Shown: positions 1 through 64,000 of the stretch, piece after piece | How positions within the stretch are numbered: the stretch's first letter is position 1 | Layout: each line of letters begins with the position of its first letter | Assembly (NCBI GenBank): GCA_964479165.1 | Contig: CAYZJO010000013.1 | Span: 9,386 to 73,385, forward strand | DNA from: an uncultured Dehalococcoidaceae bacterium | Lineage (GTDB): Bacteria > Chloroflexota > Dehalococcoidia > UBA2979 | DNA: 64,000 nucleotides | Direction: 5' to 3' | Notes under the pieces: generated by a model | Told to the model about the DNA's origin: nothing | Database searches by the model: none | Seen by the model: the letters and a program-made list of their open reading frames with translations, nothing else | Position numbers and translations under genes: made by a program

Positions 1-616
1 CGCCCGGGTCTCCGCGTGTGGCGGCCGCTGCGCCCGCTTGCTCGCAAAGGTCCGTACTGAACGCCTCGAACCAGCGGCCGAGGTGACTCTCGAGGAATGT
101 GCGCGATGCGTCCCGGCAGACCGCTGCCCGGTCGTCCCACCCCTGCACGAGTGCGTACGCCTCACGGCGAGTCGCCAGCGCCACAAACTCGAGCTCCGTG
201 CAGACGTCGTCGGGAGTGGTTGGATGCTGTGACGACACGCGCAACCCGAACGCAGCATAGAAACCGGCAATGTCCGCGAGCCGGGCGGCCTTTGCGAAGG
301 GGTCGCGCACGTACTCGGTCTCGTGAGGCGAGCAGAGCACGGAGGCCTCGAAGAGCACGAAGTGGACGGGGGCGAGGCGCTCGGCGTCGATGTCCTTCCG
401 CGCCCGGCGCAGCACGCGCACCTCCCGCGCGATGCCGAGCCTCGACACGATGGGGTGAGTCGCGAGGTCGGGCAGGAGCACATCGAGCCGCTCGAGCACC
501 TCCGGACGTGGCTCGGCGAGGCTGAGCGCCATCGCCTCGTACAGCGCGGAGCGACCGAGCAGCAGCTGGATCTCTGGCTGCGCGAGCACCTCGGGCGAAA
601 CGAGGGATGAAGTCAT
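1..616 (-). CDS. TorD/NarJ-like redox enzyme maturation chaperone (delta subunit). The C-terminus is truncated by the window edge.
   Basis: Manual translation of the reverse strand from ATG at 616: MTSSLVSPEVLAQPEIQLLLGRSALYEAMALSLAEPRPEVLERL...HFVLFEASVLCSPHETEY...ADIAGFYAAFGL...DDVCTELEFVALATRRE, which is typical of the nitrate-reductase delta/TorD family. It lies immediately downstream of the gamma subunit with a 1-nt spacer. It is absent from the ORF track because it has no stop inside the window. Confidence 0.6.
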   Translation of the reverse strand, partial: MTSSLVSPEVLAQPEIQLLLGRSALYEAMALSLAEPRPEVLERLDVLLPDLATHPIVSRLGIAREVRVLRRARKDIDAERLAPVHFVLFEASVLCSPHETEYVRDPFAKAARLADIAGFYAAFGLRVSSQHPTTPDDVCTELEFVALATRREAYALVQGWDDRAAVCRDASRTFLESHLGRWFEAFSTDLCEQAGAAAATRGDPG

Positions 617-617
617 C

Positions 618-1532
618 TCAGGCCTCAATTTCCAGCGGGGTCCAGTCGGCCCACTGCTTTCGTGCCCCGCGATTGCCGTGGGAACCGTTCCAGACGGCGA
701 AGGCGACGTTGGTCGTGATTCCTGGCGCGAGGCTGGTCTTGTCCGCGCCCGGCTGCAACGGCGTCGCGATGACCACACGCCAGCCCTTGCCCGTGAACAC
801 GCCTCGTCCGGTCGCTGTCTGCTCGGCGTGAGCGGTGAGGCTCCCGAATCCCTCCGCGACCAGGTCCTCCACGGGGGAGGTCCGGTCCCGACGAGCCATC
901 GGATTGCCGGCGACGAGCGCGGGGTAGAACTGCCGCGCCGCCTCCTCGCCCATCAGGGCCTCCGGAGAGGCGTCGTGGTACATGTTGGGGAAGGCATCGC
1001 GTACGCCGCGCCGGCCCTGGTCGACGTCGACCTGCCACGCAGCGCGCCACTGCATGATGTGCACCGGCTGGGTCGCAGCGCCCATCGTGACTGCCACCGG
1101 CGCGGCAGGGTCGACGGGGAGCTGCACCGCCACAGCGTCGCGGAACCGGGCCATCACGTCGACGCTGTCCTCGTCAGCGTCGTCCCACTCGATGAGGAAC
1201 GCCATCGTCTCGCCGTTGTGGAGTGCGCGTACCGAGACCTCCGGGACGGCCAGCTCCGAGACGGACGGCGTCGTGAGGTTCTGCACGCGCATCTGGACCG
1301 GCCACGCTCGCACTCGCGCCCAGGCTCGATCGGCCGGATCAAGCGGGAGGTCGCCTCGCGCGCGGCGTGCGACGAGCTGGTTCGACGGCTCGCTGCGGCG
1401 TAGCTCGAGGATCCCGATGCTCGCCGCGACGGTCGTGCTGGCAGCCACGGCCGCGGCCGCCTTCACGAAGCCACGACGGCTAACCGTCTCGGGACGCTCG
1501 ATGCGGCGCTCCTGTTCCTGGTCGGTGGACAT
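618..1532 (-). CDS. Haem-b gamma subunit of a type II DMSO-reductase-family enzyme (EbdC/NarC/NxrC-like, EB_dh domain).
   Basis: 304 aa with a Tat-like N-terminus (RRGFVKAAAAVAAS). Strong RBS (GTAAGGAGG) before ATG at 1532. It is third in an alpha-beta-gamma-delta order. No transmembrane NarI-type architecture is evident. Confidence 0.6.
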   Translation of the reverse strand: MSTDQEQERRIERPETVSRRGFVKAAAAVAASTTVAASIGILELRRSEPSNQLVARRARGDLPLDPADRAWARVRAWPVQMRVQNLTTPSVSELAVPEVSVRALHNGETMAFLIEWDDADEDSVDVMARFRDAVAVQLPVDPAAPVAVTMGAATQPVHIMQWRAAWQVDVDQGRRGVRDAFPNMYHDASPEALMGEEAARQFYPALVAGNPMARRDRTSPVEDLVAEGFGSLTAHAEQTATGRGVFTGKGWRVVIATPLQPGADKTSLAPGITTNVAFAVWNGSHGNRGARKQWADWTPLEIEA

Positions 1533-1569
1533 GACTGCCTCCTTACTCGAGGCATCGGCACTGGCTCTA

Positions 1570-2700
<1,131 letters not shown>

Positions 2701-2745
2701 TCGGTTGCCTCATCTCTATCGAGGGGCGCGTGGCGTCACCTGCGG

Positions 2746-5700
2746 CTATGCCTGGTAGAAGGCGCCGCTGAGGTACTGCTTCATCAGATCGGACTCGTAG
2801 CCCGCGCGGACTCCGTTCCGCGCGGGCGCCCAGAGGCCGCCCTCGGGCGCGCCGTCCTCGGCTCGCTCGAGCTTGATGAACGACTCCTTCGGCGCGCCGT
2901 TCGCGCAGTGGACGTCGCTCTCGAAGCCCTTGCCAAGTTCCTGGCCGAAGAACGGCTTGCGGACGAGGGTGTCGGTGAGCAGCGTGGGCCGAAGCCACGC
3001 GCGCACGCCGCTCTGATGGCTGCCGTGGCGGAACATCGCCTGGTACCCGGTCTCGGGCGTCTTCGCGAGTCCGTCCGCTCGCTCGAGGGCGCCGCGCACC
3101 GAGCCGCGCGTGGCGACGTACATGTTGTAGTACATGCGGATCACGCCGGGCTGCATCGCGTTCTGGTAGCGGGCGCGAGCCATGCCCCGAGAGACGAGGT
3201 AGTCCTCGTCACCCTCCTTCCAGCCTCGGTACGGGCGGTCGGACGGGTCCGCGTCGAACCAGACGTAGTCGCCGTCGTCGATCCCGAGGGCCTGTCCGTC
3301 CTCCGGGCTCAGCTCGAGGTACGCCTCGCCGACCCAGGGCGTCCGTTTGTCGTGCCGGTAGGCGTCGCCGAAGGGGCCGAAGAGCATGCTCATCCAGTCG
3401 AGGTCGACGGGCGTGCTGTGCGCGCCGTGGCGGTACTTTGGCGTCATGAAGAGGAAGCGGAACCGATCGTCCGCCGCGGTCAGCGGGTGAACGGTCCCCT
3501 TCAAGTCGGACCACGCCTTCACGACGTTACGGATCTGCCGCACCTCTGTGGAGAGGTCGTCGAGTGACAGTCCGTACTCGAGAGGTCCCGCCGGCGCGAT
3601 CAGCGGATGTGGCCGGCCGTGGATCACGTTCGGCTCGTAGAACGTCGAGTCGACCGGCTCCCGGAAGACAGGGAGGTTCTCGCCGTACTCGAGGAACTCC
3701 GGCTCGTCGCGATAGAACTCGAGCCGTCCCGAGCGGTTGTACCAGGGCTTGCTCTCCTGCCGCTGCTCCCAGCCGCCGTGGCGCGGGTAGGTGCGGAAGT
3801 TCATGAGGGCAGGGATGCCCTGCTGCGCCCGTTGCTCGAGTTCGAGCACGTCGTATCCGCGCGTGGTGCTCGACGCCGAGAAGATGCGCTGGAGGTACAC
3901 CTCGTCGCGGCCATCGAGGAGGAACCTCCAGTAGTCCCGGAAGCGCGACTCTCCTGTGTGCTCAGCGAGCTTCTCCGAGATGCCCGCCATGACCTCGGCA
4001 TCCCCGCGCGTGTCGTAGATGCGGTCCAGCGGACTCCGCGGCGCCATGTGCAGGAACGAGTTCGTGCACGACCCGGTCGCGTCGAGGTTCTTCCGTTCGC
4101 CCCAGGAGTCGACGCCGAAGACGATGTCGGCGTACTCGCACGACGCGGTCCACCACCACTCGTTGACAAAGATCGCCTCGATGCCGGGCAGCGTGTTGTG
4201 CACCACGTCGTGGTGCCACTTCGCGTTGCCGAGCAGCGAGTTGGAGTTGCCGAAGAGCATCGCCTTCGTCGGCGTCGGCATGTGTGTCTCGCCGGTGAAG
4301 TTCTTTGTGCCGCCTCGCAACGGCCGGTCCCCGTAGTTGTAGAAGTGCGCTGACTCGCCCTTGTAGTACGACCCGATAGCCGCGGGCTGCGTCGGGTCGA
4401 GCTGGGGATTGAACGGGTCTTCTTTGATCCACTGCGGGATGCCGTTGAAGATCGAGCCGCGGTAGTTGCCCGCGTAGGCCCCGACGTTCCCTCCGATGTG
4501 GCCCACATTGTCGGTCAGCGCTGCCAGCAGGAAGATCGCGCGATCCTTGAGGTCGGCGTTGAAGTAGTGGTTCGGCCCCATCCCCGTGGCGAGCAGCGAC
4601 TTCCCTCTCGCCGCGGCGATCTGCTTCGCGAGGCTCTCGATAGCTGCGGGCGGCGCCCATGTCACCTCGGAGGTCGTCGCGAGATCGAAGTTCTCGTCAA
4701 GGTAGCGTTTGACCTGGCCGAATACGGGCTGCACGGAGACCTGCGAGCCGTCCAGAAGCGTGACTGCGAACTCCCCCTCCAGTGCCGGTTCAACGCCGGT
4801 CTCACGGAAGCGGTCACCCACCTGGTCGCGGGTCACCGGGACGGCCTCACTCGTCCGCTCGTCCCAGACCATGAAGTCGCCCCACTCGGCGCGGAGCGAC
4901 TCGGACACATACTGCGTTCCCTGCAGTGCAGGCGCCGGTAGCCGTGTGCCACCGGGAACGACCTGTACGAAGTTGTCGAGCGGAGCAGGTTCGTAGTCTT
5001 CGACCACGTCGCGCGCGTTCAGGAGCTGGTGCGTGTCCATGCGCACGAGGAGCGGTAGGTCGGTCCACGCCTTGATGTGGTCTTCGTCGTGGAGGCCGTT
5101 CGCGAGGATGTATTGCGCGCAGCCGAGGGCCAGCGCCGCGTCGGTCCCCGGCCGGATCATGATGACCTCGTCGGAGCGGTTGGATGTCGACTGGTAGTCC
5201 GTGGAGACGTTGATGATGCGCGTGCCCTTCTGACGCGCCTCGGAGAGCCAGTGGCCGTCCGGCATCTTCGTGGAGATCCAGTTCATCCCGAAGGTCACGA
5301 CCAGGTCGGCGTACTCCGGCGCGAAGAGGTCGAACTCCACCGTTTGATGCCCGGTCACCATCGGGTGTCCGGGCGGCAGGTCGGTGTGCCACGTGTATGA
5401 GTCCCACCCGCGACCGCCGAGCGCCTCGTCGGGGCCGACACCCCGGATGTGGTCATCCAGCAGCCCGAGCATGTTGGCGAAGCGGTAGAAGCTGTAGATG
5501 CGGTAGATGCCGAGGAGCGGCATGCCGCCTCGCACCTTGATGACCTGCGTCCCCGCCTCGTGCGCTGCCTCCACCATCGCGGGGTCGTACCCCTGCGCTG
5601 TGAGCCGCGCGGCGCCCTCCGCGCCCGAGTATGTGCGCGCGATATCGAGGTAGGTGCGCGCCGCGAGGTCGAAGGCCTCGTCCCAGGGGATCTTCACCCA

Positions 5701-6225
5701 CGTGTCGCGCCCGCGCCTCTCCATGTCCTGCAATGGCTTCCCAGTCGCCTCATCGCGGGGGAACCCGGCGTCCGCCCACTCCCTGAACCCGGCGCGCACC
5801 ATCGCCCCACGGACACGCCGGTCGCCGTAGAACTTGCGAGCGAGCGCGAGTCCCTTCTGGCAACCCCTCGGATCCCAGCGGTGTGACGCCTTGTTGCCGT
5901 GGAGGTCGGTGGCCTCGCCGTAGCCATACGTTGGGCTGATGCGCACCACGACGCCGTTCTTCACGTGCGCACGCAGGAGGCAGTTGTGCGTGTCGTTTGG
6001 CGCGCAGGTGAACACGTAGTCGGAGTCCGGCGTGAACAGGTCCCGGTATGCCTGCTCCCAATCGCGGTCCGGGAAAATGGTGAACGGGTCCGTGATCGCG
6101 ACAGGCTGACTGGCCTCGAGATGCCACGGATCGAAGACGAAGACCTCCGAGAGGGCTACGCCCACCCCCGCGGCGGCAGCGCGCCGCAGGAACGAACGCC
6201 GGGAGATGCTGCGTTTCTGCTCCAT
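2746..6225 (-). CDS. Molybdopterin catalytic alpha subunit, Tat-exported, NarG/NxrA-like type II DMSO-reductase family, 1159 aa.
   Basis: True start MEQKRSISRRSFLRRAAAAGVGVALS has a twin-arginine motif. The ORF-track start at 6492 is an upstream in-frame extension. The N-terminal cluster region CAPNDTHNCLLRAHVKNG aligns with the NarG FS0 / VKNG region. The size is near that of NarG (1247 aa). It is followed by the beta, gamma and delta genes. Confidence 0.85.
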   Translation of the reverse strand: MEQKRSISRRSFLRRAAAAGVGVALSEVFVFDPWHLEASQPVAITDPFTIFPDRDWEQAYRDLFTPDSDYVFTCAPNDTHNCLLRAHVKNGVVVRISPTYGYGEATDLHGNKASHRWDPRGCQKGLALARKFYGDRRVRGAMVRAGFREWADAGFPRDEATGKPLQDMERRGRDTWVKIPWDEAFDLAARTYLDIARTYSGAEGAARLTAQGYDPAMVEAAHEAGTQVIKVRGGMPLLGIYRIYSFYRFANMLGLLDDHIRGVGPDEALGGRGWDSYTWHTDLPPGHPMVTGHQTVEFDLFAPEYADLVVTFGMNWISTKMPDGHWLSEARQKGTRIINVSTDYQSTSNRSDEVIMIRPGTDAALALGCAQYILANGLHDEDHIKAWTDLPLLVRMDTHQLLNARDVVEDYEPAPLDNFVQVVPGGTRLPAPALQGTQYVSESLRAEWGDFMVWDERTSEAVPVTRDQVGDRFRETGVEPALEGEFAVTLLDGSQVSVQPVFGQVKRYLDENFDLATTSEVTWAPPAAIESLAKQIAAARGKSLLATGMGPNHYFNADLKDRAIFLLAALTDNVGHIGGNVGAYAGNYRGSIFNGIPQWIKEDPFNPQLDPTQPAAIGSYYKGESAHFYNYGDRPLRGGTKNFTGETHMPTPTKAMLFGNSNSLLGNAKWHHDVVHNTLPGIEAIFVNEWWWTASCEYADIVFGVDSWGERKNLDATGSCTNSFLHMAPRSPLDRIYDTRGDAEVMAGISEKLAEHTGESRFRDYWRFLLDGRDEVYLQRIFSASSTTRGYDVLELEQRAQQGIPALMNFRTYPRHGGWEQRQESKPWYNRSGRLEFYRDEPEFLEYGENLPVFREPVDSTFYEPNVIHGRPHPLIAPAGPLEYGLSLDDLSTEVRQIRNVVKAWSDLKGTVHPLTAADDRFRFLFMTPKYRHGAHSTPVDLDWMSMLFGPFGDAYRHDKRTPWVGEAYLELSPEDGQALGIDDGDYVWFDADPSDRPYRGWKEGDEDYLVSRGMARARYQNAMQPGVIRMYYNMYVATRGSVRGALERADGLAKTPETGYQAMFRHGSHQSGVRAWLRPTLLTDTLVRKPFFGQELGKGFESDVHCANGAPKESFIKLERAEDGAPEGGLWAPARNGVRAGYESDLMKQYLSGAFYQA

Positions 6226-6472
6226 TGCAACCTCACTCGCTCGAACGTCGCGGGCCGCGTGAGGCCGCTCGTTCGTGTGCGCACGTTCACATGAATTCTC
6301 GATCCGGGGCGTTACTCCAGCCGTTACAGAGCCCCGTTCCCACAGTCCCGCCAACCGGGGGACAAACGGCCCTATCTGGGCGTCCGACACCGGAACAGGA
6401 TCAGGGCGATCACGGCCCGTAATCGCGACGAGCGGGGGAGTCGTGGGAGTCGAACGCCTCGTAGACGGAGCG
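6226..6472. promoter_or_regulatory. Divergent intergenic region between the molybdoenzyme operon and the PAS-SARP regulator. It probably holds divergent promoters and operator sites.
   Basis: About 250 bp of non-coding DNA between two divergently oriented starts. No specific motif was identified. Confidence 0.3.
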
Positions 6473-7594
6473 ATGGGGCCTGCGTTCGCCATCGACAGTT
6501 GCGGCCGTGTCGTCGCAGCGAACGCTGCGGTGGGCGAGTTGCTGGGAGCGCACGCGCGCGACCTCGTGGGTCAGCGGTGCAGCGACATCTCGGGCGCGGC
6601 GGACGCCGCCGGGGAGCGCCTCTGCCAGCCCGAGGGGTGCTCCACGCTCGCGTTGCTGGCTTCCGGACGCCCGACTGACCTCCCCTGGTGCTCCTGGATC
6701 CATCCGGATGGCACGCACCTACCGATCTCCGCGACCGCCCTGGCACTCCCTCTCGAGGCACGATCCGACAGCACCGCCGCCGTCATCCTCCTCCACGTCG
6801 GGCCGGGGCCCCTCGACCGGAGACCGGCCGGCCTCCGTGCCGGAGAGCGCGCGATCCGCATCAGCCTCTTCGACAATCCTGCGTGCACCGTGGATGGTGC
6901 GCCGGTTCAACTCCCGCGCCGCCGCGCGCTCGAGGTGCTCGCGCTTCTCGCGTTCGCTCCCGCTGCGGGACTTCACAAGGAACAGATGTGCGACGCGCTC
7001 TGGGCGGAACTGCCAGGGGGCAGCGAGCGAATGCACCTCCGTGTCCTGCTGCACAGCCTCCGGCGATCGCTCGCTTCAGAAGTCATCATCAAGACGCCCC
7101 AGAACCCCGATCGGCTGCAGCTCGCCCCCCGGATCCAAGTTGATGTCCTCGAGTTCACGCAGGGTGTGAGTGCCCTGCGTGCTTCGTTGCTGTCGCCTAC
7201 GACAAGCGTGGCCGAACGACTCGAGCGGGTCGACGCGCTGCTCGCGCTCTACGTCGGCGACCTCGACGATGCCGGCGTCTTCGGTGCGTGGGTCGCGCCG
7301 CACCGCGAGCGCCTCCGCTCGCATTACATCGAGCTCCTTCGGGAGGCGACCCGGCTTGCCGCGGAAGCCCGCGAACCGGACCGAGCGATGGCCTACTGCC
7401 GGCGCGCCGTAGCCGCGGACCCGCTGCACGAAGAGTTCCAGATCGCGCTGATCGCCGCCTACGGGCAGCTCGGGCTGCGTCGAGCTGCGCTCACGCAGTA
7501 CCAGTCCTATCGAAAGGCGCTCACCGCGGATCTCGCGCTCGAACCGTCGATGGCGGTAGAGCGAGCTCTGGGCCTCGCTCTGAGAGCGAGCTGA
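6473..7594 (+). CDS. Transcriptional regulator with an N-terminal PAS-like sensor, an OmpR/SARP-type winged helix and a C-terminal BTAD domain (AfsR/SARP-like).
   Basis: ATG at 6473 (GTG at 6443 is also possible). The PAS-like segment is MGPAFAIDSCGRVVAANAAVGELLG. The winged-helix segment is RISLFDNPACTVDGAPVQLPRRRALEVLALLA. The BTAD-like tail is ALLALYVGDL...EEFQIALIAAYGQLGLRRAALTQYQSYRKALTADLALEPS. The ORF-track N-terminus from 6275 is probably spurious. Confidence 0.6.
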   Translation: MGPAFAIDSCGRVVAANAAVGELLGAHARDLVGQRCSDISGAADAAGERLCQPEGCSTLALLASGRPTDLPWCSWIHPDGTHLPISATALALPLEARSDSTAAVILLHVGPGPLDRRPAGLRAGERAIRISLFDNPACTVDGAPVQLPRRRALEVLALLAFAPAAGLHKEQMCDALWAELPGGSERMHLRVLLHSLRRSLASEVIIKTPQNPDRLQLAPRIQVDVLEFTQGVSALRASLLSPTTSVAERLERVDALLALYVGDLDDAGVFGAWVAPHRERLRSHYIELLREATRLAAEAREPDRAMAYCRRAVAADPLHEEFQIALIAAYGQLGLRRAALTQYQSYRKALTADLALEPSMAVERALGLALRAS

Positions 7595-7607
7595 AGGGAC
7601 ACGCCCG

Positions 7608-8279
7608 ATGACCGCCGGACCCGTACATCCCGCGATCGAGCGCGCGTGCGCCGCCAGCGCCGCGCAGCACAAGCGACTTTGCCCCCGCCAGGTGCTCGGG
7701 GTGCGGATGGGAATCGCCGCCGGACGCGCACTCGACCTCTCGCTCCCCCGCGAAGACAAGCGTCTGCTCCTCTTCGCCGAGACGGACGGTTGCGTCCTCG
7801 ACGGGATCACCGCGGCTACCGGCTGTACGCCCGGACATCGCACGATGCGCGTGGTCGACTACGGACGGGTCGCCGTGACCGGCATCGACCTGGAGACGCG
7901 GCGCGCCGTCCGCGTGGCACCCCGCGCTGGAATCCGGGAATTGGCCACTGCGTACGCTACCGACGGGGCCTCGCGATACGACGCGCAGCTCGTCAGCTAT
8001 CAGCAGGTGCCGGAGCCGCTCCTTCTGACCATCACCCCGGTCCGTCTCACCCTCGACGTCGACGCGCTGCTGGGGCGTCCTGGTGTGCGTGTCGACTGTG
8101 CGCGATGCGGCGAGGAAGTGCTCAACGGCCGCGAGGTGGAAGTCGATGGCGACCTGGTGTGTCCCGGGTGCAGCGGCGCCGCGTACTACGATCCTTGCGG
8201 ACCTCTGGGCGTGTCAGAGATTGGGGCGTCAAGGACCCTAGGAGCGAGCGAGGGATGGTCTCGATGGCTCACGAGGTGA
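7608..8279 (+). CDS. FmdE/FwdE-family protein with a C-terminal zinc ribbon.
   Basis: HKRLCPRQVLGVRMG and ETDGCVLDGITAATGCTPG match FmdE-domain signatures. The C-terminus has CARCGEEV...CPGC. ATG at 7608. Confidence 0.6.
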   Translation: MTAGPVHPAIERACAASAAQHKRLCPRQVLGVRMGIAAGRALDLSLPREDKRLLLFAETDGCVLDGITAATGCTPGHRTMRVVDYGRVAVTGIDLETRRAVRVAPRAGIRELATAYATDGASRYDAQLVSYQQVPEPLLLTITPVRLTLDVDALLGRPGVRVDCARCGEEVLNGREVEVDGDLVCPGCSGAAYYDPCGPLGVSEIGASRTLGASEGWSRWLTR

Positions 8280-9145
8280 GTCCGGCGGTACCTCCAACCC
8301 GGCGCTACCCGCAAACCGGGGCGTTCGGGACAGGTCCGCCCGTGGGCGCCCCTTTCCCGGCCATGGCGCTGCCGGATCAGCACGGCGGCGCGATGCCGGT
8401 CAGTTGGGGACCGGGCGGACGCCCGACCTTGGTGGTGTTCCATCGGTCTGCACGTTGGTGCACGTTCTGCCGCACGCAGTTGCTCCACCTGCAGCATCAC
8501 CTGCGGGCGTTCGAGGCCGCCGGCGTTGCGCTCGTCGCCATCTCCTACGATCCTCCTGGAGCGCTGGCGGAGTTTGCGGCAGAGAACCGCATCACCTACC
8601 CCCTGCTCTCTGACGAGAGGTCGCAACTAATCTCCCGTCTCGGCATCCTGAACGACCTCGTCCGGCCAGACGAGGAGGTGTATGGCATCCCCTATCCCGG
8701 GGCCTACGCGGTCTCTTCAGAGGGTCGTGTATTGCGCAAGTATTTCTACCGCCACTACCGAGAACGGCCAGCGCCGCTCGGAGTGCTCCACGAGGCGTTC
8801 AACGCCAACGTCAGCCTCCACGCGTGCCTGGGTGCGGACCGACACGACGGCGATGTGTTGGTGAGCGCTCGCCTCGCCGACACCGCCCTCGTTCCATACC
8901 AGCACACACCGCTCTACGTACGCGTGACCGCTCCAGAGACTCGCAGTTTGGAAGTGACAGCCGAGGGGCTTGACGTCGGAGCGCCAGAGCCGTCGATCGT
9001 GCCTGGCGGTGCTGGGTGGAGGGTACCGCTCATGCTACGGAGCTTGGACCATGCGTCCGTAGTCCTGACGATGCGGACCACCGGAAGGGGCGCGGCCCCG
9101 CTCGATCTGAGGCTGCACTTGCCGGTCCTCGAGTTGAGGCGATAG
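8255..9145 (+). CDS. Thioredoxin-fold redoxin (AhpC/TSA or TlpA-like, WCTFC active site) with a C-terminal extension of about 120 aa.
   Basis: ATG at 8255 is preceded by GGAGCGAGCGAGGG. The motif PTLVVFHRSARWCTFCRTQLLHL is seen. It overlaps the FmdE gene end by 25 nt. The upstream part of the 499-aa track ORF (from 7646) is an out-of-frame artefact. Confidence 0.6.
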   Translation: MVSMAHEVSPAVPPTRRYPQTGAFGTGPPVGAPFPAMALPDQHGGAMPVSWGPGGRPTLVVFHRSARWCTFCRTQLLHLQHHLRAFEAAGVALVAISYDPPGALAEFAAENRITYPLLSDERSQLISRLGILNDLVRPDEEVYGIPYPGAYAVSSEGRVLRKYFYRHYRERPAPLGVLHEAFNANVSLHACLGADRHDGDVLVSARLADTALVPYQHTPLYVRVTAPETRSLEVTAEGLDVGAPEPSIVPGGAGWRVPLMLRSLDHASVVLTMRTTGRGAAPLDLRLHLPVLELRR

Positions 9146-9545
9146 TCGCCAGCAGCCCCCGATTGTGGAAGTCCAACGAGGGCCGAGCATCGGACGACGC
9201 GGCAGACGCGCGCGATCGGCTTTCCACCTTCGACCACGAGCCGGCACGCCGATGCGATCGTGAGTGCGCTTTGGTGGTCTTTGGGGACAGGAGCAGCCGT
9301 CCTGAACCAGATGATTGGTACCTGTCCAATCCTGCGTAGGGGTCTCCCAGCGCACACGCGAGCCGAGATGCAGTCCTCGATCTCCTTGGGGGTCAGGCTC
9401 CAGCGGTTCAACATGCGCTTTCCGCGAACGCGCGATCCGCCGGCAAGAGCTGCGCTCGACGCACGTGAAAAGCCCCGTGGCTGCGCCGCCGTCGGACGTC
9501 CACCGGAGCGAGCGAGGTGGCTTGGCAACCCGGAGCGCGTCGCTA

Positions 9546-9830
9546 GGCCAGCGGCAGGCGAACGGTGACCTGGAGACCGCCCAAGTCCGGAGCCGCTGCC
9601 TCCACCCTTCCGCCCCGGTTCTTCACGATCGCGGCAACGATGGCGAGGCCGAGGCCCGCGCCTCCGCGTCCGGGTTCGCGCCTCGCTGAGTTGCGCGAAG
9701 CGCTCGAAGATGCGTTGGGTCTCGGTGGGTGGGACGCCAGGACACGGCATGTTACGACGGCTCGTCAGGCGGAGACCTGCCATTGACGCTCCAGGAAGTC
9801 GCGCTCCCGGAGCATCCGGGAGGGGTGTGA
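9546..9830 (-). pseudogene. Remnant C-terminus of a sensor histidine kinase (HATPase_c), frameshifted.
   Basis: Reverse-strand frames give ...NMPCPGVPPTETQRIFERFAQLSEARTR in one frame and GAGLGLAIVAAIVKNRGGRVEAAAPDLGGLQVTVRLPLA-stop (stop at 9544-9546) in another. No intact upstream kinase body was found. Confidence 0.35.
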
Positions 9831-9987
9831 AGAGTCCTCCAAGACCAGCACTTGGTCCCGCCCTTGTCCCGCCCAAACCGCAGCACAACCCATGGTCAGA
9901 GGTGGCCTGCGGTGTCTCGTCAAAGGCAGATCGCCAGCAAATACAAGGGATTTCGCCACGCGCGACAACGCGCCGCCACGGTCGGTA

Positions 9988-10037
<50 letters not shown>

Positions 10038-10105
10038 TTTCCCCCCACCCCCTGTGGTCACCTGAGCGAGTCGACATCCTCGGCATCCGCCCGTTCATCG
10101 AGCGG

Positions 10106-10468
10106 CTAACCGCCTAGCTCGAATGCCTCTTCCGGAAGGAAGAGGCAGTGGTCGCAGGGCCGTACTCCACATCCGCGAACTCGATTGAGTCGGAGATTGA
10201 TCGTGAGCACCTCCGGCGCCACGGTCTGTTCCTGCACTCGTCGATACGCGTCCCTCGTCGCGCCTGTGGTGTTCTTGATCTCGACGCCGAACTTCGCCAA
10301 GTGATTTTGCACGAACTTAGTCGCCGTCTCGTCGATCTCCTGGAGTACCCCGTCGACACTCAGCAGCGCCGCGACTTCGATGCACACCTCTAGCAGAATT
10401 GCGTTGTCACCAGCCTGCTCCGCTCGATAGGCGTAGTACGCCTTCCCGACACCCTTGTGCGGTGCCAT
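10106..10468 (-). CDS. Hypothetical protein of 120 aa.
   Basis: ATG at 10468 (MAPHKGVGKAYYAYRAEQ...). This stretch has lower GC and protein-like composition. No recognisable domain. Confidence 0.4.
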   Translation of the reverse strand: MAPHKGVGKAYYAYRAEQAGDNAILLEVCIEVAALLSVDGVLQEIDETATKFVQNHLAKFGVEIKNTTGATRDAYRRVQEQTVAPEVLTINLRLNRVRGCGVRPCDHCLFLPEEAFELGG

Positions 10469-10538
10469 TAATCCATCCGGCACCCGTTTGACCTGATCCG
10501 AGTGGCGCTCGAACCTGCCGGAGCGGCGGGAGGGCTCG

Positions 10539-11570
10539 ATGCTGGTGGTCCTGAGATACATGCTGAGCGCCTGGGGAAAGGTCGCGCTCGAGCGACGTGA
10601 GCTGGTGCTCGAGAACATTGCGCTCCGTCACCAGCTTGAGGTGCTATCGCGGGCTCGCCGCCGAGCCGCCTTACAGCCAGCGGATCGCTACTTCTGGTCG
10701 TCGCTCGCACGGCTCTGGCCAGCCTGGAGAAAGCACCTGGTGATCGTCCAACCCGACACCGTCGTGCGCTGGCACCGCCTGGGCTGGCGACACTACTGGC
10801 GCTGGCGCAGTCGGTCGCCGAGGCGCGGCAGGCCACGGCTCGACGCCACGATCGCGGCTGAGATCCAACGGATGACTGCGGAGAACCCGCGCTGGGGACA
10901 CATGCGCGTACTCGGCGAGCTGCGCAAACTCGGATGCCGTGTCAGCCTGCAGACTGTCCGCCGCTACCGCAGGGACGTGCCGCGTGACCCGTCTCCCAGC
11001 TGGCGCACGTTCCTCGAAACCCACCGCCCAGAGATCTGGGCGTCCGACTTCTTTACGGTGCACACGCTCTGGTTCCAGACGCTCTACGTCTTCTTCTTCA
11101 TCGCGCACGACCGCCGCGCGGTGATGCACGTCAACGTCACGTCGCATCCGAACGCAACGTGGGTGTGGCGTCAGCTCATCAATGCGACGCCGTGGGGAGC
11201 GAGCCCACGCTTCCTGATCCGCGATCGAGACCGCTCGTACGGAGGGGAATTCGTTGCGCGTGCCCAGCGTATCGGCATCCAGACAGTGCTCACGCCGATC
11301 GCGACGCCGCAGGCCAACGCTATCGCCGAACGGCTGGTTGGCACGTTCCGGCGCGAATGCCTGGACCACATCATCGTCGTGAACGAGCAGCACCTGCGCC
11401 ATGTGCTCCGCGAGTTCGTCCGCCACTACAACACCGCACGCCCACACCGGGCGTTGGTACTGGAGGCTCCCGAACCGAAAACGGGTCCACGCGTCGACGA
11501 GTCAGGCCCAATCATCAGCCGTCCCGTACTCGGTGGATTGACCCACGAGTACGAGCGAACAGCGGCCTGA
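10539..11570 (+). CDS. DDE transposase with an rve integrase core and an N-terminal LENIALRHQLEVL / RWHRLGW / ENPRWGHMRVLGELRKLG region (IS481/IS3-superfamily-like).
   Basis: 343 aa. The catalytic region reads HTLWFQTLYVFFFIAHDRRAVMHVNVTSHP...IRDRDRSYGGEF...TPQANAIAERLVGTFRRECLD. The element ends are not resolved. Confidence 0.85.
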   Translation: MLVVLRYMLSAWGKVALERRELVLENIALRHQLEVLSRARRRAALQPADRYFWSSLARLWPAWRKHLVIVQPDTVVRWHRLGWRHYWRWRSRSPRRGRPRLDATIAAEIQRMTAENPRWGHMRVLGELRKLGCRVSLQTVRRYRRDVPRDPSPSWRTFLETHRPEIWASDFFTVHTLWFQTLYVFFFIAHDRRAVMHVNVTSHPNATWVWRQLINATPWGASPRFLIRDRDRSYGGEFVARAQRIGIQTVLTPIATPQANAIAERLVGTFRRECLDHIIVVNEQHLRHVLREFVRHYNTARPHRALVLEAPEPKTGPRVDESGPIISRPVLGGLTHEYERTAA

Positions 11571-11858
11571 TGGAATAATGGCACCGCACAGCTCTGCGCC
11601 TGTCGATACGCCGGCTCCAGTACCCACGAGTGCTCACAGCCCCCTCCTCTAGATTGGCGGACCTGACCTAGGGAAAGGGATACGGTAATCACGATTGTTC
11701 AACAACAAAACGAATGCGCACACAAGCACGTTCGGTCGGTTGACCACGACGTTGTGATAGTGATCGGGTCGCGGGGCGACGCTCCGCCTTGGATCGACTG
11801 TTCGAGCGCTCACTCGCGGCCGGACGCGACAGCCGCGAAGCCTCCACTCCGATCTGCC

Positions 11859-12812
11859 TCAATCCTGCTCGTAGACAGCGACTGGCGGTGCCACCCTGCG
11901 TAGTAGCGCCGCGAACTCTGTGGCGCGATGGATCTCAAGGAACGGGGCGACGCCGCTGGTCAATTGCAGATCGATACCCTGCGCGACCACATATGCCCGG
12001 GCAATCTGATTCAATCTGATTGTGCGACTTCGACTGGCTCCCGTCAGGACAGCACGGGAGGTCGTGAGAATGACTTCCCCTCGATCGATCAGTCGAAGCC
12101 GGTGCTCGGTGCTCTCGGTCGAGTCCCGCCTCCAGTAGGTTCCATCGCCGGCCTGAACACGCTCACCTTTGAGCCAGAAGTCACGTGTTAACTGCGTCTT
12201 TGGCAACCGTCTTGTCTCGACCGTCCACCAGGCGCCCGGGGACGCGATACACGCCCACCTCATTGGAAGCGAGCGCGAGTGGCACCGCAACCGCGAGGCT
12301 CGTGATGGGAGCGTGAGCGATGACCAGCGCTGGCGAGCAGCCTCCATGGAATCCGCCACGAACTCGCGAGGGTCGAGTCCGCGTGTCAGCCAGCGCTGAA
12401 CCAGTCGGGCCTCGCTGGGTTCGCTCAACTCGCCCTCGGGCGCGGCTCGCTGAACGTCCTCTTCCATGCGGCGCTGAATGTCAGTACGAATCGCTAGACG
12501 GATATGCTCCTTCCGCTCCGGGGTTGCCGCGGCGACGAGGACTCGAGCTCGTCTGCCCGAGCATCGGCTGTCGTGGCAGCTCGAATGACCGGGTCCAGTT
12601 CCGCTGCGACCCATCTGCGCTCCGCTTCCGCCAAGTCGCGGTCCTCGTCCCGCTGTCGAAGCAGGAGATCTGTGGATGCCAGAACGAAGCTCGCTGCACC
12701 GATTCCGAGCACAACTAGCAGTGCCTTCACTGTCCACTCGAGCGGTGCGAGGGTCCCTACGGCGAGACTCACCAGCCAGGCGATGACGAGCACAACGCCG
12801 ATGACCCCCCAC
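11859..12812 (-). CDS. Hypothetical protein. It may be the C-terminal part of a frameshifted gene that begins in ORF 12494..12907.
   Basis: The C-terminal 150 aa are protein-like (LTRDFWLKGERVQAGDGTYWRRDSTESTEHRLRLIDRGEVILTTSRAVLTG...). The N-terminal part of the track ORF is Arg-rich and doubtful. Confidence 0.3.
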   Translation of the reverse strand: MGGHRRCARHRLAGESRRRDPRTARVDSEGTASCARNRCSELRSGIHRSPASTAGRGPRLGGSGAQMGRSGTGPGHSSCHDSRCSGRRARVLVAAATPERKEHIRLAIRTDIQRRMEEDVQRAAPEGELSEPSEARLVQRWLTRGLDPREFVADSMEAARQRWSSLTLPSRASRLRCHSRSLPMRWACIASPGAWWTVETRRLPKTQLTRDFWLKGERVQAGDGTYWRRDSTESTEHRLRLIDRGEVILTTSRAVLTGASRSRTIRLNQIARAYVVAQGIDLQLTSGVAPFLEIHRATEFAALLRRVAPPVAVYEQD

Positions 12813-12907
12813 GTAGGCGGGAACATCAGGAGGCCGGCAGGAACGGATAGCGCGGTGGAGGGCTCCACCGCTCGTGGCTCTGGGGGAGTAGAGCTCGGAA
12901 TCGTCAC
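12494..12907 (-). CDS. Small membrane protein with two predicted TM helices.
   Basis: LLMFPPTWGVIGVVLVIAWLVSLAVGTLAPLEWTVKALLVVLGIGAASFVLAST. It overlaps ORF 11859..12812 in another frame, so a frameshifted single gene is possible. Confidence 0.3.
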   Translation of the reverse strand: MTIPSSTPPEPRAVEPSTALSVPAGLLMFPPTWGVIGVVLVIAWLVSLAVGTLAPLEWTVKALLVVLGIGAASFVLASTDLLLRQRDEDRDLAEAERRWVAAELDPVIRAATTADARADELESSSPRQPRSGRSISV

Positions 12908-13046
12908 CGCCCCCTCCTCTACGGAGTACTTCCGAGCGGCGTGAGAGACGCCCGGAAATGGATCGTACGGATGGCGTCAGATCGATACCGGACGACGCTC
13001 GTGGCTCTGCGCCGTGCGTCCCGACTTCGGGCAGAGCGCCAGCGGC

Positions 13047-14028
13047 TCATCCATCCTCCCGCACGACTTCGCGCGGGTCCTTGTCGGGTCGCAGCCCTTT
13101 GAACGAGGGATGGCGCAGCTGCCCGGTGCGCGAGGTCCACTCGGCGAACTCGACGTCGCACACGAGTCGCGGCTTGACGAAGCGCGATTCGCGCGGCACC
13201 TCGCCACCAGCGAACGGGCTCGTCTCGCGCGCGGGGCGGGCCCAGCAACGCTTCGAGCTCGCCGAGTGTGCGCTCGCTGAAGCCCGTCCCGACCTTGCCG
13301 GCCGAGACGAGGTGATCCCCGTCGTAGGTCCCGATCACGAGCGCGCCGATCTTGCCCGAGCGCGTGCCTTCGCCGGGCACCCAGCCGCCAATGACGAACT
13401 CCTGGCGTTGCTGGTTCTTGATCTTGAGCCAGGTACCGGAGCGCTTTCCCGGCTCGTAGCGGCTGGTGAGCCGCTTCGCGATCACGCCCTCCATGCGTTG
13501 CTCGCGACTCGTCGCCAGGATGAGATCGCCGCCGCCCTCCGACTGTGGCGGCGTGTGCCAGTGCGAGCCGTCGAGTTCGAGCGCCTCGAGCACGGCGCGA
13601 CGTTCGGCGTAGGGCTCGGCGAGGAGCGAGCGCCCGTCGAGCGCGAGCACGTCGAAGATCATGTAGGCGATCCCGACGCCAGGATCGGCTGTGACACGCT
13701 TACCGCCCTCGAGTCCCATGCGCTGATGCAACGCCTCGAACGTCGGTCGCCCGCTCGCGTCGAAGCCCACAATCTCGCCGTCGAGGAGCGCGCTGTGCGC
13801 GCCGAGAGCCGCCGCGAGCGCGCGCAGCTCGGGGTAGCGCCCCGTCATGTCGAGGCGGTTGCGACTGGCGAGGGAGAGTGCGCCACGCTCGATCCGGGCG
13901 ACCGCGCGGATGCCGTCCCACTTGAACTCAAAGCCCCAGCGCCCATCGTCGCGCGGCAACTCCGGCACCGAGCTTCGCGAGCATCGGCACGAGCGGCCGC
14001 GGCTGCGCGGGATCTCCCCGGCGAGCAT
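13047..14028 (-). pseudogene. ATP-dependent DNA ligase (LigC/LigD ligase-domain type) with an apparent 1-nt frameshift near 13215-13235.
   Basis: Start MLAGEIPRS at 14028. Motifs are FEFKWDGIRA (KxDG), EGVIAK and LKIKN. Frame 1 ends ...GELEALLGPPRARDEPVRWW and then becomes Arg-rich nonsense down to 12919. The next frame reads SPFAGGEVPRESRFVKPRLVCDVEFAEWTSRTGQLRHPSFKGLRPDKDPREVVREDG-stop (stop at 13047-13049), which is the canonical ligase OB-fold C-terminus. Confidence 0.6.
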
Positions 14029-14573
14029 TAGGTGGTGGGGCTGGGTTGTCTCGCACAAGCTGATCGTAAGGTCTGCTCGGCGGGAGGCGGTCGTGCTACC
14101 GTCGCCCCCCGGTCGCCTGCGGCCCTGCACAGCAACAGTCCTGCGGGCGGCCGGGACGACGGCGGGATAGACGTGCGCGACGCCGGTGGGGCGTTGTGCA
14201 GCGATGAACCGGACGGCGAGGTTGTAGTGAACGCGCCGCATTACACCCCTGCCGAGGTCGAGTCACTCGCTGCGGCGCTCATGCTCCTGCGCGCCATGGT
14301 CGACGCGGAGACGGGGGGCACTGCTCGAGGGTGCTGCACAGGCGCTCCGGCAGCAGGCCGCGCGGATCGCGACGCTCGAGCGAGTCACGCCTCAATGAAC
14401 GAATGGCAGCGCCTGCAACGGATTGCGGACAACGCGCAGCTCGAGGCGCAGTCGGCACGACGTGGCATCCGCAACGTCTTCCTCTTCGGCCTTGCCTTTT
14501 GGACCACGATCGCCGCGATCCTGGTCGCCGTATGCCGCTGACCCCTCGGAGCTAGGGACCAACCGCCTCCAAA

Positions 14574-14825
14574 GTGGTCTACATGACGTGGCGCCGCGAC
14601 TTCGACCCCTCCGCCAGGCGCGCGGTGGATCTGCGCACGCTGCGGCTGATGGCGTGGCTGCAGAAGCAGGACCGTTACCGCGCGGAGCGTCCGAAGCTCG
14701 AGCGCGGCCACAGGCGGAAGGCTGACATCGTCACGGTCACCTGGTACTTCGAGGCTGCCGACTGGCGAGAAGCGGACAGAGCCGTGCGAGAGATTGAGGA
14801 GCGCCGTGACGCGCCGCGAGGGTAG
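14574..14825 (+). CDS. Hypothetical protein of 83 aa.
   Basis: MVYMTWRRDFDPSARRAVDLRTLRLMAWLQKQDRYRAERPKLERGHRRKADIVTVTWYFEAADW... is protein-like. There is no domain call. Confidence 0.3.
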   Translation: MVYMTWRRDFDPSARRAVDLRTLRLMAWLQKQDRYRAERPKLERGHRRKADIVTVTWYFEAADWREADRAVREIEERRDAPRG

Positions 14826-14834
14826 ACTCGCCAC

Positions 14835-15146
14835 ATGCGCGGGCGGTTCACTCTGACGGACGACAATCGCGAGCGCGTCGCCGCGAGGCTCGGAGTTCCG
14901 GCGGACCAGCTGATCGAGGAGGACTACCGGCCGCGCTGGAACGTTGCGCCCACCGACCCGCGCACTGGATCGTGCGCATCCGCTACGAGGATCGCGAGGC
15001 GCGGGCGGCGAGGTGGGGCTTGGTCCAGTTCGGCTCGAAGGACCCGAAGCGCGCAGCAGCGCAGATCAACGCGCGCGCGGAGGCGAGTTGGCATCCCCGA
15101 CGAACACTAGCCCGCCTGGCTTGTATCGCGCGGGCCACTATCGCTT
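14835..15146 (+). pseudogene. SOS-response-associated peptidase (SRAP/YedK) remnant with a Cys2-to-Arg change, a frameshift and truncation.
   Basis: MRGRFTLTDDNRERVAARLGVPADQLIEEDYRPRWNVAPTDP in frame 1, where canonical SRAP starts MCGRF. HWIVRIRYEDREARAARWGLVQFGSKDPKRAAAQINARAEASW follows in the +2 frame from about 14960, then a stop near 15146. About half of a normal SRAP is present. Confidence 0.5.
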
Positions 15147-15545
15147 GATGGCTCGACGCGCCGATAGATCCTCGTGGGCGGTGGACCGCCGCCAAAGCAC
15201 CAGCAGCCCAATGATGATCAACCAGACCGCGACACGGGACGTCATCGCAAGCATGCTCTCCCTTGCCGGCACGCCCACGACGGTCGAAACCAGGAGCAGC
15301 AAGACGCTCACGTGGACACAGAGCGTCCCAACGGACACCAGGACCGCGAAGCGACTCCTGCTCCAGATCAACACGGTGGGGACGAGGACCGTCCAAAGGC
15401 CGATGGCGAGGTTGTAGATCGGGAGCCATGACAGCACCGTGTATCCCGGCTGCCATCCCTGTGCGGCGCTAGTACCGGCGACGACCGACATTGCCCCAAT
15501 CATCAGGGCGAGCAGGGCGGCCGCTCCACGCGCAAATGTATCCAT
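15138..15545 (-). CDS. Integral membrane protein with four predicted TM helices.
   Basis: 135 aa with hydrophobic helices (LLALMIGAMSVVAG, LAIGLWTVLVPTVLIW, AVLVSVGTLCVHVSVLLLLVSTVVGV, VAVWLIIIGLLVLW). Confidence 0.5.
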   Translation of the reverse strand: MDTFARGAAALLALMIGAMSVVAGTSAAQGWQPGYTVLSWLPIYNLAIGLWTVLVPTVLIWSRSRFAVLVSVGTLCVHVSVLLLLVSTVVGVPARESMLAMTSRVAVWLIIIGLLVLWRRSTAHEDLSARRAIKR

Positions 15546-15632
15546 CGTGTGCCTCTATGTCCGCGGAGACTAGATCGGTTCGCCCTGATCTGCTGAAGAC
15601 GTTTCGCGAGGCTCGGCGGCCAACTAGCCAAG

Positions 15633-16028
15633 TCAGGCGGGTGTGGTGTCGACACGCCCGCGGGGCTCAATGCCGCTCGGGCGCGCGGCCCAGACCAGCA
15701 GGACGCCCAACGCGGCTTGCGCGACCTTGCCTCCGAGGCTCAGCGCGTCGACTGTCCCCGTCCCTCGAACTGCCGACAGTAGGAAGAGGACGAGTACCAC
15801 GGCGTTTACGACCGCACCCAGCAGGAGCAGGCGACGGCCGACGAAGGGAATGGAAATACCCCCGGCGATGTAGGCGAGCCCTGCCGCAAACATGACCGGT
15901 CGCGGGGGGGACTTGAAGTCGTCTGGGACGAAGCCCATGGCGATCGCCAGGTACACCACGCCTGCCGTGACGGCGAAGACTGTGGCGAGGAGCAATACGG
16001 GCTTCGACGTGACAGTTGGACCGTTCAT
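15633..16028 (-). CDS. Integral membrane protein with three to four predicted TM helices.
   Basis: 131 aa: VLLLATVFAVTAGVVYLAIAMGF, MFAAGLAYIAGGISIPFVG, LLLLGAVVNAVVLVLFLLSAV. Confidence 0.5.
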   Translation of the reverse strand: MNGPTVTSKPVLLLATVFAVTAGVVYLAIAMGFVPDDFKSPPRPVMFAAGLAYIAGGISIPFVGRRLLLLGAVVNAVVLVLFLLSAVRGTGTVDALSLGGKVAQAALGVLLVWAARPSGIEPRGRVDTTPA

Positions 16029-16072
16029 CTCAACCTCCTCGAGCGTGGCTCAAGTGGAGCGTCCGCCGATAG

Positions 16073-18256
16073 TCACGGGCGTGAATGCATTGGTGCTGCT
16101 TGGGGGTCACTTGGACCTTCGATCGAAATGCGCGGCAGGCGCCGCTCCAGCCACGAGGGCAACCACCAGTTCCAGTCGCCCATGAGCTCCATCGTCGCCG
16201 GCACCAGCAGCAGTCGCACGACCGTCGCATCGACCAACACGGCGATCGCGAGCCCGAGCCCGAACTCCTTCACGACGCGCTGATCGTTCATCACAAAGCT
16301 CAGAAACACCATGATCATGATCGCTGCCGCCGCCGTGATGACGCTCGCGGTTGCAGCCAACCCGCGTGCGACTGACTTCGCGTTATCACGCGATGCCAGG
16401 TACTCCTCGCGAATCCGGCTCACGAGGAAGACCTCGTAGTCCATGGAGAGGCCGAAGAGCACCGCAAAGAGCATCATCGGCAGGAACGACTCGACCGGAG
16501 CGGACTGGTCGACGCCGACGAAGCGCATCCCCCAGCCCCACTGGAACACCGCCACCACGAACCCGTACGCCGCCCCGATCGAGAGCAGGTTCATTAACGC
16601 CGCCTTCAGCGGGATCAGCAGCGAGCGGAAGACCGCCACCAGCAGGAGGAAGCTCACCCCAATCACGAGGCCGAAGAACAGCGGCAGCCGGGAAGCGATC
16701 CGATCCGCGATGTCAATCGCCCGTGCGGTCGCACCTCCCACGTAGACGCGGGCGTCCGTGTCCGCAGCGTCGAGGGCCGCCGGGAAGACCTGGTCGCGCA
16801 GCTCATGCACCAGGTCCGCGGTCTCGCCTGACTGCGGCGATGTCGCGGGGACCACCGAAAACACGCTGACGTCCCCGGCCGGACCGGCCAACGGTGCGCT
16901 CACCGAGGCCACGTTCGGCAGGCTCGCGATCGCGTCGCGCACCTGTGCCGCTTCCGGCTGCGAGGCACCCTCGATCACGACCTGTAGGGGCCCGTTCATA
17001 CCGGGGCCAAAGGCATCCGCCAGGATGTCGTACGCGCGTCGGGTCGTGGAGCTCGTCGGATTGTTCCCGGCGTCCGCTGTGCCGAGGCGCATGTCGAGCA
17101 CCGGGACGCTCAGCGCCGCCAGAATCGTCACGCTCACGCCAAAGAAGACGTAGGGCCGGCGCATGATCGCCAGCCCGAGTGCGTACCAGCGACTCTGCTC
17201 GTGCGCAACTGCGGGCCGCCTCGAGCCGCGTGGTCCGCCAGAACCCGCGATCCGCGGGCCAATAATGCCCAGGAGCGCCGGCAGCAGCGTCAGCGCCGCC
17301 AGCACAGCGACGGCGACCATCGCGGCAGCGGCGACGCCGAGCCAGCCAACGAAGGGGATCCCCATCAGGCCCAGCCCGAGAAGCGATGTGATCACCACCC
17401 CGCCCGCGAATGCGACAGACTTCCCCGCCGTCGCGAGCGCCGCGCCCACGGCCGCGGCGATGTCGCGCCCCATGAGGACGTTCTCGCGATGGCGCGCCAC
17501 GATGAACAGCGCGTAGTCGATGCCGACGCCCAGCCCGAGCATCGCCGCGATGTTGGGCGCGAACTTGCTGAGGTCGATTGCGGCCGTCATCGCGAAGATC
17601 ACCGCGAACCCGACCGCGAGGCCCGACACCGCGCTCACCACCGGCAGTACCGTGGGCATGAGCGCTCGGAACAACACGTAGAGGATGAGAAGCGCGGCCA
17701 TCAGGCCGAGGACGGTCGACTCGTTCGGCCCCTCGCGCTCCAGTGCCGCCGGGACCGGACCACCGAGCTCGACCGTTAGCGCACTCGAGCGGGCGGCCCC
17801 GGCGAGCCCCTCGAGCGCCTCGGTGGCCTCGGCCGGGACATCGTCGGCGCCCTGCGCGAACTGCACGCGCATCAGCGCCACGGTGCGATCAGCCGACACG
17901 ATCGCGTTTGGCTGTGCGAACGGCGAAGCCACGCCGACGACCCCAGGGAGGGACGCGACGTCACGCGCAAGCGTCTCGATCGCGGTCCGCGTCTCGTCCG
18001 TGTCGATACCACCCGCGGCTTCGAAGATCACATCGGCGTAGTCGCCCGAGCGCTGCGGGAACGAGCGCTGCAGCACCTCGACCGCCCGCTGCGACTCGGC
18101 GCCGGGGATGGTGAGTGTGTTCGCCGTGCCCACCGAAATCGATCGCGCGGTGAGGCCGAGTGCCGCACCGGCCACAAGCCAGACCGCGACGACCTGCCAG
18201 CGGTACCGGACTGCGCTGCGGCCCCAGCGTTCGAGGAGACTCGCGCTATCGTGCAT
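16073..18256 (-). CDS. MMPL-family RND transporter (MmpL-like).
   Basis: About 727 aa from ATG at 18256 (MHDSASLLERWGRS...; RBS GGAGGAA). Two blocks of multi-TM domains with large periplasmic loops. This architecture is typical of MmpL. Confidence 0.85.
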   Translation of the reverse strand: MHDSASLLERWGRSAVRYRWQVVAVWLVAGAALGLTARSISVGTANTLTIPGAESQRAVEVLQRSFPQRSGDYADVIFEAAGGIDTDETRTAIETLARDVASLPGVVGVASPFAQPNAIVSADRTVALMRVQFAQGADDVPAEATEALEGLAGAARSSALTVELGGPVPAALEREGPNESTVLGLMAALLILYVLFRALMPTVLPVVSAVSGLAVGFAVIFAMTAAIDLSKFAPNIAAMLGLGVGIDYALFIVARHRENVLMGRDIAAAVGAALATAGKSVAFAGGVVITSLLGLGLMGIPFVGWLGVAAAAMVAVAVLAALTLLPALLGIIGPRIAGSGGPRGSRRPAVAHEQSRWYALGLAIMRRPYVFFGVSVTILAALSVPVLDMRLGTADAGNNPTSSTTRRAYDILADAFGPGMNGPLQVVIEGASQPEAAQVRDAIASLPNVASVSAPLAGPAGDVSVFSVVPATSPQSGETADLVHELRDQVFPAALDAADTDARVYVGGATARAIDIADRIASRLPLFFGLVIGVSFLLLVAVFRSLLIPLKAALMNLLSIGAAYGFVVAVFQWGWGMRFVGVDQSAPVESFLPMMLFAVLFGLSMDYEVFLVSRIREEYLASRDNAKSVARGLAATASVITAAAAIMIMVFLSFVMNDQRVVKEFGLGLAIAVLVDATVVRLLLVPATMELMGDWNWWLPSWLERRLPRISIEGPSDPQAAPMHSRP

Positions 18257-18376
18257 CTGTTCCTCCATACGATGCACCCAGCATCGGTGGAGCGGTCTGC
18301 GGCGTCGCCGACTTTTGTCGGCTTGCGTCCCACGCGCTGTCCCATCGGAAGCGAGGCGCCTCGAAATGATCCGCTC

Positions 18377-19063
18377 GTGACCACCCATCAGCATCCGGAG
18401 CGTGACCTCGTTGAGCGGCTGGCGATGGTCCCGCTCTTCTCCGGCCTTCCGCCCGAGTTCCTGCGGCTGCTCGCTGAAGCCGCCATCGCTCGTGACTACG
18501 AGGCCGACCAGGTCGTGTTCGTCGAAGGCGAGTCCTCGCCCGGGCTGTTCGTGATCGAGTGGGGACATATGAAAGTGGTGAAGGCTTCGCCGCAGGGCCG
18601 CGAGCACATCCTCGAGGTGCTGGGGCCTTCTCAGCCGGCGAACGCAGTCGCTGTCCTCACGAGCCGCCCGAGCCCCGCGACGGCGATCGCGCTTGAGCCC
18701 ACGCGGACGTGGCTCCTACCGCGGGGGGCGGTGGCCCAGCTCCTGCGCGATCACCCCGCGTTCGCCGCCAGCCTGATCGAGGACATGGCCAACCACATGG
18801 TCCACCTCGTCGACCTCGTCGCCGACCTCTCGCTGCGATCGGTCATGGAGCGCCTTGCCAAGCTCCTCCTCGAGGAGGCTATCGATGGCGTCCTGGTGCG
18901 TCCCCGCTGGCTAACGCTTCCCGAGCTCGCCGCACGGCTCGGCACCGTGCCCGACGTGGTGCAGCGCGCCCTCGGCCGGCTGGCCGCCGACGGCGTCGTC
19001 GAAATCGATCGCCGCGAAGTCCGCATTCGGGACCGGCGGAGGCTCCAAAAGCTCGCGGGCTGA
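18377..19063 (+). CDS. Crp/Fnr-family transcriptional regulator (cNMP-binding domain plus C-terminal HTH).
   Basis: GTG at 18377 gives a 228-aa protein. It reads MVPLFSGLPPEFLRLLAEAAIARDYEADQVVFVEGESSPGLFVIEWGHMKV...RSVMERLAKLLLEEA...LTLPELAARLGTVPDVVQRALGRLAADGVVEI. It is transcribed divergently from the MmpL gene. Confidence 0.8.
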   Translation: MTTHQHPERDLVERLAMVPLFSGLPPEFLRLLAEAAIARDYEADQVVFVEGESSPGLFVIEWGHMKVVKASPQGREHILEVLGPSQPANAVAVLTSRPSPATAIALEPTRTWLLPRGAVAQLLRDHPAFAASLIEDMANHMVHLVDLVADLSLRSVMERLAKLLLEEAIDGVLVRPRWLTLPELAARLGTVPDVVQRALGRLAADGVVEIDRREVRIRDRRRLQKLAG

Positions 19064-19798
19064 GCGCACGCTTCTCCTCGTCGGGCGCATCCTGCTGCAT
19101 CGACGTCAGCAATGCGCGGCACGAGCGAGACTGGAAGGCTGTCCCGAAGGCGCGGGGGCTCACGGCTGATGGCGACGCGAGGCCCCATGCGAACTCGCCC
19201 TGCGTCTCCCTGGTGAAGCCGCCCGATGAGGCAAGCCGGATACGGATCGAGGACGCCCCCGGAGGCCGGAGCCGTGGCCGACCGGGCCGCCGAGAGATGG
19301 AGCCCGCCGCGCCCGGCTGTCCTCCCTCGGAGGTGGAACTGCGCTATCCAGCGCTGCAGCGACTCACCGCGCGCTCTCTGGAGGCGCAGCCGCCCGAACG
19401 CAGTCAGTCCTTCGCCGAGACCAGAGTCGGTCTGCCACTCCAGATAGCGGTCGCGCACGGTTCGTTAGACGGCACGAGGAAGGCGGCCCGGTGATCGGAC
19501 CCCCGAACGTGTGAGCCTTCCATCTGGCGGGTCTGAAACGCGACTGCGATCCTCGACAGCTGCACATAGCCCATGCGAGCGCTGGAACGTCAATGCCTGC
19601 GTCTTCAAGCACGGCTGTTCCGACTCCACCACCGTGCTACCACCGCGCTATCAGGCTTCAAGTCCTACGGCACGGAGTGACCTCAGACCCGAGAAGAGCC
19701 GCAGAGAGGCTGGGCGGCTCCTACACTGACCTGGCTACGATGGTGCAGTTGGGTACGGCCCTCCCGTACAGCGAGGCTTTAGCCAGGGAAGGAAGTAA

Positions 19799-20218
19799 AT
19801 GACAGCCGAGAGGCCGAAGAATGAGCATGAGTTCATCGCGTATCCCACGGGCTACCTCTTCGCGGTGGTCGATGACCGGACTAACGCGGACGCGCTAGTT
19901 CGGGAACTCGAAGAGGCCGGCGTCGAGCGCTCGGCGATGCTGCGGTTCACGGGGGAGGAGGGCGCGCGGCGCATCGATGCCTCCGGGACGGACCATGGCA
20001 TCCTCGCACGGCTCCTGCGGCTGCTTGAGTACGCCGACGACTCGCGCCTACAAGCCGAGGCGTATGAGCGCGAGGCCCGTGCGGGACATTGCGTGATAGG
20101 CGTCCACGCGCCAGAGACGGATCGACGAGACCACCTGCGGGCGCTCGTCAAGGCCCACGGCGGGCACACGATCAATTACTACAGCCCCGCTGGATTCACA
20201 GAAACGCTCGACCCCTAG
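19799..20218 (+). CDS. Hypothetical protein of 139 aa.
   Basis: ATG preceded by GGAAGGAAG. The composition is protein-like and the GC is lower than its surroundings. No domain recognised. Confidence 0.55.
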   Translation: MTAERPKNEHEFIAYPTGYLFAVVDDRTNADALVRELEEAGVERSAMLRFTGEEGARRIDASGTDHGILARLLRLLEYADDSRLQAEAYEREARAGHCVIGVHAPETDRRDHLRALVKAHGGHTINYYSPAGFTETLDP

Positions 20219-20612
20219 GTCGGTCTGACCGCAGAGCATGAGGGAGCGGCCTAGCTGCCCCGAAGTGTGCCGCGGGTAGCGCCCGTTGGGCCTGGCCGCG
20301 AAGGCTGCGTTCGTGGACGACGTGCGACGCAGCCTATGCGTAGAGATCGCTCGGTTGGAGCCGAACTGGCCGCCGCTGTCACACCTCGTGGGAGGGCGGA
20401 CGACGCATGGCTTGAAGTGTTGTTGCACCCGAACGGCTCCTCTGACGGCCTGTAAGCGGAGTACACCGACTCGGGTAGTGCAACAGCACCTCTGTCGGCA
20501 AGGATGCCGGATACACGAGTCGAGGCGCGACGCAGCCGCGCCTCGACTGTCAGATGGAGGTTCCTCGCCCATCGTGGATGATGGTGTATTGCGGCGGTCG
20601 GTCTGGACTTGG

Positions 20613-21005
20613 CTAGACGTTGGCGAGCGCGCGCGCGAGTCGCTGTCTCGCCTCGAGGCCGACCTCTTCGATGGTGAGGGATTCGGACGCGAGCACACGC
20701 ATCCCCACCGTCGGGTCAAAGACGGAGATCACGCTATCGTCGCCGTCGGCATATACGACTACGTTGCAGGGCAAGAGCGTACCGAGGCGCAGGTCTTCCT
20801 CGAGGGCCCTATGTGCGAGCTGGGGATTGCACGCCCCAAGGATTACATAGTCCCGGAACTCGATCCCGAGCTTCTCGCGCATCGTCGCCTTCACGTCGAT
20901 CTCTGTGAGCACGCCGAAGCCCTCCTTCTGGAGCGCGTCCTTCATTCGACTAACGGCCTCTGGGTAGCGAAGCGGCACACGTTTCTCCATCGCGATGTCG
21001 GGCAT
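20613..21005 (-). CDS. DUF302-family protein.
   Basis: ATG at 21005 follows GGAGG. MPDIAMEKRVPLRYPEAVSRMKDALQKEGFGVLTEIDVKATMREKLGIEFRDYVILGACNPQLAHRALEEDLRLGTLLPCNVVVYADGDDSVISVFDP matches the DUF302 fold signature. Confidence 0.7.
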   Translation of the reverse strand: MPDIAMEKRVPLRYPEAVSRMKDALQKEGFGVLTEIDVKATMREKLGIEFRDYVILGACNPQLAHRALEEDLRLGTLLPCNVVVYADGDDSVISVFDPTVGMRVLASESLTIEEVGLEARQRLARALANV

Positions 21006-21311
21006 TCTGACCTCCATGCAGGGCGTGTCTCGGTTTGCAGCTAGATGGTGACAGGTTGCCCGGTCACACGATGTTGCGATAGCGGCGCCGTAAACGGCCC
21101 CGCGCCCGACACGTTCTTCCGGAGCGTGACGCTGCCTCACGGTCGACGAAGTGCGCAGGTGCTCTGGCTGCGATCGGTCCCATGAGCATTGCCATAGCCG
21201 AGGATGCGCTAGATCAAGATCAGCGACTCGGCGCAGTCCGCCGGATCAGCCAGCGAAGTGCGTCCTGGGTGCCTCATCCAAGCGCCTCAGGTCGGGGACG
21301 ACGGAGGGCAC

Positions 21312-22292
21312 GTGCGTACCCAGCAGCTCGAGACGCGGGTCTACGAAGCGGGAGCCCTTCTGGTCGAGGGCTTCCCGCTCGCTGATGTCTCGGATCACTT
21401 GGCGCACGCTGACCGTCTCGTCTGGGTAGACCTCTGTCGTCCTTCAGAGCGACAGCTCACGCAACTTGCCGAGGAACTCGGGCTCCACGAGCTTGCCATC
21501 GAAGATGCGCTGGAGCCGAATCGACGGCCGAAGCTCGACCGGTACGAAAGCCACGTGTTTCTCTCTGCCCGAGCCGTGCAAGCGGACGCTGACGCTGGCG
21601 AGCTGCGCGAGGCGGAACTCGGCGTCTTCGCCGGCGACCGCTGGCTCGTGACCGTTCGACAGGACGAGTCGTTCGATATGAGCGCGGTTGTCGAACGTTG
21701 GGGGCGCTCACATCCGCTTACCGCAGAGGGCGTCACGTTTCTCATGCACTGCCTGCTGGACGTGGTCGTCGACGGCTACTTCGACGCCCTCGAAGTCTTC
21801 GATCGGTACTACGACGAGGTGAGCGACGGCATCTTCTCAGAACAGCCAGTCGAGCCATCGCGGCAGCGCCATTGGTTCCAAATGCGGCAGGCTCTCGTGC
21901 GGTTCCACCGCATGATCAGCCCGACCCGAGAGATCATCAGCGCCCTGATGCGGCGCGAGCACCAGCTACCGGAAGCGCTCTACCCCTACTACCAGGACCT
22001 CTACGACCACGCCCTGCGCGTGGGTGAGTCGACCGAGACGCTCCGTGAGCTCGTCAGCACCATCGTCGAGACGAACCTTGGCCTGCGTGACTACCGCCAG
22101 AACCAGATCATGAAGAAGGTGACGAGCTGGGCTGCGATCATCGCGGTACCCACGCTCATCACGGGCTACTACGGGATGAACGTCCCGTATCCGGGCAGCG
22201 GCGCGCCGTGGGGGGTCGCGCTATCTGCCGGGCTGATCGCGTCCCTATCTGGAGCGCTCTACCTGCTCTTCCGACGCAATGACTGGCTGTGA
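21312..22292 (+). CDS. corA: CorA-family Mg2+/Co2+ transporter.
   Basis: The C-terminal two TM helices carry the YGMNV (GMN) motif. The N-terminal soluble domain is present. The start is uncertain (GTG at 21312 or 21258). Confidence 0.85.
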   Translation: MRTQQLETRVYEAGALLVEGFPLADVSDHLAHADRLVWVDLCRPSERQLTQLAEELGLHELAIEDALEPNRRPKLDRYESHVFLSARAVQADADAGELREAELGVFAGDRWLVTVRQDESFDMSAVVERWGRSHPLTAEGVTFLMHCLLDVVVDGYFDALEVFDRYYDEVSDGIFSEQPVEPSRQRHWFQMRQALVRFHRMISPTREIISALMRREHQLPEALYPYYQDLYDHALRVGESTETLRELVSTIVETNLGLRDYRQNQIMKKVTSWAAIIAVPTLITGYYGMNVPYPGSGAPWGVALSAGLIASLSGALYLLFRRNDWL

Positions 22293-22299
22293 GGTGCCC

Positions 22300-23760
22300 T
22301 GGGCATCGGCCCCCGCACTGAGGCGCGCACGCCGCTCCGGTGACTATGCCGCCTCTCTGTAGCCTCCCACCGGTAGTGGCTGCTCGTTCGCGCGGGCTGC
22401 CGTCTACTGGCTCCGGCGAGGCGGACTGACCCCACTATGCCGTGGCGGATCTCCTGCCCTAGCTATGACGTGTCGTCCCCTCGCGGGAGCCCCCGGGCTT
22501 GACCTGATCGAAGCCGGTCGATCGACCCGAGAGAGGCCGTCAGCCCGGTAGCAGTGACTACGGTACGGCGGGAGGTCGAAATGATCACGATCGGTGTGGA
22601 CGCCCACAAGCGCGTGGATGTGGCACTGGCGTTGGACGACGCGGGACGCGAACTCAGCGAATGGCGCGGCCCGAACAGCGAGCTCGGTTGGCGCCGCCTC
22701 GAGCAGTGGGCGAGCGCTCTCGGCGCCGAGCGCCGGGTCGGCATCGAAGGCGCCTGGGGGTACGGACGTGGCCTCGCTCAGCATCTCATCGCCGCCGGCG
22801 AAACGGTGCATGAGGTCAACCCCCGCTGGACTGCAGACGGGCGTCGCAGTGCCCGTAAGCCCGACAAGACCGACCGTCAGGACGCTCGCGCCGTGGCGCT
22901 GTTCGTCCAGCGTGAGGCGTCCAACTTGCCGACGATCAGCGCCGAAGACGAGACCGCGCTGCTCGACCTGCTTGCCACGGAACGCGAAGCAGCCGTGGTC
23001 GAGTCGACGCGTCTGCGCAATCGTCTGCATGCCCTGCTCTCGCAGCTCGACCCGGAGTACCACCTGCACATGCCGCCCATGGTGACTAAGGCCGGACGGG
23101 CCGCGCTCCGCGCGTACGAGGCTTCGGACGATCGGTCGATCAGCCTCGAGCGAGCGGCCAGCATGCGACGGCTCGCCGAACGGCTCGAGCTCGTCGTCAG
23201 TCAGGCAGAGGCGATAGCTCGCCGCATCCGTGAGCTGGCCAAGCAAACGCTTCGCTCCGCTCACCGAGCTCCATGGCGTGAGCCTGCTCACGGCGGGGAC
23301 CATCGCTGGCATCCTCGGCCCTGGCCGGCGCTTCAGCAGCGATGCCGCCCTCGCGGCCTTCGCCGCCGCCTGCCCGCTCGAGGCCTCCTCCGCCGGCCAC
23401 GTGCGCCATCGACTCAACCGGGGCGGCAACCGACGGTTGAACGCGATCCTCTACCGCATCGCCCTCACGCAGGCACACTCCTCGCCCCTTGGCCGTGCCT
23501 ACATCGCGCGCCGACGACTGGAGGGCAAGTCCTGGCGCGAGGCTGTTCGCGCGCTGAAACGTCACCTCGTCCGCGCGCTATGGCGGCTGTTGCCGATCGG
23601 CGCCCGACCGGGTCTCAGAACTGGCGGCAGCCCCGAGCGCTTGAACATAGAAGCGTCTCTCTACTCACGCCCTGTCGCAGTCGCTCCACCGCTAGTCGTA
23701 GCCAATGCCTGCATGGACAGCCGTGCGGCGAACTGCGGCCCGAGTGCGCTGCAGGCGAGT
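22300..23760 (+). mobile_element. IS110-family insertion sequence, with a non-coding left end of about 280 bp and a frameshifted transposase. The boundaries are approximate.
   Basis: See the transposase feature below. IS110-family elements lack terminal inverted repeats and carry long non-coding ends. Confidence 0.5.
22581..23640 (+). pseudogene. IS110-family transposase (DEDD N-domain plus Transposase_20 C-domain), frameshifted near 23240-23260. The 3' end is uncertain.
   Basis: ATG at 22581 with GGAGGT RBS. MITIGVDAHKRVDVALALDDAGRELSEW...RIRELAKQ in frame 1. FAPLTELHGVSLLTAGTIAGILGPGRRFSSDAALAAFAAACPLEASSAGHV...NRRLNAILYRIALTQ...GKSWREAVRALKRHLVRALWRLL follows in frame 2 (track ORF 23230..23889). 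Confidence 0.7.
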
Positions 23761-23794
23761 GTTACCCTTACCAGTACTAGTAAGAGGAGCGAAG

Positions 23795-24034
23795 ATGCGC
23801 ATCACGTCGAAGGGCCAGGTCACCATCCCCCAGGAGATCCGGGAGCGAGCCGGTCTCCTCCCAGACACCGAAGTCGAGTTCGTGCTTGAGCAGAATGGCG
23901 TGCGCATCGTGAAGGTCCACGACGCGCCGAGGCCGACACGAGGGGCAAAGACCGTCGAGGCCCTGCGCCGGGGCGGCGGACGGGTGAGCATGTCGACCGA
24001 TGAGATCATGGCACTCACGCGCGGCGAGTCGTGA
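23795..24034 (+). CDS. vapB: VapB-type antitoxin (AbrB/MazE/SpoVT fold).
   Basis: MRITSKGQVTIPQEIRERAGLLPDTEVEF... GAGGAG RBS 6 nt upstream. Its stop overlaps the vapC start (GTGA). Confidence 0.8.
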   Translation: MRITSKGQVTIPQEIRERAGLLPDTEVEFVLEQNGVRIVKVHDAPRPTRGAKTVEALRRGGGRVSMSTDEIMALTRGES

Positions 24035-24441
24035 GCCCGGTCCTCGTTGACAGCAACGTGCTCCTTGATGTCGTGACCGGCGATCCACGTTTCGGTGCGT
24101 GGTCCGCCGAGGCCCTGGCGAGCCTGGCGGACGAGGAGATCGTCGTCATCAACGCGCTCATCTACGCTGAGGTATCGATTGGCTTTGAAACCGTCGAGGC
24201 ACTGGAAGCGGCGCTCCCGCTCGAGCTGTACCGGCGGGAGGACCTTCCGTACGAGGCGGGCTTCCTCGCGGGAAAGGTCTTCCTCCAGTACCGGCTTGCA
24301 GGCGGCGTCCGGCGCTCGCCCCTACCCGACTTCTATATCGGCGCGCACGCCGCGGTCGCCGGGTATCGGTTGCTGACCCGAGACGCGGCGCGGTACCGAT
24401 CGTACTTCCCACGGCTGGAGCTCATCGCGCCCAGCAACTGA
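24031..24441 (+). CDS. vapC: VapC-type PIN-domain toxin.
   Basis: MSPVLVDSNVLLDVVTGD...VVINALIYAEVSIGF...LPDFYIGAHAAVAGYRLLTRDAARY. A 4-nt overlap with vapB. Confidence 0.85.
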   Translation: MSPVLVDSNVLLDVVTGDPRFGAWSAEALASLADEEIVVINALIYAEVSIGFETVEALEAALPLELYRREDLPYEAGFLAGKVFLQYRLAGGVRRSPLPDFYIGAHAAVAGYRLLTRDAARYRSYFPRLELIAPSN

Positions 24442-24629
24442 GCAACATGAGCAATCCCAGCGGAAGTCGGAGCGATCAGTGCTTGACGTTATGTCCGAAG
24501 CGACGAGGTAGGTGAGCGGGTGACGACCACCGTGAGCACCGCCGCGCAGGTCGCGATCCTCGAGGAGGTGCTCGACCTCTTCGACCAGGAGGCGGAGCGG
24601 ATCAGACTGCTGCGGAATGAGCGCATCTA

Positions 24630-25010
24630 GGCCTACCGCCTCGCGGCGCTTGAGGGCTCGCAGCGCGACTGGCTCGGGCGGTTCGCGCGGGACGAGTTCG
24701 AGGACCTGTTGCGCGCGCTGCGGGACGGGGACCACGAGACCGACTGACCTCGCCCGCGACCGAGATGCGGGCCCCCGTCCGAGGGGTCTGCTTCGTACAG
24801 GCAGCGTCGGCTATCCGCCCAAACCGACCCGGCGATCCTCGGGGCTGGAGCGCCCGGCGGTGTCGCTCGACGCGCGCCGTGCGGCGCAAGGGCCCGGCCT
24901 CCTCCCGTCGTTCAGGGGCACGGCGCGATCTTCCCCACGGACAGCACGTGCGCGACGAGAGTGCGCCCAGCGGGGACGTCGGTCAGCTCCGACCCTCCGT
25001 TAGGCTCACT
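24630..25010. repeat. Copy A of a three-copy noncoding repeat family. The repeat is preceded by the 3' end of a small decayed ORF (...LEGSQRDWLGRFARDEFEDLLRALRDGDHETD).
   Basis: Blocks are shared with copy B (32540-32900) and copy C (33244-33470): GCYTCGTACARGC, ATCCnTCATyGGCCCG, GGCCGCCCTCCT, CGCGATCTTyCCC, CGAGAGTGCGC and a 3' TTAGSCTC. The blocks fall in different reading frames in the three copies. Confidence 0.5.
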
Positions 25011-25068
25011 ACGAGGACTGCGCCTGGCTCGCCTTCCGGGCACGGCGAGGAGCGGGTAGGCTCTTCGC

Positions 25069-25575
25069 GTGGCAGACCTCGTCACTGACCTCTATAGCCA
25101 TAACGAGTGGGCAAACCTGCGGCTGCTCGACGTGTGTCGAGGGCTATCCGATGAGCAGCTCGACGCGACCGCCGCCGGCGCGTACGGATCGATTCGGAGC
25201 ACGCTCCTTCACCTCGTCGGTTCAGAAGCCGACTACGTCCGCCGGCTCGGCGGAAGACCAGCCCACGAGCTGGAGCGGGGCGGCGGCTGGCCCGGATTCG
25301 ATCTCCTCGAAGAGGTGGTGCGCTCGAGCGCTGCCGGGCTCCTCGAGCGTGCGCGAGCGGTGGGCGGCTCGAGGATCGTGGGCGAGCGCTTCGAGATTGA
25401 GGCGAACGTGCTCCTCATCCAGGCGATCAACCACAGCACCGAGCACCGGAGTCAGATCTGCACGATCCTGACCGTGCTCGGCGCTCTTCCCTCGACGGGC
25501 GACGAGGGGCAGACCATCATCGACGCCTGGTCATGGTCCGACGCTGAGGGCCTCGCCCGTCCCCTCGACAGCTAG
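25069..25575 (+). CDS. DinB/YfiT-like (DinB_2 superfamily) metal-dependent hydrolase or transferase-like protein.
   Basis: MADLVTDLYSHNEWANLRLLDVCRGLSDEQLDATAAGAYGSIRSTLLHLVGSEADYV...INHSTEHRSQICTIL is typical of DinB_2. Confidence 0.7.
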   Translation: MADLVTDLYSHNEWANLRLLDVCRGLSDEQLDATAAGAYGSIRSTLLHLVGSEADYVRRLGGRPAHELERGGGWPGFDLLEEVVRSSAAGLLERARAVGGSRIVGERFEIEANVLLIQAINHSTEHRSQICTILTVLGALPSTGDEGQTIIDAWSWSDAEGLARPLDS

Positions 25576-25673
25576 CGCACATGTCGGCGCCGAAGGGAAG
25601 CTTGAGCCGACAGGGAGTCCGCCCGGTGCTCAGCGGACCGTCAGCCCGGCGTTCGCTGGTCTGGCGGAAGCAA

Positions 25674-25919
25674 CTACCAGCCGAGTTCATCCACGAGCCG
25701 AGCGAGTTCGTCCGCCTCGTGCATGCGCGACTCATTCCGCAACGTCTGCTCAGCCACACGCGGCGGGAGGATGCTGTTGCCGCGCGTCTGGACGCAAAGC
25801 TCAGGATGGCGCGCTAGCACCTCGGCGAGGATCGCCTCGACCCTTCTCTCGCGCGCCAGACGAGGATCGTCCATCCCTTCCAGCATCTCGCGATCCGCTA
25901 AGCCCACTGGCTCGTCCAT
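25674..25919 (-). CDS. Hypothetical small protein of 81 aa.
   Basis: MDEPVGLADREMLEGMDDPRLARERRVEAILAEVLARHPELCVQTRG... The call is weak. Confidence 0.25.
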   Translation of the reverse strand: MDEPVGLADREMLEGMDDPRLARERRVEAILAEVLARHPELCVQTRGNSILPPRVAEQTLRNESRMHEADELARLVDELGW

Positions 25920-26082
25920 CCGCGCACGGCTTGTAGCCTGGGGTGGCGCCCCCGCGCGGCTCGTGGACCGAGCAACTCCGTGCACGCTCCGCACAACCGT
26001 GGTCGGAGGCGACTCGGAGGTGGTTACGCGCCTCATAGTCGCGAGGGTAGGAAGGGGCGTCAAACGCGGCTACCTTATCGAA

Positions 26083-27041
26083 GTGGTGTCGCTGTACCCC
26101 GAGATTGACCCTTACGCGCACGGCAGGCTCGATGTCGGCGAGGGCAACAGCGTCTACTGGGAGACGTGCGGAAATCCTGAGGGCAAGCCCGCGCTCGTGC
26201 TTCACGGCGGTCCCGGATCGGGCTGTACGCCGAGGGCTCGCCAGTACTTCGACCCGAGCGCGTATCGCATCGTCCTTTTCGACCAGCGCCAGTGCGGACG
26301 CAGCTCGCCGCACGCAGGCGACTTGGCACCGACCTCTCGACAAACACCACCGACCACCTACTCCGGGATGTCGAGCTGTTGCGGGAGCACCTTGGGATTG
26401 GGCGGTGGCTGGTGCAGGGCGGCTCGTGGGGGTCGACGCTCGCGCTGGCCTACGCGGAGCGGCACCCCGACCGCGTCTCGGAGGTCATCCTCGCCGCTGT
26501 GACCATGACGCGCCCATCCGATATCGACTGGCTCTACCACGGCGTCGGGCAGTACTTCCCCGAAGCGTGGGCTCGCTTCCGGGAGGGCGTCCCCGAAGTC
26601 GAGCAGGACGGCGATCTCGTCGCCGCGTATTATCGCCTCCTCCAACATCCTGACGCCGAGGTCCGACACCGCGCGGCCCAGGACTGGTGCGACTGGGAGG
26701 GCTCCGTCGTCGCACCGAGCCCCGACGCGCCTCCCAACCGGCGCTACAAAGACCCGCGCTTCCGTATGGGCTTCGCGCGCATCGTGACGCACTACTTCCA
26801 CCACAACGCCTGGCTCGAGGACGGCGTCTTGCTGAGTGAGGCGGGCCGGCTCGCCGGCATTCCCGCCATCCTCGTTCACGGCCGTTTCGACCTCGGCAGC
26901 CCACTCATCGTGGCCTACGAGCTGCACCGCGCCTGGCCTGACAGCGAGCTGGTGGTAGTGGGGAGCGGCCACTCGTTTGGGGCGCCGCCGATGACCGAGG
27001 CGCTCCTCGACGCAACGCAGCGCTTCGCCACACACGCCTAG
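26083..27041 (+). pseudogene. pip: Proline iminopeptidase (alpha/beta hydrolase, Pip), frameshifted near 26320-26340.
   Basis: Frame 1: LYPEIDPYAHGRLDVGEGNSVYWETCGNPEGKPALVLHGGPGSGCTP...FDQRQCGRSSPHAG. Frame 2 (track ORF from 26292): STNTTDHLLRDVELLREHLGIGRWLVQGGSWGSTLALAYAERHPDRV...ILVHGRFD. Together these are colinear with Pip. The start codon is uncertain. Confidence 0.7.
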
Positions 27042-27388
27042 CGCAAGGCGAATACCTCCGCTGGCCGCTTCGGGGCGGTGAGCATCCAGGCGTCGCGGAC
27101 GAAGTGCGACTTCGTCCCAGTCGACGGTCTCGAGGTCGAGGCGGATCCCGATCCAGCCGTACACGCCGGGGGCAGTGAGCGGTTCGCTTCGGTGGGGGAC
27201 GCTCACACGCCGCGCTACACGTCACGGCCGCACCGCTGGTGGCGATGGGAAACGACAGACCGCTCCATCGCGACCTCACGCCGGAGCAGGTGGTCGTGCC
27301 GGACCCCACGATTACTCACACCGCGTTTACCCTTGCGGGAGCATGCTCGCCCCGAACCACCAACGAAATGAGCACGGAGGCGGGGAGT

Positions 27389-28528
27389 ATGGCAACTGCC
27401 GACCACGTCTCGGGCGGCGCAGCGCCTCCGGTCCCTGCGACGTTTCGCCGTCTGCGCCCTGGTGACGAGCCCGATGAGCGTGCGGTGCTCGACCTGCTCG
27501 AGCGCTCATTCCGCCGCTGGCCTCCGTGGGATACGCCGGGTGGCGAACTCGGGTTCCTACGTTGGTTCGCTGAGGGGTATGTGGACCGCGAAGGGCAATC
27601 GCGCGGGCTCGTCGGTATCGTCGAGCGTGACTCCCGGGTGATCGCGGTCAGCGTGAGTTGCCGCCAGAGAGCGAAGGTCGGTGACAGCTTTCGGGAAGGC
27701 ATGATGGGCGCGTACGGCGCAGTCGATCCTGACGTCCGTCGCCAGGGCGTGAGCAAGGCGCTGAGCGCTTGGTACTATGCGCAGCCGGGTCTCGAACTGA
27801 GCTGGGGCTACACGCAGGTCGAGGCGCTCGTCCGCAACCGTCGCGCCCGGGGAACGCTGCCCGTCGCCAATCCGCTCTCGGTGTTCGTGCTGATGCTCGA
27901 TCCCCTTGGCGCCGCTGCCGACCTGCGGGTCGGCTCCGCAAGGCACGTGCCCGGCTACGTGGGGCTTGCGCTGCGCTCGAAGCTCGCCCGCCGCGCTGCA
28001 CCCAGGAACCCAGGCTGGACGGTGCGCCGCGTCGAGTCGTTCGACGAGCGCGCCGATGCCTTCGGGCAGCAGGCCGCGCAGCCCTTCGCCTTCATCGCCG
28101 AGCGCAGCCGAGCGTACCTGAACTGGCGCTACTGCGACCCTCGCGGCGGCGAGTTCACGGCGCTCGTTGCAGAGCAGGACGGGGAGTTGCTCGGCTACAC
28201 GGCGCTCAGGCAGATCCGGACCCGCGGACACATCGCCGAGTTGCTCGCGCTTCCCGGGCGAGTCGACGTAGCTCGCTCTCTCATCGATGAGGGCGTGCGC
28301 CGGCTGCACGGCTCAGGGGCGCACGCCGTCGAGTGCACGATGATGCTGCATCACCCGTACGCGGCGCAGCTGCGGCGCGCAGGCTTCGTACGGTTGCGCG
28401 ACCGCTCGACCACACTCTCGCGGAAGCTCGGGATCACCGCGTCCGCGATGGACGAGCGAGAACTGGCGTTCCTGAGCGATCCGCACGCACCGATCCACAT
28501 CGTCCAGGGCGACTCCCACCTGATCTAA
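27389..28528 (+). CDS. GNAT-family acetyltransferase-like protein (two-lobed, about 379 aa).
   Basis: ATG at 27389 is preceded by GGAGG. FRRLRPGDEPDERAVLDLLERSF...VGIVERDSRVIAVSV...DVRRQGVSKAL. A second GNAT-like half: FTALVAEQDGELLGYTALRQI...AVECTMMLHHPYAAQLRRAGF. Confidence 0.6.
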   Translation: MATADHVSGGAAPPVPATFRRLRPGDEPDERAVLDLLERSFRRWPPWDTPGGELGFLRWFAEGYVDREGQSRGLVGIVERDSRVIAVSVSCRQRAKVGDSFREGMMGAYGAVDPDVRRQGVSKALSAWYYAQPGLELSWGYTQVEALVRNRRARGTLPVANPLSVFVLMLDPLGAAADLRVGSARHVPGYVGLALRSKLARRAAPRNPGWTVRRVESFDERADAFGQQAAQPFAFIAERSRAYLNWRYCDPRGGEFTALVAEQDGELLGYTALRQIRTRGHIAELLALPGRVDVARSLIDEGVRRLHGSGAHAVECTMMLHHPYAAQLRRAGFVRLRDRSTTLSRKLGITASAMDERELAFLSDPHAPIHIVQGDSHLI

Positions 28529-28598
28529 CCGTCGGGGGCCAGCGTCTGACGACGGACGGGGCCGTCCGGGGCATGCGCTATCGCGAGATCGTGATGCG

Positions 28599-29474
28599 TT
28601 AGGACTGCTCGCTCCTCCCTGTTAATCGCAGCCCGGCCTGAGCGGCGAGCGGCGTATCGAGAGCCGTTCGAGACGAGCGAAGTTCGCTCCCGAACAGGAA
28701 CCGGTACTGCAGAAACAGCGCTCCGGTGCGGAGCTCACGCTGCTCGATGCGTACATGAGGCCGTTCGTACGGGTCGATCGCCGCCAGCATTTTCTCGGTG
28801 ACGACCAGACCCTCGAGCCGCGCCGCGAGATCCCCGCTGAGACGATCCTTTCCCCACGCGTTGATCGACCAGAGGAAGTTCCACGGTCGAGCCTGTTCAT
28901 CAGAACCGGACGCGTCGACGAACCATCCGGTCGGCCCTATGTCCGCGTAGGCGAAGTTCGCGTCCGTCGCTTCGACCAATCGCGCCACCAGCTCACCGAG
29001 GAGGGCACCGTTTACGGCGCGCTGCTCGTTCTGCGCTTCGATCGGAAGCTCTCGGTCGATCCGTGAGTTCGGCACCGTCGCAGTGAAGTAGCCGGCGTCC
29101 GCGACGAGGGCGATCTCGACGAGGGAGGAGTCGTAGCCGCGTTGCCCGGCCTCGTTGTTCGGATTGTGGAGGTCGAGGCTGAAGCGCAGCGCGCCGTAGT
29201 CGTAGAGCGGCAAGCGATCCTCTTGAACGAGCATCTCGGCGTAGCGACGAGCGGGTGGCATCGGACGTCCACTCGGCAGGAGAGCGTCGCCCAGTACGTC
29301 GCTCCACTGGAGCAGCCCGTTGGCGCGCTCTTCCAGCACGGTCAGGTGACGCTCGATCCTGATCTCGTCGGCACCCAGGTCCGCGAGGAATGCAGCGACG
29401 GCGCCGCGCCAGTCTGAGTCGCTCGGCACCGCGACGACTGCGTCCTTGATCCGCCCGACGAGGTTCAGAGGCAT
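28599..29474 (-). CDS. Hypothetical protein of about 291 aa with no recognisable domain.
   Basis: The protein-like composition is continuous. The start is ambiguous: ATG at 29474, or TTG at 29510 as in the track. Confidence 0.5.
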   Translation of the reverse strand: MPLNLVGRIKDAVVAVPSDSDWRGAVAAFLADLGADEIRIERHLTVLEERANGLLQWSDVLGDALLPSGRPMPPARRYAEMLVQEDRLPLYDYGALRFSLDLHNPNNEAGQRGYDSSLVEIALVADAGYFTATVPNSRIDRELPIEAQNEQRAVNGALLGELVARLVEATDANFAYADIGPTGWFVDASGSDEQARPWNFLWSINAWGKDRLSGDLAARLEGLVVTEKMLAAIDPYERPHVRIEQRELRTGALFLQYRFLFGSELRSSRTALDTPLAAQAGLRLTGRSEQS

Positions 29475-29549
29475 GCGCTGACTATGGCGTACCGCGCTGA
29501 TCGCGGCCAAGCCGAAATATGGCTCGCGGGCGCTCAGTCGCGATCGTCA

Positions 29550-30470
29550 GAACGGCTGCGTCAGGAATGAGGGTCCGCGTCACAGGGTAGGCTCGTCGGG
29601 CTGGGACGAGGAGTCACCCGTGAGCTGCCCGCACTGCGATTCAGGCTGCGTTCGGCCACGGCGGGGGCGAACGGCGCTCGGCTACCGACGATTCTCTTGC
29701 GGATCGTGCCGACGAAGGTTCAACGAACGCACCGGCACGCCGTTCAACGAGCTGCAGTACCCGACCGACGTGGTCCTGCTCGCAGTGCTGTGGCGCCTGC
29801 GATACAAGCTGAGCTTCCGCGACGTCGCCGAGTTACTGCTCCAGCGCGCCTATGTGGTGACCCACGAGACCGTGCGGATCTGGGAGTTGCGGTTCGCGCC
29901 GCTGGTCGCCGAGCAGCTCCGTGCAGGACGCCGGGGTCGTGTCGGCGCCTCCTGGTATCTCGACGAGACATACGTGAAGGTCGCCGGCCGCTGGTGCTAC
30001 CTCTACCGCGCGATCGACCGCGATGGCCAGCTCATCGACTCGATGCTGAGCGAGCGCCGGGACAAGCATGCCGCCCGCCGCTTCCTGAGGCGCCTCATCG
30101 ATGTGGCCGAGCGGCCGCCAGCGCGGGTGACGACCGACCATCATGCTGCCTACCCGCGAGCGATCCGCTGGATCGCCGGGCGCCGGACGGTTCACCGCAC
30201 GACGCGTTACTTGAACAACTTCACGGAGCAGAGCCACCGGGCGATCAAGCAGCGTTACTACCCGATGCGCGGCTTCGGGAACTTCGCGTCAGCATCGAAC
30301 TTCTGCACGGCCTTCGACGAGCTGAACAACTACCTCTTGACGCGCCGCCGCGGTGAACGTCGCCCGTCACTCTCCGACCAGCGCCGACTGTTCGCGGAGC
30401 GCTGGCGGGCGTTGATCGGTGATCTCGCAGCTGCGTAGTCCTCACAGACGCGCAGTCGCTGCGTTCGGAC
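29550..30470 (+). mobile_element. IS6-family insertion sequence, copy 1. The ends are approximate.
   Basis: An intact IS6-type transposase is present. The upstream region gctgcgtcaggaatgagggtccgcgtcacagggt resembles the sequence between the two copies at 30476-30506. Confidence 0.55.
29620..30438 (+). CDS. IS6-family transposase (N-terminal zinc finger plus DDE).
   Basis: GTG at 29620 with GAGGAG RBS. CPHCDSGC...CGSCRRRFNERTGTPFNELQ...WYLDETYVKVAGRWCYLYRAIDRDGQLID...TTDHHAAYPRAI. Confidence 0.9.
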   Translation: MSCPHCDSGCVRPRRGRTALGYRRFSCGSCRRRFNERTGTPFNELQYPTDVVLLAVLWRLRYKLSFRDVAELLLQRAYVVTHETVRIWELRFAPLVAEQLRAGRRGRVGASWYLDETYVKVAGRWCYLYRAIDRDGQLIDSMLSERRDKHAARRFLRRLIDVAERPPARVTTDHHAAYPRAIRWIAGRRTVHRTTRYLNNFTEQSHRAIKQRYYPMRGFGNFASASNFCTAFDELNNYLLTRRRGERRPSLSDQRRLFAERWRALIGDLAAA

Positions 30471-30537
30471 GAACTGGCTCTGTCAGGAATCGGGCCACAG
30501 GGTGCGACCCGGAAGAGCCCTAGTACGGTCGTCCGCT

Positions 30538-40598: not shown

Positions 40599-40599
40599 C

Positions 40600-40986
40600 C
40601 TAGTGGTGGTGCTCGGCCTCGTAGGCGATCGCATCCGCACGCGTCTTGTTCACCATTCCGTCCGGATGCTCGGGAGGCGAGTAGATCGTGTAGAGCTTGA
40701 GCACCTCCGTTGTCGATACGTTGACGATGTTGTGCCTGGTGCCGGCGGGGATTACCACTACCGATCCGTCGGTCAACTCAGTCTCCGCGCCGTCGAGGAT
40801 CGCTTTCCCGGTGCCCGCCTCGACGCGGATGAACTGGTCGACATGCTCGTGCGTCTCCGCCCCGATCTCCTCGCCCCCCCGGAGCGCCATCACGACCAGT
40901 TGCATCCGCTCGGCGGTGAAGAGCACCTCGCGGAAGTGCTCGTTCGCGAGCGTCCGCTCCTCGATGTTAGTGATGAATCCTGCCAT
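40600..40986 (-). CDS. Cupin-domain protein.
   Basis: MAGFITNIEERTLANEHFREVLFTAERMQLVVMALRGGEEIGAETHEHVDQFIRVEAGTGKAILDG...VVIPAGTRHNIVN. Confidence 0.7.
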   Translation of the reverse strand: MAGFITNIEERTLANEHFREVLFTAERMQLVVMALRGGEEIGAETHEHVDQFIRVEAGTGKAILDGAETELTDGSVVVIPAGTRHNIVNVSTTEVLKLYTIYSPPEHPDGMVNKTRADAIAYEAEHHH

Positions 40987-41059
40987 CGCCAGGCTCCAGT
41001 CCAGGGTGAGAGCGGGCGAGCCGGCCCACCCGCTCACCCTTATCGCACGCAGTGTCGGG

Positions 41060-41539
41060 TTAGGAGGCGTGGTGGAGGTCGGCAGCCGCATCCTCCATGC
41101 GCCGGTACATCTCGGCAACCACCTCGGCACTCATGGAGGCATCCATCAGTTCGAGGTAGACCTCTTCCTCTTTCGCAAAGTGCAGCGAGACGACGGCGTG
41201 GAGTCCATAGGCGAGCCGCGCGATCGTTGCACGATCGGATGGCAGTGCCGCTGCCAACTGAGCAGTGAGCCGCTCGACCTCCGCATGGTCGCGGGACATC
41301 GTGGCCGTGGCCTTTGGTGTTCCGAGCAGCTCTGCGACCTGCGGGTAGAGCACCCGCTCCTCTGCACCCGCGTGGATCAGCAGGTGATCCTGCAGAAACT
41401 CCAACGACCGTTTCAACTCGGACTCGAGGTCGCCGCCGGACCCCAGCGCAGCGTCTCCGAGGTCGCGGAGGGCTTCGATGTGGGGAAACAGCCCAGCATG
41501 CTCATCGCGGATCGGCTGGGTTGGGCGAGGAGCGGACAT
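41060..41539 (-). CDS. Hemerythrin (HHE cation-binding) domain protein.
   Basis: ATG at 41539 with GAGAGGTG RBS. IRDEHAGLFPHIEAL...HLLIHAGAEERVLYP...HAVVSLHFAKEEEVYLELM. Confidence 0.7.
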   Translation of the reverse strand: MSAPRPTQPIRDEHAGLFPHIEALRDLGDAALGSGGDLESELKRSLEFLQDHLLIHAGAEERVLYPQVAELLGTPKATATMSRDHAEVERLTAQLAAALPSDRATIARLAYGLHAVVSLHFAKEEEVYLELMDASMSAEVVAEMYRRMEDAAADLHHAS

Positions 41540-42054
41540 CTCAACACCTCTCTCATCAGGCGACGCGGCGAGTTCTGGGGAATTCGCGTACGCCTCCGGC
41601 AGTATGCGCCGCGTGCCCACACCGCGGTGATACTGGCCCCCGTCGCCGCGAATCGCCGAATGGATTCGCCGCGTGCGCTACCCCCATCCACCGCCTTGGC
41701 AGCGCAGGAGGCGGACCACCGCCGGTGTGGCCGGGCGTTTTATCGTCGCAGCGAGGCTACATTCACGGTCACGCGGCAGAGGCCGCACCTGCCGGAGAGT
41801 TCGCAGGCACAACCATCGGACTCGCACGGTCCAGGGGGATCGATCACCATGGATGTTGGGCGGATGCTTCCGCGGGAGCCGGAGCACCCGCTACTTCACG
41901 CCTGGCGACGAGGCTGTGAGCGATCTCGCTTCCTAATGACCCTCGGCCCGTGGCCTGCCCGCGCGCCTTACTTCGGAACGGATGCGCCTGAGTTGCTATC
42001 GCGCAATGGTGTGCGGGTGCCGTGTGCGGAGCAACGATGTCAGGGCAGCCCTAG

Positions 42055-42846
42055 CTAGAGTTCCGCAGGCCGCAGAACGCGTACGAGAACCTCGTCGTCG
42101 TGACCCTTCACGGTGAGCGATCGAGGTTCCGCCTTCGGGTATTGCTCGCTCACAGAGGAGTAGAGATCACTCCCAATTAGCAGCTCCCCGGGCACGGCCT
42201 GGGACTGCATCCGTGCGGCGAGGTTCACGGTGTCTCCCAGTGCCGTCACCTGCTGGACGCCCGCCACCCCCACCTTCCCCACGAACGCGGGGCCAGCGTT
42301 CACGCCCACGCCTACCTGAAGCCAGGGCTGCGCGCCCCGGCGGTAACCGAAGGCCTGCAACAGCCTCACTCCAGCCTCAACGGCCCGACTCCGATAGTCA
42401 GACCCCATTGCCGGGATGTACAGAGCCATGACCTCGTCGCCCACGAGCTTGTCGATCCAGGCGGCGCCTGCGAGCAGGACCTCCGATGCCTCGCGATAGA
42501 AGCGGTTGAGCAGCGACGCGTACTCGGACGAACCCAACTGCGTTCCGAGCGCCGTCGAGCCGCGCATGTCCGCGAAGAGCACCACTGCGTCGATCTCCGC
42601 CCCGCCTGCCGGGAAGACGTCCTCGCAGACGTTGCACATGTTCGGGCTGTTGCGCGATGGCCGGAACCCTGTGAGCAGGCGCAGCGCTGCGCCGCCGACG
42701 CCCTCGAAGGGCTGCCGGCAGACGAGACACCGTGGGTCGCGAGGGAGAAACGACCACCGTCCGCGGTGACCGTTGACCAGCGCATCGCGCCACATCTCCT
42801 CGACCTGCGGATTGTCGGGAGCGCCGCCCGTGCGTTCTGAGACCAT
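42055..42846 (-). CDS. Class III adenylate/guanylate cyclase with an N-terminal zinc-ribbon-like segment.
   Basis: ATG at 42846 with GGAGG RBS. CLVCRQPF...CNVCEDVF, then VLFADMRGSTAL...KLVGDEVMALY...GVNAGPAFVGKVG...GDTVNLAARM. Confidence 0.8.
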   Translation of the reverse strand: MVSERTGGAPDNPQVEEMWRDALVNGHRGRWSFLPRDPRCLVCRQPFEGVGGAALRLLTGFRPSRNSPNMCNVCEDVFPAGGAEIDAVVLFADMRGSTALGTQLGSSEYASLLNRFYREASEVLLAGAAWIDKLVGDEVMALYIPAMGSDYRSRAVEAGVRLLQAFGYRRGAQPWLQVGVGVNAGPAFVGKVGVAGVQQVTALGDTVNLAARMQSQAVPGELLIGSDLYSSVSEQYPKAEPRSLTVKGHDDEVLVRVLRPAEL

Positions 42847-43007
42847 GGTCGCGCCTCCGGTCGCGTCGATTCGGAGCCCTGGACGGCTTGACGTCACGTT
42901 AGCCCTAAACGCGCATCGTGGTCCTCGACCCGCTGCGACGGAGCGTACTACCTCGAGTCGTGGACGGTGACGAGATGATGGCTGTGCGTGGGTGGAAGGA
43001 GACGACG

Positions 43008-43613
43008 ATGGCGACCACACCGCCTGGCGATGAACATCCCGATCCGGATACTCAGCACCCCTCGGCACACCGTGGCATGAGCATGAGCTACGCGCGGTTC
43101 GGGGCGATGGTCGCCACGTCCGCGCTCGTCATGTTCATCCTCATGTATCTCAACACCTTCGCGTGGGACCACGTGCGGTGGAGCGAGACGCGCTTCTACA
43201 TGGCCTTGCTCATGGGCGCATCGATGGCAGTCATCATGATGGGCTACATGCTGAGCATGTATCGGAACGCGCGCGTCAACGCCGGCATCGCGGCAGCCAG
43301 CATTGCGCTCTTCCTGCTTGCCCTATTCCTTGTCCGCAGCCAGGCGACGGTGCAGGACACCTCCTATATGAGTGCCATGGTCCCCCACCACTCGATCGCG
43401 ATTCTCACCAGTGAACGCTCGCAGATCAGCGACTTGCGAGTCTGCGAGCTCGCCGTCGAGATCATCGAAGCTCAACGTGGTGAGATTCAGGAGATGTCCT
43501 GGCTGATCGACGACATCGAGGAGCACGGACGGGCCACCACGAGGGCGGAAGCCCACGCACGTCCGGTTCCTTCCTTCGAAGGAACGAGCGAGCGATCCTG
43601 CGCCAGCGAATAG
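43008..43613 (+). CDS. DUF305-family membrane-anchored protein (often in copper and oxidative-stress loci).
   Basis: AGGAGA RBS. N-terminal TM helices. MVPHHSIAILTSERSQISDLRVCELAVEIIEAQRGEIQEMSWL. Confidence 0.75.
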   Translation: MATTPPGDEHPDPDTQHPSAHRGMSMSYARFGAMVATSALVMFILMYLNTFAWDHVRWSETRFYMALLMGASMAVIMMGYMLSMYRNARVNAGIAAASIALFLLALFLVRSQATVQDTSYMSAMVPHHSIAILTSERSQISDLRVCELAVEIIEAQRGEIQEMSWLIDDIEEHGRATTRAEAHARPVPSFEGTSERSCASE

Positions 43614-43739
43614 CGAGGTGTCCCGGTAACCCGGCGGAGGGAATGCACTCGAGGCCATGCGCACGCGACGGCCTACGGAGCGAAAGAGCACCGCGTGAAT
43701 GGCGTCTCTGGCGCCTCGCCGGGGGCGTGAGCCTCCGAA

Positions 43740-43940
43740 CTAGCCACTTGAGCGATGCTCGCGCAGGTCGAGCATGATCTGCTGGAAGCGCTCCTGATCG
43801 ATGTCACCGCGCGCGTAGGCCCGACGCGCCTCGTCTTCGGCAGACGGAGCCCGATCTCGACCCGGAGCCAGGAACGATCGCAGTGCCACCGCAATCAGCA
43901 ACAGGAATGGCAACCACACCATGAGCATCATGATGCTCAT
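43740..43940 (-). CDS. SHOCT-domain small membrane protein.
   Basis: MSIMMLMVWLPFLLLIAVALRSF...ARRAYARGDIDQERFQQIMLDL. GGGGGA RBS. Last gene of the sigma-copB operon. Confidence 0.55.
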   Translation of the reverse strand: MSIMMLMVWLPFLLLIAVALRSFLAPGRDRAPSAEDEARRAYARGDIDQERFQQIMLDLREHRSSG

Positions 43941-44082
43941 CGAAAGCCAATCCCCCGAGTTCCAGTCACCATGCCCAGTGCCACATGACCGTGCCTGCTC
44001 ATGCTTCGAACAGCATCCGTCTGGAGGGACGTCGCATAGCCCGACGAACGTCCCGCCTTCGCCGGGCCACGAGTCCCTAACG

Positions 44083-46350
44083 CTAGGTCCCGTCCCCGGC
44101 TCGGAGGTCGACCCGTCGCAGTAGCTGCGCGTTGGCGGCGACGATGATCGTGGATAGGCTCATGAACACCGCGCCAAGGGCAGGCGGCAGGACGAAGCCC
44201 GCCCATGCCATGACGCCGGCCGCCAGCGGAATCGCCACGACGTTGTAGCCGGTCGCCCAGACCAGGTTCTGGACCATCTTGCGGTAGGACGCCGCCGATA
44301 GCCGGATCACGCCCACGACCGACCGTGGGTCATCGGAAGCGAGCACGACCCCTGCCGATTCGATCGCCACGTCCGTGCCGGCGCCGATCGCCAGTCCCAC
44401 GTCAGCCTGCGCCAACGCCGGGGCGTCGTTCACGCCGTCGCCGACCATCGCCACGCGCAACCCACGTCGCTGGAGCGCGACGACCTGTTCGGCCTTGTGC
44501 TCCGGCAACACCTCTGCGAACACCTCGTCGATCCCGAGGTCGCGCGCGACCGCCTCTGCCACGCTGCGCGCGTCGCCCGTAACCATCGCCACCTGCACCC
44601 CGAGGGCGTGAAGCGACTCGACCGCTTCGCGCGACTCGGGACGAGCCTCGTCCTCTAGCGCGAGCGCACCGGCGACCTGACCATCACGCAGCAGGTACAG
44701 CACAGTTGCCCCCCGCTGCTGCCAGGGTTCGACCGCTGACTCGGCGTCCGCTGAGATCTCGAGCCCCCGTTCGCGTAGCCGCCGGGGGCCGACCACCTCG
44801 ACCTCGACGCCGTCAACGACCCCCCGGACACCCCGTCCCGGGTCCGCGGCAAACGAAGACACGGGAGCCATGGCGCCATGCTCGCGAGCGCGCTCGACGA
44901 TGGCCCGCGCGAGCGGGTGCTCTGACTCCGCTTCGACGGAGCCGGCGAGCCGGAGCATCGCGGGCTCGTCGCCGTCGGCCACCCAGATCCCTGTGACGCG
45001 CGGCCGCCCGAGGGTGAGCGTCCCGGTCTTGTCGAAGAGCACGATGTCCAGCTGACGCGTCCGCTCGAGCGCGAGGCGGTCCTTCACGAGGATGCCATTG
45101 CGCGCGGAGACCTCCGTCGAGATCGCGATCACGAGCGGGATCGCAAGCCCGAGGGCGTGAGGGCAGGCGATCACGAGCACAGTGACCGTACGGGCAATCG
45201 CTTCGTCGACGTCGCCCAGAAGCGACCAGACGATGAACGTGGCGAACCCCGAGCCGATCGCGACGTAGAACAGTAACGCCGCGGCCCGATCGGCGATCGC
45301 CTGGGCGCGGGAGCGCGATTGTTGCGCCTGAGCGACTAGACGCTGGATTCCGGCGAGCGCGGTGTCGTCGCCGACGGCGTCCACGCGTACTCGGATGGCG
45401 GACCCGAGCGCGACAGTGGCAGCCGCGACGCGGTCGCCTCGCTGCCGTAGGACTGGGCGCGACTCACCCGTCAGCATGGCCTCGTCGAAGTCGGCCTGCC
45501 CGGATTCGACCCTGCCGTCAGCGGGGACACGAGCACCGGGGCGGACGAGGACCACGTCACCTGCCCTGAGATCCGAGAGCGGGACGATCCGTGTCTCGTC
45601 ACCGTCCACCAGTTCCGCTTCGTCCGGCAGGAGTTCAGCAAGGGCCGCCAGCGCGCCACGCGTCCGGCCGAGCGCGCGCATCTCCTGCCAGTGGCCGAGC
45701 AGCATCACTGTGACGAGCGCGGCGAGTTCCCACCAGAAATCGAGGTCGACCAGCCCGAACTCGTAGGCCACGGACGAGATGAACGCGACCGTGATCGCGA
45801 GCGAGATCAGCAGCATCATGCCTGGCTGGCGGACCCGAACCTCATCCCAGCCGCCCTTGAGAAACACCCGTCCGCCGTAGAGGAAGACAATCGAGCCGAG
45901 GACAGGCGAGACGAGGGCGTGACCCGGTACTGCCGTGAGCGAGTACCCGAGCCAGTGCTGCACCATCCCGCTGAACGCGATGGTGGGGATTGTCAGGACG
46001 AACGAGAGCCAGAAGAGACGCCGGAACGCCTCGGGGTCGTGCCCCGCGTGCTTGTCATGCCCGGCGTGCGGGTCCTGGCCGCGTCCGGTGCGCCCTGCGG
46101 ATGGCCGGTGCTCGGCGTGGTCGCCGTGAGCAGCGTCCTGCTCAGCAGCACGCGCTGGGGCGTGGCCGGCGTGCCCGTCGTGATCTTGGTGACCAATCGG
46201 CGCGCCAGGTGTGGTCGGCGCTTCGCCCGAGGCGGCTTCCGCATCGACGTGGTGGGCGCCCGACTGCGAGGGCTCGGGATGCAGAGGCCGCTGCTCCGGC
46301 GGGTGGTGGGCGTGGGCCGAGTGATCGGAGTGGTCGTGGTGCGCTGGCAT
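44083..46350 (-). CDS. copB: Heavy-metal P1B-type ATPase with a CPH motif and His-rich N-terminus (CopB-like copper exporter).
   Basis: ATG at 46350 with GAGGGGAG RBS. About 110 aa of His-rich N-terminus ([13 protein letters not shown]...). [29 protein letters not shown]. Confidence 0.9.
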
Positions 46351-46409
46351 TGCGTCTGCTCCCCTCGAGGACCGGGTGTGCCTCTGTAGACGCAGCCGCC
46401 CCTGGCCGA

Positions 46410-46976
46410 TTACACCGCGGGCGCCGTCTCGCAGATGCAATCGAGGCAGCCGTGGTCGGCACAGACACGGCAGGTCGCTTCGAGCGACTCACGCAGCGCG
46501 CGGCGAGCGCGGTGCCGCCGAACGTTCAGGTTGTTCGTGGTCAGCCCGAGCTCCTCGGCGACCTCGTGCGCCGGCCGCTCCTCCAGGTCAACCGCTGCGA
46601 GCACGGCAGCGTACTCCGGGCGGAGCGACGGCAGCAGCGCGCGAAAGCACTCGCAGAGTTCGCGCTCAGCCGCTTCCGAGAGGTCTGCGAGATCGTGGCC
46701 GTCGTACAGTCGTTCCACCCGTCGCGTCTGGACGTCTTGCCGCCGGTAGGCGTCGACCACCGCGTTCCGTAGGACGCGATAGAACCATGCGGCGAGCCGT
46801 TCCCCGTCGTCGATGTCTGGCGCTGCGCGGAACGCGCGCAGAAACGCCTCCTGGAGAATGTCCTCGGCCAGCTCCGGGTCGGACACGCGGCGCCGCACGA
46901 AGGCCAGGTACTGTGAGCGTGCAGCGCTGAGGGCTTCCTGAGCGTCCGTCCGTGGTGTGTGAATGTGTACTGCCAT
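46410..46976 (-). CDS. ECF sigma factor with a C-terminal Cys-rich extension (CorE-like).
   Basis: Sigma-70 regions 2 and 4 ([12 protein letters not shown]...DAYRR; [30 protein letters not shown]) are followed by [17 protein letters not shown]. It lies directly upstream of copB in the same orientation. Confidence 0.8.
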
Positions 46977-47042
46977 AGCGGACTCGCGCTTCGCCCAGGG
47001 CGATTGCACCGCGACCTCAGGTCGCGGTCTCGCGCCCGATCC

Positions 47043-47483
47043 TCAGTTAACCCGAAGGACGCCGTGCATACCTGCATCGCGGTGCCCCGGCTCATTGCAG
47101 TAGAAGACGTATTCGCCGACGTCGGTCGCCTCGAACTCCAGGGTCCCTCGCTGACCGGCTCCGAGCGCCATGTGCATCGCCGCTCCGCCGCCGTGCCCGC
47201 CGTGGCCACCGGCAGACGAACCGCCGGTCATCTCCACTCCCTGCATCGGCATGGAGTCGATGCTGAAGTCATGCGATAGCGCGCCGCCGTTCTCCAGGCG
47301 CAGACGCACGCTCTCCCCGCGGGCGAGTTCAATCACTGTCGGCTCGTACGCGATGTCCCGCATCATCACGCTGATCTCGCGGACGGCGGCACCGTCGCCA
47401 TCGGATGGGGAGGTGTCGCCACCACACGCGATGAACGCGAGCCCAACGGTCACGAGCACAGTGAGAAGCGCGTTGCGTCGCAC
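47043..47483 (-). CDS. Cupredoxin (type-1 copper) lipoprotein with a His/Met-rich insert.
   Basis: GTG at 47483 with GGAGGTG RBS. Lipobox LAFIACGG. MPMQGVEMTGGSSAGGHGGHGGGAAMHM. T1Cu ligands FYCNEPGHRDAGMHGV. Confidence 0.75.
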   Translation of the reverse strand: MRRNALLTVLVTVGLAFIACGGDTSPSDGDGAAVREISVMMRDIAYEPTVIELARGESVRLRLENGGALSHDFSIDSMPMQGVEMTGGSSAGGHGGHGGGAAMHMALGAGQRGTLEFEATDVGEYVFYCNEPGHRDAGMHGVLRVN

Positions 47484-47695
47484 CTCACCTCCATCAGTAT
47501 TCCGAATGACTCGGGGAACACCCGGCAGGACGGCTGCGGACCGCTCGCTATTATCCTCTCCACGCGACGCGCCAGCCGAGCACGCGCTCGCACCGTCCGA
47601 CGGACGGCATTTCGCGGCAAGTTGCACGAATGCTAGGCCGCGATCCATGGTCGCGCTTACCGTCGCGCGCCGCAGTCCGAACTCAGCGAATGACC

Positions 47696-48448
47696 TCATT
47701 CCACGCTGACCGTAAAAGAGGCGGTTCGCACGTCACCGTCCCCGGGCAAGTACTGAGCCCACAATCGGTAGAGCCCGGGCTTCGGGAAGATGTGGCTGAA
47801 GTCGAGATCCGGACCGAGGCTCGCTCGCGTGGGCGCCGGGTGCGCGTGGTGGTCACCATGCTCCCCTGGTTCCCGCCGTGCATCCGCGGCGTGAGCGTGA
47901 CCGAAGTCTTGTGCTGCTGCATCGAGGATAACCACGTGCGCAGCAGCCCCCAGGTACGGACGGAGATCCGTCACACCTGCTCCCGTGTCGATGCGAGCGA
48001 CGCGGAGGCGCAGGGAAGTCGTCTCACCCGCCCGGATGTTTCGCGGCAAGCTGAGCGAGACGAGGTGGTCGCCGACGAGCACCGGTTTCGTGTCTGGGGA
48101 GAGAGTGCCCCTGGCAGTACTTTCGTCCCCAACCGAGATTTCGAAGCGTTCGAGTATCTGCTCGCCGGCTCGCCGCTCCGCCTCGAGGAAGCCGACGTAG
48201 ATACCGGGCTCCTGGAACGTCGCGTCGACTTCGAACGCCCCCGCTGCAGCAACCGGGTGGGGATGGAGATGCTGGAAGCGCTCGAGATCGCGACGTACGA
48301 GGATGAGGTGTGCTGGGCGATTGTGCACTTGGAGGATATCGCTGACCGGCTCGCGGGACTCTGAGTCGAGGATGTCGAACCGCAGACGCTCCGTCTGGCC
48401 GGGTTGCAGCACGGGAGGGGCATCAATCTTCACCTGAGTCGAGTACAT
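47696..48448 (-). CDS. Hypothetical two-domain His-rich protein, possibly a metal-binding or copper-chaperone-like protein.
   Basis: ATG at 48448 with GGAGGA RBS. HLHPHP, HAHAADARREPGEHGDHHAHP. Two repeated beta-rich segments. It is upstream of the cupredoxin gene. The track N-terminus from 48703 is spurious. Confidence 0.5.
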   Translation of the reverse strand: MYSTQVKIDAPPVLQPGQTERLRFDILDSESREPVSDILQVHNRPAHLILVRRDLERFQHLHPHPVAAAGAFEVDATFQEPGIYVGFLEAERRAGEQILERFEISVGDESTARGTLSPDTKPVLVGDHLVSLSLPRNIRAGETTSLRLRVARIDTGAGVTDLRPYLGAAAHVVILDAAAQDFGHAHAADARREPGEHGDHHAHPAPTRASLGPDLDFSHIFPKPGLYRLWAQYLPGDGDVRTASFTVSVE

Positions 48449-48515
48449 GGCTTGTCCTCCATGACCGTACCGTCTCGCATGCGCGTGGTTGGCCACCGGG
48501 GTCCAGTCAGGACAA

Positions 48516-49502
48516 CTAACGGTGAAGCCCGGAGGCCGGACTCGCGCGATGACGATCGCCTTCAGCAGTGGCGGGATGGGCTCCAAGCTCAGGTTGGCGG
48601 GTTCGCTCGGCGGCAGAAGCGGCGTCCAACGCCAGGCGATGGCCTCGGTCGAGCCGCCGACGAGTGACAAACGCGGCAGCCGCAGCGAACACGACGGTCG
48701 CAATCAACGCCGCCAATTGACGGCCATCTCCGTCGAGCAGACTGGTCGCCAGACCGTCTGTGTTGTTGCTCCGATTGAACACCGTGTGGAGCAGCGCGAC
48801 GGCGAGGACACTGTCTCGTGTTCCGCGGAGTACCACCCCGAGCATCAGCCGGAAGACCGCCCCGAAGATCAGGAGCGCGACCAGCCCCGCCACCACCGAG
48901 CCGGCTGAGAAGTCACCGAAGAATTGGAACGGCATGTGGATCAGCGCGAAGGGGACCGCCGTCAGCGCAGCGGCCGCAAGGAGCCCGAAGCGCTCGAGTC
49001 GCGTCTGCACTACGCCTGCCCAGGCGGTCTCCTCGCCGAGGTTGATCAGGAGGAACGCGGTCAACAGCCCGACAACCTCGCTGACGACGAGGCGCATCGG
49101 GTCGACCGGCCTCAGTGAGTCCCCGAGCAGCAACGCGAACCCGATAGTCAGCGCCGGCAGCCCGCCGAGCACGGCCAGCCACCAGATCACTCCAAACCGC
49201 CAGCGAAACGCTCGACCCAGAAGGCCGCGGACGCCCGCAGGTCCATCGGCTGCCCACGTCACCCAGAGCGCCGTCGGAATCATCACTCCCACGGTCATCA
49301 GTAGCGCGGTGAGCTGCTCGGCCTCGAGTCCTACCTTCCCCGCCAGCGAGCCCCCCGGTATGACGCCGTGGTCGGCAAGGACAGGGAGGGCCATCAACGG
49401 ATACGCCAGCGAGAAAAGCAGGACCAGGAACGCGCCGGTCGGGTGTCGACCGGCCCAGCCCCGGAACCCGGGCCGCGGCGCCCCCTCGGATGTCCTACTT
49501 GT
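48516..49502 (-). CDS. CPBP-family intramembrane metalloprotease (CAAX protease / Abi-like).
   Basis: LGEETAWAGVVQTRLER (EExxxR), FALIHMPF and LLHTVFNRS motifs. Multi-TM. The start is uncertain (possible TTG near 49502). Confidence 0.65.
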   Translation of the reverse strand, partial: TSRTSEGAPRPGFRGWAGRHPTGAFLVLLFSLAYPLMALPVLADHGVIPGGSLAGKVGLEAEQLTALLMTVGVMIPTALWVTWAADGPAGVRGLLGRAFRWRFGVIWWLAVLGGLPALTIGFALLLGDSLRPVDPMRLVVSEVVGLLTAFLLINLGEETAWAGVVQTRLERFGLLAAAALTAVPFALIHMPFQFFGDFSAGSVVAGLVALLIFGAVFRLMLGVVLRGTRDSVLAVALLHTVFNRSNNTDGLATSLLDGDGRQLAALIATVVFAAAAAFVTRRRLDRGHRLALDAASAAERTRQPELGAHPATAEGDRHRASPASGLHR

Positions 49503-50010
49503 CAATGCAACCTCTTGGTTCAAGTCAGATCCCCCAATGTGCTGCGCGTCATCGCCTGTGTCCGATCCGATGTCTACAGACGCGATCGGCGCGGAAACAG
49601 TTCCCTGATCCTCCGGAGGTGCCTGCTCCTTCACGATCTGACGAGCAAGCTCGCGCAGAGCAGCAACCGCCGCGCCACCTGCCACGACCCCGTGGAGCGC
49701 GGCAGGCTCAGGAAGTATGGAGACCCGACTCCTGAGGCGGGCGAGCTATCAGTCTGGACTTGGCCCTCGGAGGACACACGTCTGCCACAACGGCGGCGGC
49801 GACGGCGACCCCTGACGGGTGTCACTGGGCAAGTACGGCATGCGTCCGAGAGTCGCGGACCTGAATAGGCAGGACGGGATCCTTGAAGAGCCCGTGCCCA
49901 ACCCCATCTGAGCCGCGCGGGCGGTTGTAGACCAGGCTAGGACGAGCCCACCTGCGCCGGGCCGCGACGAAGTGAAGCCCAGTCGCTCACCAGAGGGGGC
50001 GCCTAGGGTC

Positions 50011-51678
50011 CTAGCCGCGTCGGAGCGCTGTGGCTGGGCCGCGCTCACTCTCGACCGCACGTTCGAGCGGGATGCTCCCGGCCACGAGCGTGCCGCTCCC
50101 GGGTGCGCTGCTCAGACTGACGCCGCCGCCGAGCCGCTCCGCGCGTTCCTGCATTGACCGCAGACCGAGATGGCCTGGGGCACGCTGTGTTGGATCGAAG
50201 CCGATTCCGTCGTCGCGGATACCGAAGCGAATGTCTTCCGCGCCCACTTCAAGCGTGACGGAGATGGCGCACGCCTGGGCGTGCTTGACGACGTTGTGCA
50301 GGGCCTCGCGGAGGATGCCATAGACGGCGTCCTTCACTGCAGGCGGGAGCTGGGGCTCGTCACAGGCGAGCGGCTCCACGGCAAGATCGTGGCGGGCGCG
50401 GAGGGCATGGATCTGCCGGTTGATCGCGGCGACGAGACCCTCGTGTTCCAGCGCCCGCGGATGCAGATCGAAGATGAGCGCGCGCATCTCAGCGAGCCCG
50501 GCCGCGGCGAGCGAGATCACGTACTCGATCGGCTCCGCCACTGGACCGTTTCCCGTCTCGAGATACCGGCTGGCTGTGCGTGCACCGAGGGCGATGCCAT
50601 AGAGCGCCTGGGCGACGGAGTCGTGCAGGTCACGCGCGAGCCGCTGACGTTCCTCGAGAACCGCGAGTTGCTGCGCGCGCTCATACAGGCGCGCGTTATC
50701 GATCGCAACGGCGGCGTGGTCCGCGAACGCCTGCGCGAGCAGTGCATGCCGGTGAGTGAAATAACCGGGCGCGTTGCTCGACACGCCCACATAGCCGATC
50801 AGCGAACCTTTGACGGCGAGCGGCGTCGCCATCCACGTTCGCATGTAAGCCAGATCGGGCAAGTGGAGCAGATCGCCCATCGTGGCGCGATAGTCCTCCG
50901 CCAGCTGTCCGTCAGAGCGGAGTACGTCGTGGATGACAACCGGCTCGAGCCCACGCATCCGCTCCCAGAACTCGGGGGACGCTGCAACCTGCACGCATGG
51001 ATAGCGAAGGCTTCGCGGTCGCTCTGCCGCCTCGGAAGCGGATCGGGGCAGCGACGCCAGCGGGAAGCGAAGCCCGCTTGGCTGCGGCTCGAGCCCGCTC
51101 GTCCCTTCAATGAGTAGGTCGTGAATTACCAGCTCATGTCCCTCGATCAGGATCAGCGAAGCCGCGTTGTACGGAACCACCTCACGAAGCTGGTCGAGAA
51201 TCAGGCGCACGAGCTCCGAGAGCTCGAGCGTCGACGCGACGGCTCGCGACACTCGAAGCAGGCTCTCGAGCTGCCGCGTGCGATCGGCAACGCGATGCTC
51301 GAGCTCCTGTTCAATACGCACCTGATCGCTGATGTCGCGCACGATGACGAGCACCGCACGACGTCCCTCGTAGTGAAGCGCATGGCCGACTAGTTCGACA
51401 TCGAAGCGGGTGCCGTCACGGCGGACGTGCTCAGCGCGCTCGCGGAAGTCTTGGCCCGACGGCGTGGCTGCCACCTTCGCGCTGAAGACATGCCAACTGG
51501 ACTCTGCAATGAACTCGCTCGCGCGCAAGCCAGTCATCTCGGAGTAACCATGCATCCTGCAGAGGGCAGGGTTCGCGGCCAGCACGATCCCCGTGTCCGC
51601 CTCGGTGATCGCGACCCCGTCACTGATCGTGTCGAGGATTGCTCGGTACGCGTCCGCGCCCGCCAGGTCGGATGTCAT
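50011..51678 (-). CDS. Sensor histidine kinase, PAS-GAF-HisKA_3-HATPase (NarL/LuxR-type partner).
   Basis: PAS (ILDTISDGVAITEADTGIVLAANPA). A GAF-like middle. ERQRLARDLHDSVAQALYGI (HisKA_3). A C-terminal ATPase with GLGLRSMQERAERLGG. Confidence 0.85.
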   Translation of the reverse strand: MTSDLAGADAYRAILDTISDGVAITEADTGIVLAANPALCRMHGYSEMTGLRASEFIAESSWHVFSAKVAATPSGQDFRERAEHVRRDGTRFDVELVGHALHYEGRRAVLVIVRDISDQVRIEQELEHRVADRTRQLESLLRVSRAVASTLELSELVRLILDQLREVVPYNAASLILIEGHELVIHDLLIEGTSGLEPQPSGLRFPLASLPRSASEAAERPRSLRYPCVQVAASPEFWERMRGLEPVVIHDVLRSDGQLAEDYRATMGDLLHLPDLAYMRTWMATPLAVKGSLIGYVGVSSNAPGYFTHRHALLAQAFADHAAVAIDNARLYERAQQLAVLEERQRLARDLHDSVAQALYGIALGARTASRYLETGNGPVAEPIEYVISLAAAGLAEMRALIFDLHPRALEHEGLVAAINRQIHALRARHDLAVEPLACDEPQLPPAVKDAVYGILREALHNVVKHAQACAISVTLEVGAEDIRFGIRDDGIGFDPTQRAPGHLGLRSMQERAERLGGGVSLSSAPGSGTLVAGSIPLERAVESERGPATALRRG

Positions 51679-52313
51679 CCGGGCCTCCCGGACGCGATCC
51701 CGGCCTGCGCGGCGTACAAGGCGGCCTGCGTCCGACTCTGAACCCCGAGCTTCGTCAGGACGTTACTGACGTGGGTCTTCACCGTGCTTTCACCGACTCG
51801 GAGGCGAAGGGCGATCTGCTTGTTCGTGTGACCTTCTGCGAGCAGACGCAGCACGTCCTGCTCGCGCTCCGTGAGCTCCTCGGGACGCTCTGGCGCCTGC
51901 ACCTCGCGCATGAGGCGCGCGGCTGCTTCCGGTGATAGCTGTACCTGCCCGGCGGCGGCCGCCTTGATCGCGCGACACAGCTCGTCCGCCTCGGTGTCCT
52001 TGAGCAGGTAGCCGATCGCGCCAGCCTTAATCGCGGCGACCACCGAGCGATCCTCGAGCACGCTAGTCAGTGCGATCACCTCAATGTCGGGGTCCGCCCG
52101 GCGGAGCACGGCAGTCGCGTCGACACCGTCCATCACCGGCATCAGGAGGTCCATGAGCACCACGTCGGGATGGAGAGAAGCAGCGAGTGGGAGCGCCTCA
52201 GCGCCATCCCCAGCCTCGCCCACGATCTGGAGCTCGGCGTCGGTCCCGAGGAACATCCGCAATCCCTGACGGACCACCGCGTGATCGTCCACGATCATCA
52301 CTCGGATGACCAT
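51675..52313 (-). CDS. NarL/LuxR-family response regulator.
   Basis: ATG at 52313 with GGTGGGAG RBS. MVIRVMIVDDHAVVRQGL...VVLMDLLMPVMDG...LTEREQDVLRLLAEGHTNKQIALRL. Its stop overlaps the kinase start. Confidence 0.85.
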   Translation of the reverse strand: MVIRVMIVDDHAVVRQGLRMFLGTDAELQIVGEAGDGAEALPLAASLHPDVVLMDLLMPVMDGVDATAVLRRADPDIEVIALTSVLEDRSVVAAIKAGAIGYLLKDTEADELCRAIKAAAAGQVQLSPEAAARLMREVQAPERPEELTEREQDVLRLLAEGHTNKQIALRLRVGESTVKTHVSNVLTKLGVQSRTQAALYAAQAGIASGRPG

Positions 52314-52479
52314 CTCCCACCACCGTCCACGACTGGCACCCGCAGGACGGAGTGAGACTAGCAGGAGGAATGAGGCCAGGCATCCGACGAATGGGGGAGC
52401 TCGACCGCATCCGATCGTCGAGCTCCCGGTGAGGCGACAGCGTGAGGTCCGCTCGCGCGCGCCGGCAGACAATCACCGC

Positions 52480-52875
52480 ATGGAACTTCCGATCCGCCTG
52501 CTGCTCGTGGACGACGAGGCAGCCGTCCGGCGCGGCCTGCGCATGCGCCTCGAGGCCGAACCGGACTTGACGATCGTCGGTGAGGCACCCAACGGACGCG
52601 TCGCCCTCGGACTCGTCGCTGCGCTGCGCCCGAGGGTTGTGGTGATGGATGTGCGCATGCCGGAGCTCGACGGCGTCGAGGCCACCACTGCCATCCGTTC
52701 CGCCTTCCCCGAGATCGATGTCCTCATCGTCACGATGCACGACGACGCCTTCACCCGCGCAACCGCCGAGAGAGCCGGTGCGTACCGCGTTGTACCGAAG
52801 CACCTCGTCGACGAGGCGTTGCTGCCCGCGATCCGGGAGCTCGCCGGACAGGGCGCGACGCCGCCACCGGGCTGA
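52480..52875 (+). CDS. Single-domain CheY-like receiver protein.
   Basis: MELPIRLLLVDDEAAVRRGLRMRLEAEPDLTIVGEA...VVVMDVRMPELDG. It has no output domain. It is divergent from the NarL-type pair. Confidence 0.7.
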   Translation: MELPIRLLLVDDEAAVRRGLRMRLEAEPDLTIVGEAPNGRVALGLVAALRPRVVVMDVRMPELDGVEATTAIRSAFPEIDVLIVTMHDDAFTRATAERAGAYRVVPKHLVDEALLPAIRELAGQGATPPPG

Positions 52876-53040
52876 CTGGGGCTCCCCTGAGAAACGGGCC
52901 TCATCCCTTCGGAGGAGGCCCTCTCCGTCGTCGAGCTCGCTCGAAAGCAGGAAGTGCGGCTCACGCGTTCCGGTGGTGCCCAGAGCCGCGCCTCGGGCCA
53001 GACTCCGAGCGCAACGCCTGAGTTCCAAGGGGGCAAGATC

Positions 53041-53733
53041 ATGAACGCTTCGCTTCTCCGCCGCCAATCCGCTATCGCTACCCGTGGCCTCGGGTCGGTG
53101 GACCGTTCCGAAGTCCGCGGCGCTCCCGCAGTCGCCGCAGCCGCCTCGGGCAAAGCCACGCTGGTCGCAGATCACGCTGGAGCTTCCAATCCGACTGACT
53201 TCGAGGCATTCGTGCGGGAGTTCGAGGCATTCGGACTGGCGCGCGCGATGCGACTGCTCGCGTCGCCCGACGCCGCGGCAGAGGCGACGCAGGAGGCGCT
53301 CATCCGTGCGTTCGGCAGTTGGCAGCGATTCCGCGGAGGCAACCGCCACGCATGGTTCGCAACAATCGTGACGAACGTCGCGATCGACGAGTTGCGGAGG
53401 CGCCGACGCCGTCCTCAGTTCTCGATCGAGGGCGCGGAGGAGTCCGGTCGGTGGTCTCCTCCTGCGTCCGTCGACCCTGGACCCCAGGAGGTTGCCGAGA
53501 TCGGGGAGCTTCGCGAGATCCTGTCGCAATCCATGAGTGTCCTGCGCCCAGAATCGCGGGCGATACTCATGATGGCCGATGTGGAGAGCCTCAGTTATCG
53601 AGAGATTGCCGAGTCGATTGGTGTGCCGATCGGGACGGTCCGATCAAGATTGAGTCGTTCGCGCTCGGCCGTTCGCACCCGACTACGCGCCATGGAGCGC
53701 GCTCGCGAGTACCTGCCCGCGGTGCGGGTGTGA
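53041..53733 (+). CDS. ECF-type sigma-70 family sigma factor with an N-terminal extension of about 65 aa.
   Basis: AAGGGGG RBS. Region 2: QEALIRAFGSWQRFRGGNRHAWFATIVTNVAIDELRRR. Region 4: LSYREIAESIGVPIGTVRSRLSRSRSAVR. Confidence 0.8.
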   Translation: MNASLLRRQSAIATRGLGSVDRSEVRGAPAVAAAASGKATLVADHAGASNPTDFEAFVREFEAFGLARAMRLLASPDAAAEATQEALIRAFGSWQRFRGGNRHAWFATIVTNVAIDELRRRRRRPQFSIEGAEESGRWSPPASVDPGPQEVAEIGELREILSQSMSVLRPESRAILMMADVESLSYREIAESIGVPIGTVRSRLSRSRSAVRTRLRAMERAREYLPAVRV

Positions 53734-53794
53734 AAGGCGAGCGTCGGTGCTGTCGAGACCTGATCTCCCCAAGCAAACTGGGCACGATGCAAGA

Positions 53795-53866
53795 CAATGT
53801 GACGCTAGTGCTGCTTCGGCAACTTCCTGCAGCACTCTCGCCGTCTATCGCTAGGCCCACACGGCC
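53795..53866 (+). repeat. Copy 1 of an imperfect direct repeat of about 72 bp in the intergenic region between the sigma factor and the kinase.
   Basis: ATGTGAcGCTAGTGCTgCtTCgGCAaCtTcctGCAGcACTCTCGCcGTCTATCGCTaGGCCCACaCGG is about 80% identical to 54322-54393. Confidence 0.5.
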
Positions 53867-54321
53867 CTGAACAGCTCCCGCGTCCCGCCTCGATCCGCAT
53901 CACCATCTGCGCGCCGCTCCACGACTCGAGGATCAGATCGTGCCACGACGACTGGTTAGGCACGTGGGAACGGCCCGCGGCGGCGCAACACGCCCCCCCT
54001 TGAATTGGTTTCGAATTGTCGGTTCGGCTGCGGACGGGAAGCAACACCGGGGGCTCGAGCTAGCGGGCTGCACGCTAGGGACAGGACAGCCCGCCAGCTC
54101 TTGCTGAGGCCATCGCAGGCTAGACCCGCTGCATCTCCATTCCGCAGCAGCACCGAGGCGCCTGATCCCCGCCAGCGGGCCCGGCCCCCTTTGTTACAGT
54201 GATCTCGCATCCGCAGTTCTCCATCATGCACCGATATGTCTCACCCTGCTGCAAGGCCATTCCCACCCTCCTGGCACTACAGGATAAACGCTAGGGCGTC
54301 GTGCAAGGCCAGCAGATGTGA

Positions 54322-54393
54322 TTGCGGTAGTGCTACGTCCGCAGCCTACGGCAGGACTCTCGCGGTCTATCGCTGCGCCCACGCGGAACCTGC
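54322..54393 (+). repeat. Copy 2 of the intergenic direct repeat of about 72 bp.
   Basis: ATGTGAttGCggTAGTGCTaCgTCcGCAgCcTacgGCAGgACTCTCGCgGTCTATCGCTgcGCCCACgCGG. Confidence 0.5.
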
Positions 54394-54422
54394 GCGGTTC
54401 GGCTCGCAAGCGTCTCGCCACA

Positions 54423-55695
54423 TCAAACATCCGCTGCGAGGGGGATGGTGAAGCCTAACCGAGCCCCTTTAACGGCCTCCGAGGCGGCCATTACGGAGCC
54501 CCCGTGAGCGCTGACAGTGCCATGGACAATCGCAAGGCCAAGCCCGACTCCGTCGCTGCCCGCCGAGCGCGTCCGCGATCGCTCAGCCCGGTAGAAGCGG
54601 TCCCAGATTCTCGGGAGGTCAGCAGACGCGATGCCGTCGCCCGTGTCCTCGACGAGGACCGAGGCCATGTCGGCATCCTTCGACGCGCGAACTCGCACCA
54701 CTCCGCCGGACGGGGTGTGTTCGATGGCGTTGACGATGAGGTTGCGAATGGCCCGTTCGATCAGGAAGCCGTCCACGAACGTGAGAACTTGCTCGGCCGG
54801 TGGCGCGAACACGACCGCCACGCCGGCGGACCGTGCTTGGGCCTCGACCGCTTCGGTGACCTCCCGCGCGATCTCCTCAAGGGCGACAGTTCGTCGCTCG
54901 AGCCGCACCGCGCCCGAGTCAAACTGCGCGAGCTGGAACAAGTCGTCGACCAGGCGCGAGAGGCGCTCGACATCGGCGGCGAGGGATCGGTAGTACCGAG
55001 CCCGATCTGCCGGTGCGGTGATCAGCTCGTCTGCCAGGGCCTCGATCATGGCGCGCATGCTGCCCAGCGGCGTGCGCAAATCGTGCGAGACGGCGGCAGT
55101 CATGTCACGGCGCTCACGCTCGATCGCTGCCCGGTCAGCCTCGGCGTCGCGCAGCCGGCGTGCGAGGAGGTTCACGTCGGCGGCAAGCTCGGACAGCTCG
55201 TCCCCCGCGGGCACCCGAACGTCCTCGTCGTAACGGCCGTCCGCGAGCGCCTGGATTCCCTTTGTGATCGTCGCGACACGAGTCGAGAGCCGCGCCGCCA
55301 CCCAGAGGCTGAAGCCGGCGGCGATGATCCCGCTGCTGAGCGTCAGCGCCGCGAGCAGGCCGAGGTCGTGCGACGTGGAGACGAACATGAGGCGCGCCAC
55401 GACCAGTACGTTGAGGAGTCCCGCGACCGAGCCGACGATCGCGCCCAGTGCGATCAGCGAACCCAGCCTGAGCCCGAGCCGCTGCGTCGACCAGTGGAAC
55501 GCCGCCGCGCCCAGCGCGATGCTCGCGGCGCCCGAGACTAGCACGTAGACAGCGAGCGCACGGAGGTCATGAGACGGTGGGGAGAAGAGGAACTGGGCGG
55601 CCAGGACACTCGACAAGCATGCGGCGGCGAGTAGTAGCGCCGCACGGCGAACATCCTCGAGAGCCCAGTCGCGGAGACTCTGCTGACCCGTCATG
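54423..55695 (-). CDS. Sensor histidine kinase (TM-HAMP-HisKA-HATPase, OmpR-type partner).
   Basis: VSHDLRTPLGSMRAMIEAL H-box. A C-terminal ATPase with GLGLAIVHGTVSAHGG. Its start overlaps the stop of the response regulator. Confidence 0.85.
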
Positions 55696-56380
55696 GCTCG
55701 AGCTTGTACCCCACGCCCCACACGGTCTTGAGGTGGCGAGGCCGAGAGGCGTCCCGCTCGGTCTTCGCGCGCAGCCTCCGAACCGTAACGGTGACGGTGT
55801 TGAGGTCGCCATCGAAGTCTTGCGTCCAGACACCCTCCGTCAGTTGCTCTCGGGTGAAGACCTGAGCGGGATGGCTCGCGAGGTACAGCATGAGGTCGAA
55901 CTCCCTGGCAGTAAGTCCGACGGTCCGTCCACCGACATCCACTCGCCGCGTCGTGGGATCGATCGTGATCTCGCCGACGCGCAGTTCGGCCGACTCGCTT
56001 CCACCTGCGTCTGAGCGACGCGTGCGACGGAGCACGGCGTCGACACGAGCAACGAGCTCTCTGGGACTGAACGGCTTGGTTACGTAGTCGTCAGCGCCAA
56101 GTCCGAGACCGTGGATCTTATCGGGCTCGCTCGAACGAGCCGTTAGCAGGATGATCGGCGTCTCCGACTGTTCGCGTACACGTCTGCAGACATCGAGGCC
56201 GTCGATCCGCGGGATCATAATGTCCAGAACGATCAGGTCAGGACGTTCGGCCTCGAATCGCTCGATTGCAGAGAGCCCATCATGCACGACCTCGACGGCG
56301 TATCCATCGCGCCTCAGATAACGCGCGACGACCTCCGCGACCATCGGCTCGTCCTCGACGACCAGCACCTTTGCGTGCAT
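55691..56380 (-). CDS. OmpR/PhoB-family response regulator.
   Basis: MHAKVLVVEDEPMVAEVV...LIVLDIMIPRIDG...winged helix LTAREFDLMLYLASHPAQVFTREQL...TVWGVGYKL. Confidence 0.9.
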   Translation of the reverse strand: MHAKVLVVEDEPMVAEVVARYLRRDGYAVEVVHDGLSAIERFEAERPDLIVLDIMIPRIDGLDVCRRVREQSETPIILLTARSSEPDKIHGLGLGADDYVTKPFSPRELVARVDAVLRRTRRSDAGGSESAELRVGEITIDPTTRRVDVGGRTVGLTAREFDLMLYLASHPAQVFTREQLTEGVWTQDFDGDLNTVTVTVRRLRAKTERDASRPRHLKTVWGVGYKLEP

Positions 56381-56479
56381 CTGTGCCTCGCCGATCTGCG
56401 GAATGATCGGAACGCGGCCACGATACGGGGGAGGGTCGTCTGACCCTCCCCCTGTTTCGCACGCGTACACAACCGAAGA

Positions 56480-56788
56480 CTAGGGGTTTACCGGGTTCCA
56501 GATCGGAGTAAACCCGTCGGCACCGGGACGGTTCGTGGCCGACGGGGTCCCGTTCTCGTTGAGGCCGTTTTCGTTGGCGTGGCCGCCGGCCTGCTCGTTG
56601 CCCGGAAGGAAGGTCGCCCCGCCCCCAGGGAACGGGTTCGCGTCGAGCTTGGGGGAGTTGAGAACCCCCTCGCCGACCACCGAACAGATGAACGCGTTGG
56701 GGTCTCCGGTGTGGTCTGCGGAGGCCACCCCTGTCGCTGCACCGACCAGGGTCAGCGCCGCGAGACCGCTGAACAGGATCTTCTTCAA
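56480..56788 (-). CDS. Small secreted protein with a Sec signal peptide. Function unknown.
   Basis: AAGGAGGAAG RBS. MKKILFSGLAALTLVGAATGVASA, then a Gly/Asn/Pro-rich 75-aa mature part. First gene of the OmpR-type two-component operon. Confidence 0.65.
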   Translation of the reverse strand: MKKILFSGLAALTLVGAATGVASADHTGDPNAFICSVVGEGVLNSPKLDANPFPGGGATFLPGNEQAGGHANENGLNENGTPSATNRPGADGFTPIWNPVNP

Positions 56789-56996
56789 CCTCTTCCTCCT
56801 TCTTGCTGGAGCGGTGGAAGGAGATCGTCGCCCGAAAACCTTACGAAACTGTGACAGAGAGACGGAGACCGAGTGGGCGACATGCAGAGGCGACCCCAGA
56901 CGATGCCGCCACCGTGAACACCCCGAACTAGACCGAGACCCGCCGCCGGAGCCGATGGTTCAGATCAATGCGTCTCGAAGGAGTTGAGATCGGTCC

Positions 56997-57392
56997 CTAG
57001 GGCGACATGCACGTAGACCTCGAAAACCTTCGAACCAGCGGATCGTCCACCTCGATGAACTGGACGTCCCACGCCGCTACCAACGCCTTTGCCTCGGCGA
57101 AGTGCTGCGCGAACTCCGGGTCGGACTCGAGCTTGGCGCGGGTCTGACGGGCGAGTTCACTCCCCGCCTCCGCACAGCCGCCCCGGGCCATAAGGAACGC
57201 GAGAGTTGCGCTGCAGTGTGTTCCACTCGGCCGAGTGTGTTGTCCGAGGCGCGTTCGTAGGTTGCGCGTCTGCCCAACGTAACGGTACTGACCGCCATCG
57301 CTAAATAGATAAATGCCGGGCGCTGCAGGCACGCTGCCCCGTGCACGCGGCGCACGAGGTCGCGCGAACAACTGCTCAAGGAGCGGACGCAT
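56997..57392 (-). CDS. GIY-YIG nuclease-domain protein of about 131 aa.
   Basis: APGIYLFSDGGQYRYVGQTRNLRTRLGQH... The upstream part of the 436-aa track ORF looks spurious. Confidence 0.6.
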   Translation of the reverse strand: MRPLLEQLFARPRAPRARGSVPAAPGIYLFSDGGQYRYVGQTRNLRTRLGQHTRPSGTHCSATLAFLMARGGCAEAGSELARQTRAKLESDPEFAQHFAEAKALVAAWDVQFIEVDDPLVRRFSRSTCMSP

Positions 57393-57399
57393 CTTCGAC

Positions 57400-58640
<1,241 letters not shown>

Positions 58641-58656
58641 ATCTCTCGCTGTCCCC

Positions 58657-60573
58657 CTAGACGATAGTGCCCCACTGACCGTTACCCAGGTATGTCGTGG
58701 GCGCGCCTTCGTCCAGCCAGACAGAGCGTGCCTTCGCGTCACCGTAGCAACTGAAGACGGAGGCCACGCTCGCCGGCCGGAAGTTGATCATGTAGTTGTG
58801 CCAGAAGATGCGGTTCATCCCCGTGCCCGGGAAGAAGACCTCCCAGACCTGGTCAAAGATGCGAGTCTCGATGTCCTTCCAGATCTGGAGCTTCGCCTCT
58901 TCGTTGGTCTCCTGCCGCTGCGCCGTGACGAGCCGGTCCATCTCGGCGTCGTTCACGTTGTTGTGGTTCAGGCCGCCCGTCGAGTGGTACCAGGGGTACA
59001 CCGCCTGGTCGACCGCGTACACAGGCGGCCCCCAGGTGATGTTCATGGTGTCCTCGAAGTCTCGCGCGTTGAGCATGCTCACCGCCGTCGGGTTGTCGAC
59101 CTCGCGGATGTTCGCGCGGATCTCTGGAACCTCCGCGTACATCGGACCCATGAGCGAAGCGTACTGCTCGCGCTGGTACCACGCCGGGAAGTCCACGACG
59201 ATCGGGTTGGCCTCGCTGTAACCAGCGGCCTGCAGCAGCTGGCGGGCCTTCTCGCGGTCGAACTGGTACCACTCGCCCTGATCGCCGTACTGCGGCCGCG
59301 TCTCGTAGAGGTACGGCCACGGGATAGGCGAGCGCACGCCGCCGTTGTTCTCGCCGTTGTAGCGGGCGAGATCCCACTCCTGGAAGTCGAGAGCGAGGGC
59401 GAACGCACGGCGCACGCGCTCGTCCGCGAACTTCGGATTCGTCATCTGGAAGTGGAAGCCCTCGGTGTTCGCCCCCACCACGGACTCGTACTTAAGATAG
59501 ACGGAGTCCTTGCTCTGCTGGAGCATCGACTCTGCCTCAGCGTCGTCGCGCGCGGACCAGTAAAAGAAGTTGTCTGTGGTGTAGCCGGCCTTCTGCACTG
59601 CCGTGTCGTTCTGCACCACAGTGATCACGCGGTCCATGTACGGCAGCCCGGTCTCGAAGTAGTCCGGGTGCTTCACAAACTCAGAGCGCTCCTTCTGGAT
59701 CCAGGTCTCCTGGATGAAGGGGCCGGTGCCAACCGCATGCTCGGTCAGGAAGTCGATGTCCTCGAGCATCTCCTTGGCGTCCATGTGGGACCAGGCCGCG
59801 ATGTTACGCGGGAAGTCGCTGATCGGCTGTCCCAGGGTCAGCACCACAGTGTAGTCGTCGGGCGTCTCGATCTCGGTGACGTCCGTCCACATGTCCTTCT
59901 GGACACCTCCCGAGCGGTAGCGCTCTGCGGAGAGACGCACGTCTTCGGAGGTGAACTCACGGCCCATCGTGGGCTCGACGTTGTGGAACTTCACGCCCTG
60001 GTGCAGGTGGAACGTGTACTGCAGGCCGTCCGGGGTCGACTCCCACGACTCGGCGAGGTCGGGCTCGATCTGGATGCGGCGGTTGTCCGCCTGCGGCCCG
60101 AATTGCCCGCGGGTCAACTTGTTCTTCGTGAAGTCCATCGTGGAGTTCACGGTGCACGAGAGCGTGCGGTTGAAGTCCATGTGCGGCGGGTCGAGGTACC
60201 GGGCCATGAGCGTGCCGCCGTAGCGGGCGTTGTTGGCCGGGTCGAGCTCCCCAGGGGTCGGCGGGATCGAACCCTCGTAGGCGCCCGGCGCGATGCGGAT
60301 CTGGTCCGAGGGCAGCGGACCGCCACCTGGCGCAGCCGTCCCGGTACCCTCGCCGCCGCTCGGCGCCGCGGTCGCGGGCGTTCCCGCGTCGTCGTCACCC
60401 CCGCAACCGAAGAGTGCGAGGCCCGCGAGGCCAGCGACCCCAACCCCAGCACCGCGTAGGGCCCCGCGCCGGCTCAGCGTGCGCCGGCTCCAATAATTTC
60501 CTCCTGGCAAGTTCGTGCCTCCCAGCACCCCCTGACCGACCGAGCGGTCGGCTATGGCCGAATGGAATATCAC
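58657..60573 (-). CDS. ABC-transporter substrate-binding lipoprotein, family 5 (OppA/DppA/NikA-like), with a Tat/lipobox signal. It is orphaned from permease genes.
   Basis: SRRTLSRRGALRGAGVGVAGLAGLALFGCGG. 638 aa with an SBP_bac_5-like body. No ABC permease or ATPase genes follow. The next downstream feature is the IS110 element. Confidence 0.85.
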   Translation of the reverse strand: MIFHSAIADRSVGQGVLGGTNLPGGNYWSRRTLSRRGALRGAGVGVAGLAGLALFGCGGDDDAGTPATAAPSGGEGTGTAAPGGGPLPSDQIRIAPGAYEGSIPPTPGELDPANNARYGGTLMARYLDPPHMDFNRTLSCTVNSTMDFTKNKLTRGQFGPQADNRRIQIEPDLAESWESTPDGLQYTFHLHQGVKFHNVEPTMGREFTSEDVRLSAERYRSGGVQKDMWTDVTEIETPDDYTVVLTLGQPISDFPRNIAAWSHMDAKEMLEDIDFLTEHAVGTGPFIQETWIQKERSEFVKHPDYFETGLPYMDRVITVVQNDTAVQKAGYTTDNFFYWSARDDAEAESMLQQSKDSVYLKYESVVGANTEGFHFQMTNPKFADERVRRAFALALDFQEWDLARYNGENNGGVRSPIPWPYLYETRPQYGDQGEWYQFDREKARQLLQAAGYSEANPIVVDFPAWYQREQYASLMGPMYAEVPEIRANIREVDNPTAVSMLNARDFEDTMNITWGPPVYAVDQAVYPWYHSTGGLNHNNVNDAEMDRLVTAQRQETNEEAKLQIWKDIETRIFDQVWEVFFPGTGMNRIFWHNYMINFRPASVASVFSCYGDAKARSVWLDEGAPTTYLGNGQWGTIV

Positions 60574-60784
60574 GATGTTCGATAGGAGTGCAATAGTGCA
60601 TGCGACGAGTTGTCATAGCGGGCTGGACACGATTACGAGCGTGCTCTATGTTCCGACAGTCGTCAGCGAGGCCGCTTGGTACGCACTGCTCGCGACACAA
60701 ACTCGCCAGTACCCTCTGGGGCATGGGGGCCGGGTAACCGGCCCTCGTGCTTTCAGCGGCCCAACTTGTGGGGACTCGTGCCCG

Positions 60785-62080
60785 CTAACCCCCGCCGCCT
60801 CCGCTATACGGGCGTGCCTCCGGGCCCTGAGCGTCGGGCAGAGAAGCGATCCCATAGGCTTCAGCCTGAAACGCTTCGCCCAAGGCTTCGTCGAGTAGTC
60901 GGACCTGGTGCTCGAGAGGGCTTCGCCGGGATGCGGGGGCGCGCGCCAGGAGGTCGTCGAGCAGGAACCGCATCCGTCTCATCACTTGAAGCGACCCACT
61001 CCCGTACGAGCGGATCTCGTCCAACGCGAGTGCAACGTAGGCGCCCCATCCTGGCCTCGGGACAACGAGGCGCACCCTACCGTCCACGGCGGTTCGCTGC
61101 GAAGCAGGGAAGTCTCTGCCAGCCAACACCAGCAAGAGATCATGCAACTGGTCCAGTACCTGAACGGCCGTCGTCGGGTCGTTCACGCCGGGGGACAAGG
61201 CACGGACAGCGATGTCAACCAGCTGGCGGAAGCCGAATGCCGCATCCTGCTGCATGGTCCGCGCCACACCAACGGCCAGGACCGACCGCATCGCATCGTC
61301 GCTGATGGTGTCCGAACTGCCTTTTGCAAGCGCGAAGACTGAACCGCGGCCGACGAAGTCCCCCACCATGGGAACGAGCTCGATCACGGCGTCGCTCTCG
61401 TCGCACAACGCGAGGAGCCGGCGCTCATCGACGCCTGTCAGAACGCCGGAGCGGCGGTCCCAGTTGAAGGAGCGGGCTGGCCCTTCCCTCGTCTGCGGGA
61501 GCGGCTCAGTTGACTCTGCCGGATCCCCGAGCGTCTCCGGGTAAAGGCGCTCAATCGTCTCCAAGGTCTCGCTTCCGACGCGCTCAATGATCGTGCTGAC
61601 CCGAATCGACTGCGCGATGTGGTTGATGAAGTAGACGAACGCCGCGATGCTCGCGAGAGCGGCCAAGAAGGCTGCCCACGTCGCAGCCCCAGGAACGAAG
61701 TCGTCGCGCACCTCGCGCAGCACGAGGAGTGCATACGTGAACGTGCCAATGAACAGAGCGAGCACGATCTGATTGTGGCGATCCCGGAGGAACGTGCGCA
61801 TGACACGCGGCGATAGCTGACTGGAGGCGAGCTGCAGCACAAGCATCGTCACGGAGAAGCCCAGCGTCGCCATCGTCAGCGTGCTCGTGGAGATAGCGGC
61901 TAGAAAGCCGCGCGCGCTCTCCGCTCCACCTTGAAAGACGAACCAGCCCGTCCGGTCTCCATCGAGCTGCCGATCAACAGCGATGAGCGCGCGCTGGAGA
62001 ACGGCCGCGATCACCACGCCGAGGCCGGGCAGTACCCAAAGGCTCTCGCGTAGTCGGTCCAGAACGACGCCGAGGCGCAT
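60785..62080 (-). CDS. DUF2254-family membrane protein.
   Basis: N-terminal TM helices. ...ALSPGVNDPTTAVQVLDQLHDLL, typical of DUF2254. 431 aa. Confidence 0.7.
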   Translation of the reverse strand: MRLGVVLDRLRESLWVLPGLGVVIAAVLQRALIAVDRQLDGDRTGWFVFQGGAESARGFLAAISTSTLTMATLGFSVTMLVLQLASSQLSPRVMRTFLRDRHNQIVLALFIGTFTYALLVLREVRDDFVPGAATWAAFLAALASIAAFVYFINHIAQSIRVSTIIERVGSETLETIERLYPETLGDPAESTEPLPQTREGPARSFNWDRRSGVLTGVDERRLLALCDESDAVIELVPMVGDFVGRGSVFALAKGSSDTISDDAMRSVLAVGVARTMQQDAAFGFRQLVDIAVRALSPGVNDPTTAVQVLDQLHDLLLVLAGRDFPASQRTAVDGRVRLVVPRPGWGAYVALALDEIRSYGSGSLQVMRRMRFLLDDLLARAPASRRSPLEHQVRLLDEALGEAFQAEAYGIASLPDAQGPEARPYSGGGGG

Positions 62081-62142
62081 GCGGTCACCTCCGAGGAGGA
62101 AGCGTACGCCCTACGAGCAGGGACAGACTAAGAACTCGGTCT

Positions 62143-63154
62143 GTGCGTACGCCCGCGATGCACCGAAAGCTTCCCTCGCACGTGATCAGCTGCCGAGGGT
62201 CGTTCAGAGGAGGCGGTGAGCGGGTAGGCACCCCTGCATGGGGGCTAACTCGCACGGTCTACGCTAATGGCGTGGAGGACACGAAGATCTCGTTGTGGGG
62301 GAGGCTCGCCGACACGGAGCGGCGCGGGCGCGTGCAGCAGAGGGTTACGGCGTGGTTCGACGTCACCCTCTCTGTGCTGGCCGTCGTGGTCGTCGTCCTG
62401 ATCATCCTCGAACTAGCGGCGCCGCTGAGCGAGGCATGGACCGCTCGTCTCGCACGGATGCAGCTCGCAATCTGGGCCGTGTTCGTCGTGGCATTCCTCA
62501 TCGAGTTGTACCTCGCACCCTCGAAGCCGCAATACCTCCGCGAGCACTGGCTCGTCGCGCTCTCGCTTGCTCTACCACTGCTCCGCATCTTCCGGGTGGT
62601 TCGCGGACTACGCGTGCTGCGCGGAGCCCGTGCTGCACGTGGGCTCACCGTCGCACGAGTCGTCTCGGCTTTGAACCGGGGCACGCGGAGCCTGCGTCGC
62701 TTCATCGTCGTGAGCAGGTTCGCCTATCTGCTGGCTCTTACGGTACTCGGGACAATGGTCGCGGCAGCAGCAAGCTTTTACCTCGAACGAGGAGCACCAC
62801 AGGCGACCATCACCAACTTCGGCGAGGCGCTCTGGTGGTCGGCCACCGTGGTCACGACAGTGAACTCCCCCCCTTGAAACGGTGACGCTGGAGGGCCGGG
62901 TTGTCGCCCTCGCGCTGCGCATCTTCGGAGTGGCCGTGATCGGCTACCTCACGGCGCACATCGCCGTGTTCCTGCTCGGTGAGCAGATCGGCGCTCAGAC
63001 TGAGGGAGCTGCAACCACCGAAGCTTTGCAAGTTCTTCGAGACGAGATCGCACAGTTGCGGAAGGCAGTCGAACTTGGAGCTGACTCCGCCAGCGGTAAT
63101 GCTGAGCCAACGGAGGAGGCTTCACCTCTCCGCTCAGTTAGAAATCGCTCGTAG
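62143..63154 (+). pseudogene. Voltage-gated ion-channel-family protein (S4 sensor plus pore), interrupted at a C7 homopolymer at about 62866-62872 (track ORFs 62143..62877 and 62882..63154).
   Basis: S4: LRIFRVVRGLRVLRGARAARGL. Pore helix: FGEALWWSATVVTTVNSPP-stop. S6 follows in the next ORF: TLEGRVVALALRIFGVAVIGYLTAHIAVFLL. Deleting one C joins the two frames. Confidence 0.55.
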
Positions 63155-63219
63155 CTGCGAGTGCGTCCGAGAACGTCTGCGGGAGTTGGCCTCGCGCGGC
63201 TGGCACGAATCGAGACGAC

Positions 63220-63764
63220 TTGCTTGACCTTGGAGTTGAGACATTGTTCTTCGACAGTTGGTTTGGGCTGCTGCGCGTAGTGATCGTCGGTTCGCTCGCC
63301 TACCTGTTCCTCGTGATCGTCCTGCGAGGCACCGGTAAGCGGACCTTGTCGAAGCTCAACGCCTTCGATCTCATCGTAACGGTGGCTCTGGGCTCCACGC
63401 TCGCGACCGTTCTGCTCTCCGAGGATGTGGCCTTGGCAGAGGGGTTGGCCGCGTTCGGGCTGCTTGCCGGACTACAGTTCATCATCACGTGGGCGTCCGT
63501 CCGCTCGGGAACGGTGCGGCGTCTCGTGAAGTCGGAGCCGCGTCTGCTCGTCTCGCGCGGAGAGCCACTTGTAGGAGCAATGCGGGAGGAGCCGTGACGC
63601 GCGAGGAGATTCTCGCTGCGGTTCGAGGGAGCGGCCATCCCACCCTCAACGAGGTGCGCGCCGTCGTCCTCGAGACCGACGGTTCGCTCAGCGTCATCGC
63701 CTCCGCGGGCGGGGTCGAGAGTCTACCAGAGGTCCAGGACGACTCGCGCCAACAGACTCTCTAG
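63220..63764 (+). pseudogene. DUF421/YetF-family membrane protein with an apparent frameshift near 63580-63600.
   Basis: Frame 1: KRTLSKLNAFDLIVTVALGSTLATVLLSEDVALAEG...PLVGAMREEP-stop. Frame 2: VTREEILAAVRGSGHPTLNEVRAVVLETDGSLSVI. Together these match the DUF421 N-terminal TM region and C-terminal domain. Confidence 0.6.
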
Positions 63765-64000
63765 TCCTCGCTACGTCCCAATCGGTTCTCTACGTACCCC
63801 AGCGCCGAGATGATGCCGATCGTCAGAATGGTCGCGGCGACGGGAATGATGTACGAGCCCATCCCCACCAGTAGCCCAATACCTGCGGTCACCCATATAC
63901 CGGCCGCGCTGGTGAGGCCCTGGACCGTGCCTCCCTCCCGAAAGATCTGTCCTGCTCCCAGGAAGCCGATCCCCGTCACGACACCGGCAGCGACCCTCGT
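63761..64000 (-). CDS. MgtC/SapB-family membrane protein, partial. The N-terminus lies beyond the window end.
   Basis: ...GIGFLGAGQIFREGGTVQGLTSAAGIWVTAGIGLLVGMGSYII. The ORF runs off the window. Confidence 0.65.
   Translation of the reverse strand, partial: TRVAAGVVTGIGFLGAGQIFREGGTVQGLTSAAGIWVTAGIGLLVGMGSYIIPVAATILTIGIISALGYVENRLGRSED

What the first reader, a model, noticed from the sequence alone, without database searches (positions are those of the whole stretch)
1..6225. Tat-exported type II molybdoenzyme (alpha-beta-gamma-delta) with a non-canonical FS0 motif
The alpha subunit is NarG-sized, but it is Tat-exported and pairs with an EbdC-type haem-b gamma and a separate TorD-like delta. 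That arrangement recalls periplasmic nitrite oxidoreductase (NXR) and pNar-type enzymes rather than classical cytoplasmic NarGHI. In NarG the FS0 cluster motif is H-x3-C-x3-C. Here it reads C-x3-D-x3-C (CAPNDTHNCLLRAHVKNG), which would give the proximal [4Fe-4S] cluster a Cys/Asp ligand set. Neither the substrate nor the direction of catalysis can be read from the sequence. The operon also lies left of a tRNA-Gly 3' fragment, which could mark an island end.
Basis: partly seen in the sequence, partly recalled or inferred. Interest (0 to 1): 0.75.

Follow-up and report, generated by a model that had tools for sequence, protein, structure and literature searches.

The report
Outward-facing nitrate/nitrite oxidoreductase operon (nxrABCD type)
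This is a four-gene operon for a molybdenum enzyme that interconverts nitrite and nitrate on the outer face of the cell membrane of an uncultured Chloroflexota bacterium. Its "odd" iron-sulfur motif is the normal, already crystallised signature of this widespread enzyme group, so the finding is correct but largely ordinary.

Summary
The minus strand of 1-6225 carries alpha (2746-6225), beta (1570-2700), gamma (618-1532) and a delta cut by the window edge (1-615). Alpha and gamma both carry twin-arginine signals, and the quoted CAPNDTHNC motif is present.

The motif is not an anomaly. It aligns with C67/D71/C75 of Kuenenia NxrA (PDB 7B04), where FS0 was solved as 3Cys/1Asp. It is kept in 120 of 122 close homologues and in all 80 related loci from species-representative genomes.

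Alpha is only about 39-42% identical to Kuenenia NxrA, so it lies outside the canonical Nitrospira/Nitrospina/anammox group. It is 58% identical to NxrA of the Chloroflexota nitrite oxidiser Ca. Nitrotheca patiens. My tree places it in the large sister clade, which Kitzinger 2018 describes as mixing nitrite oxidisers with periplasmic nitrate reducers. That clade shares the alpha-beta-gamma-delta gene order.

The physiological direction cannot be read from the sequence. I lean towards respiratory nitrate reduction.

One modest new point: in this Chloroflexota subclade the haem-b gamma subunit has its own Tat signal or anchor.

The tRNA-Gly(CCC) 3' fragment is real (9972-10037), but the island idea is untested.

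Verdict: new member of a known kind, low-to-moderate interest.

The parts
2746..6225 (-). Alpha (catalytic Mo-bisMGD subunit, NxrA/pNarG-like), 1159 aa
   Evidence: Full-length match to Kuenenia NxrA 7b04_B, E = 8.7e-268. It is 58% identical over its full length to NxrA of Ca. Nitrotheca patiens. Pfam PF00384. TIGR03479 is the best NCBIfam hit but falls below its cut-off.
6112..6225 (-). Tat signal peptide of alpha (SRRSFLRR motif at residues 8-15)
   Evidence: TIGR01409 scores 24.7 bits against a cut-off of 16.7. An RR motif is present in 115 of 122 homologues. It aligns with the Tat signal of Kuenenia NxrA.
5980..6006 (-). FS0 motif C74-A-P-N77-D78-T-H-N-C82; the fourth ligand is C122 at 5860-5862
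   Evidence: It aligns to C67/N70/D71/C75/C115 of Kuenenia NxrA, where the cluster is 3Cys/1Asp in the crystal structure. These are invariant columns in alignment A1 and in 96-98 of 98 sequences.
5380..5382 (-). Asp282, the predicted molybdenum ligand (YTWHTD)
   Evidence: It aligns to Kuenenia Asp275. The column is Asp in 97 of 98 sequences.
1570..2700 (-). Beta (four Fe-S clusters, NxrB-like), 376 aa, no signal peptide
   Evidence: Matches 7b04_A at E = 9.2e-120 and Fer4_11 at 1e-29. Cys groups read from the sequence are CxxCxxCxxxC, CxxCx4CxxxC, CxxYxxCxxxC (the 3Fe-4S type) and CxxCx11CxxxC. It lacks the 8-residue insertion that Kuenenia has in the last group.
618..1532 (-). Gamma (haem-b subunit, EbdC/NxrC type), 304 aa; haem ligands Met150 (1083-1085) and Lys292 (657-659)
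   Evidence: Matches 7b04_C at E = 6e-26, with Met155 and Lys305 of Kuenenia aligned to Met and Lys here. EB_dh at 8.7e-22. Met is kept in 69 of 69 homologous gammas and Lys in 65 of 65.
1410..1484 (-). Gamma's own twin-arginine motif (SRRGFVK) followed by a hydrophobic stretch of about 21 residues: a Tat signal or an uncleaved signal-anchor
   Evidence: TIGR01409 scores 20.3 bits against a cut-off of 16.7. Pfam TAT_signal E = 0.0047. The motif is kept in every subclade locus that yielded a gamma (15 loci plus the window). Gammas from other lineages have Sec- or lipobox-type N-termini.
1..615 (-). Delta (TorD/NarJ-type cofactor-insertion chaperone), cut by the window edge; its ATG lies 2 bases after gamma's stop codon
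   Evidence: PF02613 at 1.7e-15. TIGR03482 is the best NCBIfam hit. The orthologue in L001 is 271 aa.
6275..7594 (+). Divergently transcribed PAS + BTAD (SARP-like) regulator; the true start is probably downstream of 6275
   Evidence: BTAD at 3.3e-16 and PAS_4 at 9.8e-05. It sits in the same position in L001, L002, L004, L005, L006 and L017.
7608..8279 (+). FmdE-domain protein with a C-terminal Cys-rich zinc-ribbon-like tail; it travels with the operon
   Evidence: PF02663 at 6.7e-24. It is conserved next to the operon in the nearest relatives and in several more distant ones.
9972..10037 (+). tRNA-Gly(CCC) 3' fragment (possible D arm, anticodon arm, T arm, 3' acceptor strand, CCA); not part of the enzyme
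   Evidence: Rfam RF00005 scores 23.5 bits against a gathering score of 29, E = 0.25. The sequence was read directly. ARAGORN finds nothing.

Best explanation
The operon encodes an outward-facing, Tat-exported nitrate/nitrite oxidoreductase of the nxrABCD type. It belongs to the large sister clade of the canonical Nitrospira/Nitrospina/anammox NXR. My tree shows that this clade holds the NXR of Ca. Nitrotheca patiens. The literature also places there the NXR of Nitrotoga, the periplasmic nitrate reductase of Hydrogenobacter, and many uncharacterised enzymes.

Proposed mechanism:
- Delta, a TorD/NarJ-type chaperone, holds alpha in the cytoplasm until Mo-bisMGD and the FS0 cluster are in place.
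- Alpha is exported folded through Tat and carries the signal-less beta with it.
- Gamma is exported, or anchored in the membrane, through its own twin-arginine N-terminus, probably with haem b already bound.
- At the Mo centre (Asp282 as ligand, Asn77 positioning the substrate), nitrate and nitrite are interconverted.
- Electrons pass through FS0 (Cys74, Asp78, Cys82, Cys122), four Fe-S clusters in beta, and the Met150/Lys292 haem b of gamma.
- From gamma they pass to, or arrive from, a partner that is not encoded in the operon.

Shown here: homology, conservation of the ligands, clade placement, gene order and the signal motifs. Inferred: substrate, cofactor loading, anchoring and direction.

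My commitment on direction: the enzyme is probably bidirectional in vitro, like Kuenenia NXR. In this organism it most likely serves as a respiratory nitrate reductase (about 55%) rather than for energy-yielding nitrite oxidation (about 25%).
For: - All three structural subunits have Kuenenia NXR (7B04) as their best solved relative: alpha 8.7e-268, beta 9.2e-120, gamma 6e-26.
- The FS0, Mo, substrate-Asn and haem ligands named in the crystal-structure paper are all conserved.
- Alpha is 58% identical to NxrA of Ca. Nitrotheca patiens, whose locus has the same alpha-beta-gamma-delta order.
- In the neighbour-joining tree the window, Nitrotheca, Caldarchaeum and Beggiatoa form one clade of 92 sequences with 100% bootstrap support. 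The Kuenenia clade is separate, also at 100%.
- Identity to Kuenenia is about 39-42%. This is the level Chicano et al. report for Nitrotoga and Hydrogenobaculum.
- Beta lacks the 8-residue insertion, as described for Nitrotoga NxrB.
- Both alpha and gamma pass the Tat model.
- For the lean towards nitrate reduction: the clade contains characterised or observed nitrate reducers (Hydrogenobacter, Methanoperedens, Thermogutta). The record names of the closest relatives (HGW, SURF, AMX-MBFR, Lake Tanganyika 80-120 m) suggest subsurface water, an anammox-type reactor and a lake oxycline; this reading of the names is my inference. A PAS-domain regulator sits next to the operon.
Against: - No activity data exist for this subclade.
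- The Met/Lys haem b is a high-potential type and would suit nitrite oxidation equally well.
- A cultured-enrichment nitrite oxidiser from the same phylum has a 58% identical enzyme.
- No quinol-oxidising or cytochrome partner is encoded nearby. The remaining 58 kb of the window holds no respiratory genes that would settle the direction.
- The tree is neighbour-joining only, and I could not obtain Nitrotoga or Hydrogenobacter sequences to include.
Confidence: 0.8

Rival explanations
1. It is a dedicated nitrite oxidoreductase, and the host is an unrecognised mesophilic Chloroflexota nitrite oxidiser. It would conserve energy from nitrite oxidised outside the membrane, as Nitrotoga and Ca. Nitrotheca/Nitrocaldera do.
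For: - 58% identity to Ca. Nitrotheca patiens NxrA and the same operon order.
- A high-potential Met/Lys haem b.
- An outward orientation is energetically favourable for nitrite oxidation.
- The gamma subunit has an RR-plus-hydrophobic N-terminus, as the Nitrotheca gamma does.
Against: - The window's subclade (20 sequences, 100% bootstrap) is separate from the Nitrotheca subclade (9 sequences, 100% bootstrap).
- At least 590 homologous stretches were found in species-representative genomes of many phyla, including several not known to contain nitrite oxidisers.
- Nothing typical of nitrite oxidisers is found in the window.
Confidence: 0.2
2. It acts on a different substrate (chlorate, perchlorate, selenate, dimethylsulfide, or an alkyl-aromatic compound), as do other type II DMSO-reductase-family enzymes with EbdC-type gamma subunits.
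For: The best NCBIfam families are the generic type II subunit models built around Ebd/Ser/Ddh/Clr/Pcr enzymes, and all four hits fall below their cut-offs. No curated NXR model exists to contradict this.
Against: - PcrA, EbdA and NarG are far weaker matches (2e-46 to 3e-31) than NxrA (8.7e-268).
- The substrate-positioning Asn is kept; it is Ile in ethylbenzene dehydrogenase.
- The more distant clusters at 27-33% identity carry an all-Cys or His-type FS0 motif and fall outside the clade.
Confidence: 0.05
3. It is a classical cytoplasmic NarGHI whose Tat motif is an artefact of the start choice, or whose Asp is a sequencing variant. These are the reader's own refutation cases.
For: None found. 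The ORF can be extended upstream to an ATG at 6492.
Against: - Homologues start at the same MEQKRSISRR, and 115 of 122 carry the RR motif.
- The Tat HMM is passed.
- There is no NarI; gamma is EB_dh.
- The Asp is invariant in the clade.
- NarG is a weak, partial match.
Confidence: 0.01

Closest known systems
NXR of Ca. Nitrotheca patiens / Ca. Nitrocaldera robusta (Chloroflexota nitrite oxidisers) and of Ca. Nitrotoga: the 'sister clade' nxrABCD enzymes
   Same: - Same clade in the tree.
- 58% alpha identity to Nitrotheca NxrA.
- Same alpha-beta-gamma-delta operon.
- Tat signal on alpha, the CxPNDTHxC FS0 motif, and a beta without the 8-residue insertion.
- A gamma subunit with an RR motif followed by a hydrophobic helix, as in Nitrotheca.
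   Different: - It belongs to a separate, Chloroflexota-dominated subclade.
- The Nitrotheca gamma has an extra N-terminal zinc-ribbon-like segment, and its locus is flanked by multicopper-oxidase genes and a two-component system rather than PAS-BTAD and FmdE.
- No nitrite-oxidising phenotype is known for this lineage.
- I could not obtain Nitrotoga sequences, so that link rests on the literature.
Kuenenia stuttgartiensis NXR-ABC (PDB 7B04) and the Nitrospira/Nitrospina/anammox periplasmic NXR clade
   Same: - Full-length homology of all three subunits.
- Identical FS0 ligand set (3Cys/1Asp), Mo-ligand Asp, substrate Asn and Met/Lys haem b.
   Different: - Only about 39-42% alpha identity, whereas Kuenenia shares about 60% with the members of its own clade.
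- It sits outside that clade, with 100% bootstrap support.
- Beta lacks the 8-residue insertion.
- Gamma has a Tat-type N-terminus.
- No NXR-T and no accessory cytochrome genes lie nearby.
Periplasmically oriented nitrate reductase of Hydrogenobacter thermophilus and the putative pNARs of Methanoperedens and Thermogutta
   Same: The literature places these in the same sister clade and describes them as outward-facing. They provide the precedent that enzymes of this clade work as nitrate reductases.
   Different: This is a lead from the literature, not a test.
Escherichia coli NarGHI (cytoplasmic respiratory nitrate reductase)
   Same: The same superfamily, Asp as Mo ligand, an FS0 cluster plus a four-cluster beta, and a NarJ-like chaperone.
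   Different: - NarG matches only in patches (E about 1e-29 to 3e-31).
- NarG FS0 is His/3Cys.
- NarGHI has no Tat signal, and its membrane subunit is the di-haem NarI rather than an EbdC-type haem-b protein.

Membership tests
Type II DMSO-reductase family (Mo-bisMGD alpha-beta-gamma enzymes with a dedicated chaperone) | Asp side chain as the molybdenum ligand in alpha | tested here: met
   Asp282 aligns with Kuenenia Asp275. The column is Asp in 97 of 98 sequences.
Type II DMSO-reductase family (Mo-bisMGD alpha-beta-gamma enzymes with a dedicated chaperone) | N-terminal FS0 [4Fe-4S] motif in alpha and a four-cluster beta subunit | tested here: met
   C74/D78/C82/C122 in alpha. Four Cys groups in beta, Fer4_11 at 1e-29, and TIGR03478 as the best hit.
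Type II DMSO-reductase family (Mo-bisMGD alpha-beta-gamma enzymes with a dedicated chaperone) | EbdC-type haem-b gamma with Met/Lys ligation, and a TorD/NarJ-like delta | tested here: met
   EB_dh at 8.7e-22. Met150 and Lys292 align to the Kuenenia ligands. PF02613 at 1.7e-15 for delta.
Type II DMSO-reductase family (Mo-bisMGD alpha-beta-gamma enzymes with a dedicated chaperone) | Scores above the curated NCBIfam cut-offs of the TIGR03479/78/77/82 subunit models | tested here: not met
   All four models are the best hits but fall far below their cut-offs (308 against 985, 262 against 481, 128 against 170, 53 against 152 bits). I understand these models to be built mainly on Ebd/Ser/Ddh/Clr/Pcr-type members, so this shows distance from that subgroup, not exclusion from the broader family.
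Canonical periplasmic NXR clade (Nitrospira / Nitrospina / anammox) | Monophyly with, and about 60% alpha identity to, Kuenenia/Nitrospira NxrA | tested here: not met
   About 39-42% identity to Kuenenia NxrA. The cluster representatives that are about 60% identical to Kuenenia (P0125, P0308) group with it and away from the window, with 100% bootstrap support.
Canonical periplasmic NXR clade (Nitrospira / Nitrospina / anammox) | Eight-residue insertion in the last Cys group of NxrB | tested here: not met
   The Kuenenia NxrB alignment shows the insertion in Kuenenia and a gap in the window's beta. Kitzinger et al. describe the feature.
Sister clade of periplasmic NXR/NAR (Nitrotoga, Ca. Nitrotheca/Nitrocaldera, Hydrogenobacter, Caldarchaeum; nxrABCD) | Groups in a tree with a named member of the clade | tested here: met
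   A clade of 92 sequences with 100% bootstrap support contains the window, Ca. Nitrotheca patiens NxrA (P0452), Ca. Caldarchaeum sp. (P0430) and Beggiatoa sp. IS2 (P0364). The tree is neighbour-joining only, and Nitrotoga itself was not available.
Sister clade of periplasmic NXR/NAR (Nitrotoga, Ca. Nitrotheca/Nitrocaldera, Hydrogenobacter, Caldarchaeum; nxrABCD) | Operon order alpha-beta-gamma-chaperone, with a Tat signal on alpha | tested here: met
   The window has this order. Most of the related loci long enough to show all four genes have it (a few have delta upstream or before gamma), and so does Nitrotheca L082. The order is described for this clade in the literature. Tat model passed.
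Sister clade of periplasmic NXR/NAR (Nitrotoga, Ca. Nitrotheca/Nitrocaldera, Hydrogenobacter, Caldarchaeum; nxrABCD) | Nitrite-oxidising and/or nitrate-reducing activity | not testable with these tools
   This needs enzyme assays or physiology.
Cytoplasmic NarGHI | H-x3-C-x3-C FS0 motif, no signal peptide, NarI di-haem membrane subunit | tested here: not met
   The motif is C-x3-D-x3-C, a Tat signal is present, and gamma is EB_dh rather than NarI.
   - Only the fragment lies in the window, and ARAGORN finds no tRNA at all.
- No tyrosine or serine recombinase turned up among the ORFs scanned.
- GC is even at 0.64-0.69.
- Shared DNA with relatives ends at about 8.2 kb, not at the fragment.
- The left end of the contig could not be fetched.

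The most novel reading that the evidence does not exclude
The Chloroflexota-dominated subclade (window, HGW-Chloroflexi-9, AMX-MBFR-23 and MAGs labelled Dehalococcoidia or Anaerolineae) could be a membrane-tethered NXR. Its haem-b gamma would be exported and anchored by its own Tat signal-anchor, an adaptation I would expect in a cell envelope without an outer membrane. These widespread uncultured mesophilic Chloroflexota would then be overlooked nitrite oxidisers in groundwater, lakes and reactors.
Probability: 0.15. Interest if true: 0.7.

Novelty: new member of a known kind. Interest (0 to 1): 0.3.

Why it matters
The direction of catalysis is unknown for almost all of them.

This locus adds a well-resolved example from a Chloroflexota-dominated subclade of 20 sequences. 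The subclade has a conserved regulatory module (PAS-BTAD and FmdE) and a Tat-type gamma subunit. Both could guide expression or localisation experiments.

It does not change the picture. The 3Cys/1Asp FS0 cluster and the alpha-beta-gamma-delta layout are already described and, for FS0, solved by crystallography.

Tried and rejected
1. I tried to fetch the window's own contig beyond the left edge, to see the rest of delta and any intact tRNA-Gly. The exact-product look-ups for alpha, for P0001 and for gamma were all "not on record".
2. I tried to obtain a Nitrotoga NxrA by searching with the Pseudomonadota homologue L078. It returned only unnamed or MAG entries plus Beggiatoa sp. IS2. The archaeal query L069 then yielded a named Ca. 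Nitrotheca patiens NxrA and Ca. Caldarchaeum.
3. Lucker 2010 and Spieck 2020 are not held in the library. Their content is cited only through papers that are held.
4. The 50%-identity representatives and their cluster names gave outgroups but few informative names.
5. NCBIfam has no NXR-specific model.
6. I first took "Nitrospira japonica" L032 (58%) as a sign that the window lay in the canonical clade. I rejected this once Kuenenia proved only 43% identical to L032 and about 60% identical to other clusters. Several MAG labels in the clade (Bifidobacteriaceae, Heliobacteriaceae and others) look unreliable.
7. Scanning the rest of the window for respiratory or autotrophy genes to set the direction found none.
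8. I did not run structure prediction, because the homology to a solved structure is unambiguous.
9. Only neighbour-joining trees with 40-50 bootstrap replicates were possible. No maximum-likelihood software was available.

Full report
**Observation**

The minus strand of window 1-6225 carries four tightly packed genes.
- Alpha: 2746-6225, 1159 aa.
- Beta: 1570-2700, 376 aa.
- Gamma: 618-1532, 304 aa.
- Delta: its ATG at 615 lies 2 bases after gamma's stop codon. It runs off the left edge of the window.

Pfam assigns Molybdopterin to alpha, Fer4_11 to beta, EB_dh to gamma and Nitrate_red_del to delta. In NCBIfam the best hits for all four are the type II DMSO-reductase subunit models TIGR03479, 03478, 03477 and 03482, but every one falls below its curated cut-off. 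No NXR-specific model exists.

The alpha N-terminus (MEQKRSISRRSFLRR...) passes the TIGR01409 Tat model with 24.7 bits against a cut-off of 16.7. Close homologues begin at the same residues. The Tat signal therefore does not depend on the start choice. The quoted CAPNDTHNCLLRAHVKNG is present at residues 74-91.

**What the enzyme is**

By sequence search against the PDB, all three structural subunits have the Kuenenia stuttgartiensis nitrite oxidoreductase (7B04) as their best relative.
- Alpha: E = 8.7e-268 over the full length.
- Beta: E = 9.2e-120.
- Gamma: E = 6e-26.

Perchlorate reductase (2e-46), ethylbenzene dehydrogenase (3e-31) and NarG (about 1e-29 to 3e-31, in patches) are far behind.

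Kuenenia NxrA reads CSPNDTHAC at the aligned position. [quoted passage not shown] It adds that the Asp was noted earlier, and that the residues are C67, D71, C75 and C115. Asn70 positions the substrate, Asp275 binds Mo, and Met155/Lys305 bind the haem b of NxrC.

The window has the equivalents C74, D78, C82, C122, N77 and D282 in alpha, and Met150 and Lys292 in gamma.

The motif is kept in 120 of 122 top homologues, in all 80 related loci from species-representative genomes, and in the more distant clusters at 40-43% identity. An all-Cys or His form appears only at 33% identity or below. The "non-canonical FS0" is thus the canonical, structurally solved signature of this lineage. It is not a variant or a sequencing error.

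**Which clade**

The window's alpha is only about 39-42% identical to Kuenenia NxrA. Kuenenia is about 60% identical to two other cluster representatives (P0125, P0308). These figures match the published ones: about 60% within the Nitrospira/Nitrospina/anammox group, and about 40% to Nitrotoga and Hydrogenobaculum.

A search seeded with an archaeal member returned a named NxrA of the Chloroflexota nitrite oxidiser Ca. Nitrotheca patiens, and also Ca. Caldarchaeum. The window's alpha is 58% identical to the Nitrotheca protein over its full length. The Nitrotheca locus has the same alpha-beta-gamma-delta order.

In neighbour-joining trees:
- The window, Nitrotheca, Caldarchaeum and Beggiatoa form one clade of 92 sequences with 100% bootstrap support.
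- This clade is sister to the Kuenenia clade, which also has 100% support.
- Inside it, the window sits in a subclade of 20 sequences (100% support) made up mostly of Chloroflexota MAGs. That subclade is distinct from the Nitrotheca subclade.

Beta lacks the 8-residue insertion present in Kuenenia, as reported for Nitrotoga NxrB.

I take this to be the "sister clade" described by Kitzinger et al. By their account it mixes the Nitrotoga NXR with putative and characterised periplasmic nitrate reductases such as that of Hydrogenobacter thermophilus. Later work places the Chloroflexota nitrite oxidisers and Ca. Nitrosediminicola in it and describes the nxrABCD layout. Methanoperedens and Thermogutta, both nitrate reducers, are reported to be in the wider group too.

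The clade is very large. At least 590 homologous stretches were found in species-representative genomes of many bacterial and archaeal phyla. The nearest relatives are Chloroflexi HGW-Chloroflexi-9 (87%) and Chloroflexota AMX-MBFR-23 (83%).

**Mechanism**

This account is inferred from homology to 7B04 and from established knowledge of type II enzymes.
- Delta keeps alpha export-incompetent until the cofactors are inserted.
- Alpha and beta leave through Tat.
- Electrons run from the Mo centre to FS0 (3Cys/1Asp), through four clusters in beta, to the Met/Lys haem b in gamma, or in the reverse direction.
- They then pass to, or come from, a partner that is not encoded nearby.

Direction cannot be read from the sequence, and the literature says so explicitly. 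I lean towards respiratory nitrate reduction for four reasons.
- The clade contains nitrate reducers.
- The relatives appear to come from habitats that are largely suboxic or anoxic.
- A PAS-domain regulator is adjacent to the operon.
- The clade is spread across many non-nitrifier phyla.

Nitrite oxidation remains a serious alternative, given the 58% identical enzyme in a nitrite oxidiser of the same phylum.

**A modest new point: gamma's N-terminus**

Gamma has its own twin-arginine motif (SRRGFVK) followed by a hydrophobic stretch of about 21 residues. It passes TIGR01409 with 20.3 bits. The motif is present in every locus of the Chloroflexota subclade that yielded a gamma (15 loci plus the window), whereas other lineages have Sec- or lipoprotein-type N-termini.

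The Nitrotheca gamma also has SRRRF followed by a hydrophobic helix, preceded by a zinc-ribbon-like segment. This suggests Tat-dependent export or anchoring of a gamma that already carries its haem. Such an arrangement would make sense if, as I assume, these cells have no outer membrane. This is inference and was not tested.

**Surroundings**

A PAS-BTAD regulator (6275-7594) and an FmdE-domain protein (7608-8279) are transcribed divergently from the operon. They are conserved with it in the nearest relatives. DNA similarity to relatives ends at about 8.2 kb. The next gene, an AhpC-like gene, lies on the other side of the operon in AMX-MBFR-23, so the module has been inverted or moved.

The tRNA-Gly(CCC) 3' fragment at 9972-10037 is real but falls below the Rfam threshold and lacks the 5' acceptor strand. 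A complete IS with 33-nt inverted repeats lies 420 bp to its right. One relative (L005) has an intact tRNA-Gly(CCC) 1.4 kb downstream of delta.

For a tRNA-targeted island, the orientation of the fragment would put the island, and therefore the operon, to its left. However, no second copy, no integrase and no compositional shift is seen. The island idea stays open.

The rest of the window holds copper-homeostasis genes, two-component systems, transposases and transporters. It contains nothing respiratory.

**Verdict**

The feature singled out as unusual is known and universal in the clade. This is a new member of a known kind, and interest is low to moderate.

Noticed in passing
window 1410-1484 (-); loci L002-L017, L074, L082: The haem-b gamma subunit carries its own twin-arginine motif plus a hydrophobic stretch of about 21 residues. 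Every Chloroflexota-subclade locus that yielded a gamma has it; other lineages have Sec- or lipobox-type N-termini. The Ca. Nitrotheca patiens gamma has SRRRF plus a helix, preceded by a zinc-ribbon-like segment. This may be a Tat-dependent membrane anchor.
   Followed up: partly
window 6275-8279 (+): A PAS-BTAD (SARP-like) regulator and an FmdE-domain protein with a Cys-rich C-terminus are transcribed divergently from the operon. They travel with it in the nearest relatives, and FmdE homologues also sit next to the operon in some more distant loci (L008-L010, L025, L053, L074, L075). Their role is unknown.
   Followed up: partly
window 9972-10037 (+); L005 15647-15721: The tRNA-Gly(CCC) 3' fragment lacks its 5' acceptor strand. 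A relative has an intact tRNA-Gly(CCC) 1.4 kb downstream of delta, on the operon's strand. In the window the fragment lies on the other side of the operon and on the opposite strand to it, which does not fit a simple attL/attR pair.
   Followed up: partly
window 8240-9145 (+) against L006 18412-19296: The AhpC/TSA-like gene directly follows FmdE here. In Chloroflexota AMX-MBFR-23 it lies beyond delta, on the other side of the operon. The FmdE-to-delta module is therefore inverted or relocated between close relatives.
   Followed up: partly
window 10456-11590: A complete insertion sequence: 33-nt inverted repeats (85% complementary) bracket an rve_3/HTH_32 transposase gene (10497-11570).
   Followed up: partly
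window 29482-30438 (+) and 30732-31379 (-): Two IS240-type DDE transposase ORFs lie close together on opposite strands, and a PIN-domain gene sits at 24004-24441. This stretch looks rich in mobile and accessory genes.
   Followed up: no
window 1570-6225 (-): Third-position GC of beta (0.92) and alpha (0.87) is higher than in most other ORFs of the window (0.72-0.84), while overall GC is even. This could reflect high expression or a foreign origin.
   Followed up: no
window 42909-47732: A copper-homeostasis-like cluster: DUF305 protein, P-type ATPase, ECF sigma factor and a cupredoxin/plastocyanin-like protein. The cupredoxin is a conceivable high-potential electron carrier, but here it sits with metal-resistance genes.
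   Followed up: no
window 12922-14262 (-), 16076-18715 (-): An ATP-dependent DNA ligase gene and an MMPL-family transporter gene lie in the variable region to the right of the IS.
   Followed up: no
loci L032, L038, L052, L054, L023: Several MAGs carrying clade members have surprising taxonomic labels (Nitrospira japonica, Heliobacteriaceae, Bifidobacteriaceae, Thermotogae). The 'Nitrospira japonica' copy is only 43% identical to Kuenenia NxrA, so it is not a canonical Nitrospira NxrA. The labels or the binning may be unreliable.
   Followed up: partly

Follow-up and report, generated by a model that had tools for sequence, protein, structure and literature searches.

A PAS-SARP-type regulator and an FmdE-family protein as a probable accessory unit of periplasmic-type nxrABCD in a small clade of Dehalococcoidia-like Chloroflexota

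To our knowledge, little is known of the transcriptional control of periplasmic-type nitrite oxidoreductase (NXR), which is central to the nitrogen cycle, and the NXR-like enzymes of Chloroflexota are known to us from metagenomes only. We know of no report of PAS-SARP or FmdE genes in NXR clusters of the Kuenenia/Nitrospira type, and of no function given to FmdE since it was named in the fmd operons of methanogens. In staphylococci, oxygen is sensed for nitrate/nitrite respiration by the cysteine-rich PAS domain of NreB, a histidine kinase with four cysteines and a [4Fe-4S] cluster. The SARP activators, among them AfsR (8HVR/8K60), EmbR (2FEZ/2FF4), ActII-ORF4 and DnrI, join an OmpR-type winged helix to a BTAD domain, and they either lack a sensor or carry C-terminal NOD/TPR or FHA parts. 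At the promoters on which they act, direct repeats with an 11-bp period, of which the 3′ repeat lies 8 bp from the −10 element, take the place of the −35 element (PMC10936776).

The window, that is, the whole 64-kb stretch of DNA analysed here, begins with a molybdoenzyme operon on the minus strand. Its alpha subunit (2746..6225), an NxrA-like Mo-bisPGD catalytic subunit that is of the periplasmic type and carries a twin-arginine signal, was aligned over its full length with NXR-A of Kuenenia (7b04_B, E 8.7e-268, phmmer), and keeps the C-x2-N-D-x3-C...C FS0/Asn signature together with the Mo-ligand Asp; the roles of these residues are taken from PMC8387239. The NarH/NxrB-like iron-sulfur beta subunit (1570..2700; Pfam Fer4_11, 103 bits) has DMSO_red_II_bet as its top NCBIfam match, and the NxrC-like EB_dh haem-b gamma subunit with a TAT-like signal (618..1532; Pfam EB_dh, 78.7 bits) has DMSO_red_II_gam. 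The nxrD-like gene for a NarJ/TorD-family chaperone (2..616), the 3′ part of which lies beyond the window start, matches Nitrate_red_del proteins of loci L082 (82% identity) and L007 (61%) in tblastn. As judged from its sequence, the enzyme is of the periplasmic NXR type within the type II DMSO reductase family (nitrite oxidoreductase/nitrate reductase), an assignment that carries no physiological direction. It resembles the NXR of Kuenenia stuttgartiensis and Nitrospira in its NxrA/B/C homologues, Tat signal, FS0 site of three Cys and one Asp, substrate Asn and Mo-ligand Asp (PMC8387239), whereas NXR-T was not found at the window locus. A first-pass annotation had placed a respiratory-type molybdoenzyme operon head-to-head with three accessory genes. 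This operon is indeed present, as nxrABC plus a NarJ-like chaperone gene and specifically of the periplasmic NXR type; the three accessory ORFs and their domain assignments were all confirmed (Pfam, with AlphaFold2/Foldseek for the regulator), and genes called independently on a Logan contig were the same three.

The first accessory gene (6443..7594, plus strand) encodes a 383-aa protein with the architecture PAS(3-Cys)-winged helix-BTAD of a SARP-type transcriptional activator, assigned from Pfam, an AlphaFold2 model and Foldseek. In Pfam, BTAD (PF03704) scored 60.8 bits against a cutoff of 22.1, PAS_4 barely exceeded its cutoff (23.4 against 23.1 bits), and Trans_reg_C stayed under its own (17.4 against 26.2 bits); precomputed PF00486 matches exist in several homologues, and the NCBIfam match to SARP was weak and sub-threshold. 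The AlphaFold2 model (pLDDT 83) was aligned by Foldseek with EmbR and the SARP domain of AfsR over about 250-260 residues (E 1e-11; TM 0.76 for AfsR), and its BTAD helical repeats superpose on those of AfsR/EmbR. It can therefore be said from the model that the protein has an OmpR-type winged helix and a BTAD domain, i.e. the SARP architecture, despite the sub-cutoff Trans_reg_C score. The N-terminal ~120 residues resemble the PAS domains of PYP, DosP and HIF2a (TM 0.6-0.7, Foldseek), and residues 1-126 retrieve multi-PAS proteins in phmmer. Every homologue alignment starts at residue 1 of the version beginning with GTG 6443, which makes this start likelier than ATG 6473 and hence the intergenic region likelier 6226-6442 than the 6226-6472 taken earlier. 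It had also been suggested that the PAS pocket might reveal haem or flavin binding. The homologue alignment gave no CxxCH and no haem or flavin signature in the PAS part, the hallmark of which is instead three cysteines, C46, C61 and C66, the sole residues invariant there throughout the family. These may bind an Fe-S cluster or act as a metal/thiol switch, and the PAS domain may sense a redox-type signal through them. A conserved-cysteine PAS upstream of genes for N-oxide respiration is reminiscent of NreB in its features. Unlike the NreB kinase, the window protein is predicted to be a one-component DNA-binding activator, and its invariant cysteines are three, spaced C-x14-C-x4-C. It differs from the known SARPs in this N-terminal PAS and in its host, which belongs to the Chloroflexota and not to the actinomycetes.

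The regulator family is small: a word-indexed search of 5.8 billion clusters gave 11 full-length members (42-67% identity), and each member with readable context lies near nxrA together with fmdE. Regulator and FmdE genes are kept together near the nxr operon in 10 loci besides the window; nine of these have nxrA divergent from regulator-fmdE as in the window, while in the tenth (L092) ctaA lies between nxrA and the pair. All 11 NXR loci belong to a single narrow clade, with alpha subunits 80-93% identical (93% for L082, the closest relative), and part of the synteny is therefore shared ancestry. The regulator is missing from NXR operons with an alpha identity of 66-69%, and FmdE as well from those at 66-67%, so that neither protein is essential for this enzyme type. 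A reading in which the adjacency is a coincidental neighbourhood, passed down in one clade and functionally unconnected with the enzyme, could draw on the fairly close relationship (alpha at least 80% identical) of the loci carrying the pair. It is nevertheless very improbable: the arrangement has outlasted the rearrangement in L092, the association of FmdE with molybdoenzymes extends across classes and phyla, and the cis-element described below is invariant while identity drops as low as 35% in the regulator and to ~54% in the spacer.

This cis-element is a tandem direct repeat, GTAACG-N6-GTAACG, on the sense strand of nxrA (6310..6327, minus strand), a candidate site for the PAS-SARP activator. 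It occurs once in the window and is invariant across the 11 NXR loci, in which the remaining spacer averages 54% identity. In all of them a NANNAT hexamer follows the proximal repeat after 9-10 nt, in surroundings of 68% GC; in the window it is the −10-like GAGAAT of the predicted nxrA promoter (6295..6300, minus strand), and a transcription start is predicted near 6288. A palindrome, TGTGC-N6-TCACA (6276..6291), similar to CRP/FNR or Rex operators, starts 3 nt downstream of this hexamer and is found exactly or with one mismatch at the equal relative position in every one of the 11 loci. The order of repeat, 9-10 nt, NANNAT and CRP/Rex-like palindrome is thus common to all 11 nxrA promoters. 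In L092, in which the regulator gene is not adjacent to nxrA, the element is still kept at nxrA. The repeat was not found upstream of nxrA in L086, L087 and L088, three nxr loci without the regulator. The same layout is also present upstream of ctaA and of nifX-like/mobB-fmdE genes in L002, L083 and L090, the ctaA promoters having TAGNTT as −10; ctaA (haem a synthase) is followed by two radical-SAM genes and nnrS. In L089 the layout lies upstream of mobB, beside a distant member of the regulator family, only 39% identical.

The first-pass annotation had proposed a search of the spacer for SARP direct repeats of the TCGAGxx type at about 11 nt. A direct repeat was found there, but its motif is GTAACG at 12 nt, in some sites 11, and is unlike the actinomycete SARP boxes. 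In its arrangement, the predicted nxrA promoter resembles SARP-dependent promoters, with tandem repeats in place of the −35 element at 9-10 bp from the −10, where the published distance is 8 bp (PMC10936776). The predicted targets, a respiratory molybdoenzyme and cofactor genes, differ from the secondary-metabolite clusters of the known SARPs. It may be asked whether some other factor binds GTAACG, while the PAS-SARP protein controls different targets or only itself. The pairing of regulator and repeat is a prediction from sequence, a Crp-family gene lies 12 kb away, and a second conserved element nearer to the regulator gene might serve self-regulation. This element (6345..6363) reads GTCCC-N9-GGGAC and then ...CCCT, and is an inverted repeat or hairpin recognised in the alignment of the intergenic region; between L002 and L090 a C-G pair in it is exchanged for T-A, a compensatory change. 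However, the GTAACG box strictly tracks the regulator gene, being present in 11/11 loci and L089 and missing at nxrA in the three loci without it, and a SARP dimer makes use of just such tandem repeats, set 9-10 nt before a −10 that has no −35 (PMC10936776). A different GTAACG-binding factor is consequently quite unlikely. Preferably, the two repeats, which lie 9-10 bp ahead of the −10-like hexamer at nxrA, would be bound by a side-by-side regulator dimer in the SARP manner, would stand in for the −35 element, and would allow the bound regulator to recruit RNA polymerase. In some genomes the box may also drive ctaA and the nifX-like/mobB-fmdE operon, so that the regulon would cover both the enzyme and its cofactor supply. 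The CRP/Rex-like palindrome at the predicted start may provide a second, probably repressive, input.

The second accessory gene (7608..8279, plus strand) starts 13 nt past the regulator gene, with which it is probably co-transcribed, and encodes an FmdE-family protein (PF02663, 84.9 bits, cutoff 22.9; E 1.4e-7 against 2gvi_A) whose C-terminal part is a four-cysteine zinc ribbon. H21, C25, C62, C164, C167, C185 and C188 are invariant, and the last four, together with a weak zf-dskA_traR match, support a treble-clef zinc finger. The protein shares with FmdE/FwdE of known structure (PF02663; 2GVI, 3D00, 2GLZ) the alpha+beta core, the His/Cys/Cys positions and the treble-clef zinc ribbon (PMC2954224). 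The N-terminal His-x-His-x-Cys plus distal Cys site of 2GVI/2GLZ is incomplete, however: H21, C25 and C62 are kept, while the second His is R23. This position is Arg or Ser in 11/11 NXR-linked FmdE proteins and His in 17/17 Ttr-linked ones; one of the four metal ligands of the solved structures (PMC2954224) is thus replaced in the NXR-linked clade. No biochemical function of FmdE is given in the literature (PMC2954224). Like the founding FmdE/FwdE genes, the present one adjoins an Mo/W-pterin enzyme, but formylmethanofuran dehydrogenase genes are not nearby: no fmd/fwd catalytic genes were found at the FmdE loci, the neighbours being nxrABCD in the window and Ttr-like or Nar operons elsewhere. 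Of 80 FmdE loci, 42 encode a Mo-bisPGD catalytic subunit (500 aa or longer), as do 37 of the 54 that have 8 kb or more of sequence upstream; in about one third of the well-flanked loci a molybdoenzyme is missing within 10 kb. In 34 loci the enzyme gene precedes fmdE on the same strand, and the enzymes beside the clade are TtrBCA-like, NarGHJI and Nxr. MobA or MoaA genes are present in nine loci, directly after fmdE in several of them (L024, L037, L045 and L056), and MobB-FmdE fusions occur in L002, L083, L090 and L086. FmdE falls into a clade that is spread throughout the Chloroflexota and whose members are generic companions of Mo-bisPGD enzymes, and the association extends over classes and phyla. 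The synteny, the mobA/moaA neighbours and the MobB fusions strongly support the earlier suggestion that FmdE proteins accompany molybdoenzymes, and they suggest that FmdE helps in the maturation of cofactor or enzyme.

It could be argued that FmdE is instead a zinc-ribbon partner of the SARP regulator, acting as a metal- or ligand-binding co-sensor or as a modulator of the activator. In 11/11 NXR loci fmdE lies ~10-110 nt (mostly 10-25) downstream of the regulator gene, regulatory or metal-sensing zinc-finger roles have been proposed from structural genomics (PMC2954224), and Methanosaeta has fusions of FmdE to transcription regulators (PMC11237513). Yet clade members 47-67% identical follow immediately on Ttr-like and Nar operons in which a SARP gene is lacking, the clade adjoins mobA/moaA and is found fused to MobB, and in L086 a MobB-FmdE fusion lies by nxrA without any regulator; such a partnership is therefore unlikely. 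The maturation reading is favoured, in which FmdE would most likely act, prior to Tat export, in the handling of the cofactor (bis-MGD or metal) or in maturation of the catalytic subunit. As with NarJ/TorD/DmsD, MobA/MobB and FdhD, its gene is in or beside the operon of the enzyme it would serve, although its fold is unrelated to those dedicated maturation proteins. Since a NarJ-like chaperone is already encoded in the nxr operon, FmdE is no simple NarJ replacement.

The third accessory gene (8255..9145, plus strand) encodes an AhpC/TSA-fold thioredoxin-like redoxin with WCxxC and a beta-rich C-terminal extension of ~140 aa (AhpC-TSA, PF00578, 77.4 bits, cutoff 26); its reported 25-nt overlap with fmdE was found at 8255-8279. 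It was considered as a peroxiredoxin and rejected: the peroxidatic PxxxT/SxxC is missing, and FHRSARWCTFC has no Pro at −7 and no Thr/Ser at −3. By its Trx/ResA-like WCxxC it is better named a thiol-disulfide redoxin; its top NCBIfam match, 'SelL-related redox protein', is sub-threshold. Was it a true third component, it might keep FmdE and/or the PAS cysteines reduced, or relay sulfur or electrons. The overlap implies co-transcription and translational coupling in the window, and orthologues of the same ~290-aa architecture lie 1.5-7 kb from the module in L085 (54% identity, 7 kb off, beyond nxrD) and L092 (45%, 1.5 kb upstream of the regulator on the opposite strand) despite different gene orders, giving three of the seven loci with enough flanking sequence. 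On the other hand, no orthologue was detected in the available flanks of L082, L007, L091 and L002, the short AhpC-TSA protein of L082 being only 24% identical; the gene is not preceded by a GTAACG box, and the atypical 3′ extension of fmdE with an IS element after it suggests a recent rearrangement in the window. In no other locus does the redoxin gene follow fmdE. A true component is thus rather doubtful, and the redoxin, translationally coupled to fmdE in the window genome, is probably a recent, loosely linked addition. Of the three-gene module proposed at first, the regulator and FmdE stand as a conserved pair beside the enzyme, and the redoxin falls out as a fixed member; the idea of a dedicated sensing, maturation or redox module is in this sense partly supported.

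From the domain architectures, synteny and conserved cis-elements observed here we infer how the regulator would bind DNA, what signal it would sense and what FmdE would do. We put at roughly 0.65 the probability that regulator and FmdE are a conserved accessory unit of periplasmic NXR-type nxrABCD, with the roles in regulation and for FmdE as proposed, in a small clade of Dehalococcoidia-like Chloroflexota. A more specific version is possible but tentative: the FmdE clade would be a general Mo-bisPGD maturation factor that, together with MobA/MobB, supplies NxrA, NarG and TtrA-type subunits with bis-MGD, the metal or the FS0 cluster, and the PAS(3-Cys)-SARP protein would be an Fe-S/thiol sensor of redox state, NO or O2 that directly activates the NXR regulon through the GTAACG repeats.

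The locus provides a testable regulator-operator pair, in which the box spans 18 bp, a −10 and a start site are predicted, and three cysteines are candidates for sensing. If the proposed reading is true, no respiratory regulon under SARP control and no dedicated transcriptional switch of a periplasmic-type NXR would have been described before, and SARP activation would reach respiration, past actinomycete secondary metabolism. The occurrence of FmdE behind three classes of Mo-bisPGD enzymes, by mobA/moaA and fused to MobB gives a specific hypothesis that can be tested in vitro; if it holds, the FmdE/FwdE family would finally get a function, and the FmdE proteins of Chloroflexota would have a maturation role so far unrecognised.

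The nxr operon lies on the minus strand and opens with nxrA (2746-6225), whose product, the alpha subunit (1159 aa), begins with MEQKRSISRRSFLRR, a twin-arginine signal. It is accompanied by genes for a NarH-like beta subunit (1570-2700), a gamma subunit of the EB_dh haem-b type with a signal peptide (618-1532), and a NarJ-like delta subunit (2-616, extending past the window start). Divergently from nxrA, on the plus strand, lie the regulator gene (6443-7594, 383 aa), fmdE (7608-8279, 223 aa) and the redoxin gene (8255-9145, 296 aa), the last overlapping fmdE by 25 nt; the GC content of this part of the window is 62-70%. The first-pass annotation had described these as three adjacent genes, and this was confirmed: gene calling done separately on a Logan contig of 3.8 kb and identical sequence returned all three, with unchanged starts. 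Because all homologue alignments begin at residue 1 of the regulator form starting at GTG-6443, the spacer between nxrA and the regulator gene is more likely 6226-6442. No tRNA or Rfam family was detected anywhere in the window, and none of the proteins reached the cutoff of an NCBIfam model.

The alpha subunit matched NXR-A of Kuenenia stuttgartiensis (PDB 7B04) over its full length (E 8.7e-268), while the next matches were far weaker (perchlorate reductase, 2e-46; NarG and EbdA, about 1e-31). The structural study of NXR singles out the FS0 ligands, a substrate-facing Asn and the Mo-ligand Asp (PMC8387239). All are kept here, the FS0 ligands as C-x2-N-D-x3-C...C (3Cys/1Asp). These conserved residues, together with the character of the beta, gamma and delta subunits, assign the enzyme to the periplasmic NXR type, although nitrite oxidation and nitrate reduction are not distinguishable from sequence. 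Alpha homologues sharing 58-72% identity occur widely among uncultured Chloroflexota, Rokubacteria, Armatimonadetes and other groups.

Is the accessory module maintained beside this enzyme elsewhere? The regulator and fmdE were found near nxrA in 10 further loci (L002, L007, L035, L082, L083, L084, L085, L090, L091 and L092), with identities of 80-93% for alpha, 35-65% for the regulator and 54-72% for FmdE, but in none of them did the redoxin gene follow fmdE. The regulator-fmdE pair is directly divergent from nxrA in 9 of the 10; in L092, ctaA lies between fmdE and nxrA. A more distant nxr operon, L086 (69% alpha identity), lacks the regulator and carries a MobB-FmdE fusion gene divergently to nxrA, and the L087 and L088 operons (66-67%) have neither regulator nor FmdE and carry extra FeS and NrfD genes. 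It follows that the regulator is specific to one clade and that FmdE reaches somewhat further. In L087 and L088 (14391-17221) nxrD is followed by genes for a Ferredoxin_N FeS protein, an NrfD-type membrane protein and a 66-aa ORF, so that the membrane anchor differs from that of the window's clade.

The redoxin has an AhpC/TSA fold with the active-site stretch ARWCTFC, that is, a thioredoxin/ResA-like WCxxC; the peroxiredoxin motif PxxxTxxC was not found in it, and its C-terminal part is a beta-rich extension of about 140 aa. Its orthologue in L085 (54% identity) lies 7 kb away, beyond nxrD. That in L092 (45%) lies 1.5 kb upstream of the regulator gene on the opposite strand, beside two Rrf2-family regulator genes; in this stretch of L092 (791-2718) a DtxR/FeoA-type iron repressor gene also adjoins it. 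No orthologue was present within the available flanks of L082, L007, L091 and L002, and the short AhpC-TSA gene of L082 encodes a protein only 24% identical. In the window, the overlap with the redoxin gene is created by an unusual C-terminal extension of FmdE of about 20 residues. Downstream, 9146-10538 holds no confident gene, and 10539-11570 encodes an IS-type integrase (rve_3, HTH_32). The IS element and the atypical 3' extension of fmdE suggest a rearrangement breakpoint directly after the redoxin gene. On these grounds, namely its absence after fmdE elsewhere, the other positions of its orthologues, the FmdE extension and the IS element, the redoxin is treated as loosely linked, and its present place is most likely a recent juxtaposition. 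A functional tie to the module is possible, as the gene recurs in three of seven informative loci. Further along the window are genes for an ATP-dependent DNA ligase (12919-14241, minus strand), an MMPL transporter (16073-18607, minus strand) and CorA (21258-22292, plus strand), with no evident link to the module.

The PAS and BTAD assignments of the regulator were borne out. In Pfam, BTAD scored strongly, PAS_4 just at threshold and Trans_reg_C below it. An AlphaFold2 model, made with 11 homologues as input (mean pLDDT 83), was compared with known structures by Foldseek: about 250-260 aligned residues, which by the domain layout of the model form the C-terminal two-thirds, matched EmbR and the SARP domain of AfsR (E 1e-11, TM 0.76), the AfsR matches being structures of transcription-initiation complexes, and the N-terminal 120 residues or so matched many PAS domains (TM 0.6-0.7). 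Taken together, these matches establish the architecture PAS, winged helix and BTAD as real. By word-indexed search the family is tiny, with 11 full-length clusters at 42-67% identity out of 5.8 billion clusters. A metagenome scan with the narrow regulator alignment gave three loci only. Exhaustive HMMER searching with the PAS part alone added about 20 clusters of the same architecture (376-411 aa, 24-44% identity). A SARP-like gene after fmdE in L030 was considered and discarded as a family member; its product has no PAS domain. As for the haem or flavin envisaged for the PAS pocket, neither a CxxCH nor a flavin signature was found in this part. Instead, C46, C61 and C66 (C-x14-C-x4-C) are the only invariant residues of the PAS part among 21 aligned sequences, C83 and H118 being conserved in the narrow clade only. 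We infer, as the most economical reading, that the PAS part may hold a cysteine-ligated metal or Fe-S centre or act as a thiol switch.

Consensus scans for sigma-70 promoters and intrinsic terminators over 6000-9600 gave nothing, and a single-sequence repeat search over 6150-6550 returned chance-level repeats only. The hexamer pair missed by that search became visible only after orthologous spacers between nxrA and the regulator gene had been aligned (mean column identity 54%, with a few invariant blocks). On the nxrA sense strand, 11 of 11 loci carry GTAACG-N6-GTAACG, then 9-10 nt, then a hexamer NANNAT (GAGAAT, CAGAAT, CAAAAT, CACAAT, CATCAT, GATGAT or GAACAT), and 3-11 nt after it a palindrome (T/C)GTGA-N6-TCAC(A/G), of which one half-site is degenerate in several loci. 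In the window the repeats lie at 6310-6327 and the -10-like hexamer at 6295-6300, both on the minus strand, which predicts an nxrA transcription start near 6288. Direct repeats of the kind sought are thus present, with a motif other than expected: TCGAG-type heptads at 11-nt spacing were not. At SARP promoters the -35 element is replaced by direct repeats spaced by one turn of the helix, the 3' repeat lying 8 bp from the -10 (PMC10936776); the layout before nxrA resembles this rule, and the repeats are a candidate site for the regulator.

The repeat pair is single-copy in the 64-kb window even when one mismatch is allowed. Three findings connect it with the regulator and with nxrA. It is absent upstream of nxrA in the three nxr loci without the regulator gene. 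In L092, box, hexamer and palindrome stay upstream of nxrA though the regulator gene is not adjacent. Elsewhere, in L002, L083 and L090, two boxes face each other between the nifX-like/mobB-fmdE and the ctaA/radical-SAM operons, each separated by 9 nt from the hexamer on its side, TAGNTT or NACGCT; where the contig extends, in L002 (5199-10049, plus strand), the box precedes ctaA, two radical-SAM/SPASM genes and nnrS. In L089, GTAACG-N5-GTAACG-N9-TAGTCT precedes the gene of a regulator 39% identical and is aimed at a divergent mobB-like gene. An alternative is that the repeats serve autoregulation, aimed at the regulator gene. This was rejected: the regulator side has no -10-like hexamer, and orientation speaks against it as well, since the facing boxes each lie beside their own gene and the L092 box stayed with nxrA. 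Besides, ctaA follows nxrD in L007 and L091, and in L092 it diverges from nxrA; these placements and the box before the ctaA operon of L002 connect the synthesis of haem a with this NXR. In L084 (2398-2414, minus strand) and L085 (5845-5861, plus strand) there is a further GTAACG-N5-GTAACG box directly 3' of fmdE, antisense to its 3' end. Neither of these boxes has a -10-like hexamer; the one in L084 is followed by a possible small ORF that has a Shine-Dalgarno sequence.

In the window the palindrome reads TGTGCGCACGTTCACA (6276-6291) and coincides with the predicted nxrA start; its conservation extends to all NXR loci. The Rex operator is TTGTGAA-N4-TTCACAA, and the palindrome fits this consensus as well as that of CRP (TGTGA-N6-TCACA). 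The regulator-less L087 (7894) and L088 (7896) have a perfect TGTGA-N6-TCACA upstream of nxrA. Its centre is some 41 nt before the start that a -10-like hexamer implies (CATGAT in L087, TATAGT in L088), which would read as a class II CRP/FNR activator position. In the regulator-containing clade the palindrome overlaps the predicted start, a repressor-like position. A Crp-family gene lies nearby in L087. The window encodes a Crp/Fnr-family regulator (cNMP_binding and HTH_Crp_2; 18251-19063, plus strand), 29% identical to that nxr-adjacent Crp, and this protein is a candidate binder of the palindrome. The spacer also holds a GTCCC-N9-GGGAC inverted repeat or hairpin with a conserved ...CCCT behind it (6345-6363). 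In most loci it occurs 58-81 nt before the start of the regulator gene, and in L092 it is absent upstream of that gene; its inner stem pairs show a compensatory change (C-G in L002, T-A in L090), and its candidate roles are an RNA 5' structure or an operator.

FmdE combines the PF02663 core with a zinc ribbon of four cysteines. In the sole structural study of the family, a His/His/Cys/Cys metal site and fusions to a molybdopterin-binding domain are described and no function is assigned (PMC2954224); according to a later survey, the solved Fwd complex lacks FmdE (PMC11237513). Its neighbourhood was surveyed in the best 80 of at least about 560 clade loci in GTDB, one genome per species (mostly Chloroflexota, with a few Acidobacteriota; 46-67% identity). 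Of the 80 loci, 42 encode a Mo-bisPGD catalytic subunit that is 500 aa or longer; where at least 8 kb of upstream sequence is available, 37 of 54 do so, 32 of them within 5 kb. The enzyme gene is upstream of fmdE on the same strand in 34 loci. Two arrangements recur: FeS-NrfD-TtrA-like-FmdE (17 loci), often with genes for a PhnD-type binding protein, a histidine kinase and a LuxR-type response regulator nearby, and cytochrome c-NarGHJI, then transporters, then FmdE (14 loci); the NXR type accounts for three of the surveyed loci. MobA/MoaA genes occur in nine loci, directly 3' of fmdE in several (L024, L037, L045, L056). Four NXR contexts contain MobB-FmdE fusions of 323-350 aa, all on the minus strand (L002 3731-5079; L083 4511-5856; L090 2017-3320; L086 6745-7797), three of them paired with a small Nitro_FeMo-Co (NifX/NifB-C-like) protein and that of L086 directly divergent from nxrA. 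From these gene neighbourhoods we take the FmdE clade to be a probable helper of Mo-bisPGD catalytic subunits, in their maturation or in the handling of the cofactor.

In place of the metal motif's second His, 11 of 11 NXR-linked FmdE proteins have Arg or Ser; this His is kept in 17 of 17 Ttr-linked and 9 of 14 Nar-linked ones, and the difference is confounded with phylogeny. A neighbour-joining tree groups the NXR-linked proteins, and this was set aside as a sign of enzyme specificity because the grouping is inseparable from organismal phylogeny. Also near fmdE, a CMD-family protein of about 105 aa with an HAH motif is encoded in 12 loci (L005, L023, L027, L043, L055-L057, L059, L063, L065, L077 and L078), in most of which its gene adjoins fmdE. 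The idea that this protein is a recurring thiol-redox partner, which would favour the redoxin proposal, was rejected, as it has no CxxC motif. Directly upstream of fmdE in L005, L043, L047 and L073 is a gene for a 740-aa B12-binding radical-SAM/TPR protein, with a gene for a cytochrome c of about 125 aa in between in all but L047; a molybdoenzyme gene is not adjacent in three of these four.

The components, SARP, PAS and FmdE, are of known kinds. In the searched literature we found neither their combination nor the cysteine-rich sensor, the GTAACG box, a non-actinomycete respiratory target or a general link between FmdE and Mo-bisPGD enzymes. The proposal of a three-gene module for the neighbouring molybdoenzyme is borne out in part: the redoxin is no stable member; the regulator-FmdE pair, with its matching cis-element, is a genuine conserved accessory unit of the NXR-type enzyme.

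Follow-up and report, generated by a model that had tools for sequence, protein, structure and literature searches.

At least eight unrelated genes in the stretch of DNA analysed here (the window, 64,000 nt) can be read through only if the reading frame is shifted, and the question is whether these breaks are errors of the assembly or lesions in the genome. The preliminary description of the window offered both answers, long-read indel error and a decaying, pseudogene-rich island. Our analysis gives high confidence that the frame-broken genes are true pseudogenes, in which indels of 1–2 nt have been fixed in dispensable accessory genes of an IS-rich stretch of chromosome. In particular, we favour true pseudogenes because all of the junctions recur without an indel in per-run assemblies, because the ligase and SRAP lesions are common to a second strain, with each strain carrying a private further lesion, and because a homopolymer is present at only one of nine junctions.

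Frame breaks and the genes that they interrupt

Three-frame translations confirm a break in every one of the eight genes first listed (Table 1) and reveal a ninth break that had been overlooked, near the N-terminus of the ligase. Each junction was mended, and the resulting protein was searched against Pfam and NCBIfam models. The mended junctions are matched by Pfam or NCBIfam models in one stretch (for IS110, one domain lies in each frame), and in all eight genes homology to a single family is found on either side of the break, in two frames, in agreement with the earlier observation that conserved motifs continue in the downstream frame. The directions of the indels are mixed, five junctions being net +1 and four net −1. 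Two details of placement need comment: the histidine-kinase site (about 9660–9680) falls outside a span given as starting at 12919, and the break in IS6 copy 2, although real, had been placed at 30.73 kb, which is the stop of the upstream frame, whereas the frames cross at 30786–30789.

Table 1. Features of the window, with coordinates, strand and basis of assignment
Feature	Position	Strand	Basis
Histidine-kinase remnant	9546–9723	−	Frames; HATPase_c
Truncated tRNA-Gly(CCC)	9972–10037	+	Rfam tRNA model 10–63/71
Transposase with rve_3 (integrase-core) domain, IS3/IS481-like, frame unbroken	10539–11570	+	Pfam rve_3
NHEJ-type ATP-dependent DNA ligase (LigD ligase domain only), two frameshifts	13050–13987	−	Frames, Pfam, TIGR02779, relatives
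SRAP (SOS-response-associated peptidase) remnant	14835–15085	+	Frames, Pfam, Logan contigs
IS110-family transposase, broken	22581–23601	+	Frames, Pfam, NF033542
Prolyl aminopeptidase (proline iminopeptidase), 1-nt deletion	26083–27041	+	Frames, Abhydrolase_1, TIGR01249, relatives
IS6 copy 1, unbroken transposase ORF, 272 aa	29620–30438	+	Internal reference for copy 2
IS6 copy 2 transposase, broken	30541–31358	−	Frames, Pfam, NF033587, copy 1
Ion_trans-family channel, broken	62332–63154	+	Frames, Ion_trans, relatives
DUF421/YetF-family gene, broken	63220–63764	+	Frames, Pfam DUF421

The ligase, as encoded, is spread over three frames. Specifically, a +1 G at about 13967–13968 directly follows PMLAKL, at a site where intact orthologues read PMLAKLVPTLPRDD, and a net +1 change at 13226–13240 throws the RHPSFKGLRPDK segment out of frame. 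The repaired protein matches the DNA_ligase_A_C profile of Pfam over its full length across the C-terminal junction (1–94/94) and NCBIfam TIGR02779 at 274.2 bits (cut-off 227.75, profile 1–301/302), and its relatives are intact single ORFs (P0001, 83% identity; P0003, 78%). A 5′ ATG (MLAGEIP...) was considered as the true start, which would leave no N-terminal frameshift, and was rejected, since alignment with the orthologues and with TIGR02779 begins at PMLAKL, which is in the other frame. The SRAP gene is broken by a net −1 change at 14960–14969; its repaired product covers profile positions 1–83/214 only (Pfam), and its catalytic Cys2 is replaced by Arg (MRGRF) in the strain of the window. 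The histidine kinase carries a net +1 break, across which the repaired protein matches HATPase_c at profile positions 46–109/111 (Pfam), and only the C-terminal half of that domain is left, the N-terminal domains being absent. SRAP and the histidine kinase are truncated remnants and not single-lesion genes. Two of the decayed genes belong to DNA repair: the NHEJ ligase, and SRAP, which is an abasic-site protein.

The prolyl aminopeptidase has lost one nucleotide at about 26322–26331, where homologues read PHAGDxxxDLSTNTT; when repaired, it matches Abhydrolase_1 (4–239/245, Pfam) and TIGR01249 (340 bits, cut-off 260), and an intact relative (P0199) is 72% identical. The C run of the channel is one base too long (C7 in place of C6, at 62867–62873), and this is the C7 run to which its break had been assigned. 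The break directly follows the pore-loop motif TTVNSP and puts the downstream pore-lining helix out of frame; the repaired channel matches Ion_trans (3–223/241, Pfam), an intact relative (P0121) is 77% identical, and the mended motif, TTVNSPLETVTLEGRVVAL, is the family consensus. DUF421/YetF is broken by a net −1 change at 63591–63594, its repaired product matches profile positions 3–70/129 (Pfam), and both of its fragments are recorded in NCBI and in Logan.

Among the insertion sequences, the IS110 element is broken by a net +1 change at 23245–23250, between its DEDD and Transposase_20 domains, which lie in different frames, and the repaired protein matches NCBIfam NF033542 at 175 bits (cut-off 140); an identical broken IS110 ORF with a different right flank is found in P0195. 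The break in IS6 copy 2 is likely a gain of a GC dinucleotide within a GCGCGC stretch, and the repaired transposase matches DDE_Tnp_IS240 (2–133/139, Pfam) and NF033587 (199 bits, cut-off 125). The unbroken rve_3 transposase scores below the cut-offs of the IS3 and IS481 models (E about 1e-25). The tRNA-Gly(CCC) fragment retains the D-arm to the 3′ acceptor, lacks the 5′ acceptor strand and scores 23.5 bits against the Rfam tRNA model, below the gathering score of 29; a tRNA search found no intact tRNA.

The breaks are dense and unevenly placed. By our own count, which draws on Logan gene calls and on ORFs, about 8 of roughly 65 features that resemble genes are broken (about 12%), as are six of about 27 between 9.5 and 31.4 kb. 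Because the usual share of pseudogenes in free-living bacteria is 1–5%, this density is high, as had been proposed. Seven junctions lie at 9.66–30.8 kb, with IS110, two IS6 elements, the IS3/IS481-like transposase, VapBC and the truncated tRNA-Gly as neighbours, and none lies at 30.8–62.8 kb. A GC3 frame plot was too noisy at the codon bias of this DNA and was replaced by a codon-usage Viterbi scan, which found no same-strand frame switch without a gene boundary at 31.4–62.2 kb, apart from what may be a remnant near 38 kb. Five stretches that showed no coding signal were searched in six frames with Pfam, and the sole match was a DUF1731 remnant. Runs of at least five identical bases occur at one of the nine junctions (the C7 of the ion channel), while 17 of 18 runs of at least six bases lie away from junctions; a G7 at 15904–15910 and a C7 at 40874–40880 are inside uninterrupted genes.

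Recurrence in per-run assemblies and in a second strain

Per-run Logan contigs from SRR12234141, SRR12234142 and SRR12234145 cover positions 5893–9703, 10009–14027, 14857–16511, 18907–27135, 29892–42614, 45679–58807 and 60466–64000, that is, about 47 of 64 kb and all nine junctions, with no indel and at most two mismatches per contig. In particular, identity is 100% over 5893–9703 (L099, including the histidine-kinase junction), 10009–14027 (L003, including the ligase), 18907–27135 (L005, including the IS110 and prolyl aminopeptidase junctions), 29892–40837 (L001, including the IS6 copy 2 junction) and 60466–64000 (L004, including the channel and DUF421 junctions), and two further contigs (L008 and L009) are identical to the window at SRAP. 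Logan contigs are k-mer graph assemblies, and noisy reads cannot yield perfect contigs of 8–17 kb. Six of the nine junctions are replicated between runs of a single series rather than between projects, and the contig itself may have been assembled from the same reads; support from other series exists for the SRAP break and for both breaks in the ligase. The DNA of the population carries the indels, perhaps in mixture with other alleles. A literature search on the run accessions found no paper.

The cross-series confirmation comes from a second strain (SRR27710303, SRR27710305, SRR27710306 and SRR35570586), which is 98.7–99.7% identical to the window over 10009–14368 (about 99.3%). At both ligase junctions it agrees with the window without an indel, and it has two extra lesions in the ligase, a C inserted at 13686 and a G deleted at 13527 (also in protein P0037). 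In SRAP it shares the frame break of the window and keeps Cys2 (MCGRF versus MRGRF), the combination seen in contigs L007, L010 and L006. The ligase pseudogene differs between the strains by two indels and two substitutions; over 14785–16460 the strains differ at six positions, all within the SRAP remnant (Cys2 to Arg and five substitutions). Between the two strains, ligase and SRAP have both gained further disabling changes, as genes under relaxed constraint do. At least three of the indels are older than the split of the two strains, and the private further lesion in each strain represents progressive decay.

Syntenic loci reached through the neighbouring MMPL transporter, in one genome per species, were at most 79% identical, and none of the genes broken in the window lay near them; ancestral states were for this reason drawn from protein homologues. 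A plasmid search returned nothing beyond a 45-bp MMPL match.

Error, recoding and phase variation as alternatives

If the frameshifts were indel errors of sequencing or assembly, for example from an unpolished long-read consensus, the genes would be intact in the organism. Long-read assemblies do fragment genes through indels (PMC12007338), and such artefacts resemble the present case in that genes are split into adjacent ORFs in different frames, with one homopolymer case here; unlike them, the indels of the window recur in run-level assemblies and in a second strain, are clustered and show no homopolymer enrichment. The channel break, a one-base change of length in a C run, has the classic context of such errors, and systematic homopolymer miscalls of a platform could recreate the C7 call, so that this site, where the platform of the runs could matter, is the least certain junction. 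Against error stand the zero indel differences between the window and the separate assemblies of three runs, a diverged strain, from other run series, that has the same ligase and SRAP breaks, the eight of nine junctions that are not homopolymers while 17 other long homopolymers lie away from junctions, and the 31 kb of the same contig that are free of breaks. Neither homopolymer enrichment nor an even spread along the contig, as expected of artefacts, was found. Error is thus highly improbable, and the long-read option of the preliminary description is not borne out by the gap-free agreement of the k-mer assemblies. The C7 run could instead be a phase-variable switch or a polymorphism, with C6 (on) and C7 (off) cells coexisting and the assembly giving the majority allele; it is a homopolymer length change in a membrane-protein gene and the sole junction of its kind. 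However, the run is in the late part of the gene, away from its start, and seven bases are short for a contingency locus; the split products of 239 aa and 90 aa are each on record in three contigs, whereas a protein search found no near-identical intact 290-aa allele (nearest, 77%). We consider such a switch or polymorphism very unlikely. A scan of JGI metagenomes for a channel site of variable run length found nothing.

Recoding might still allow some of the genes to be expressed, either by programmed ribosomal frameshifting or by slippage during transcription. The channel is the strongest candidate, since tRNA-Pro could slip +1 on UCC-CCC-CCU before an in-frame UGA; the UGA lies two codons beyond the C7 run, and low-level +1 slippage is known in contexts of this type. 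The IS transposases may be further cases, and an IS110 element that had kept its activity would more readily account for the identical broken ORF beside another flank. Programmed frameshifting occurs in IS1 and IS3 transposases and in prfB, which, like the genes here, have two overlapping frames for one protein, and two of the affected genes encode transposases; unlike those systems, the elements of the window are IS110 and IS6, with single-ORF transposases, there is no slippery heptamer, and the non-IS genes have single-ORF orthologues. Indeed, the net −1 junctions show no X-XXY-YYZ heptamer by eye; for the ligase, the channel and the peptidase, each intact relative is encoded by one ORF, as are the proteins of the IS110 and IS6 family models, and IS6 copy 1 in the window is unbroken; the two-frame channel arrangement is absent from the nearest relatives on record; and the sister strain piles more indels onto the ligase, which points to decay and not to a conserved recoding signal. 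A slippery site together with a two-frame arrangement conserved in relatives, by which programmed frameshifting is recognised, was not found, although the C7 run before UGA in the channel may allow +1 slippage at a low level; we regard recoding as the least probable of the readings. A mutational regime that is unusually prone to indels, or patchy, in this lineage and, separately, partial rescue of the channel by +1 slippage at C7 are also scarcely probable. The two strains do differ in tight clusters, with 5 changes within 21 bp (14887–14907) and 10 within 24 bp (14160–14183).

Probable progressive decay in an IS-laden accessory zone

Returning to true pseudogenes, the genes would have lost function one after another under relaxed selection, in a region also disrupted by IS elements. 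The histidine-kinase and SRAP lesions, which lie in truncated remnants, would be old; the ligase, with two to four indels, would be of intermediate age; and the lesions in prolyl aminopeptidase, the channel, DUF421, IS110 and IS6, which are single and leave the downstream frame otherwise clean, would be recent. Replication slippage would fit the step from C6 to C7 in the channel, and dinucleotide slippage would fit the GC that IS6 copy 2 seems to have gained. Because the C-terminal motif of the ligase and the inner helix of the channel are out of frame, we do not count either protein as functional; as encoded, both are presumably inactivated, and the doubt raised earlier about their function was justified.

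Frameshift pseudogenes in IS-rich accessory regions are known from Mycobacterium leprae, M. ulcerans, Shigella, Yersinia pestis and Salmonella Typhi. The window resembles decay of this type in having unrelated genes with one or few small indels and interspersed IS elements, with mixed lesion ages and with close strains that share lesions and add strain-specific ones; unlike those cases, the organism is an uncultured, apparently free-living member of the Chloroflexota (Dehalococcoidia/Tepidiformaceae-like) known only from metagenomes, viewed here through 64 kb plus 8 kb, and has no known connection with host restriction or with a population bottleneck. The zone also resembles tRNA-associated islands, in that a 3′ tRNA-Gly fragment, inside which one per-run contig (L003) starts at 10009, lies at one edge of a zone that holds decayed genes and transposases together with a toxin-antitoxin pair, VapBC. 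This fragment is the only hallmark of a tRNA-integrated island that is present: no integrase gene was identified among the gene calls and Pfam matches of the window, no second repeat of the tRNA-Gly end was found in it, and the GC content of the zone (0.64–0.68) is the same as that of its flanks. Of the proposed decaying, pseudogene-rich island, the decay is upheld by the recurrent junctions, the second strain and the single homopolymer junction, while the strict term island is not, there being no integrase, no shift in composition and no second boundary. The region is a pseudogene-rich, IS-laden accessory zone.

For annotation, the NHEJ ligase, the channel, the prolyl aminopeptidase, DUF421, one IS110 and one IS6 are pseudogenes, which should be neither "corrected" by polishing nor tallied among the functions of the organism. 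Public per-run assemblies can tell real frameshifts from assembly errors without raw reads. For the organism, the finding means that decay of accessory genes beside IS elements is ongoing in an uncultured, high-GC Chloroflexota population, a process of an expected and well-known kind rather than a new phenomenon.

Frame breaks and repaired proteins

Three-frame translations show all eight frame breaks proposed in the preliminary description, and reveal a ninth junction absent from its list: a second break in the ligase, near the N-terminus. To repair each gene, the two frames were joined at each junction, and the repaired proteins were scanned against Pfam and NCBIfam; matches cross the junctions, bearing out that the downstream frames carry the expected motifs. 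In particular, a single Pfam domain spans the junction in seven of the eight repaired genes, with IS110 having its DEDD domain in one frame and its Transposase_20 domain in another, and four repaired proteins exceed curated NCBIfam cut-offs, each as one unbroken match. The frames of IS6 copy 2, said to break at 30.73 kb, actually cross at 30786-30789; the SRAP and histidine-kinase genes are frameshifted as described, but are also truncated remnants. Net frame changes over the nine junctions are mixed (five +1, four −1). Homologue alignment supports the loss of one base from the peptidase gene, lengthening of the channel run from C6 to C7 and the insertion of one base at the N-terminal ligase break, while comparison of IS6 copy 2 with unbroken copy 1 suggests the gain of a GC dinucleotide.

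Junctions and other features of the window (Pfam matches are profile positions of repaired proteins; NCBIfam scores are bits vs cut-off)
Feature	Position	Strand	Pfam match or detail	NCBIfam match
Histidine kinase	9660-9680		HATPase_c 46-109/111	
Truncated tRNA-Gly(CCC)	9972-10037	+	5′ acceptor strand absent	
Ligase, C-terminal break	13226-13240		DNA_ligase_A_C 1-94/94	NHEJ ligase domain TIGR02779, 274 vs 228, profile 1-301/302
Ligase, N-terminal break	13967-13968			
SRAP	14960-14969		SRAP 1-83/214	
IS110	23245-23250			NF033542, 175 vs 140
Peptidase	26322-26331		Abhydrolase_1 4-239/245	prolyl aminopeptidase TIGR01249, 340 vs 260
IS6 copy 2	30786-30789		DDE_Tnp_IS240 2-133/139	NF033587, 199 vs 125
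C8 homopolymer	32682-32689			
264-aa ORF	32089-32883			
DUF1731 frame	37927-38610	−	DUF1731 4-45/47	
Second IS110-family transposase	57582-58634	+	both Pfam domains	
Channel	62867-62873		Ion_trans 3-223/241	
DUF421 gene	63591-63594		DUF421 3-70/129	
Logan-matched stretches (SRR12234141, SRR12234142, SRR12234145)	5893-9703; 10009-14027; 14857-16511; 18907-27135; 29892-42614; 45679-58807; 60466-64000			

As encoded, the ligase is spread over three frames. At the N-terminal break, where intact orthologues have PMLAKLVPTLPRDD, it has PMLAKL in one frame and VPELPRDDG in the next, with one extra G between; the C-terminal break puts the conserved RHPSFKGLRPDK segment, motif VI of the OB domain, required for adenylylation in ATP-dependent ligases, out of reading frame. 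In its encoded form, the channel ends two codons past the pore-loop motif TTVNSP and lacks the following helix, which is present in all relatives. Judged from sequence, both proteins are best regarded as inactive as long as nothing bypasses the frameshifts, and the earlier doubt as to their function is well founded. The channel family (62854-62890; homologues P0121-P0142) conserves TTVNSPLExVTxEGR in its pore loop, where potassium channels have the TVGYG signature, and is thus a non-canonical Ion_trans subgroup.

Assembly error, recoding and decay

Logan contigs, k-mer graph assemblies each built from a single sequencing run, were retrieved through exact-protein look-ups of intact neighbouring genes. 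They match ~47 kb of the window with zero gaps and never more than two mismatches in a contig; all nine junctions lie inside the matched stretches, and the split products, among them a 440-aa ligase ORF, are all recorded in both NCBI and Logan. K-mer graph assembly is not known to yield perfect 8-17 kb contigs from noisy long reads. Just one of the nine junctions, the C7 run of the channel, sits in a homopolymer; 17 of the window's 18 runs of at least six identical bases lie away from junctions, and uninterrupted genes carry a G7 and another C7. The gap-free contigs, the non-homopolymer context, the mixed frame changes and the lesions common to a second strain make the long-read indel error raised in the preliminary description very unlikely; the possibility stays slightly open at the C7 site, as the runs may come from a platform prone to homopolymer miscalls and the deposited contig may have been built from the same reads. 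The window pseudogenes differ in every testable respect from long-read gene fragmentation (PMC12007338). The C8 run, the window's longest homopolymer, lies within the 264-aa ORF, which has no family match and is called identically in a Logan contig.

Recoding is unlikely: slippery heptamers are not visible at the junctions, relatives are encoded as single ORFs and the ligase is further degraded in the second strain. Only in the channel, where UGA comes after the C7 run, is the context compatible with low-level +1 slippage. Phase variation at this run is a further but unlikely candidate; the split channel products are each present on three contigs, and no intact allele close to identity came back from the protein search.

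The second strain, strain 2, was found in two further series of runs (SRR27710303/305/306 and SRR35570586) and is 98.7-99.7% identical to the window over 10009-14368. Neither ligase junction shows an indel difference between the strains, and the SRAP frame break and truncation are common to both (14785-16460), indicating that the ligase and SRAP lesions predate the strain split. Each strain also bears further damage missing from the other. Specifically, the strain 2 ligase has gained a C at 13686 and lost a G at 13527, two indels that throw 53 codons out of frame, and the SRAP remnant begins MCGRF in strain 2 and MRGRF in the window strain (contigs L006, L007 and L010 compared). All six strain differences over 14785-16460 fall within the SRAP remnant, and none in the two adjoining small membrane-protein genes. 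Older common lesions together with strain-specific ones match the neutral decay expected of true pseudogenes.

In the window strain, Arg replaces Cys2 of the SRAP remnant (14835-14910), the catalytic residue of the family; the five further differences are packed in 21 bp (14887-14907), and the intact genes alongside have none over 1.3 kb. Dense clusters of strain differences also occur upstream of the ligase at 14160-14183 and 14313-14335 (contigs L095, L096 and L098), one with 10 changes, including indels, in 24 bp; this pattern suggests that several bases were replaced at once or that a small conversion tract was laid over the site, rather than point mutations arising one by one.

Distribution and genomic surroundings

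Seven junctions lie in 9.66-30.8 kb and two in 62.87-63.59 kb. A codon-usage Viterbi scan of 31.4-62.2 kb found no unexplained same-strand frame switch, and gene calls there appear complete with one exception. An empty 32-kb half of the window with nine events has p ~0.002 under uniform spread, a rough guide, as the interval was picked after the data were seen. The exception is an open frame that retains DUF1731 only, and an epimerase domain is missing from every frame upstream; probably what is left of a YfcH-like epimerase, it is the one candidate for decay between 31 and 62 kb, where the sequence is otherwise intact.

The affected zone contains the truncated tRNA-Gly(CCC), an rve_3 transposase, the broken IS110, a VapBC pair and two IS6 copies. 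The tRNA fragment may be an attachment-site remnant at one edge of this IS-rich zone; contig L003 begins inside it, at 10009, and its 3′ part may therefore recur elsewhere in the genome. Within the window, no integrase gene was identified, the tRNA end was found once only, G+C (64-69% throughout) shows no compositional shift, and no similarity to known plasmids was found; the zone falls short of a classical island. Of the proposed "decaying, pseudogene-rich island", the pseudogenes are upheld by the Logan contigs and strain 2, but the island is not.

Logan contigs of several runs share end positions (9703, 10009, 14027, 14785/14857, 27135 and 29892). Some fall on repeats (the tRNA fragment, IS6); 9703, 14027 and 14785 do not, and may be strain-variable breakpoints. 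P0195, a 428-aa Logan ORF, equals the frameshifted IS110 read-through ORF (22581-23679) over 366 residues and then diverges, which places the same broken IS110 beside a different right-hand flank, with a breakpoint near 23679; the second setting could belong to a different locus or a different strain. The second IS110-family transposase, ~33% identical to the broken copy, has an atypical tail after LLAAG, with the conserved continuation absent in all frames, and may be truncated at its 3′ end.

In a search of representative genomes, the neighbouring MMPL transporter has its closest relatives in uncultured Chloroflexota: a Dehalococcoidia MAG is the best match (79%), Candidatus Amarobacter glycogenicus matches at 73%, and Tepidiformaceae and Thermoflexaceae MAGs are also among the matches. 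The window is a case of frameshift pseudogenes building up in an IS-rich accessory region of an uncultured Chloroflexota lineage, a familiar picture of which this is a fresh instance in Chloroflexota. Its main value lies in the correct annotation of the affected genes, and it shows that public run-level assemblies can settle whether a broken gene is an error or a pseudogene.

What the first reader, a model, noticed from the sequence alone, without database searches (positions are those of the whole stretch)
22300..22580. Long noncoding left ends upstream of both IS110-family transposases: candidate guide-RNA loci
Both IS110-family genes (22581 and 57696) are preceded by about 280 bp of GC-rich noncoding DNA with no convincing ORF (22300-22580 and 57400-57695). 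In this family the noncoding end encodes the structured RNA that base-pairs with target and donor DNA. The second copy sits exactly between an orphaned OppA-like gene and a GIY-YIG gene, consistent with insertion into an operon. The first copy abuts the repeat family.
Basis: partly seen in the sequence, partly recalled or inferred. Interest (0 to 1): 0.5.

Follow-up and report, generated by a model that had tools for sequence, protein, structure and literature searches.

The report
Bridge-RNA genes in two defective IS110 elements

Summary
Both upstream regions are real and lie mostly inside the insertion sequences. IS_A spans 22355-23656, with a 226-nt left end at 22355-22580. IS_B spans 57501-58531, with a 195-nt left end at 57501-57695.

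In 19 relatives of IS_A and 34 of IS_B, each left end folds into two stem / internal-loop / hairpin modules. Compensatory changes support 15 of 27 and 16 of 27 base pairs.

The first loop covaries with the flanking DNA. Its 5' strand repeats the left flank and its 3' strand is complementary to the right flank (0 of 20,000 and 0 of 5,000 permutations). The second loop matches the element's own ends, including handshake positions.

In the window, 9-mers of both first loops equal the left flank exactly (22343-22351 = 22434-22442; 57492-57500 = 57559-57567).

This is the IS621-type bridge RNA architecture. Both transposases hit NCBIfam "IS110 family RNA-guided transposase".

Both copies are defective. 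IS_A has a +1 and a -8 frameshift and a right flank its guide does not specify. IS_B has lost its last ~35 codons and its right end.

Verdict: interpretation supported; new members of a known kind; modest interest.

The parts
22312..22354 (+). Left flank of IS_A. It is the left half of an interrupted copy of a repeated intergenic sequence and contains the left target.
   Evidence: Aligns with 32392-~32430 of the uninterrupted paralogous copy.
22343..22351 (+). Left target (LT) of IS_A, ACTATGCCG. It is followed by C and a core-like CT at 22353-22354.
   Evidence: Identical to 22434-22442 inside the RNA. These are the only two exact copies of this 9-mer in the window on either strand.
22355..22580 (+). 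IS_A left end (LE), the bridge RNA gene, 226 nt. It starts at CTCTGT.
   Evidence: Homology with 18 relatives begins at this motif. The single-sequence fold has z = -3.3. The consensus structure has 27 pairs, 94% paired, 15 with compensatory change, 0/500 shuffles.
22416..22484 (+). IS_A target-binding loop module. Outer stem 22416-22430 pairs with 22472-22484. LTG is 22433-22443 (CACUAUGCCGU). The apical hairpin is 22444-22458. The 3' strand is 22459-22471, with RTG 22462-22470 (GCUAUGACG).
   Evidence: Helices 1-4. LTG-LT and RTG-RT covary across lineages (0/20000 permutations each). The RTG reverse complement CGTCATAGC equals the right junction of sister copies L045/L046.
22493..22548 (+). 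IS_A donor-binding loop module. Outer stem 22493-22502 pairs with 22539-22548. The LDG strand is 22500-22515 (..CUGAUCGAAGCC). The apical hairpin is 22516-22527. The RDG plus handshake strand is 22528-22541 (CGAGAGAGGCCGUC).
   Evidence: Helix 5 (10 pairs, 6 with compensatory change). LDG has the same sense as the right end ACATAGAAGC. GAAGC versus GGAGC covaries in RNA and RE in win/L045/L012. The RDG reverse complement matches the left junction, including 2-4 nt of LT.
22581..23644 (+). IS_A transposase pseudogene. The DEDD domain is in frame 1, the Tnp domain in frame 2 and the tail in frame 3.
   Evidence: Pfam. The alignment to intact 353-356 aa homologs shows breaks. There is a +1 nt insertion at about 23245 and an 8-nt deletion at 23590 relative to L045. 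The same sequence is in an independent Logan assembly.
23640..23656 (+). IS_A right end, CTTGAACATAGAAGCGT. It contains a -35-like TTGAAC at 23641-23646.
   Evidence: Conserved RE motif in relatives. In the circle junction it lies 17 nt from a TAnnnT hexamer in the LE.
23657..23740 (+). Right flank of IS_A. It starts with a core-like CT (23657-58) followed by CTCTAC. It is the right half of the interrupted repeat copy.
   Evidence: Aligns with 32440-32527. It matches the RTG-specified target at only 1 of 8 positions and instead resembles the element's own right-donor arm CT-CTCT.
57490..57500 (+). Left target of IS_B (CCTGACCCC) plus the core CT (57499-57500).
   Evidence: TGACCCCCT at 57492-57500 equals 57559-57567 in the RNA. 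CT precedes TGTATCT in nearly all of the 69 loci; 2 read TT.
57501..57695 (+). IS_B left end, the bridge RNA gene, 195 nt. It starts at TGTATCT. A Shine-Dalgarno AGGAGGG lies at 57685-57691, ahead of the GTG start at 57696.
   Evidence: Homology with L127 starts at 57492. The LE motif is conserved in 69 loci. The consensus structure has 27 pairs, 16 with compensatory change.
57543..57607 (+). IS_B target-binding loop module. Outer stem 57543-57557 pairs with 57594-57607. LTG is 57558-57567 (GUGACCCCCU). The apical hairpin is 57568-57581. RTG is 57582-57591 (GUGUUUCAGC), which specifies the right target G-CT-GAAACAC.
   Evidence: LTG/RTG covary with flanks in the family (0/5000 permutations each).
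57624..57668 (+). IS_B donor-binding loop module. It comprises CCC, then LDG 57627-57635 (GAAGAGUUG), an apical hairpin at 57639-57651, RDG CAAGG at 57659-57663, and the closing GGG(G) at 57665-57668.
   Evidence: The conserved motif CCGAACAGUUG has the same sense as the family right end ..ACAGTTG. CAAGG is complementary to C-CT-TG at the left junction.
57696..58531 (+). IS_B transposase, truncated at the 3' end. The ORF reads on to 58634 through unrelated sequence.
   Evidence: Pfam. IS621 8wt6 E = 1.3e-38 over residues 2-279. Homologs carry a conserved C-terminal ..GKPKKVALVACMRKLL.. that is absent here. DNA homology to L127 stops at 58531, while L127 continues for about 105 nt of CDS plus the RE.

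Best explanation
Each of the two upstream regions is the left end of an IS110-group insertion sequence and encodes a bridge RNA.

The RNA has two modules, each an outer stem, an internal loop and an apical hairpin. In the first (target-binding) loop, the 5' strand (LTG) has the same sequence as the DNA left of the insertion point, so it pairs with the bottom strand. The 3' strand (RTG) is complementary to the DNA right of it. In the second (donor-binding) loop, the 5' strand (LDG) repeats the element's right end. The 3' strand (RDG) is complementary to the start of its left end. Extra handshake bases in each loop pair with the other duplex after strand exchange.

Bound by the DEDD/serine recombinase, the RNA would align the circularised element (RE-core-LE) with a chosen target and direct recombination at a short core. 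A promoter assembled across the RE-LE junction would drive the RNA in the circle.

Shown here: the structure, the covariation of loops with flanks and ends, and the protein homology. Inferred from IS621 work: transcription, protein binding and recombination.

Both window copies are relics. IS_A has a frameshifted transposase, one mismatch in its LDG and a 1-nt deletion in the RDG strand. IS_B has lost its C-terminal coding part and its right end. Neither can move on its own.
For: Family membership: Pfam DEDD_Tnp_IS110 plus Transposase_20. NCBIfam NF033542 'IS110 family RNA-guided transposase' scores 196.5 and 184.1 bits against a cutoff of 140. IS_B against IS621 8wt6 gives E = 1.3e-38, with the DEDD and Ser positions aligned.

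Boundaries: for IS_A and for IS_B. An uninterrupted paralogous copy spans the IS_A insertion point.

Structure: for IS_A, 27 pairs, 94.4% paired against 37-45% when slid, 15 pairs with compensatory change, 0/500 shuffles on all five measures. For IS_B, 27 pairs, 16 with compensatory change.

Guides: in the IS_A family, LTG against own left junction averages 6.8/11 versus 4.05 for other loci, even in a rigid register, and RTG against own right junction is 5-7 of 8 in 13 of 14 lineages; both give 0/20000 permutations. In the IS_B family, LTG averages 6.3 versus 4.4 and RTG 5.2 versus 2.2 of 8; both give 0/5000. In the window, ACTATGCCG occurs only at 22343 and 22434, and TGACCCCCT at 57492 and 57559.

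Donor loop: LDG matches the right end, with covarying GAAGC/GGAGC and ATAGG/AGAGG. The reverse complement of the RDG strand equals LT(2-4 nt)+core+RD, for example AGTACTCTCT in L012.

Orientation of all four guides matches the published definition (PMC11208160) and the handshake guides match PMC11208158.

Junction promoter: TTGACA-like, 17 nt, then TAnnnT at a fixed position in 15 of 16 IS_A-family circle junctions, mean 8.1/12 versus 6.2/12 for integrated junctions.
Against: There is no expression, binding or recombination data.

No sigma-70-like promoter lies upstream of either integrated copy.

No Rfam family matches at the gathering threshold.

The IS_A right flank matches its RTG at only 1 of 8 positions.

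The IS_A LDG has an A-to-C mismatch to its own right end, and its DBL 3' strand lacks one C relative to L045.

The RTG and LDG of IS_B cannot be tested in the window because the right end is gone.

In the IS_A family the exact crossover dinucleotide is ambiguous by about 2 nt.

In the IS_B family the LDG does not visibly include the core.
Confidence: 0.9

Rival explanations
1. The upstream regions are ordinary 5' UTRs or regulatory leaders. They would control transposase translation or stability through structure and have no guide function.
For: They lie directly upstream of the start codons and end in Shine-Dalgarno sequences. Earlier literature proposed regulatory roles for IS110 ends (PMC11208160).
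Against: A purely regulatory leader has no reason to carry segments that covary with DNA outside the element, as the left and right flanks do here (0/20000 and 0/5000 permutations). Nor should it mirror the element's own termini, including handshake positions.
Confidence: 0.04
2. The regions, or part of them, are coding. They would be an N-terminal extension of the transposase (the ORF from 57558, and the extended gene calls P0122 and P0133) or a small upstream peptide.
For: ORF 57558..58634 is open. Two database homologs were called with similar N-terminal extensions.
Against: Most homologs start at the conserved M..W.GVDVSK. A Shine-Dalgarno precedes 57696. Substitutions across the family are compensatory in stems, and indels are not multiples of three. 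In DNA of 67% GC, long spurious ORFs are expected.
Confidence: 0.02
3. The identity between the internal segment and the flank is a DNA-level feature rather than an RNA guide. It could be a subterminal repeat bound by the transposase, or a duplication made on insertion.
For: Short direct repeats between flank and element (22343-22351 / 22434-22442; 57492-57500 / 57559-57567) could in principle be protein-binding sites.
Against: The repeated segment always sits in the internal loop of a covariation-supported RNA structure. It is paired with a second segment complementary to the opposite flank. Homologous recombinases (IS621, ISCro4) have solved structures, and for IS621 the published cryo-EM structures are in complex with bridge RNA.
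Confidence: 0.03

Closest known systems
IS621 bridge recombinase / bridge RNA system (E. coli; Durrant et al. 2024, PMC11208160; Hiraizumi et al. 2024, PMC11208158)
   Same: It has a DEDD RuvC-like domain plus a Tnp domain with a catalytic Ser, a long LE and a short RE. The LE RNA has a target-binding and a donor-binding internal loop. LTG and LDG have the sense of the top strand, while RTG and RDG are antisense. It has handshake guides and a CT core (invariant at the right junction and near-invariant at the left in the IS_B family), and a promoter is rebuilt at the RE-LE junction. IS_B protein against 8wt6 gives E = 1.3e-38.
   Different: The hosts are Chloroflexota-type, high-GC genomes. The IS_A family is distant from IS621 (E about 5e-7, Tnp domain only). 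Its guides are long (LTG 9-11 nt, RTG about 6-9 nt), both loops are framed by UGAC...GUC, and the crossover dinucleotide is not clearly CT on both sides. In the IS_B family the LDG stops at ..GUUG without an evident core match. Both window copies are inactive relics.
ISCro4 transposase (PDB 9t56)
   Same: It is the second solved homolog. IS_B gives E = 2.5e-37 and IS_A-type P0001 gives E = 1.9e-7.
   Different: Only protein homology was tested. Its RNA was not compared.
IS1111 group / seekRNA elements (own knowledge: Siddiquee et al. 2024; the group is described in PMC11208160)
   Same: It belongs to the same recombinase superfamily and uses an RNA guide with target and donor loops.
   Different: IS1111 elements carry the RNA in a long RE and have 7-17 bp subterminal inverted repeats. 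Here the RNA is in the LE and the RE is 12-20 nt.
Rfam RF02234 sX15 (Xanthomonadaceae sRNA)
   Same: It is the only Rfam model with any signal on the IS_B LE (57534-57681, 29.7 bits). Its reverse complement carries the donor-loop motif CCCGAACAGUUG. sX15 and asX7 are a complementary pair with 10 copies in S. maltophilia (PMC3300014).
   Different: The hit is on the opposite strand and below the gathering score of 55. This is a lead that sX15 models the antisense of an IS110 left end, not a membership.

Membership tests
IS110 family, IS110 group (bridge-RNA-guided IS) | Recombinase with an N-terminal DEDD RuvC-like domain and a C-terminal Tnp domain carrying a conserved Ser | tested here: met
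   Pfam PF01548 plus PF02371. NF033542 is above its cutoff for IS_B and for the IS_A sister P0001. D, E, D, D and S align with IS621 for IS_B and are invariant in both family alignments. In the window the IS_A ORF is broken by two frameshifts and the IS_B ORF is truncated.
IS110 family, IS110 group (bridge-RNA-guided IS) | Long noncoding left end and short right end, with no terminal inverted repeats | tested here: met
   IS_A has an LE of 226 nt and an RE of 12 nt after the stop codon. IS_B has an LE of 195 nt, and its relatives have an RE of about 16-20 nt. By inspection the ends CTCTGTAG.. / ..GAAGCGT and TGTATCT.. / ..ACAGTTG are not inverted repeats.
IS110 family, IS110 group (bridge-RNA-guided IS) | LE RNA with two internal loops held by conserved stems | tested here: met
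   IS_A family; IS_B family. 15 and 16 of 27 pairs have compensatory changes, and the shuffle and slide controls are far lower.
IS110 family, IS110 group (bridge-RNA-guided IS) | [quoted passage not shown] | tested here: met
   Family-wide covariation. In the window the LTG is met for both copies with 9/9 identity. The RTG is not met for IS_A (1/8) and is untestable for IS_B because the right junction is lost.
IS110 family, IS110 group (bridge-RNA-guided IS) | Donor-binding loop: LDG matches the right end and RDG is complementary to the start of the left end | tested here: met
   IS_A: AUCGAAGC against ATAGAAGC (7/8, perfect in L045), and the RDG reverse complement CCTCTCT equals the left junction. 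IS_B: CAAGG against CCTTG in the window, and LDG ..ACAGUUG against RE ..ACAGTTG in relatives. The window RE is missing.
IS110 family, IS110 group (bridge-RNA-guided IS) | Same short core (CT in IS621) flanking both ends and present in all four guide pairings | tested here: inconclusive
   In the IS_B family CT is at both junctions in nearly all loci, but the LDG does not show it. In the IS_A window copy CT is on both sides. Across relatives the left dinucleotide is YT/TG, while the right one varies and follows the RTG.
IS110 family, IS110 group (bridge-RNA-guided IS) | Handshake guides complementary to the non-cognate duplex next to the core | tested here: met
   The DBL 3' strand covaries with the last 2-4 nt of LT. 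The TBL 3' strand extends into the last 2-3 nt of the RE. The definition is from PMC11208158.
IS110 family, IS110 group (bridge-RNA-guided IS) | Promoter reconstituted across the RE-LE circle junction | tested here: inconclusive
   In silico, TTGACA-like, 17 nt, then TAnnnT sits at a fixed position in the IS_A family (window: TTGAAC-17-TAGCCT, 7/12). Two alternative arrangements are possible in the IS_B family. This rests on sequence only.
IS110 family, IS110 group (bridge-RNA-guided IS) | RNA is expressed, bound by the recombinase and programs recombination | not testable with these tools
   No transcriptome or biochemistry is available.
IS1111 group (RNA in the right end, long subterminal inverted repeats) | Long RE carrying the guide RNA, with a short LE | tested here: not met
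   The RE is 12-20 nt and the LE 195-226 nt.
Rfam RF02234 sX15 | Score at or above the gathering threshold, on the modelled strand | tested here: not met
   29.7 bits against 55, on the minus strand relative to the transposase.

The most novel reading that the evidence does not exclude
The IS_A insertion, and that of its relative L011, may be a natural 'hybrid half-site' event. The site matches the target guide only on the left. On the right it copies the element's own right-donor arm (CT-CTCT). That would be an in-genome footprint of the half-match recombination so far reported only for IS621 in vitro and in engineered E. coli. A related possibility is that the structurally still largely intact bridge RNAs of these dead copies could be used in trans by intact sister elements elsewhere in the genome.
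Probability: 0.12. Interest if true: 0.5.

Novelty: new member of a known kind. Interest (0 to 1): 0.3.

Why it matters
The result confirms, from sequence comparison alone, that two unrelated IS110 lineages from high-GC Chloroflexota-type genomes carry complete bridge RNAs with readable guide codes.

The IS_A type specifies CACTATGCC..CATAGC. The IS_B type specifies TGACCCC-CT-GAAACAC.

The IS_A lineage is distant from IS621 and uses long guides, which could interest people mining new bridge recombinases. Intact sister copies such as L045 would be the ones to test.

For annotating this window, it explains about 420 nt of 'noncoding' DNA. It also flags two transposase genes as pseudogenes, and it shows that gene calls extending over the left end (the ORF from 57558) are wrong.

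Tried and rejected
- Rfam 15 at the gathering threshold found nothing on the whole window. At a permissive E-value only chance-level hits appeared, plus the antisense sX15 lead.
- Aligning the two left ends with each other showed no meaningful similarity. The transposases share only 33% identity over the N-terminal DEDD region, so each family was analysed separately.
- A single-sequence MFE fold of IS_A gives one long rod. I rejected it in favour of the covariation-supported two-module structure.
- Whole-RNA best-match scoring of flanks in the IS_B family had too little power. Anchored, fixed-register scoring replaced it.
- A search of the window for further composite targets found none with up to 3 mismatches. 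Family motifs occur nowhere else in the window.
- Guides were compared with the repeat copies at 32392-32527 and with the D1 and D2 repeats. Matches were at most 7/11 and 7/9, which is chance level.
- I considered whether the IS_A frameshifts are programmed or assembly errors. Intact homologs have one ORF, one lesion is an 8-nt deletion, and the Logan assembly is identical.
- I considered whether GACAG at 58532 is a remnant of the IS_B right end after an internal deletion. Only 5 nt match, so this is not supported.
- No sigma-70-like promoter or intrinsic terminator was found around either integrated left end.

Full report
**What is in the window**

Two IS110-family transposase genes are present on the + strand. 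The gene at 22581 (IS_A) carries a DEDD_Tnp_IS110 domain, and a Transposase_20 domain follows in a different reading frame. The gene at 57696 (IS_B) carries both domains in one frame. The two proteins share only 33% identity over the N-terminal DEDD region, and their upstream regions do not align. I therefore treated them as two independent cases.

The gene-free stretches before them are 22293-22580 (after the CorA stop) and about 57393-57695 (divergent from a small GIY-YIG gene). They are 69% and 67% GC in a window of 66.6% GC. Rfam 15 contains nothing that reaches threshold.

**IS_A: boundaries**

A protein search found more than 1,600 relatives, typically 353 aa. A genome scan returned 44 loci, mostly in Chloroflexota, Thermomicrobiales, Dehalococcoidia and Dormibacterota MAGs. 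Two Logan contigs (L045, L046) carry a 95%-identical intact sister copy.

Upstream alignments show that homology starts sharply at the motif CTCTGT, which is at window 22355. Downstream alignments show that it ends at ..ACATAG(G/A)AGCGT, at window 23656. IS_A is therefore 22355-23656 (1302 bp). Its left end is 226 nt, and only 12 nt follow the true stop codon at 23642-23644.

The flanks on the two sides are halves of a repeated intergenic sequence. That sequence is uninterrupted at 32392-32527, and the alignment runs across the insertion point. This independently shows that the segment is an insertion.

**IS_A: RNA structure**

On 19 sequences the consensus fold has two modules. With that structure, 94.4% of cells pair, against 37-45% when the 3' partners are slid by 1-3 columns. 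Fifteen of 27 pairs show changes on both sides, and none of 500 shuffles reaches any of the five measures.

- Module 1: outer stem 22416-22430 / 22472-22484, an internal loop, and the apical hairpin 22444-22458.
- Module 2: outer stem 22493-22502 / 22539-22548, an internal loop, and the apical hairpin 22516-22527.

**IS_A: guide code**

The 5' strand of loop 1 (CACUAUGCCGU, 22433-22443) repeats the left flank (ACTATGCCG, 22343-22351). This 9-mer occurs nowhere else in the window on either strand. In 16 distinct lineages this segment changes together with the left flank, and in 14 lineages the reverse complement of the 3' strand changes together with the right junction. Both give 0 of 20,000 permutations.

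Loop 2 mirrors the element itself. Its 5' strand repeats the right end, and the substitutions GAAGC/GGAGC and ATAGG/AGAGG occur in RNA and right end together. The reverse complement of its 3' strand reads LT(2-4 nt)+core+CTCT; in L012, for example, it is AGTACTCTCT.

These orientations are exactly those defined for the IS621 bridge RNA (LTG, RTG, LDG, RDG; PMC11208160). The extra positions correspond to the handshake guides of PMC11208158.

In the reconstructed circle junction, a TTGACA-like hexamer in the right end lies 17 nt from a TAnnnT hexamer in the left end, at the same position in 15 of 16 loci. No promoter-like site precedes the integrated copy.

**IS_A: state of the window copy**

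Relative to L045 the copy has a 1-nt insertion near 23245 and an 8-nt deletion at 23590, which puts the protein in three frames. The sequence is identical in an independent Logan assembly. The LDG has one mismatch to its own right end, and the RDG strand lacks one C.

The right flank (CT-CTCTAC) matches the RTG-specified target (CA-TAGC, as seen in L045/L046) at 1 of 8 positions. It copies the element's own right-donor arm instead. L011, the only other locus without an RTG match, shows the same pattern. A recent preprint reports such half-match insertions for IS621. I record this as unexplained, not as shown.

**IS_B: boundaries**

Relatives are typically 310-317 aa and align only to residues 1-279 of the window protein. 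The conserved C-terminal helix ..GKPKKVALVACMRKLL.. is missing.

DNA homology with the 85%-identical L127 runs from 57492 to 58531 and then stops. L127 continues with about 105 nt of CDS and a short right end.

In 69 metagenomic loci the element starts CT|TGTATCT and ends ..(C)AAGACAGTTG|CT. The window copy is therefore 57501-58531, with the core CT at 57499-57500, and it has lost its right end. Homology with L127 begins 9 nt earlier because both copies sit in the same left target, TGACCCC-CT.

**IS_B: RNA and guides**

On 34 sequences the left end again forms two modules, and 16 of 27 pairs have compensatory changes.

With anchored registers, the segment after AGACCG matches its own left target at 6.3 of 9 positions, against 4.4 for other loci. 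The 8 nt before the conserved AGC match their own right target at 5.2 of 8, against 2.2. Both give 0 of 5,000 permutations.

In the window the LTG (57558-57567) contains TGACCCCCT, identical to 57492-57500. The RTG (57582-57591) specifies G-CT-GAAACAC. L127, which has the same RTG, has CT-GGAACGC at its right junction, a 5 of 7 match. The donor loop carries GAAGAGUUG, against the family right end ACAGTTG, and CAAGG, against CCTTG at the left junction.

The protein is a clear homolog of IS621 (8wt6, E = 1.3e-38) with the catalytic positions aligned. Both element types hit NCBIfam NF033542, 'IS110 family RNA-guided transposase'.

**Comparison and verdict**

Every sequence-level defining feature of an IS110-group bridge-RNA element that I tested is met at the family level, apart from two left inconclusive: the core dinucleotide and the circle-junction promoter. 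Three other things remain open: the exact crossover dinucleotide in the IS_A lineage, the absence of a visible core match in the IS_B LDG, and all functional properties.

The IS1111 arrangement (RNA in a long right end) is excluded. The proposed complementarity to the other repeat copies is not, and the operon idea is untested.

These are new, uncharacterised members of a known kind, and both window copies are dead. Interest is modest. The value lies in correct annotation, in a distant long-guide lineage (the IS_A type) whose intact sisters could be tested, and in two side observations: the hybrid LT+RD insertion site and the antisense Rfam sX15 lead.

Noticed in passing
window 23657-23664; L011 right junction: The IS_A right flank (CT-CTCTAC) does not fit its RTG but copies the element's own right-donor arm. 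L011 (CT-CTCTAT) does the same. These are the only 2 of 17 loci without an RTG match. It resembles the 'half-match' insertions reported for IS621.
   Followed up: partly
window 22312-22354 + 23657-23740 versus 32392-32527; also 24649-24786 versus 32558-32695: IS_A interrupts one copy of a repeated intergenic or small-ORF region. In the first copy the MazE/PIN toxin-antitoxin pair (23795-24441) lies between two repeat segments. In the second copy those segments are only about 55 nt apart, so the TA module looks like a separate insertion or deletion.
   Followed up: partly
window 57534-57681 (-): There is a sub-threshold Rfam hit to sX15 (RF02234) on the strand opposite the bridge RNA. The model's reverse complement contains the donor-loop motif CCCGAACAGUUG. 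sX15 and asX7 are complementary and multicopy in Stenotrophomonas. The Rfam family probably models the antisense of an IS110 left end.
   Followed up: partly
window 57558-57695; proteins P0122, P0133: Gene callers extend the transposase ORF upstream across the bridge RNA region, giving 46-aa N-terminal 'extensions'. These look like annotation artefacts of GC-rich DNA.
   Followed up: partly
window 56997-58307 (-): A 436-aa ORF runs antisense through IS_B. Only its last ~131 codons (56997-57392) look like a real GIY-YIG gene. The rest is an open frame of GC-rich DNA.
   Followed up: partly
window 58607-58632: A strong GC hairpin (GGGGCCGGGC-TTAC-GCCCGACCCC) lies just downstream of the OppA-like gene's stop codon, with no T-run. 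Relatives of IS_B often sit next to similar GC hairpins (L127, L049, L059 flanks).
   Followed up: no
L008:1746-2000 and L018:1767-2000: Two IS_A relatives carry a ~60-nt G/C-only expansion (GGGGGAGCGGGGGCGCC..CCCCCCCCCCCCGCC) in the apical hairpin of the donor-binding module.
   Followed up: no
L033, right flank about 3100-3160: The right flank of this IS_A relative contains GGTTCGATCCCCGTCTCCCGCTCCA, which looks like the 3' end of a tRNA gene. tRNA search was not run.
   Followed up: no
L007 and L015 (same MAG); L001 and L014 (same MAG): Identical elements inserted at two sites in one genome share about 16 nt on the left and about 7 nt on the right of the junctions. This gives direct within-genome evidence of target specificity.
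   Followed up: partly

Follow-up and report, generated by a model that had tools for sequence, protein, structure and literature searches.

A copper-resistance cassette, probably from the Chloroflexota, with a CorE-like ECF sigma factor as its likely sensor and regulator

An ECF sigma factor gene that sits among copper genes, with no anti-sigma gene in view, raises the question of how the sigma factor is informed that copper is present. The minus strand of the window (the whole 64 kb stretch of DNA analysed, whose source phylum is probably the Chloroflexota) carries, in order, genes for a His-rich protein of two domains, a cupredoxin lipoprotein, the ECF sigma factor, a P1B ATPase of the His-rich CPH type and a small membrane protein. 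An earlier sequence-only reading listed these genes and one for a DUF305 protein, which is on the plus strand, and all are present. It also described the cluster as led by a CorE-like sigma factor; the CorE-like character is upheld by the conserved tail and its register, but the sigma gene is not the first of the cassette. We read the region as a compact, self-contained copper-resistance cassette under a one-protein sensor and regulator, a CorE-like ECF sigma factor, and put the probability of this reading at about three in four. The regulator type is already known from Myxococcus, and the cassette is a clear further example.

The sigma factor (188 residues; 46410..46976, minus strand) consists of sigma2 and sigma4 only (Pfam Sigma70_r2 and Sigma70_r4_2) and has 1782 homologues. 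Its best NCBIfam match is SigZ of Bacillus subtilis (TIGR02959; ECF238 subgroup 9), which aligns through the tail region at 107.8 bits, under the equivalog cutoff of 168.65. SigZ likewise has no known anti-sigma factor but is reported with just two C-terminal cysteines. The tail of the window protein carries a Cys-rich block (C169, C172, A173, H175, C177, C180 and C182; 46431..46472, minus strand) with the pattern C-x2-C-x4-C-x2-C-x-C. The protein had previously been taken to end with this block (...CICE), whereas six further residues, ETAPAV, precede the stop codon. The linker that joins sigma2 to sigma4.2 contains a CxC motif, C108-E-C110 (46647..46655, minus strand), which the earlier reading did not mention.

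Both motifs have counterparts in CorE of Myxococcus xanthus (MXAN_3426; ECF44), a copper-dependent sigma factor from another phylum that also combines sigma2 and sigma4 with a linker CxC and has no anti-sigma factor. CorE residues C120, C122, C181, C184, A185, C189, C192 and C194 (PMC3107203, PMC6851896, PMC4937300) correspond to C108, C110, C169, C172, A173, C177, C180 and C182 of the window protein at a constant offset of minus 12, a comparison that rests on published residue numbers and myxobacterial relatives. Exactly 59 residues separate the CxC from the first tail cysteine in both proteins and in all 12 of the relatives examined in which both sites are resolved. The window tail has the four universally conserved CRD cysteines and the equivalent of Cys189, a marker of the copper-linked subset; it is shorter than that of CorE and lacks an equivalent of the sixth CRD cysteine (C206). 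Among 120 homologues from several phyla (45–88% identity), C108, C110, C169, C172, C177 and C180 never vary, and conservation at C182 and H175 is 90% or higher. Judged by this conservation, which bears out the earlier emphasis on the tail, the cysteine pattern is not chance. In tblastn searches E-values fall from 4e-31 for the family to 2e-15 for other ECF sigma factors, which are without the tail. A copper gene neighbourhood is itself a published CorE-like trait, and the window protein has every sequence-level defining feature of the CorE-like class (ECF44, now placed inside ECF238; PMC3107203, PMC4937300, PMC6851896), so that its assignment to this class is supported at the level of sequence.

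The sigma factor's own Cys-rich tail appears from these comparisons to be the metal sensor, and by analogy with CorE the CxC and the tail may form a joint metal site. An AF2 model is confident for the core and of low confidence for the tail (residues 170–188, pLDDT 42–52), and among solved structures there is none with such a Cys-rich sigma tail. Conservation of all eight ligands fits structural metal sites equally well, and seven cysteines and one histidine are enough for two tetrahedral sites. The sigma factor could then be constitutively active with structural zinc bound, copper setting only its amount, for instance via a repressor of the cupredoxin–sigma operon. Just 5′ of the sigma gene, between the cupredoxin stop and sigma start codons, lies a perfect 10+10 bp palindrome, ACCGCGACCT-G-AGGTCGCGGT (47008..47028), and in one related locus (L170) the cassette is preceded by a palindrome that resembles a CsoR operator, GTGACCCCTACCCC/GGGGTAGGGGTCAC, suggesting that transcription-level control may operate in that clade as well. 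The window palindrome, however, has an RNA fold z-score of only -1.4 and is not conserved in the related loci L161 or L162, and a search for CsoR homologues found none in the window or, except for L013, in the related loci analysed. Moreover, deletion of the CRD or mutation of the CxC abolishes the metal response of CorE and CorE2, whose metal specificity changes with single residues (PMC3107203, PMC4937300), and expression of corE and corE2 is largely metal-independent (PMC6851896). We consider control through sigma abundance alone unlikely.

If the tail is a sensor, its metal may be indicated by a single position. The site of CorE Ala185 decides between copper and Cd/Zn specificity (PMC3107203, PMC4937300, PMC6851896). 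The window protein has an alanine here, directly after the second tail cysteine (Ala173), as does copper-responsive CorE and unlike the Cd/Zn-responsive CorE2 of M. xanthus (MXAN_5263; ECF238s15), in which a cysteine at this site (Cys174) switches specificity to Cd/Zn. CorE2 otherwise resembles the window protein in its CxC, its CRD and its lack of an anti-sigma factor; its targets are a CDF pump and a glyoxal-oxidase/Kelch protein, as opposed to the copper ATPase predicted here. Because the CorE2 domain is nearly identical and yet Cd/Zn-responsive, the Cys/His cluster might sense a signal other than copper (thiol oxidation, or Zn, Cd or Ag), with the copper genes forming part of a broader stress response. 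The motifs also resemble ZAS redox-sensing domains, and some family members control non-copper genes, as at L117, where the sigma gene accompanies a VTT/DedA-rhodanese protein gene. We nevertheless regard a non-copper signal as quite improbable, given the alanine at the specificity position, the copper-type ATPase behind the sole strong cognate promoter in the 64 kb, and the partner ATPases found across the sigma family, all of which are of copper types (CPH, or CPC with CxxC). The window sigma factor is inferred from its sequence to have copper-dependent activity; CorE itself is activated by Cu(II) and inactivated by Cu(I). A common principle is described for OrbS of Burkholderia cenocepacia, an iron-starvation ECF sigma factor with an on-board Cys-rich C-terminal extension as direct metal sensor (PMC9023288); it differs in ECF group and in having iron as its metal.

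A search by exact motif and PWM places the predicted cognate promoter, TGTAAT-N16-CGTC (46389..46414, minus strand), downstream of the sigma gene. Its -35 element (46414–46409) covers the sigma stop codon TAA (46412–46410), a difference from CorE, and its -10 element, CGTC (46392–46389), lies 38 nt from the ATPase ATG, with transcription expected to start near 46380–46384. Across the 64 kb the motif has this one exact match, with a PWM score of 26.7 bits; the runner-up site scores 9.8. Family loci (563 kb) contain 94 copies of the form TGTAAN-N16-CGTC, and loci around unrelated ECF sigma genes (905 kb) contain two, a roughly 75-fold enrichment. Of 49 promoter sites, 46 have a 16-nt spacer. Within the family loci 18 sites sit 5′ of P1B ATPase genes. 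The intergenic DNA is 80–86% identical to that of relatives, whereas identity at the third codon positions within the sigma gene is about 52%. The CorE promoter is described with an AAC-type -35 and a G-containing -10 at 16–18 nt, which we count as a likeness. An Archangium relative has TGTAAG-N16-CGTC ahead of its ATPase gene; Archangium belongs to the same bacterial order as Myxococcus.

The predicted promoter would drive the ATPase gene. The earlier suggestion to look for an ECF promoter upstream of the sigma and cupredoxin genes yielded no cognate site there, and a conserved CGTATCCTT element found upstream of the cupredoxin gene in relatives is missing at that place in the window. The position of the promoter downstream of the sigma gene agrees with the published incomplete autoregulation of CorE-like sigma genes, a trait shared with CorE; similarly, the corE2 gene is not metal-induced. 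Given the lack of an upstream cognate site and the published behaviour of CorE and CorE2, the sigma gene would share a transcript with the cupredoxin gene before it, and perhaps with that of the His-rich protein, starting from a promoter of another type, and a pool of inactive sigma factor would therefore be kept in the cell. By analogy with CorE, a rise in cytoplasmic copper would place metal on C108 and C110 together with C169, C172, H175, C177, C180 and C182, tying the tail to the first sigma4 helix and making the protein competent for promoter recognition. The active holoenzyme would then use the predicted promoter beginning on the sigma stop codon to express the ATPase and small membrane protein, and copper would be exported.

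The ATPase (755 residues; 44083..46350, minus strand, with its ATG corrected to 46350) is of P1B-3 (CopB) type. It scores 567 bits against TIGR01511 (copper-translocating), over the NCBIfam cutoff, and has the Pfam domains E1-E2_ATPase and Hydrolase and the motifs CPH at 397, DKTGT at 441, GYN at 702 and MSLST at 731. It lacks a CxxC HMA domain and has 21 histidines within its first 130 residues, in agreement with the earlier description of a His-rich CPH-motif ATPase co-oriented with the sigma gene. P1B copper ATPases are also targets of CorE; the window differs in the CPH/His-rich CopB type of the partner and in its operon-like arrangement, which includes a cupredoxin gene but no multicopper oxidase gene. 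Close relatives (56–88% identity) have the cupredoxin, sigma factor, CPH ATPase and small protein in common, and in distant relatives (40–49%) the sigma gene adjoins genes for CPC/CxxC CopA-type ATPases.

The small membrane protein (66 residues; 43740..43940, minus strand) has one transmembrane helix followed by a SHOCT-resembling segment, ARRAYARGDIDQERFQQIMLDL. Its gene also lies directly 3′ of the ATPase gene in relatives (up to 76% identity), whose N-terminal MWHWHG... extension is frameshifted in the window (ATG at 43986). The earlier label of a co-oriented SHOCT protein is right as to orientation but weak as to the domain: the window protein has no Pfam match even at E ≤ 5, and the 76%-identical homologue matches SHOCT at E = 0.021 and 15 bits, under the cutoff of 27.

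The conservation of this protein in the cassette could point to control of the sigma factor by a partner, an atypical anti-sigma or metal-delivery factor such as the SHOCT-like protein, the His-rich Ig-like protein or an unlinked anti-sigma factor. Most relatives have a 176-residue HMA and Cys-rich protein encoded immediately 5′ of the sigma gene, and CorE2 signalling is influenced by a neighbouring lipoprotein that is not itself an anti-sigma factor. However, the window, L161 and L162 have an intact sigma gene but no HMA protein gene, little of the small membrane protein (about 40 residues) lies outside the membrane, and more distant family loci do without these partners. As noted earlier, no cognate anti-sigma gene is visible: Pfam finds no anti-sigma domain in neighbouring or overlapping open reading frames of the window, the called genes of nine related loci include no anti-sigma gene, and a ZAS-type open reading frame just downstream of the sigma gene occurs in 0 of 70 family loci. 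We judge partner control highly unlikely, and favour direct sensing by the sigma factor.

The cupredoxin lipoprotein, the His-rich Ig-like protein and the DUF305 protein are proposed to be accessory copper-binding proteins. The first (146 residues; 47043..47483 within an open reading frame of 47043–47699, minus strand; Pfam Cupredoxin_1 and Copper-bind) likely starts at a GTG at 47483, 8 nt after GGAGGT, giving a length like that of its homologues (139–149 residues), which are encoded by the first gene of the equivalent cassette in relatives. It resembles CopI, although its NCBIfam CopI score (NF051440) of 51.6 bits is far under the cutoff of 280. Its lipobox (LAFIAC), its Met/His-rich insert MPMQGVEMTGGSSAGGHGGHGGGAAMHM and a C-x4-H-x4-M site of type-1 copper ligands confirm the assignment already made.

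The His-rich protein (250 residues; 47696..48448, minus strand) has no Pfam or NCBIfam match and no signal peptide in its window version. Its AF2 model (pLDDT 90.8, pTM 0.86) is all-beta with two Ig-like sandwich domains, as the earlier two-domain description would have it, and its PDB matches are generic Ig/FN3 folds only. It has a His-rich loop and the conserved motifs H..HLI.VRRDL..FQHLHP and PYLGAAAHVV...H.H; it has 28 homologues, some with YtkA-like PF13115, and contains invariant histidines. Homologous genes recur beside those for P1B ATPases and another CorE-like sigma factor (L175), and also at L009.

The DUF305, CopM-like protein (42918..43613) scores 30.4 bits against a Pfam cutoff of 27 and matches NCBIfam CopM weakly, and its real start is probably internal to the open reading frame. 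It had been placed downstream; the domain is there, but its gene lies on the opposite (plus) strand and converges with the cassette. At L123 a 55%-identical homologue adjoins another sigma factor of the family.

Five co-oriented genes on the minus strand make up the segment at positions 43740–48448 of the window, which has a G+C content of about 66% throughout. The first encodes a His-rich protein of 250 amino acids (47696–48448) and is followed by a cupredoxin gene (ORF 47043–47699) that probably starts at a GTG at position 47483, 8 nt after GGAGGT, giving a protein of 146 amino acids as compared with 139–149 amino acids in homologues. Next come the genes for an ECF sigma factor (46410–46976, 188 amino acids), a P1B ATPase (44083–46350, 755 amino acids) and a small membrane protein (43740–43940, 66 amino acids). 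A DUF305 gene on the plus strand (42918–43613) is convergent with the cluster, and its identity, proposed when the sequence was first read, holds through a partial match to PF03713 (residues 147–208; 30.4 bits against a Pfam gathering cutoff of 27). Pfam and NCBIfam likewise back most of the other gene labels, and the observation of a copper cluster with a CorE-like sigma factor is confirmed with small corrections.

The ATPase contains CPH, DKTGT, GYN and MSLST motifs, has 21 His among its first 130 residues and lacks a CxxC domain. In the Arguello classification P1B-3 (CopB) pumps are marked by CPH in TM4, a His-rich N terminus that replaces the CxxC HMA domain, and GYN, MSxST and DKTGT motifs. 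All of these are present in the window ATPase, which we take to be a P1B-3/CopB-type pump; it scores 567 bits against the copper-translocating model TIGR01511 (NCBIfam). The cupredoxin matches Cupredoxin_1 and Copper-bind in Pfam, and its CopI-like match is weak, with scores far below the NCBIfam equivalog cutoffs (NF051440, 51.6 bits against 280; NF047895, 18.7 against 200). This cupredoxin shares with CopI an insert rich in His and Met, yet is no CopI equivalog. The weakest of the labels is that of a SHOCT protein (PF09851) for the small membrane protein, which has no Pfam match even at E ≤ 5. A homologue with 76% identity (in the related locus L162) reaches E = 0.021 and 15 bits against a cutoff of 27, and the SHOCT likeness of the window protein is one of visual inspection only.

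None of the genes flanking the cluster has a link to metals. To one side they encode an adenylate cyclase, a hemerythrin, a cupin and an amino-acid permease; the products encoded to the other side are a CAAX protease, a histidine kinase of the PAS-GAF type and a LuxR regulator. A second ECF sigma factor (about 53100–53733, plus strand) is unrelated, being 30% identical to the CorE-like protein and having no Cys tail. An IS110-family transposase (57558–58634, plus strand; DEDD_Tnp_IS110 and Transposase_20) lies about 9 kb from the cluster.

The sigma factor consists of the sigma2 and sigma4 domains only (Sigma70_r2, 55.6 bits; Sigma70_r4_2, 36.5 bits; both above the Pfam cutoffs). CorE-like (ECF44) sigma factors are defined by a strict CxC between sigma2 and sigma4.2 together with a domain rich in Cys (CRD) at the C terminus; activity in response to metal requires both, and such proteins have no anti-sigma factor (PMC3107203, PMC4937300, PMC6851896). 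The Cys-rich tail described in the sequence-only reading is present, but the protein does not end at CICE as had been stated, because ETAPAV and the stop codon come after it. That reading had also missed a CEC at residues 108–110, in the linker ahead of sigma4. Later classification joined ECF44 and ECF24 in one group, ECF238, to which Bacillus subtilis SigZ belongs as well (PMC7826278). Among NCBIfam models it is SigZ that the window protein matches best, with 107.8 bits, a score under the equivalog cutoff.

When compared through published residue numbers, the residues C120, C122, C181, C184, A185, C189, C192 and C194 of Myxococcus xanthus CorE are matched in the window sigma factor by C108, C110, C169, C172, A173, C177, C180 and C182, a constant offset of −12. 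The four CRD cysteines of CorE that are universally conserved (C181, C184, C192 and C194; PMC3107203) thus have counterparts at the same spacing in C169, C172, C180 and C182. C177 corresponds to CorE C189, the main residue for copper activation, described in the 2011 paper as occurring only in the subset of the family with copper synteny. At A173 the window protein has the Ala of the copper-responsive CorE and not the Cys of Cd/Zn-responsive proteins; a Cys at this single position, as in C174 of CorE2, moves specificity towards Cd/Zn (PMC4937300), by which precedent A173 would point to copper. The tail, ending in ETAPAV, has no equivalent of the sixth CRD cysteine, C206 of CorE. C206 is non-conserved among family members and contributes little in CorE, so that its lack is no bar to membership. 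The neighbourhood is also metal-related, containing a copper ATPase, a cupredoxin and DUF305, and P1B ATPases adjoin many members of the family. The CorE-like interpretation is therefore supported at every sequence-level test available, namely by the CxC, the register of the CRD, Ala173, the lack of an anti-sigma gene (below) and the copper neighbourhood.

A protein search with the window sigma factor found at least 1,782 homologues. The best 120 of these, at 45–88% identity, come from Chloroflexota, Zixibacteria, Leptospiraceae and others, and nearly all have exactly seven Cys and the tail motif TCRxCAxHGCLDCTC, bearing out the conservation of the tail. In alignments of 25 and 120 sequences C108, C110, C169, C172, C177 and C180 are invariant, and C182 and H175 are at least 90% conserved. 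The equivalent of C177 is absent from alphaproteobacterial relatives (loci L011–L013), which have F or Y at this position, in keeping with the published diversity of the family. With one genome taken per species, the family is set apart from other ECF sigma factors, which lack the tail, by a step in E-value from 4e-31 to 2e-15. Each of the 12 relatives checked that have both sites resolved shows a distance of exactly 59 residues between the CxC and the first Cys of the tail, the spacing also seen in CorE. In the AF2 model both core domains have pLDDT values above 90, the CxC lies in a helix (101–117), and C169, C172 and H175 are at the end of another (147–175), with the remainder of the tail at low confidence. 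A PDB sequence search found ECF cores only, none carrying such a tail.

No cognate anti-sigma gene had been seen in the initial reading, and wider searches agree. Anti-sigma domains were found neither in the neighbouring proteins nor in ORFs overlapping the sigma gene in other frames; these ORFs, considered as hidden anti-sigma genes, contain no Pfam domains of any kind. Anti-sigma families are also missing among the called genes of nine related loci, and a ZAS-type ORF (HxxxCxxC) starting just after the sigma gene was found in none of 70 family loci.

The 56-nt spacer between the sigma and ATPase genes is 80–86% identical between the window and its relatives, whereas in the neighbouring sigma gene the third positions of codons reach only about 52% identity. 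Within the spacer the conserved blocks are TGTAATC and GGCTGCGTCT, with a variable stretch between them. The pattern TGTAAY-N15-18-CGTC occurs once in the 64-kb window, at 46414–46389, where its −35 element overlaps the stop codon of the sigma gene (GTG TAA TC) and its −10 element is 38 nt from the ATG of the ATPase. TGTAAY-N15-17-CGTC is found 46 times in 563 kb of family loci, as against 4 times in 905 kb around unrelated ECF sigma factors; with the sixth base free and the spacer held at 16 nt the counts are 94 and 2, an enrichment of about 75-fold per base. Although lengths of 15–17 nt were allowed, 46 of 49 distinct sites have a 16-nt spacer. Scored with a position weight matrix (PWM), the window site reaches 26.7 bits and the next best site in the window 9.8. 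We propose from this comparison that the family-wide promoter consensus is TGTAAN-N16-CGTC.

At least one such site is present in 68 of 102 family loci. Sites in these loci lie upstream of a P1B ATPase gene (18), upstream of the sigma gene (10) or divergent from it (27), and several more come straight after the stop codon of the sigma gene, the arrangement seen in the window. In the Archangium locus, TGTAAG-N16-CGTC precedes the ATPase. This agrees with how CorE promoters have been described: their −35 is of the AAC type, and the −10, 16–18 nt away, contains a conserved G. Searching the literature for ECF promoters of the TGTAAC/CGTC kind brought up nothing beyond an unrelated case in ECF16. 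Some family members face genes of other kinds: in one locus of a soil or rhizosphere clade (L117), the TGTAAT-N16-CGTC promoter is divergent from the sigma gene and faces a gene for a VTT/DedA and rhodanese membrane protein (4622–5551, minus strand) rather than a copper pump, indicating that the family regulon is not always copper export. In the window (46351–46388) and at homologous places in relatives, the 5'UTR of the ATPase keeps a GAGG...CCUC stem just ahead of the Shine–Dalgarno sequence, and the different sequence at this place in L171, a related locus (GAGGGG...CCCTC), hints at a conserved small hairpin.

A promoter of the GGAAC...CGTC type had been anticipated upstream of the sigma and cupredoxin genes. 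Neither this nor a site of the family type was found there or upstream of the His-rich and DUF305 genes, and the best local PWM score is −0.6 (TGCAAT-N16-CGAG at 46980–47010). The sole strong cognate site, as predicted in silico, is downstream of the sigma gene.

In five related loci (L161, L162, L164, L167 and L169) a conserved CGTATCCTT (GATATCCTT in L161) is located 37–62 nt upstream of the cupredoxin start, and resembles a housekeeping −10 (TATCCT) more closely than it does an ECF site. This element is absent near the window cassette, and a sigma-70 consensus scan of 43500–48900 gave no sites. Upstream of the cupredoxin in another relative (L170, about 4400–4440) is a perfect 14+14 bp inverted repeat, GTGACCCCTACCCC/GGGGTAGGGGTCAC, which we take to resemble CsoR-type operators, suggesting that a repressor controls the cassette in that genome. 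tblastn with CsoR sequences found nothing in the window and a weak match in L013 only. A perfect 10+10 bp palindrome, ACCGCGACCT-G-AGGTCGCGGT, separates the cupredoxin stop from the sigma start in the window (47008–47028). It was rejected as a terminator or attenuator (fold z = −1.4, no T-run, not kept in L161 or L162); it may serve as an operator or have arisen by chance.

Most probably, the sigma factor would be made together with the cupredoxin from an upstream promoter that is not of the sigma factor's own type. By homology with CorE, copper binding to ligands of the CxC and the tail would make it competent, and the holoenzyme would then fire the TGTAAT-N16-CGTC promoter, raising expression of the CopB-type pump and the small membrane protein. 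Expression of corE and corE2 is reported to depend little on metal, in contrast to that of their targets, which are induced (PMC6851896), a pattern that the layout of the window fits.

In relatives with 56–88% identity the gene order is cupredoxin, in most cases a 176-residue protein, then sigma factor, CPH/His-rich ATPase and small membrane protein, often closed by a cytochrome c. The flanks of these cassettes are unrelated and sometimes contain a resolvase, integrase or transposase fragment, which suggests that the cassette moves between genomes. Distant members of the family (40–49% identity), including those of the myxobacteria Archangium and Corallococcus, adjoin CPC-type ATPases that carry CxxC, YHS or HMBD metal-binding domains. 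The 176-residue protein, located between the cupredoxin and sigma genes in L081 (2270–2800) and also in L164, L167, L169, L170 and L171, combines an N-terminal HMA domain (CEHC) with a Cys-rich C-terminal part (CYCGC...CCCG), and may be a copper chaperone for the sigma factor. The window lacks this HMA protein and has the His-rich protein instead. AF2 predicts two β-sandwich domains for the latter (pLDDT 90.8), and a fold search of the PDB gave only generic Ig/FN3 matches. A homologue of the His-rich protein follows a CPH ATPase beside another family sigma factor (locus L175). Its invariant His residues, the YtkA-like domain of some homologues and its recurrence beside copper pumps suggest that the His-rich protein binds metal.

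Taken together, these features allow a more ambitious reading, to which we would give, as a whole, roughly one chance in five. On this view the cassette, particular to a clade centred on Chloroflexota, would spread horizontally as a self-contained module of sensor, promoter and pump, with the stop codon of the sigma gene forming part of the −35 of the one promoter that the sigma factor targets. The eight conserved ligands, seven Cys together with a single His, would make up a binuclear copper–thiolate site that joins linker and tail. The His-rich tandem Ig-like protein, or in relatives the HMA and Cys-rich protein, would act in the cytoplasm as a copper buffer or chaperone of a kind not described before, feeding or tuning the sigma factor. 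If this is true, the short and highly conserved version seen here, being simpler than CorE, could be a convenient model in which to study how CorE-type sensing works structurally.

To our knowledge, CorE-like proteins belong to a small number of sigma factors believed to detect a metal directly and with no partner protein, and we know of only two that have been studied, both from Myxococcus, and of no structure. The same motif set is found here in a distant lineage in minimal form, as a 14-residue Cys block plus six further residues, and the circuit around it is very simple, consisting of a single strong predicted target promoter and a single pump; across the family both CopA- and CopB-type pumps serve as outputs. 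The interest is modest, and comes chiefly from how minimal and well conserved this example is and from the promoter consensus that the family comparison gave. These are useful for annotation, would also serve the design of experiments or of copper-inducible synthetic switches, and leave current understanding unchanged.

The end of the cassette has several further features. In relatives the start of the small membrane protein lies 15 codons further upstream, and the protein opens with MWHWHGDWNSGEWLS. The corresponding ATG of the window, at 43986, is followed by one extra G in a G-run (43975–43986, minus strand), so that the reading frame gives MWHWAW and a stop and the His/Trp-rich N-terminal piece is frameshifted, through either a real mutation or an assembly error. 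The MSIMML codons of the small gene (43921–43940) form a perfect 20-bp palindrome, ATGAGCATCATGATGCTCAT, which creates a mirror ORF on the opposite strand. Right after the ATPase stop and before the small gene is a conserved GGGACGTTCGTCGGGC with an inverted repeat (44023–44057), which has matching sites in L162, L167 and L169 and may be a stem-loop between the two genes.
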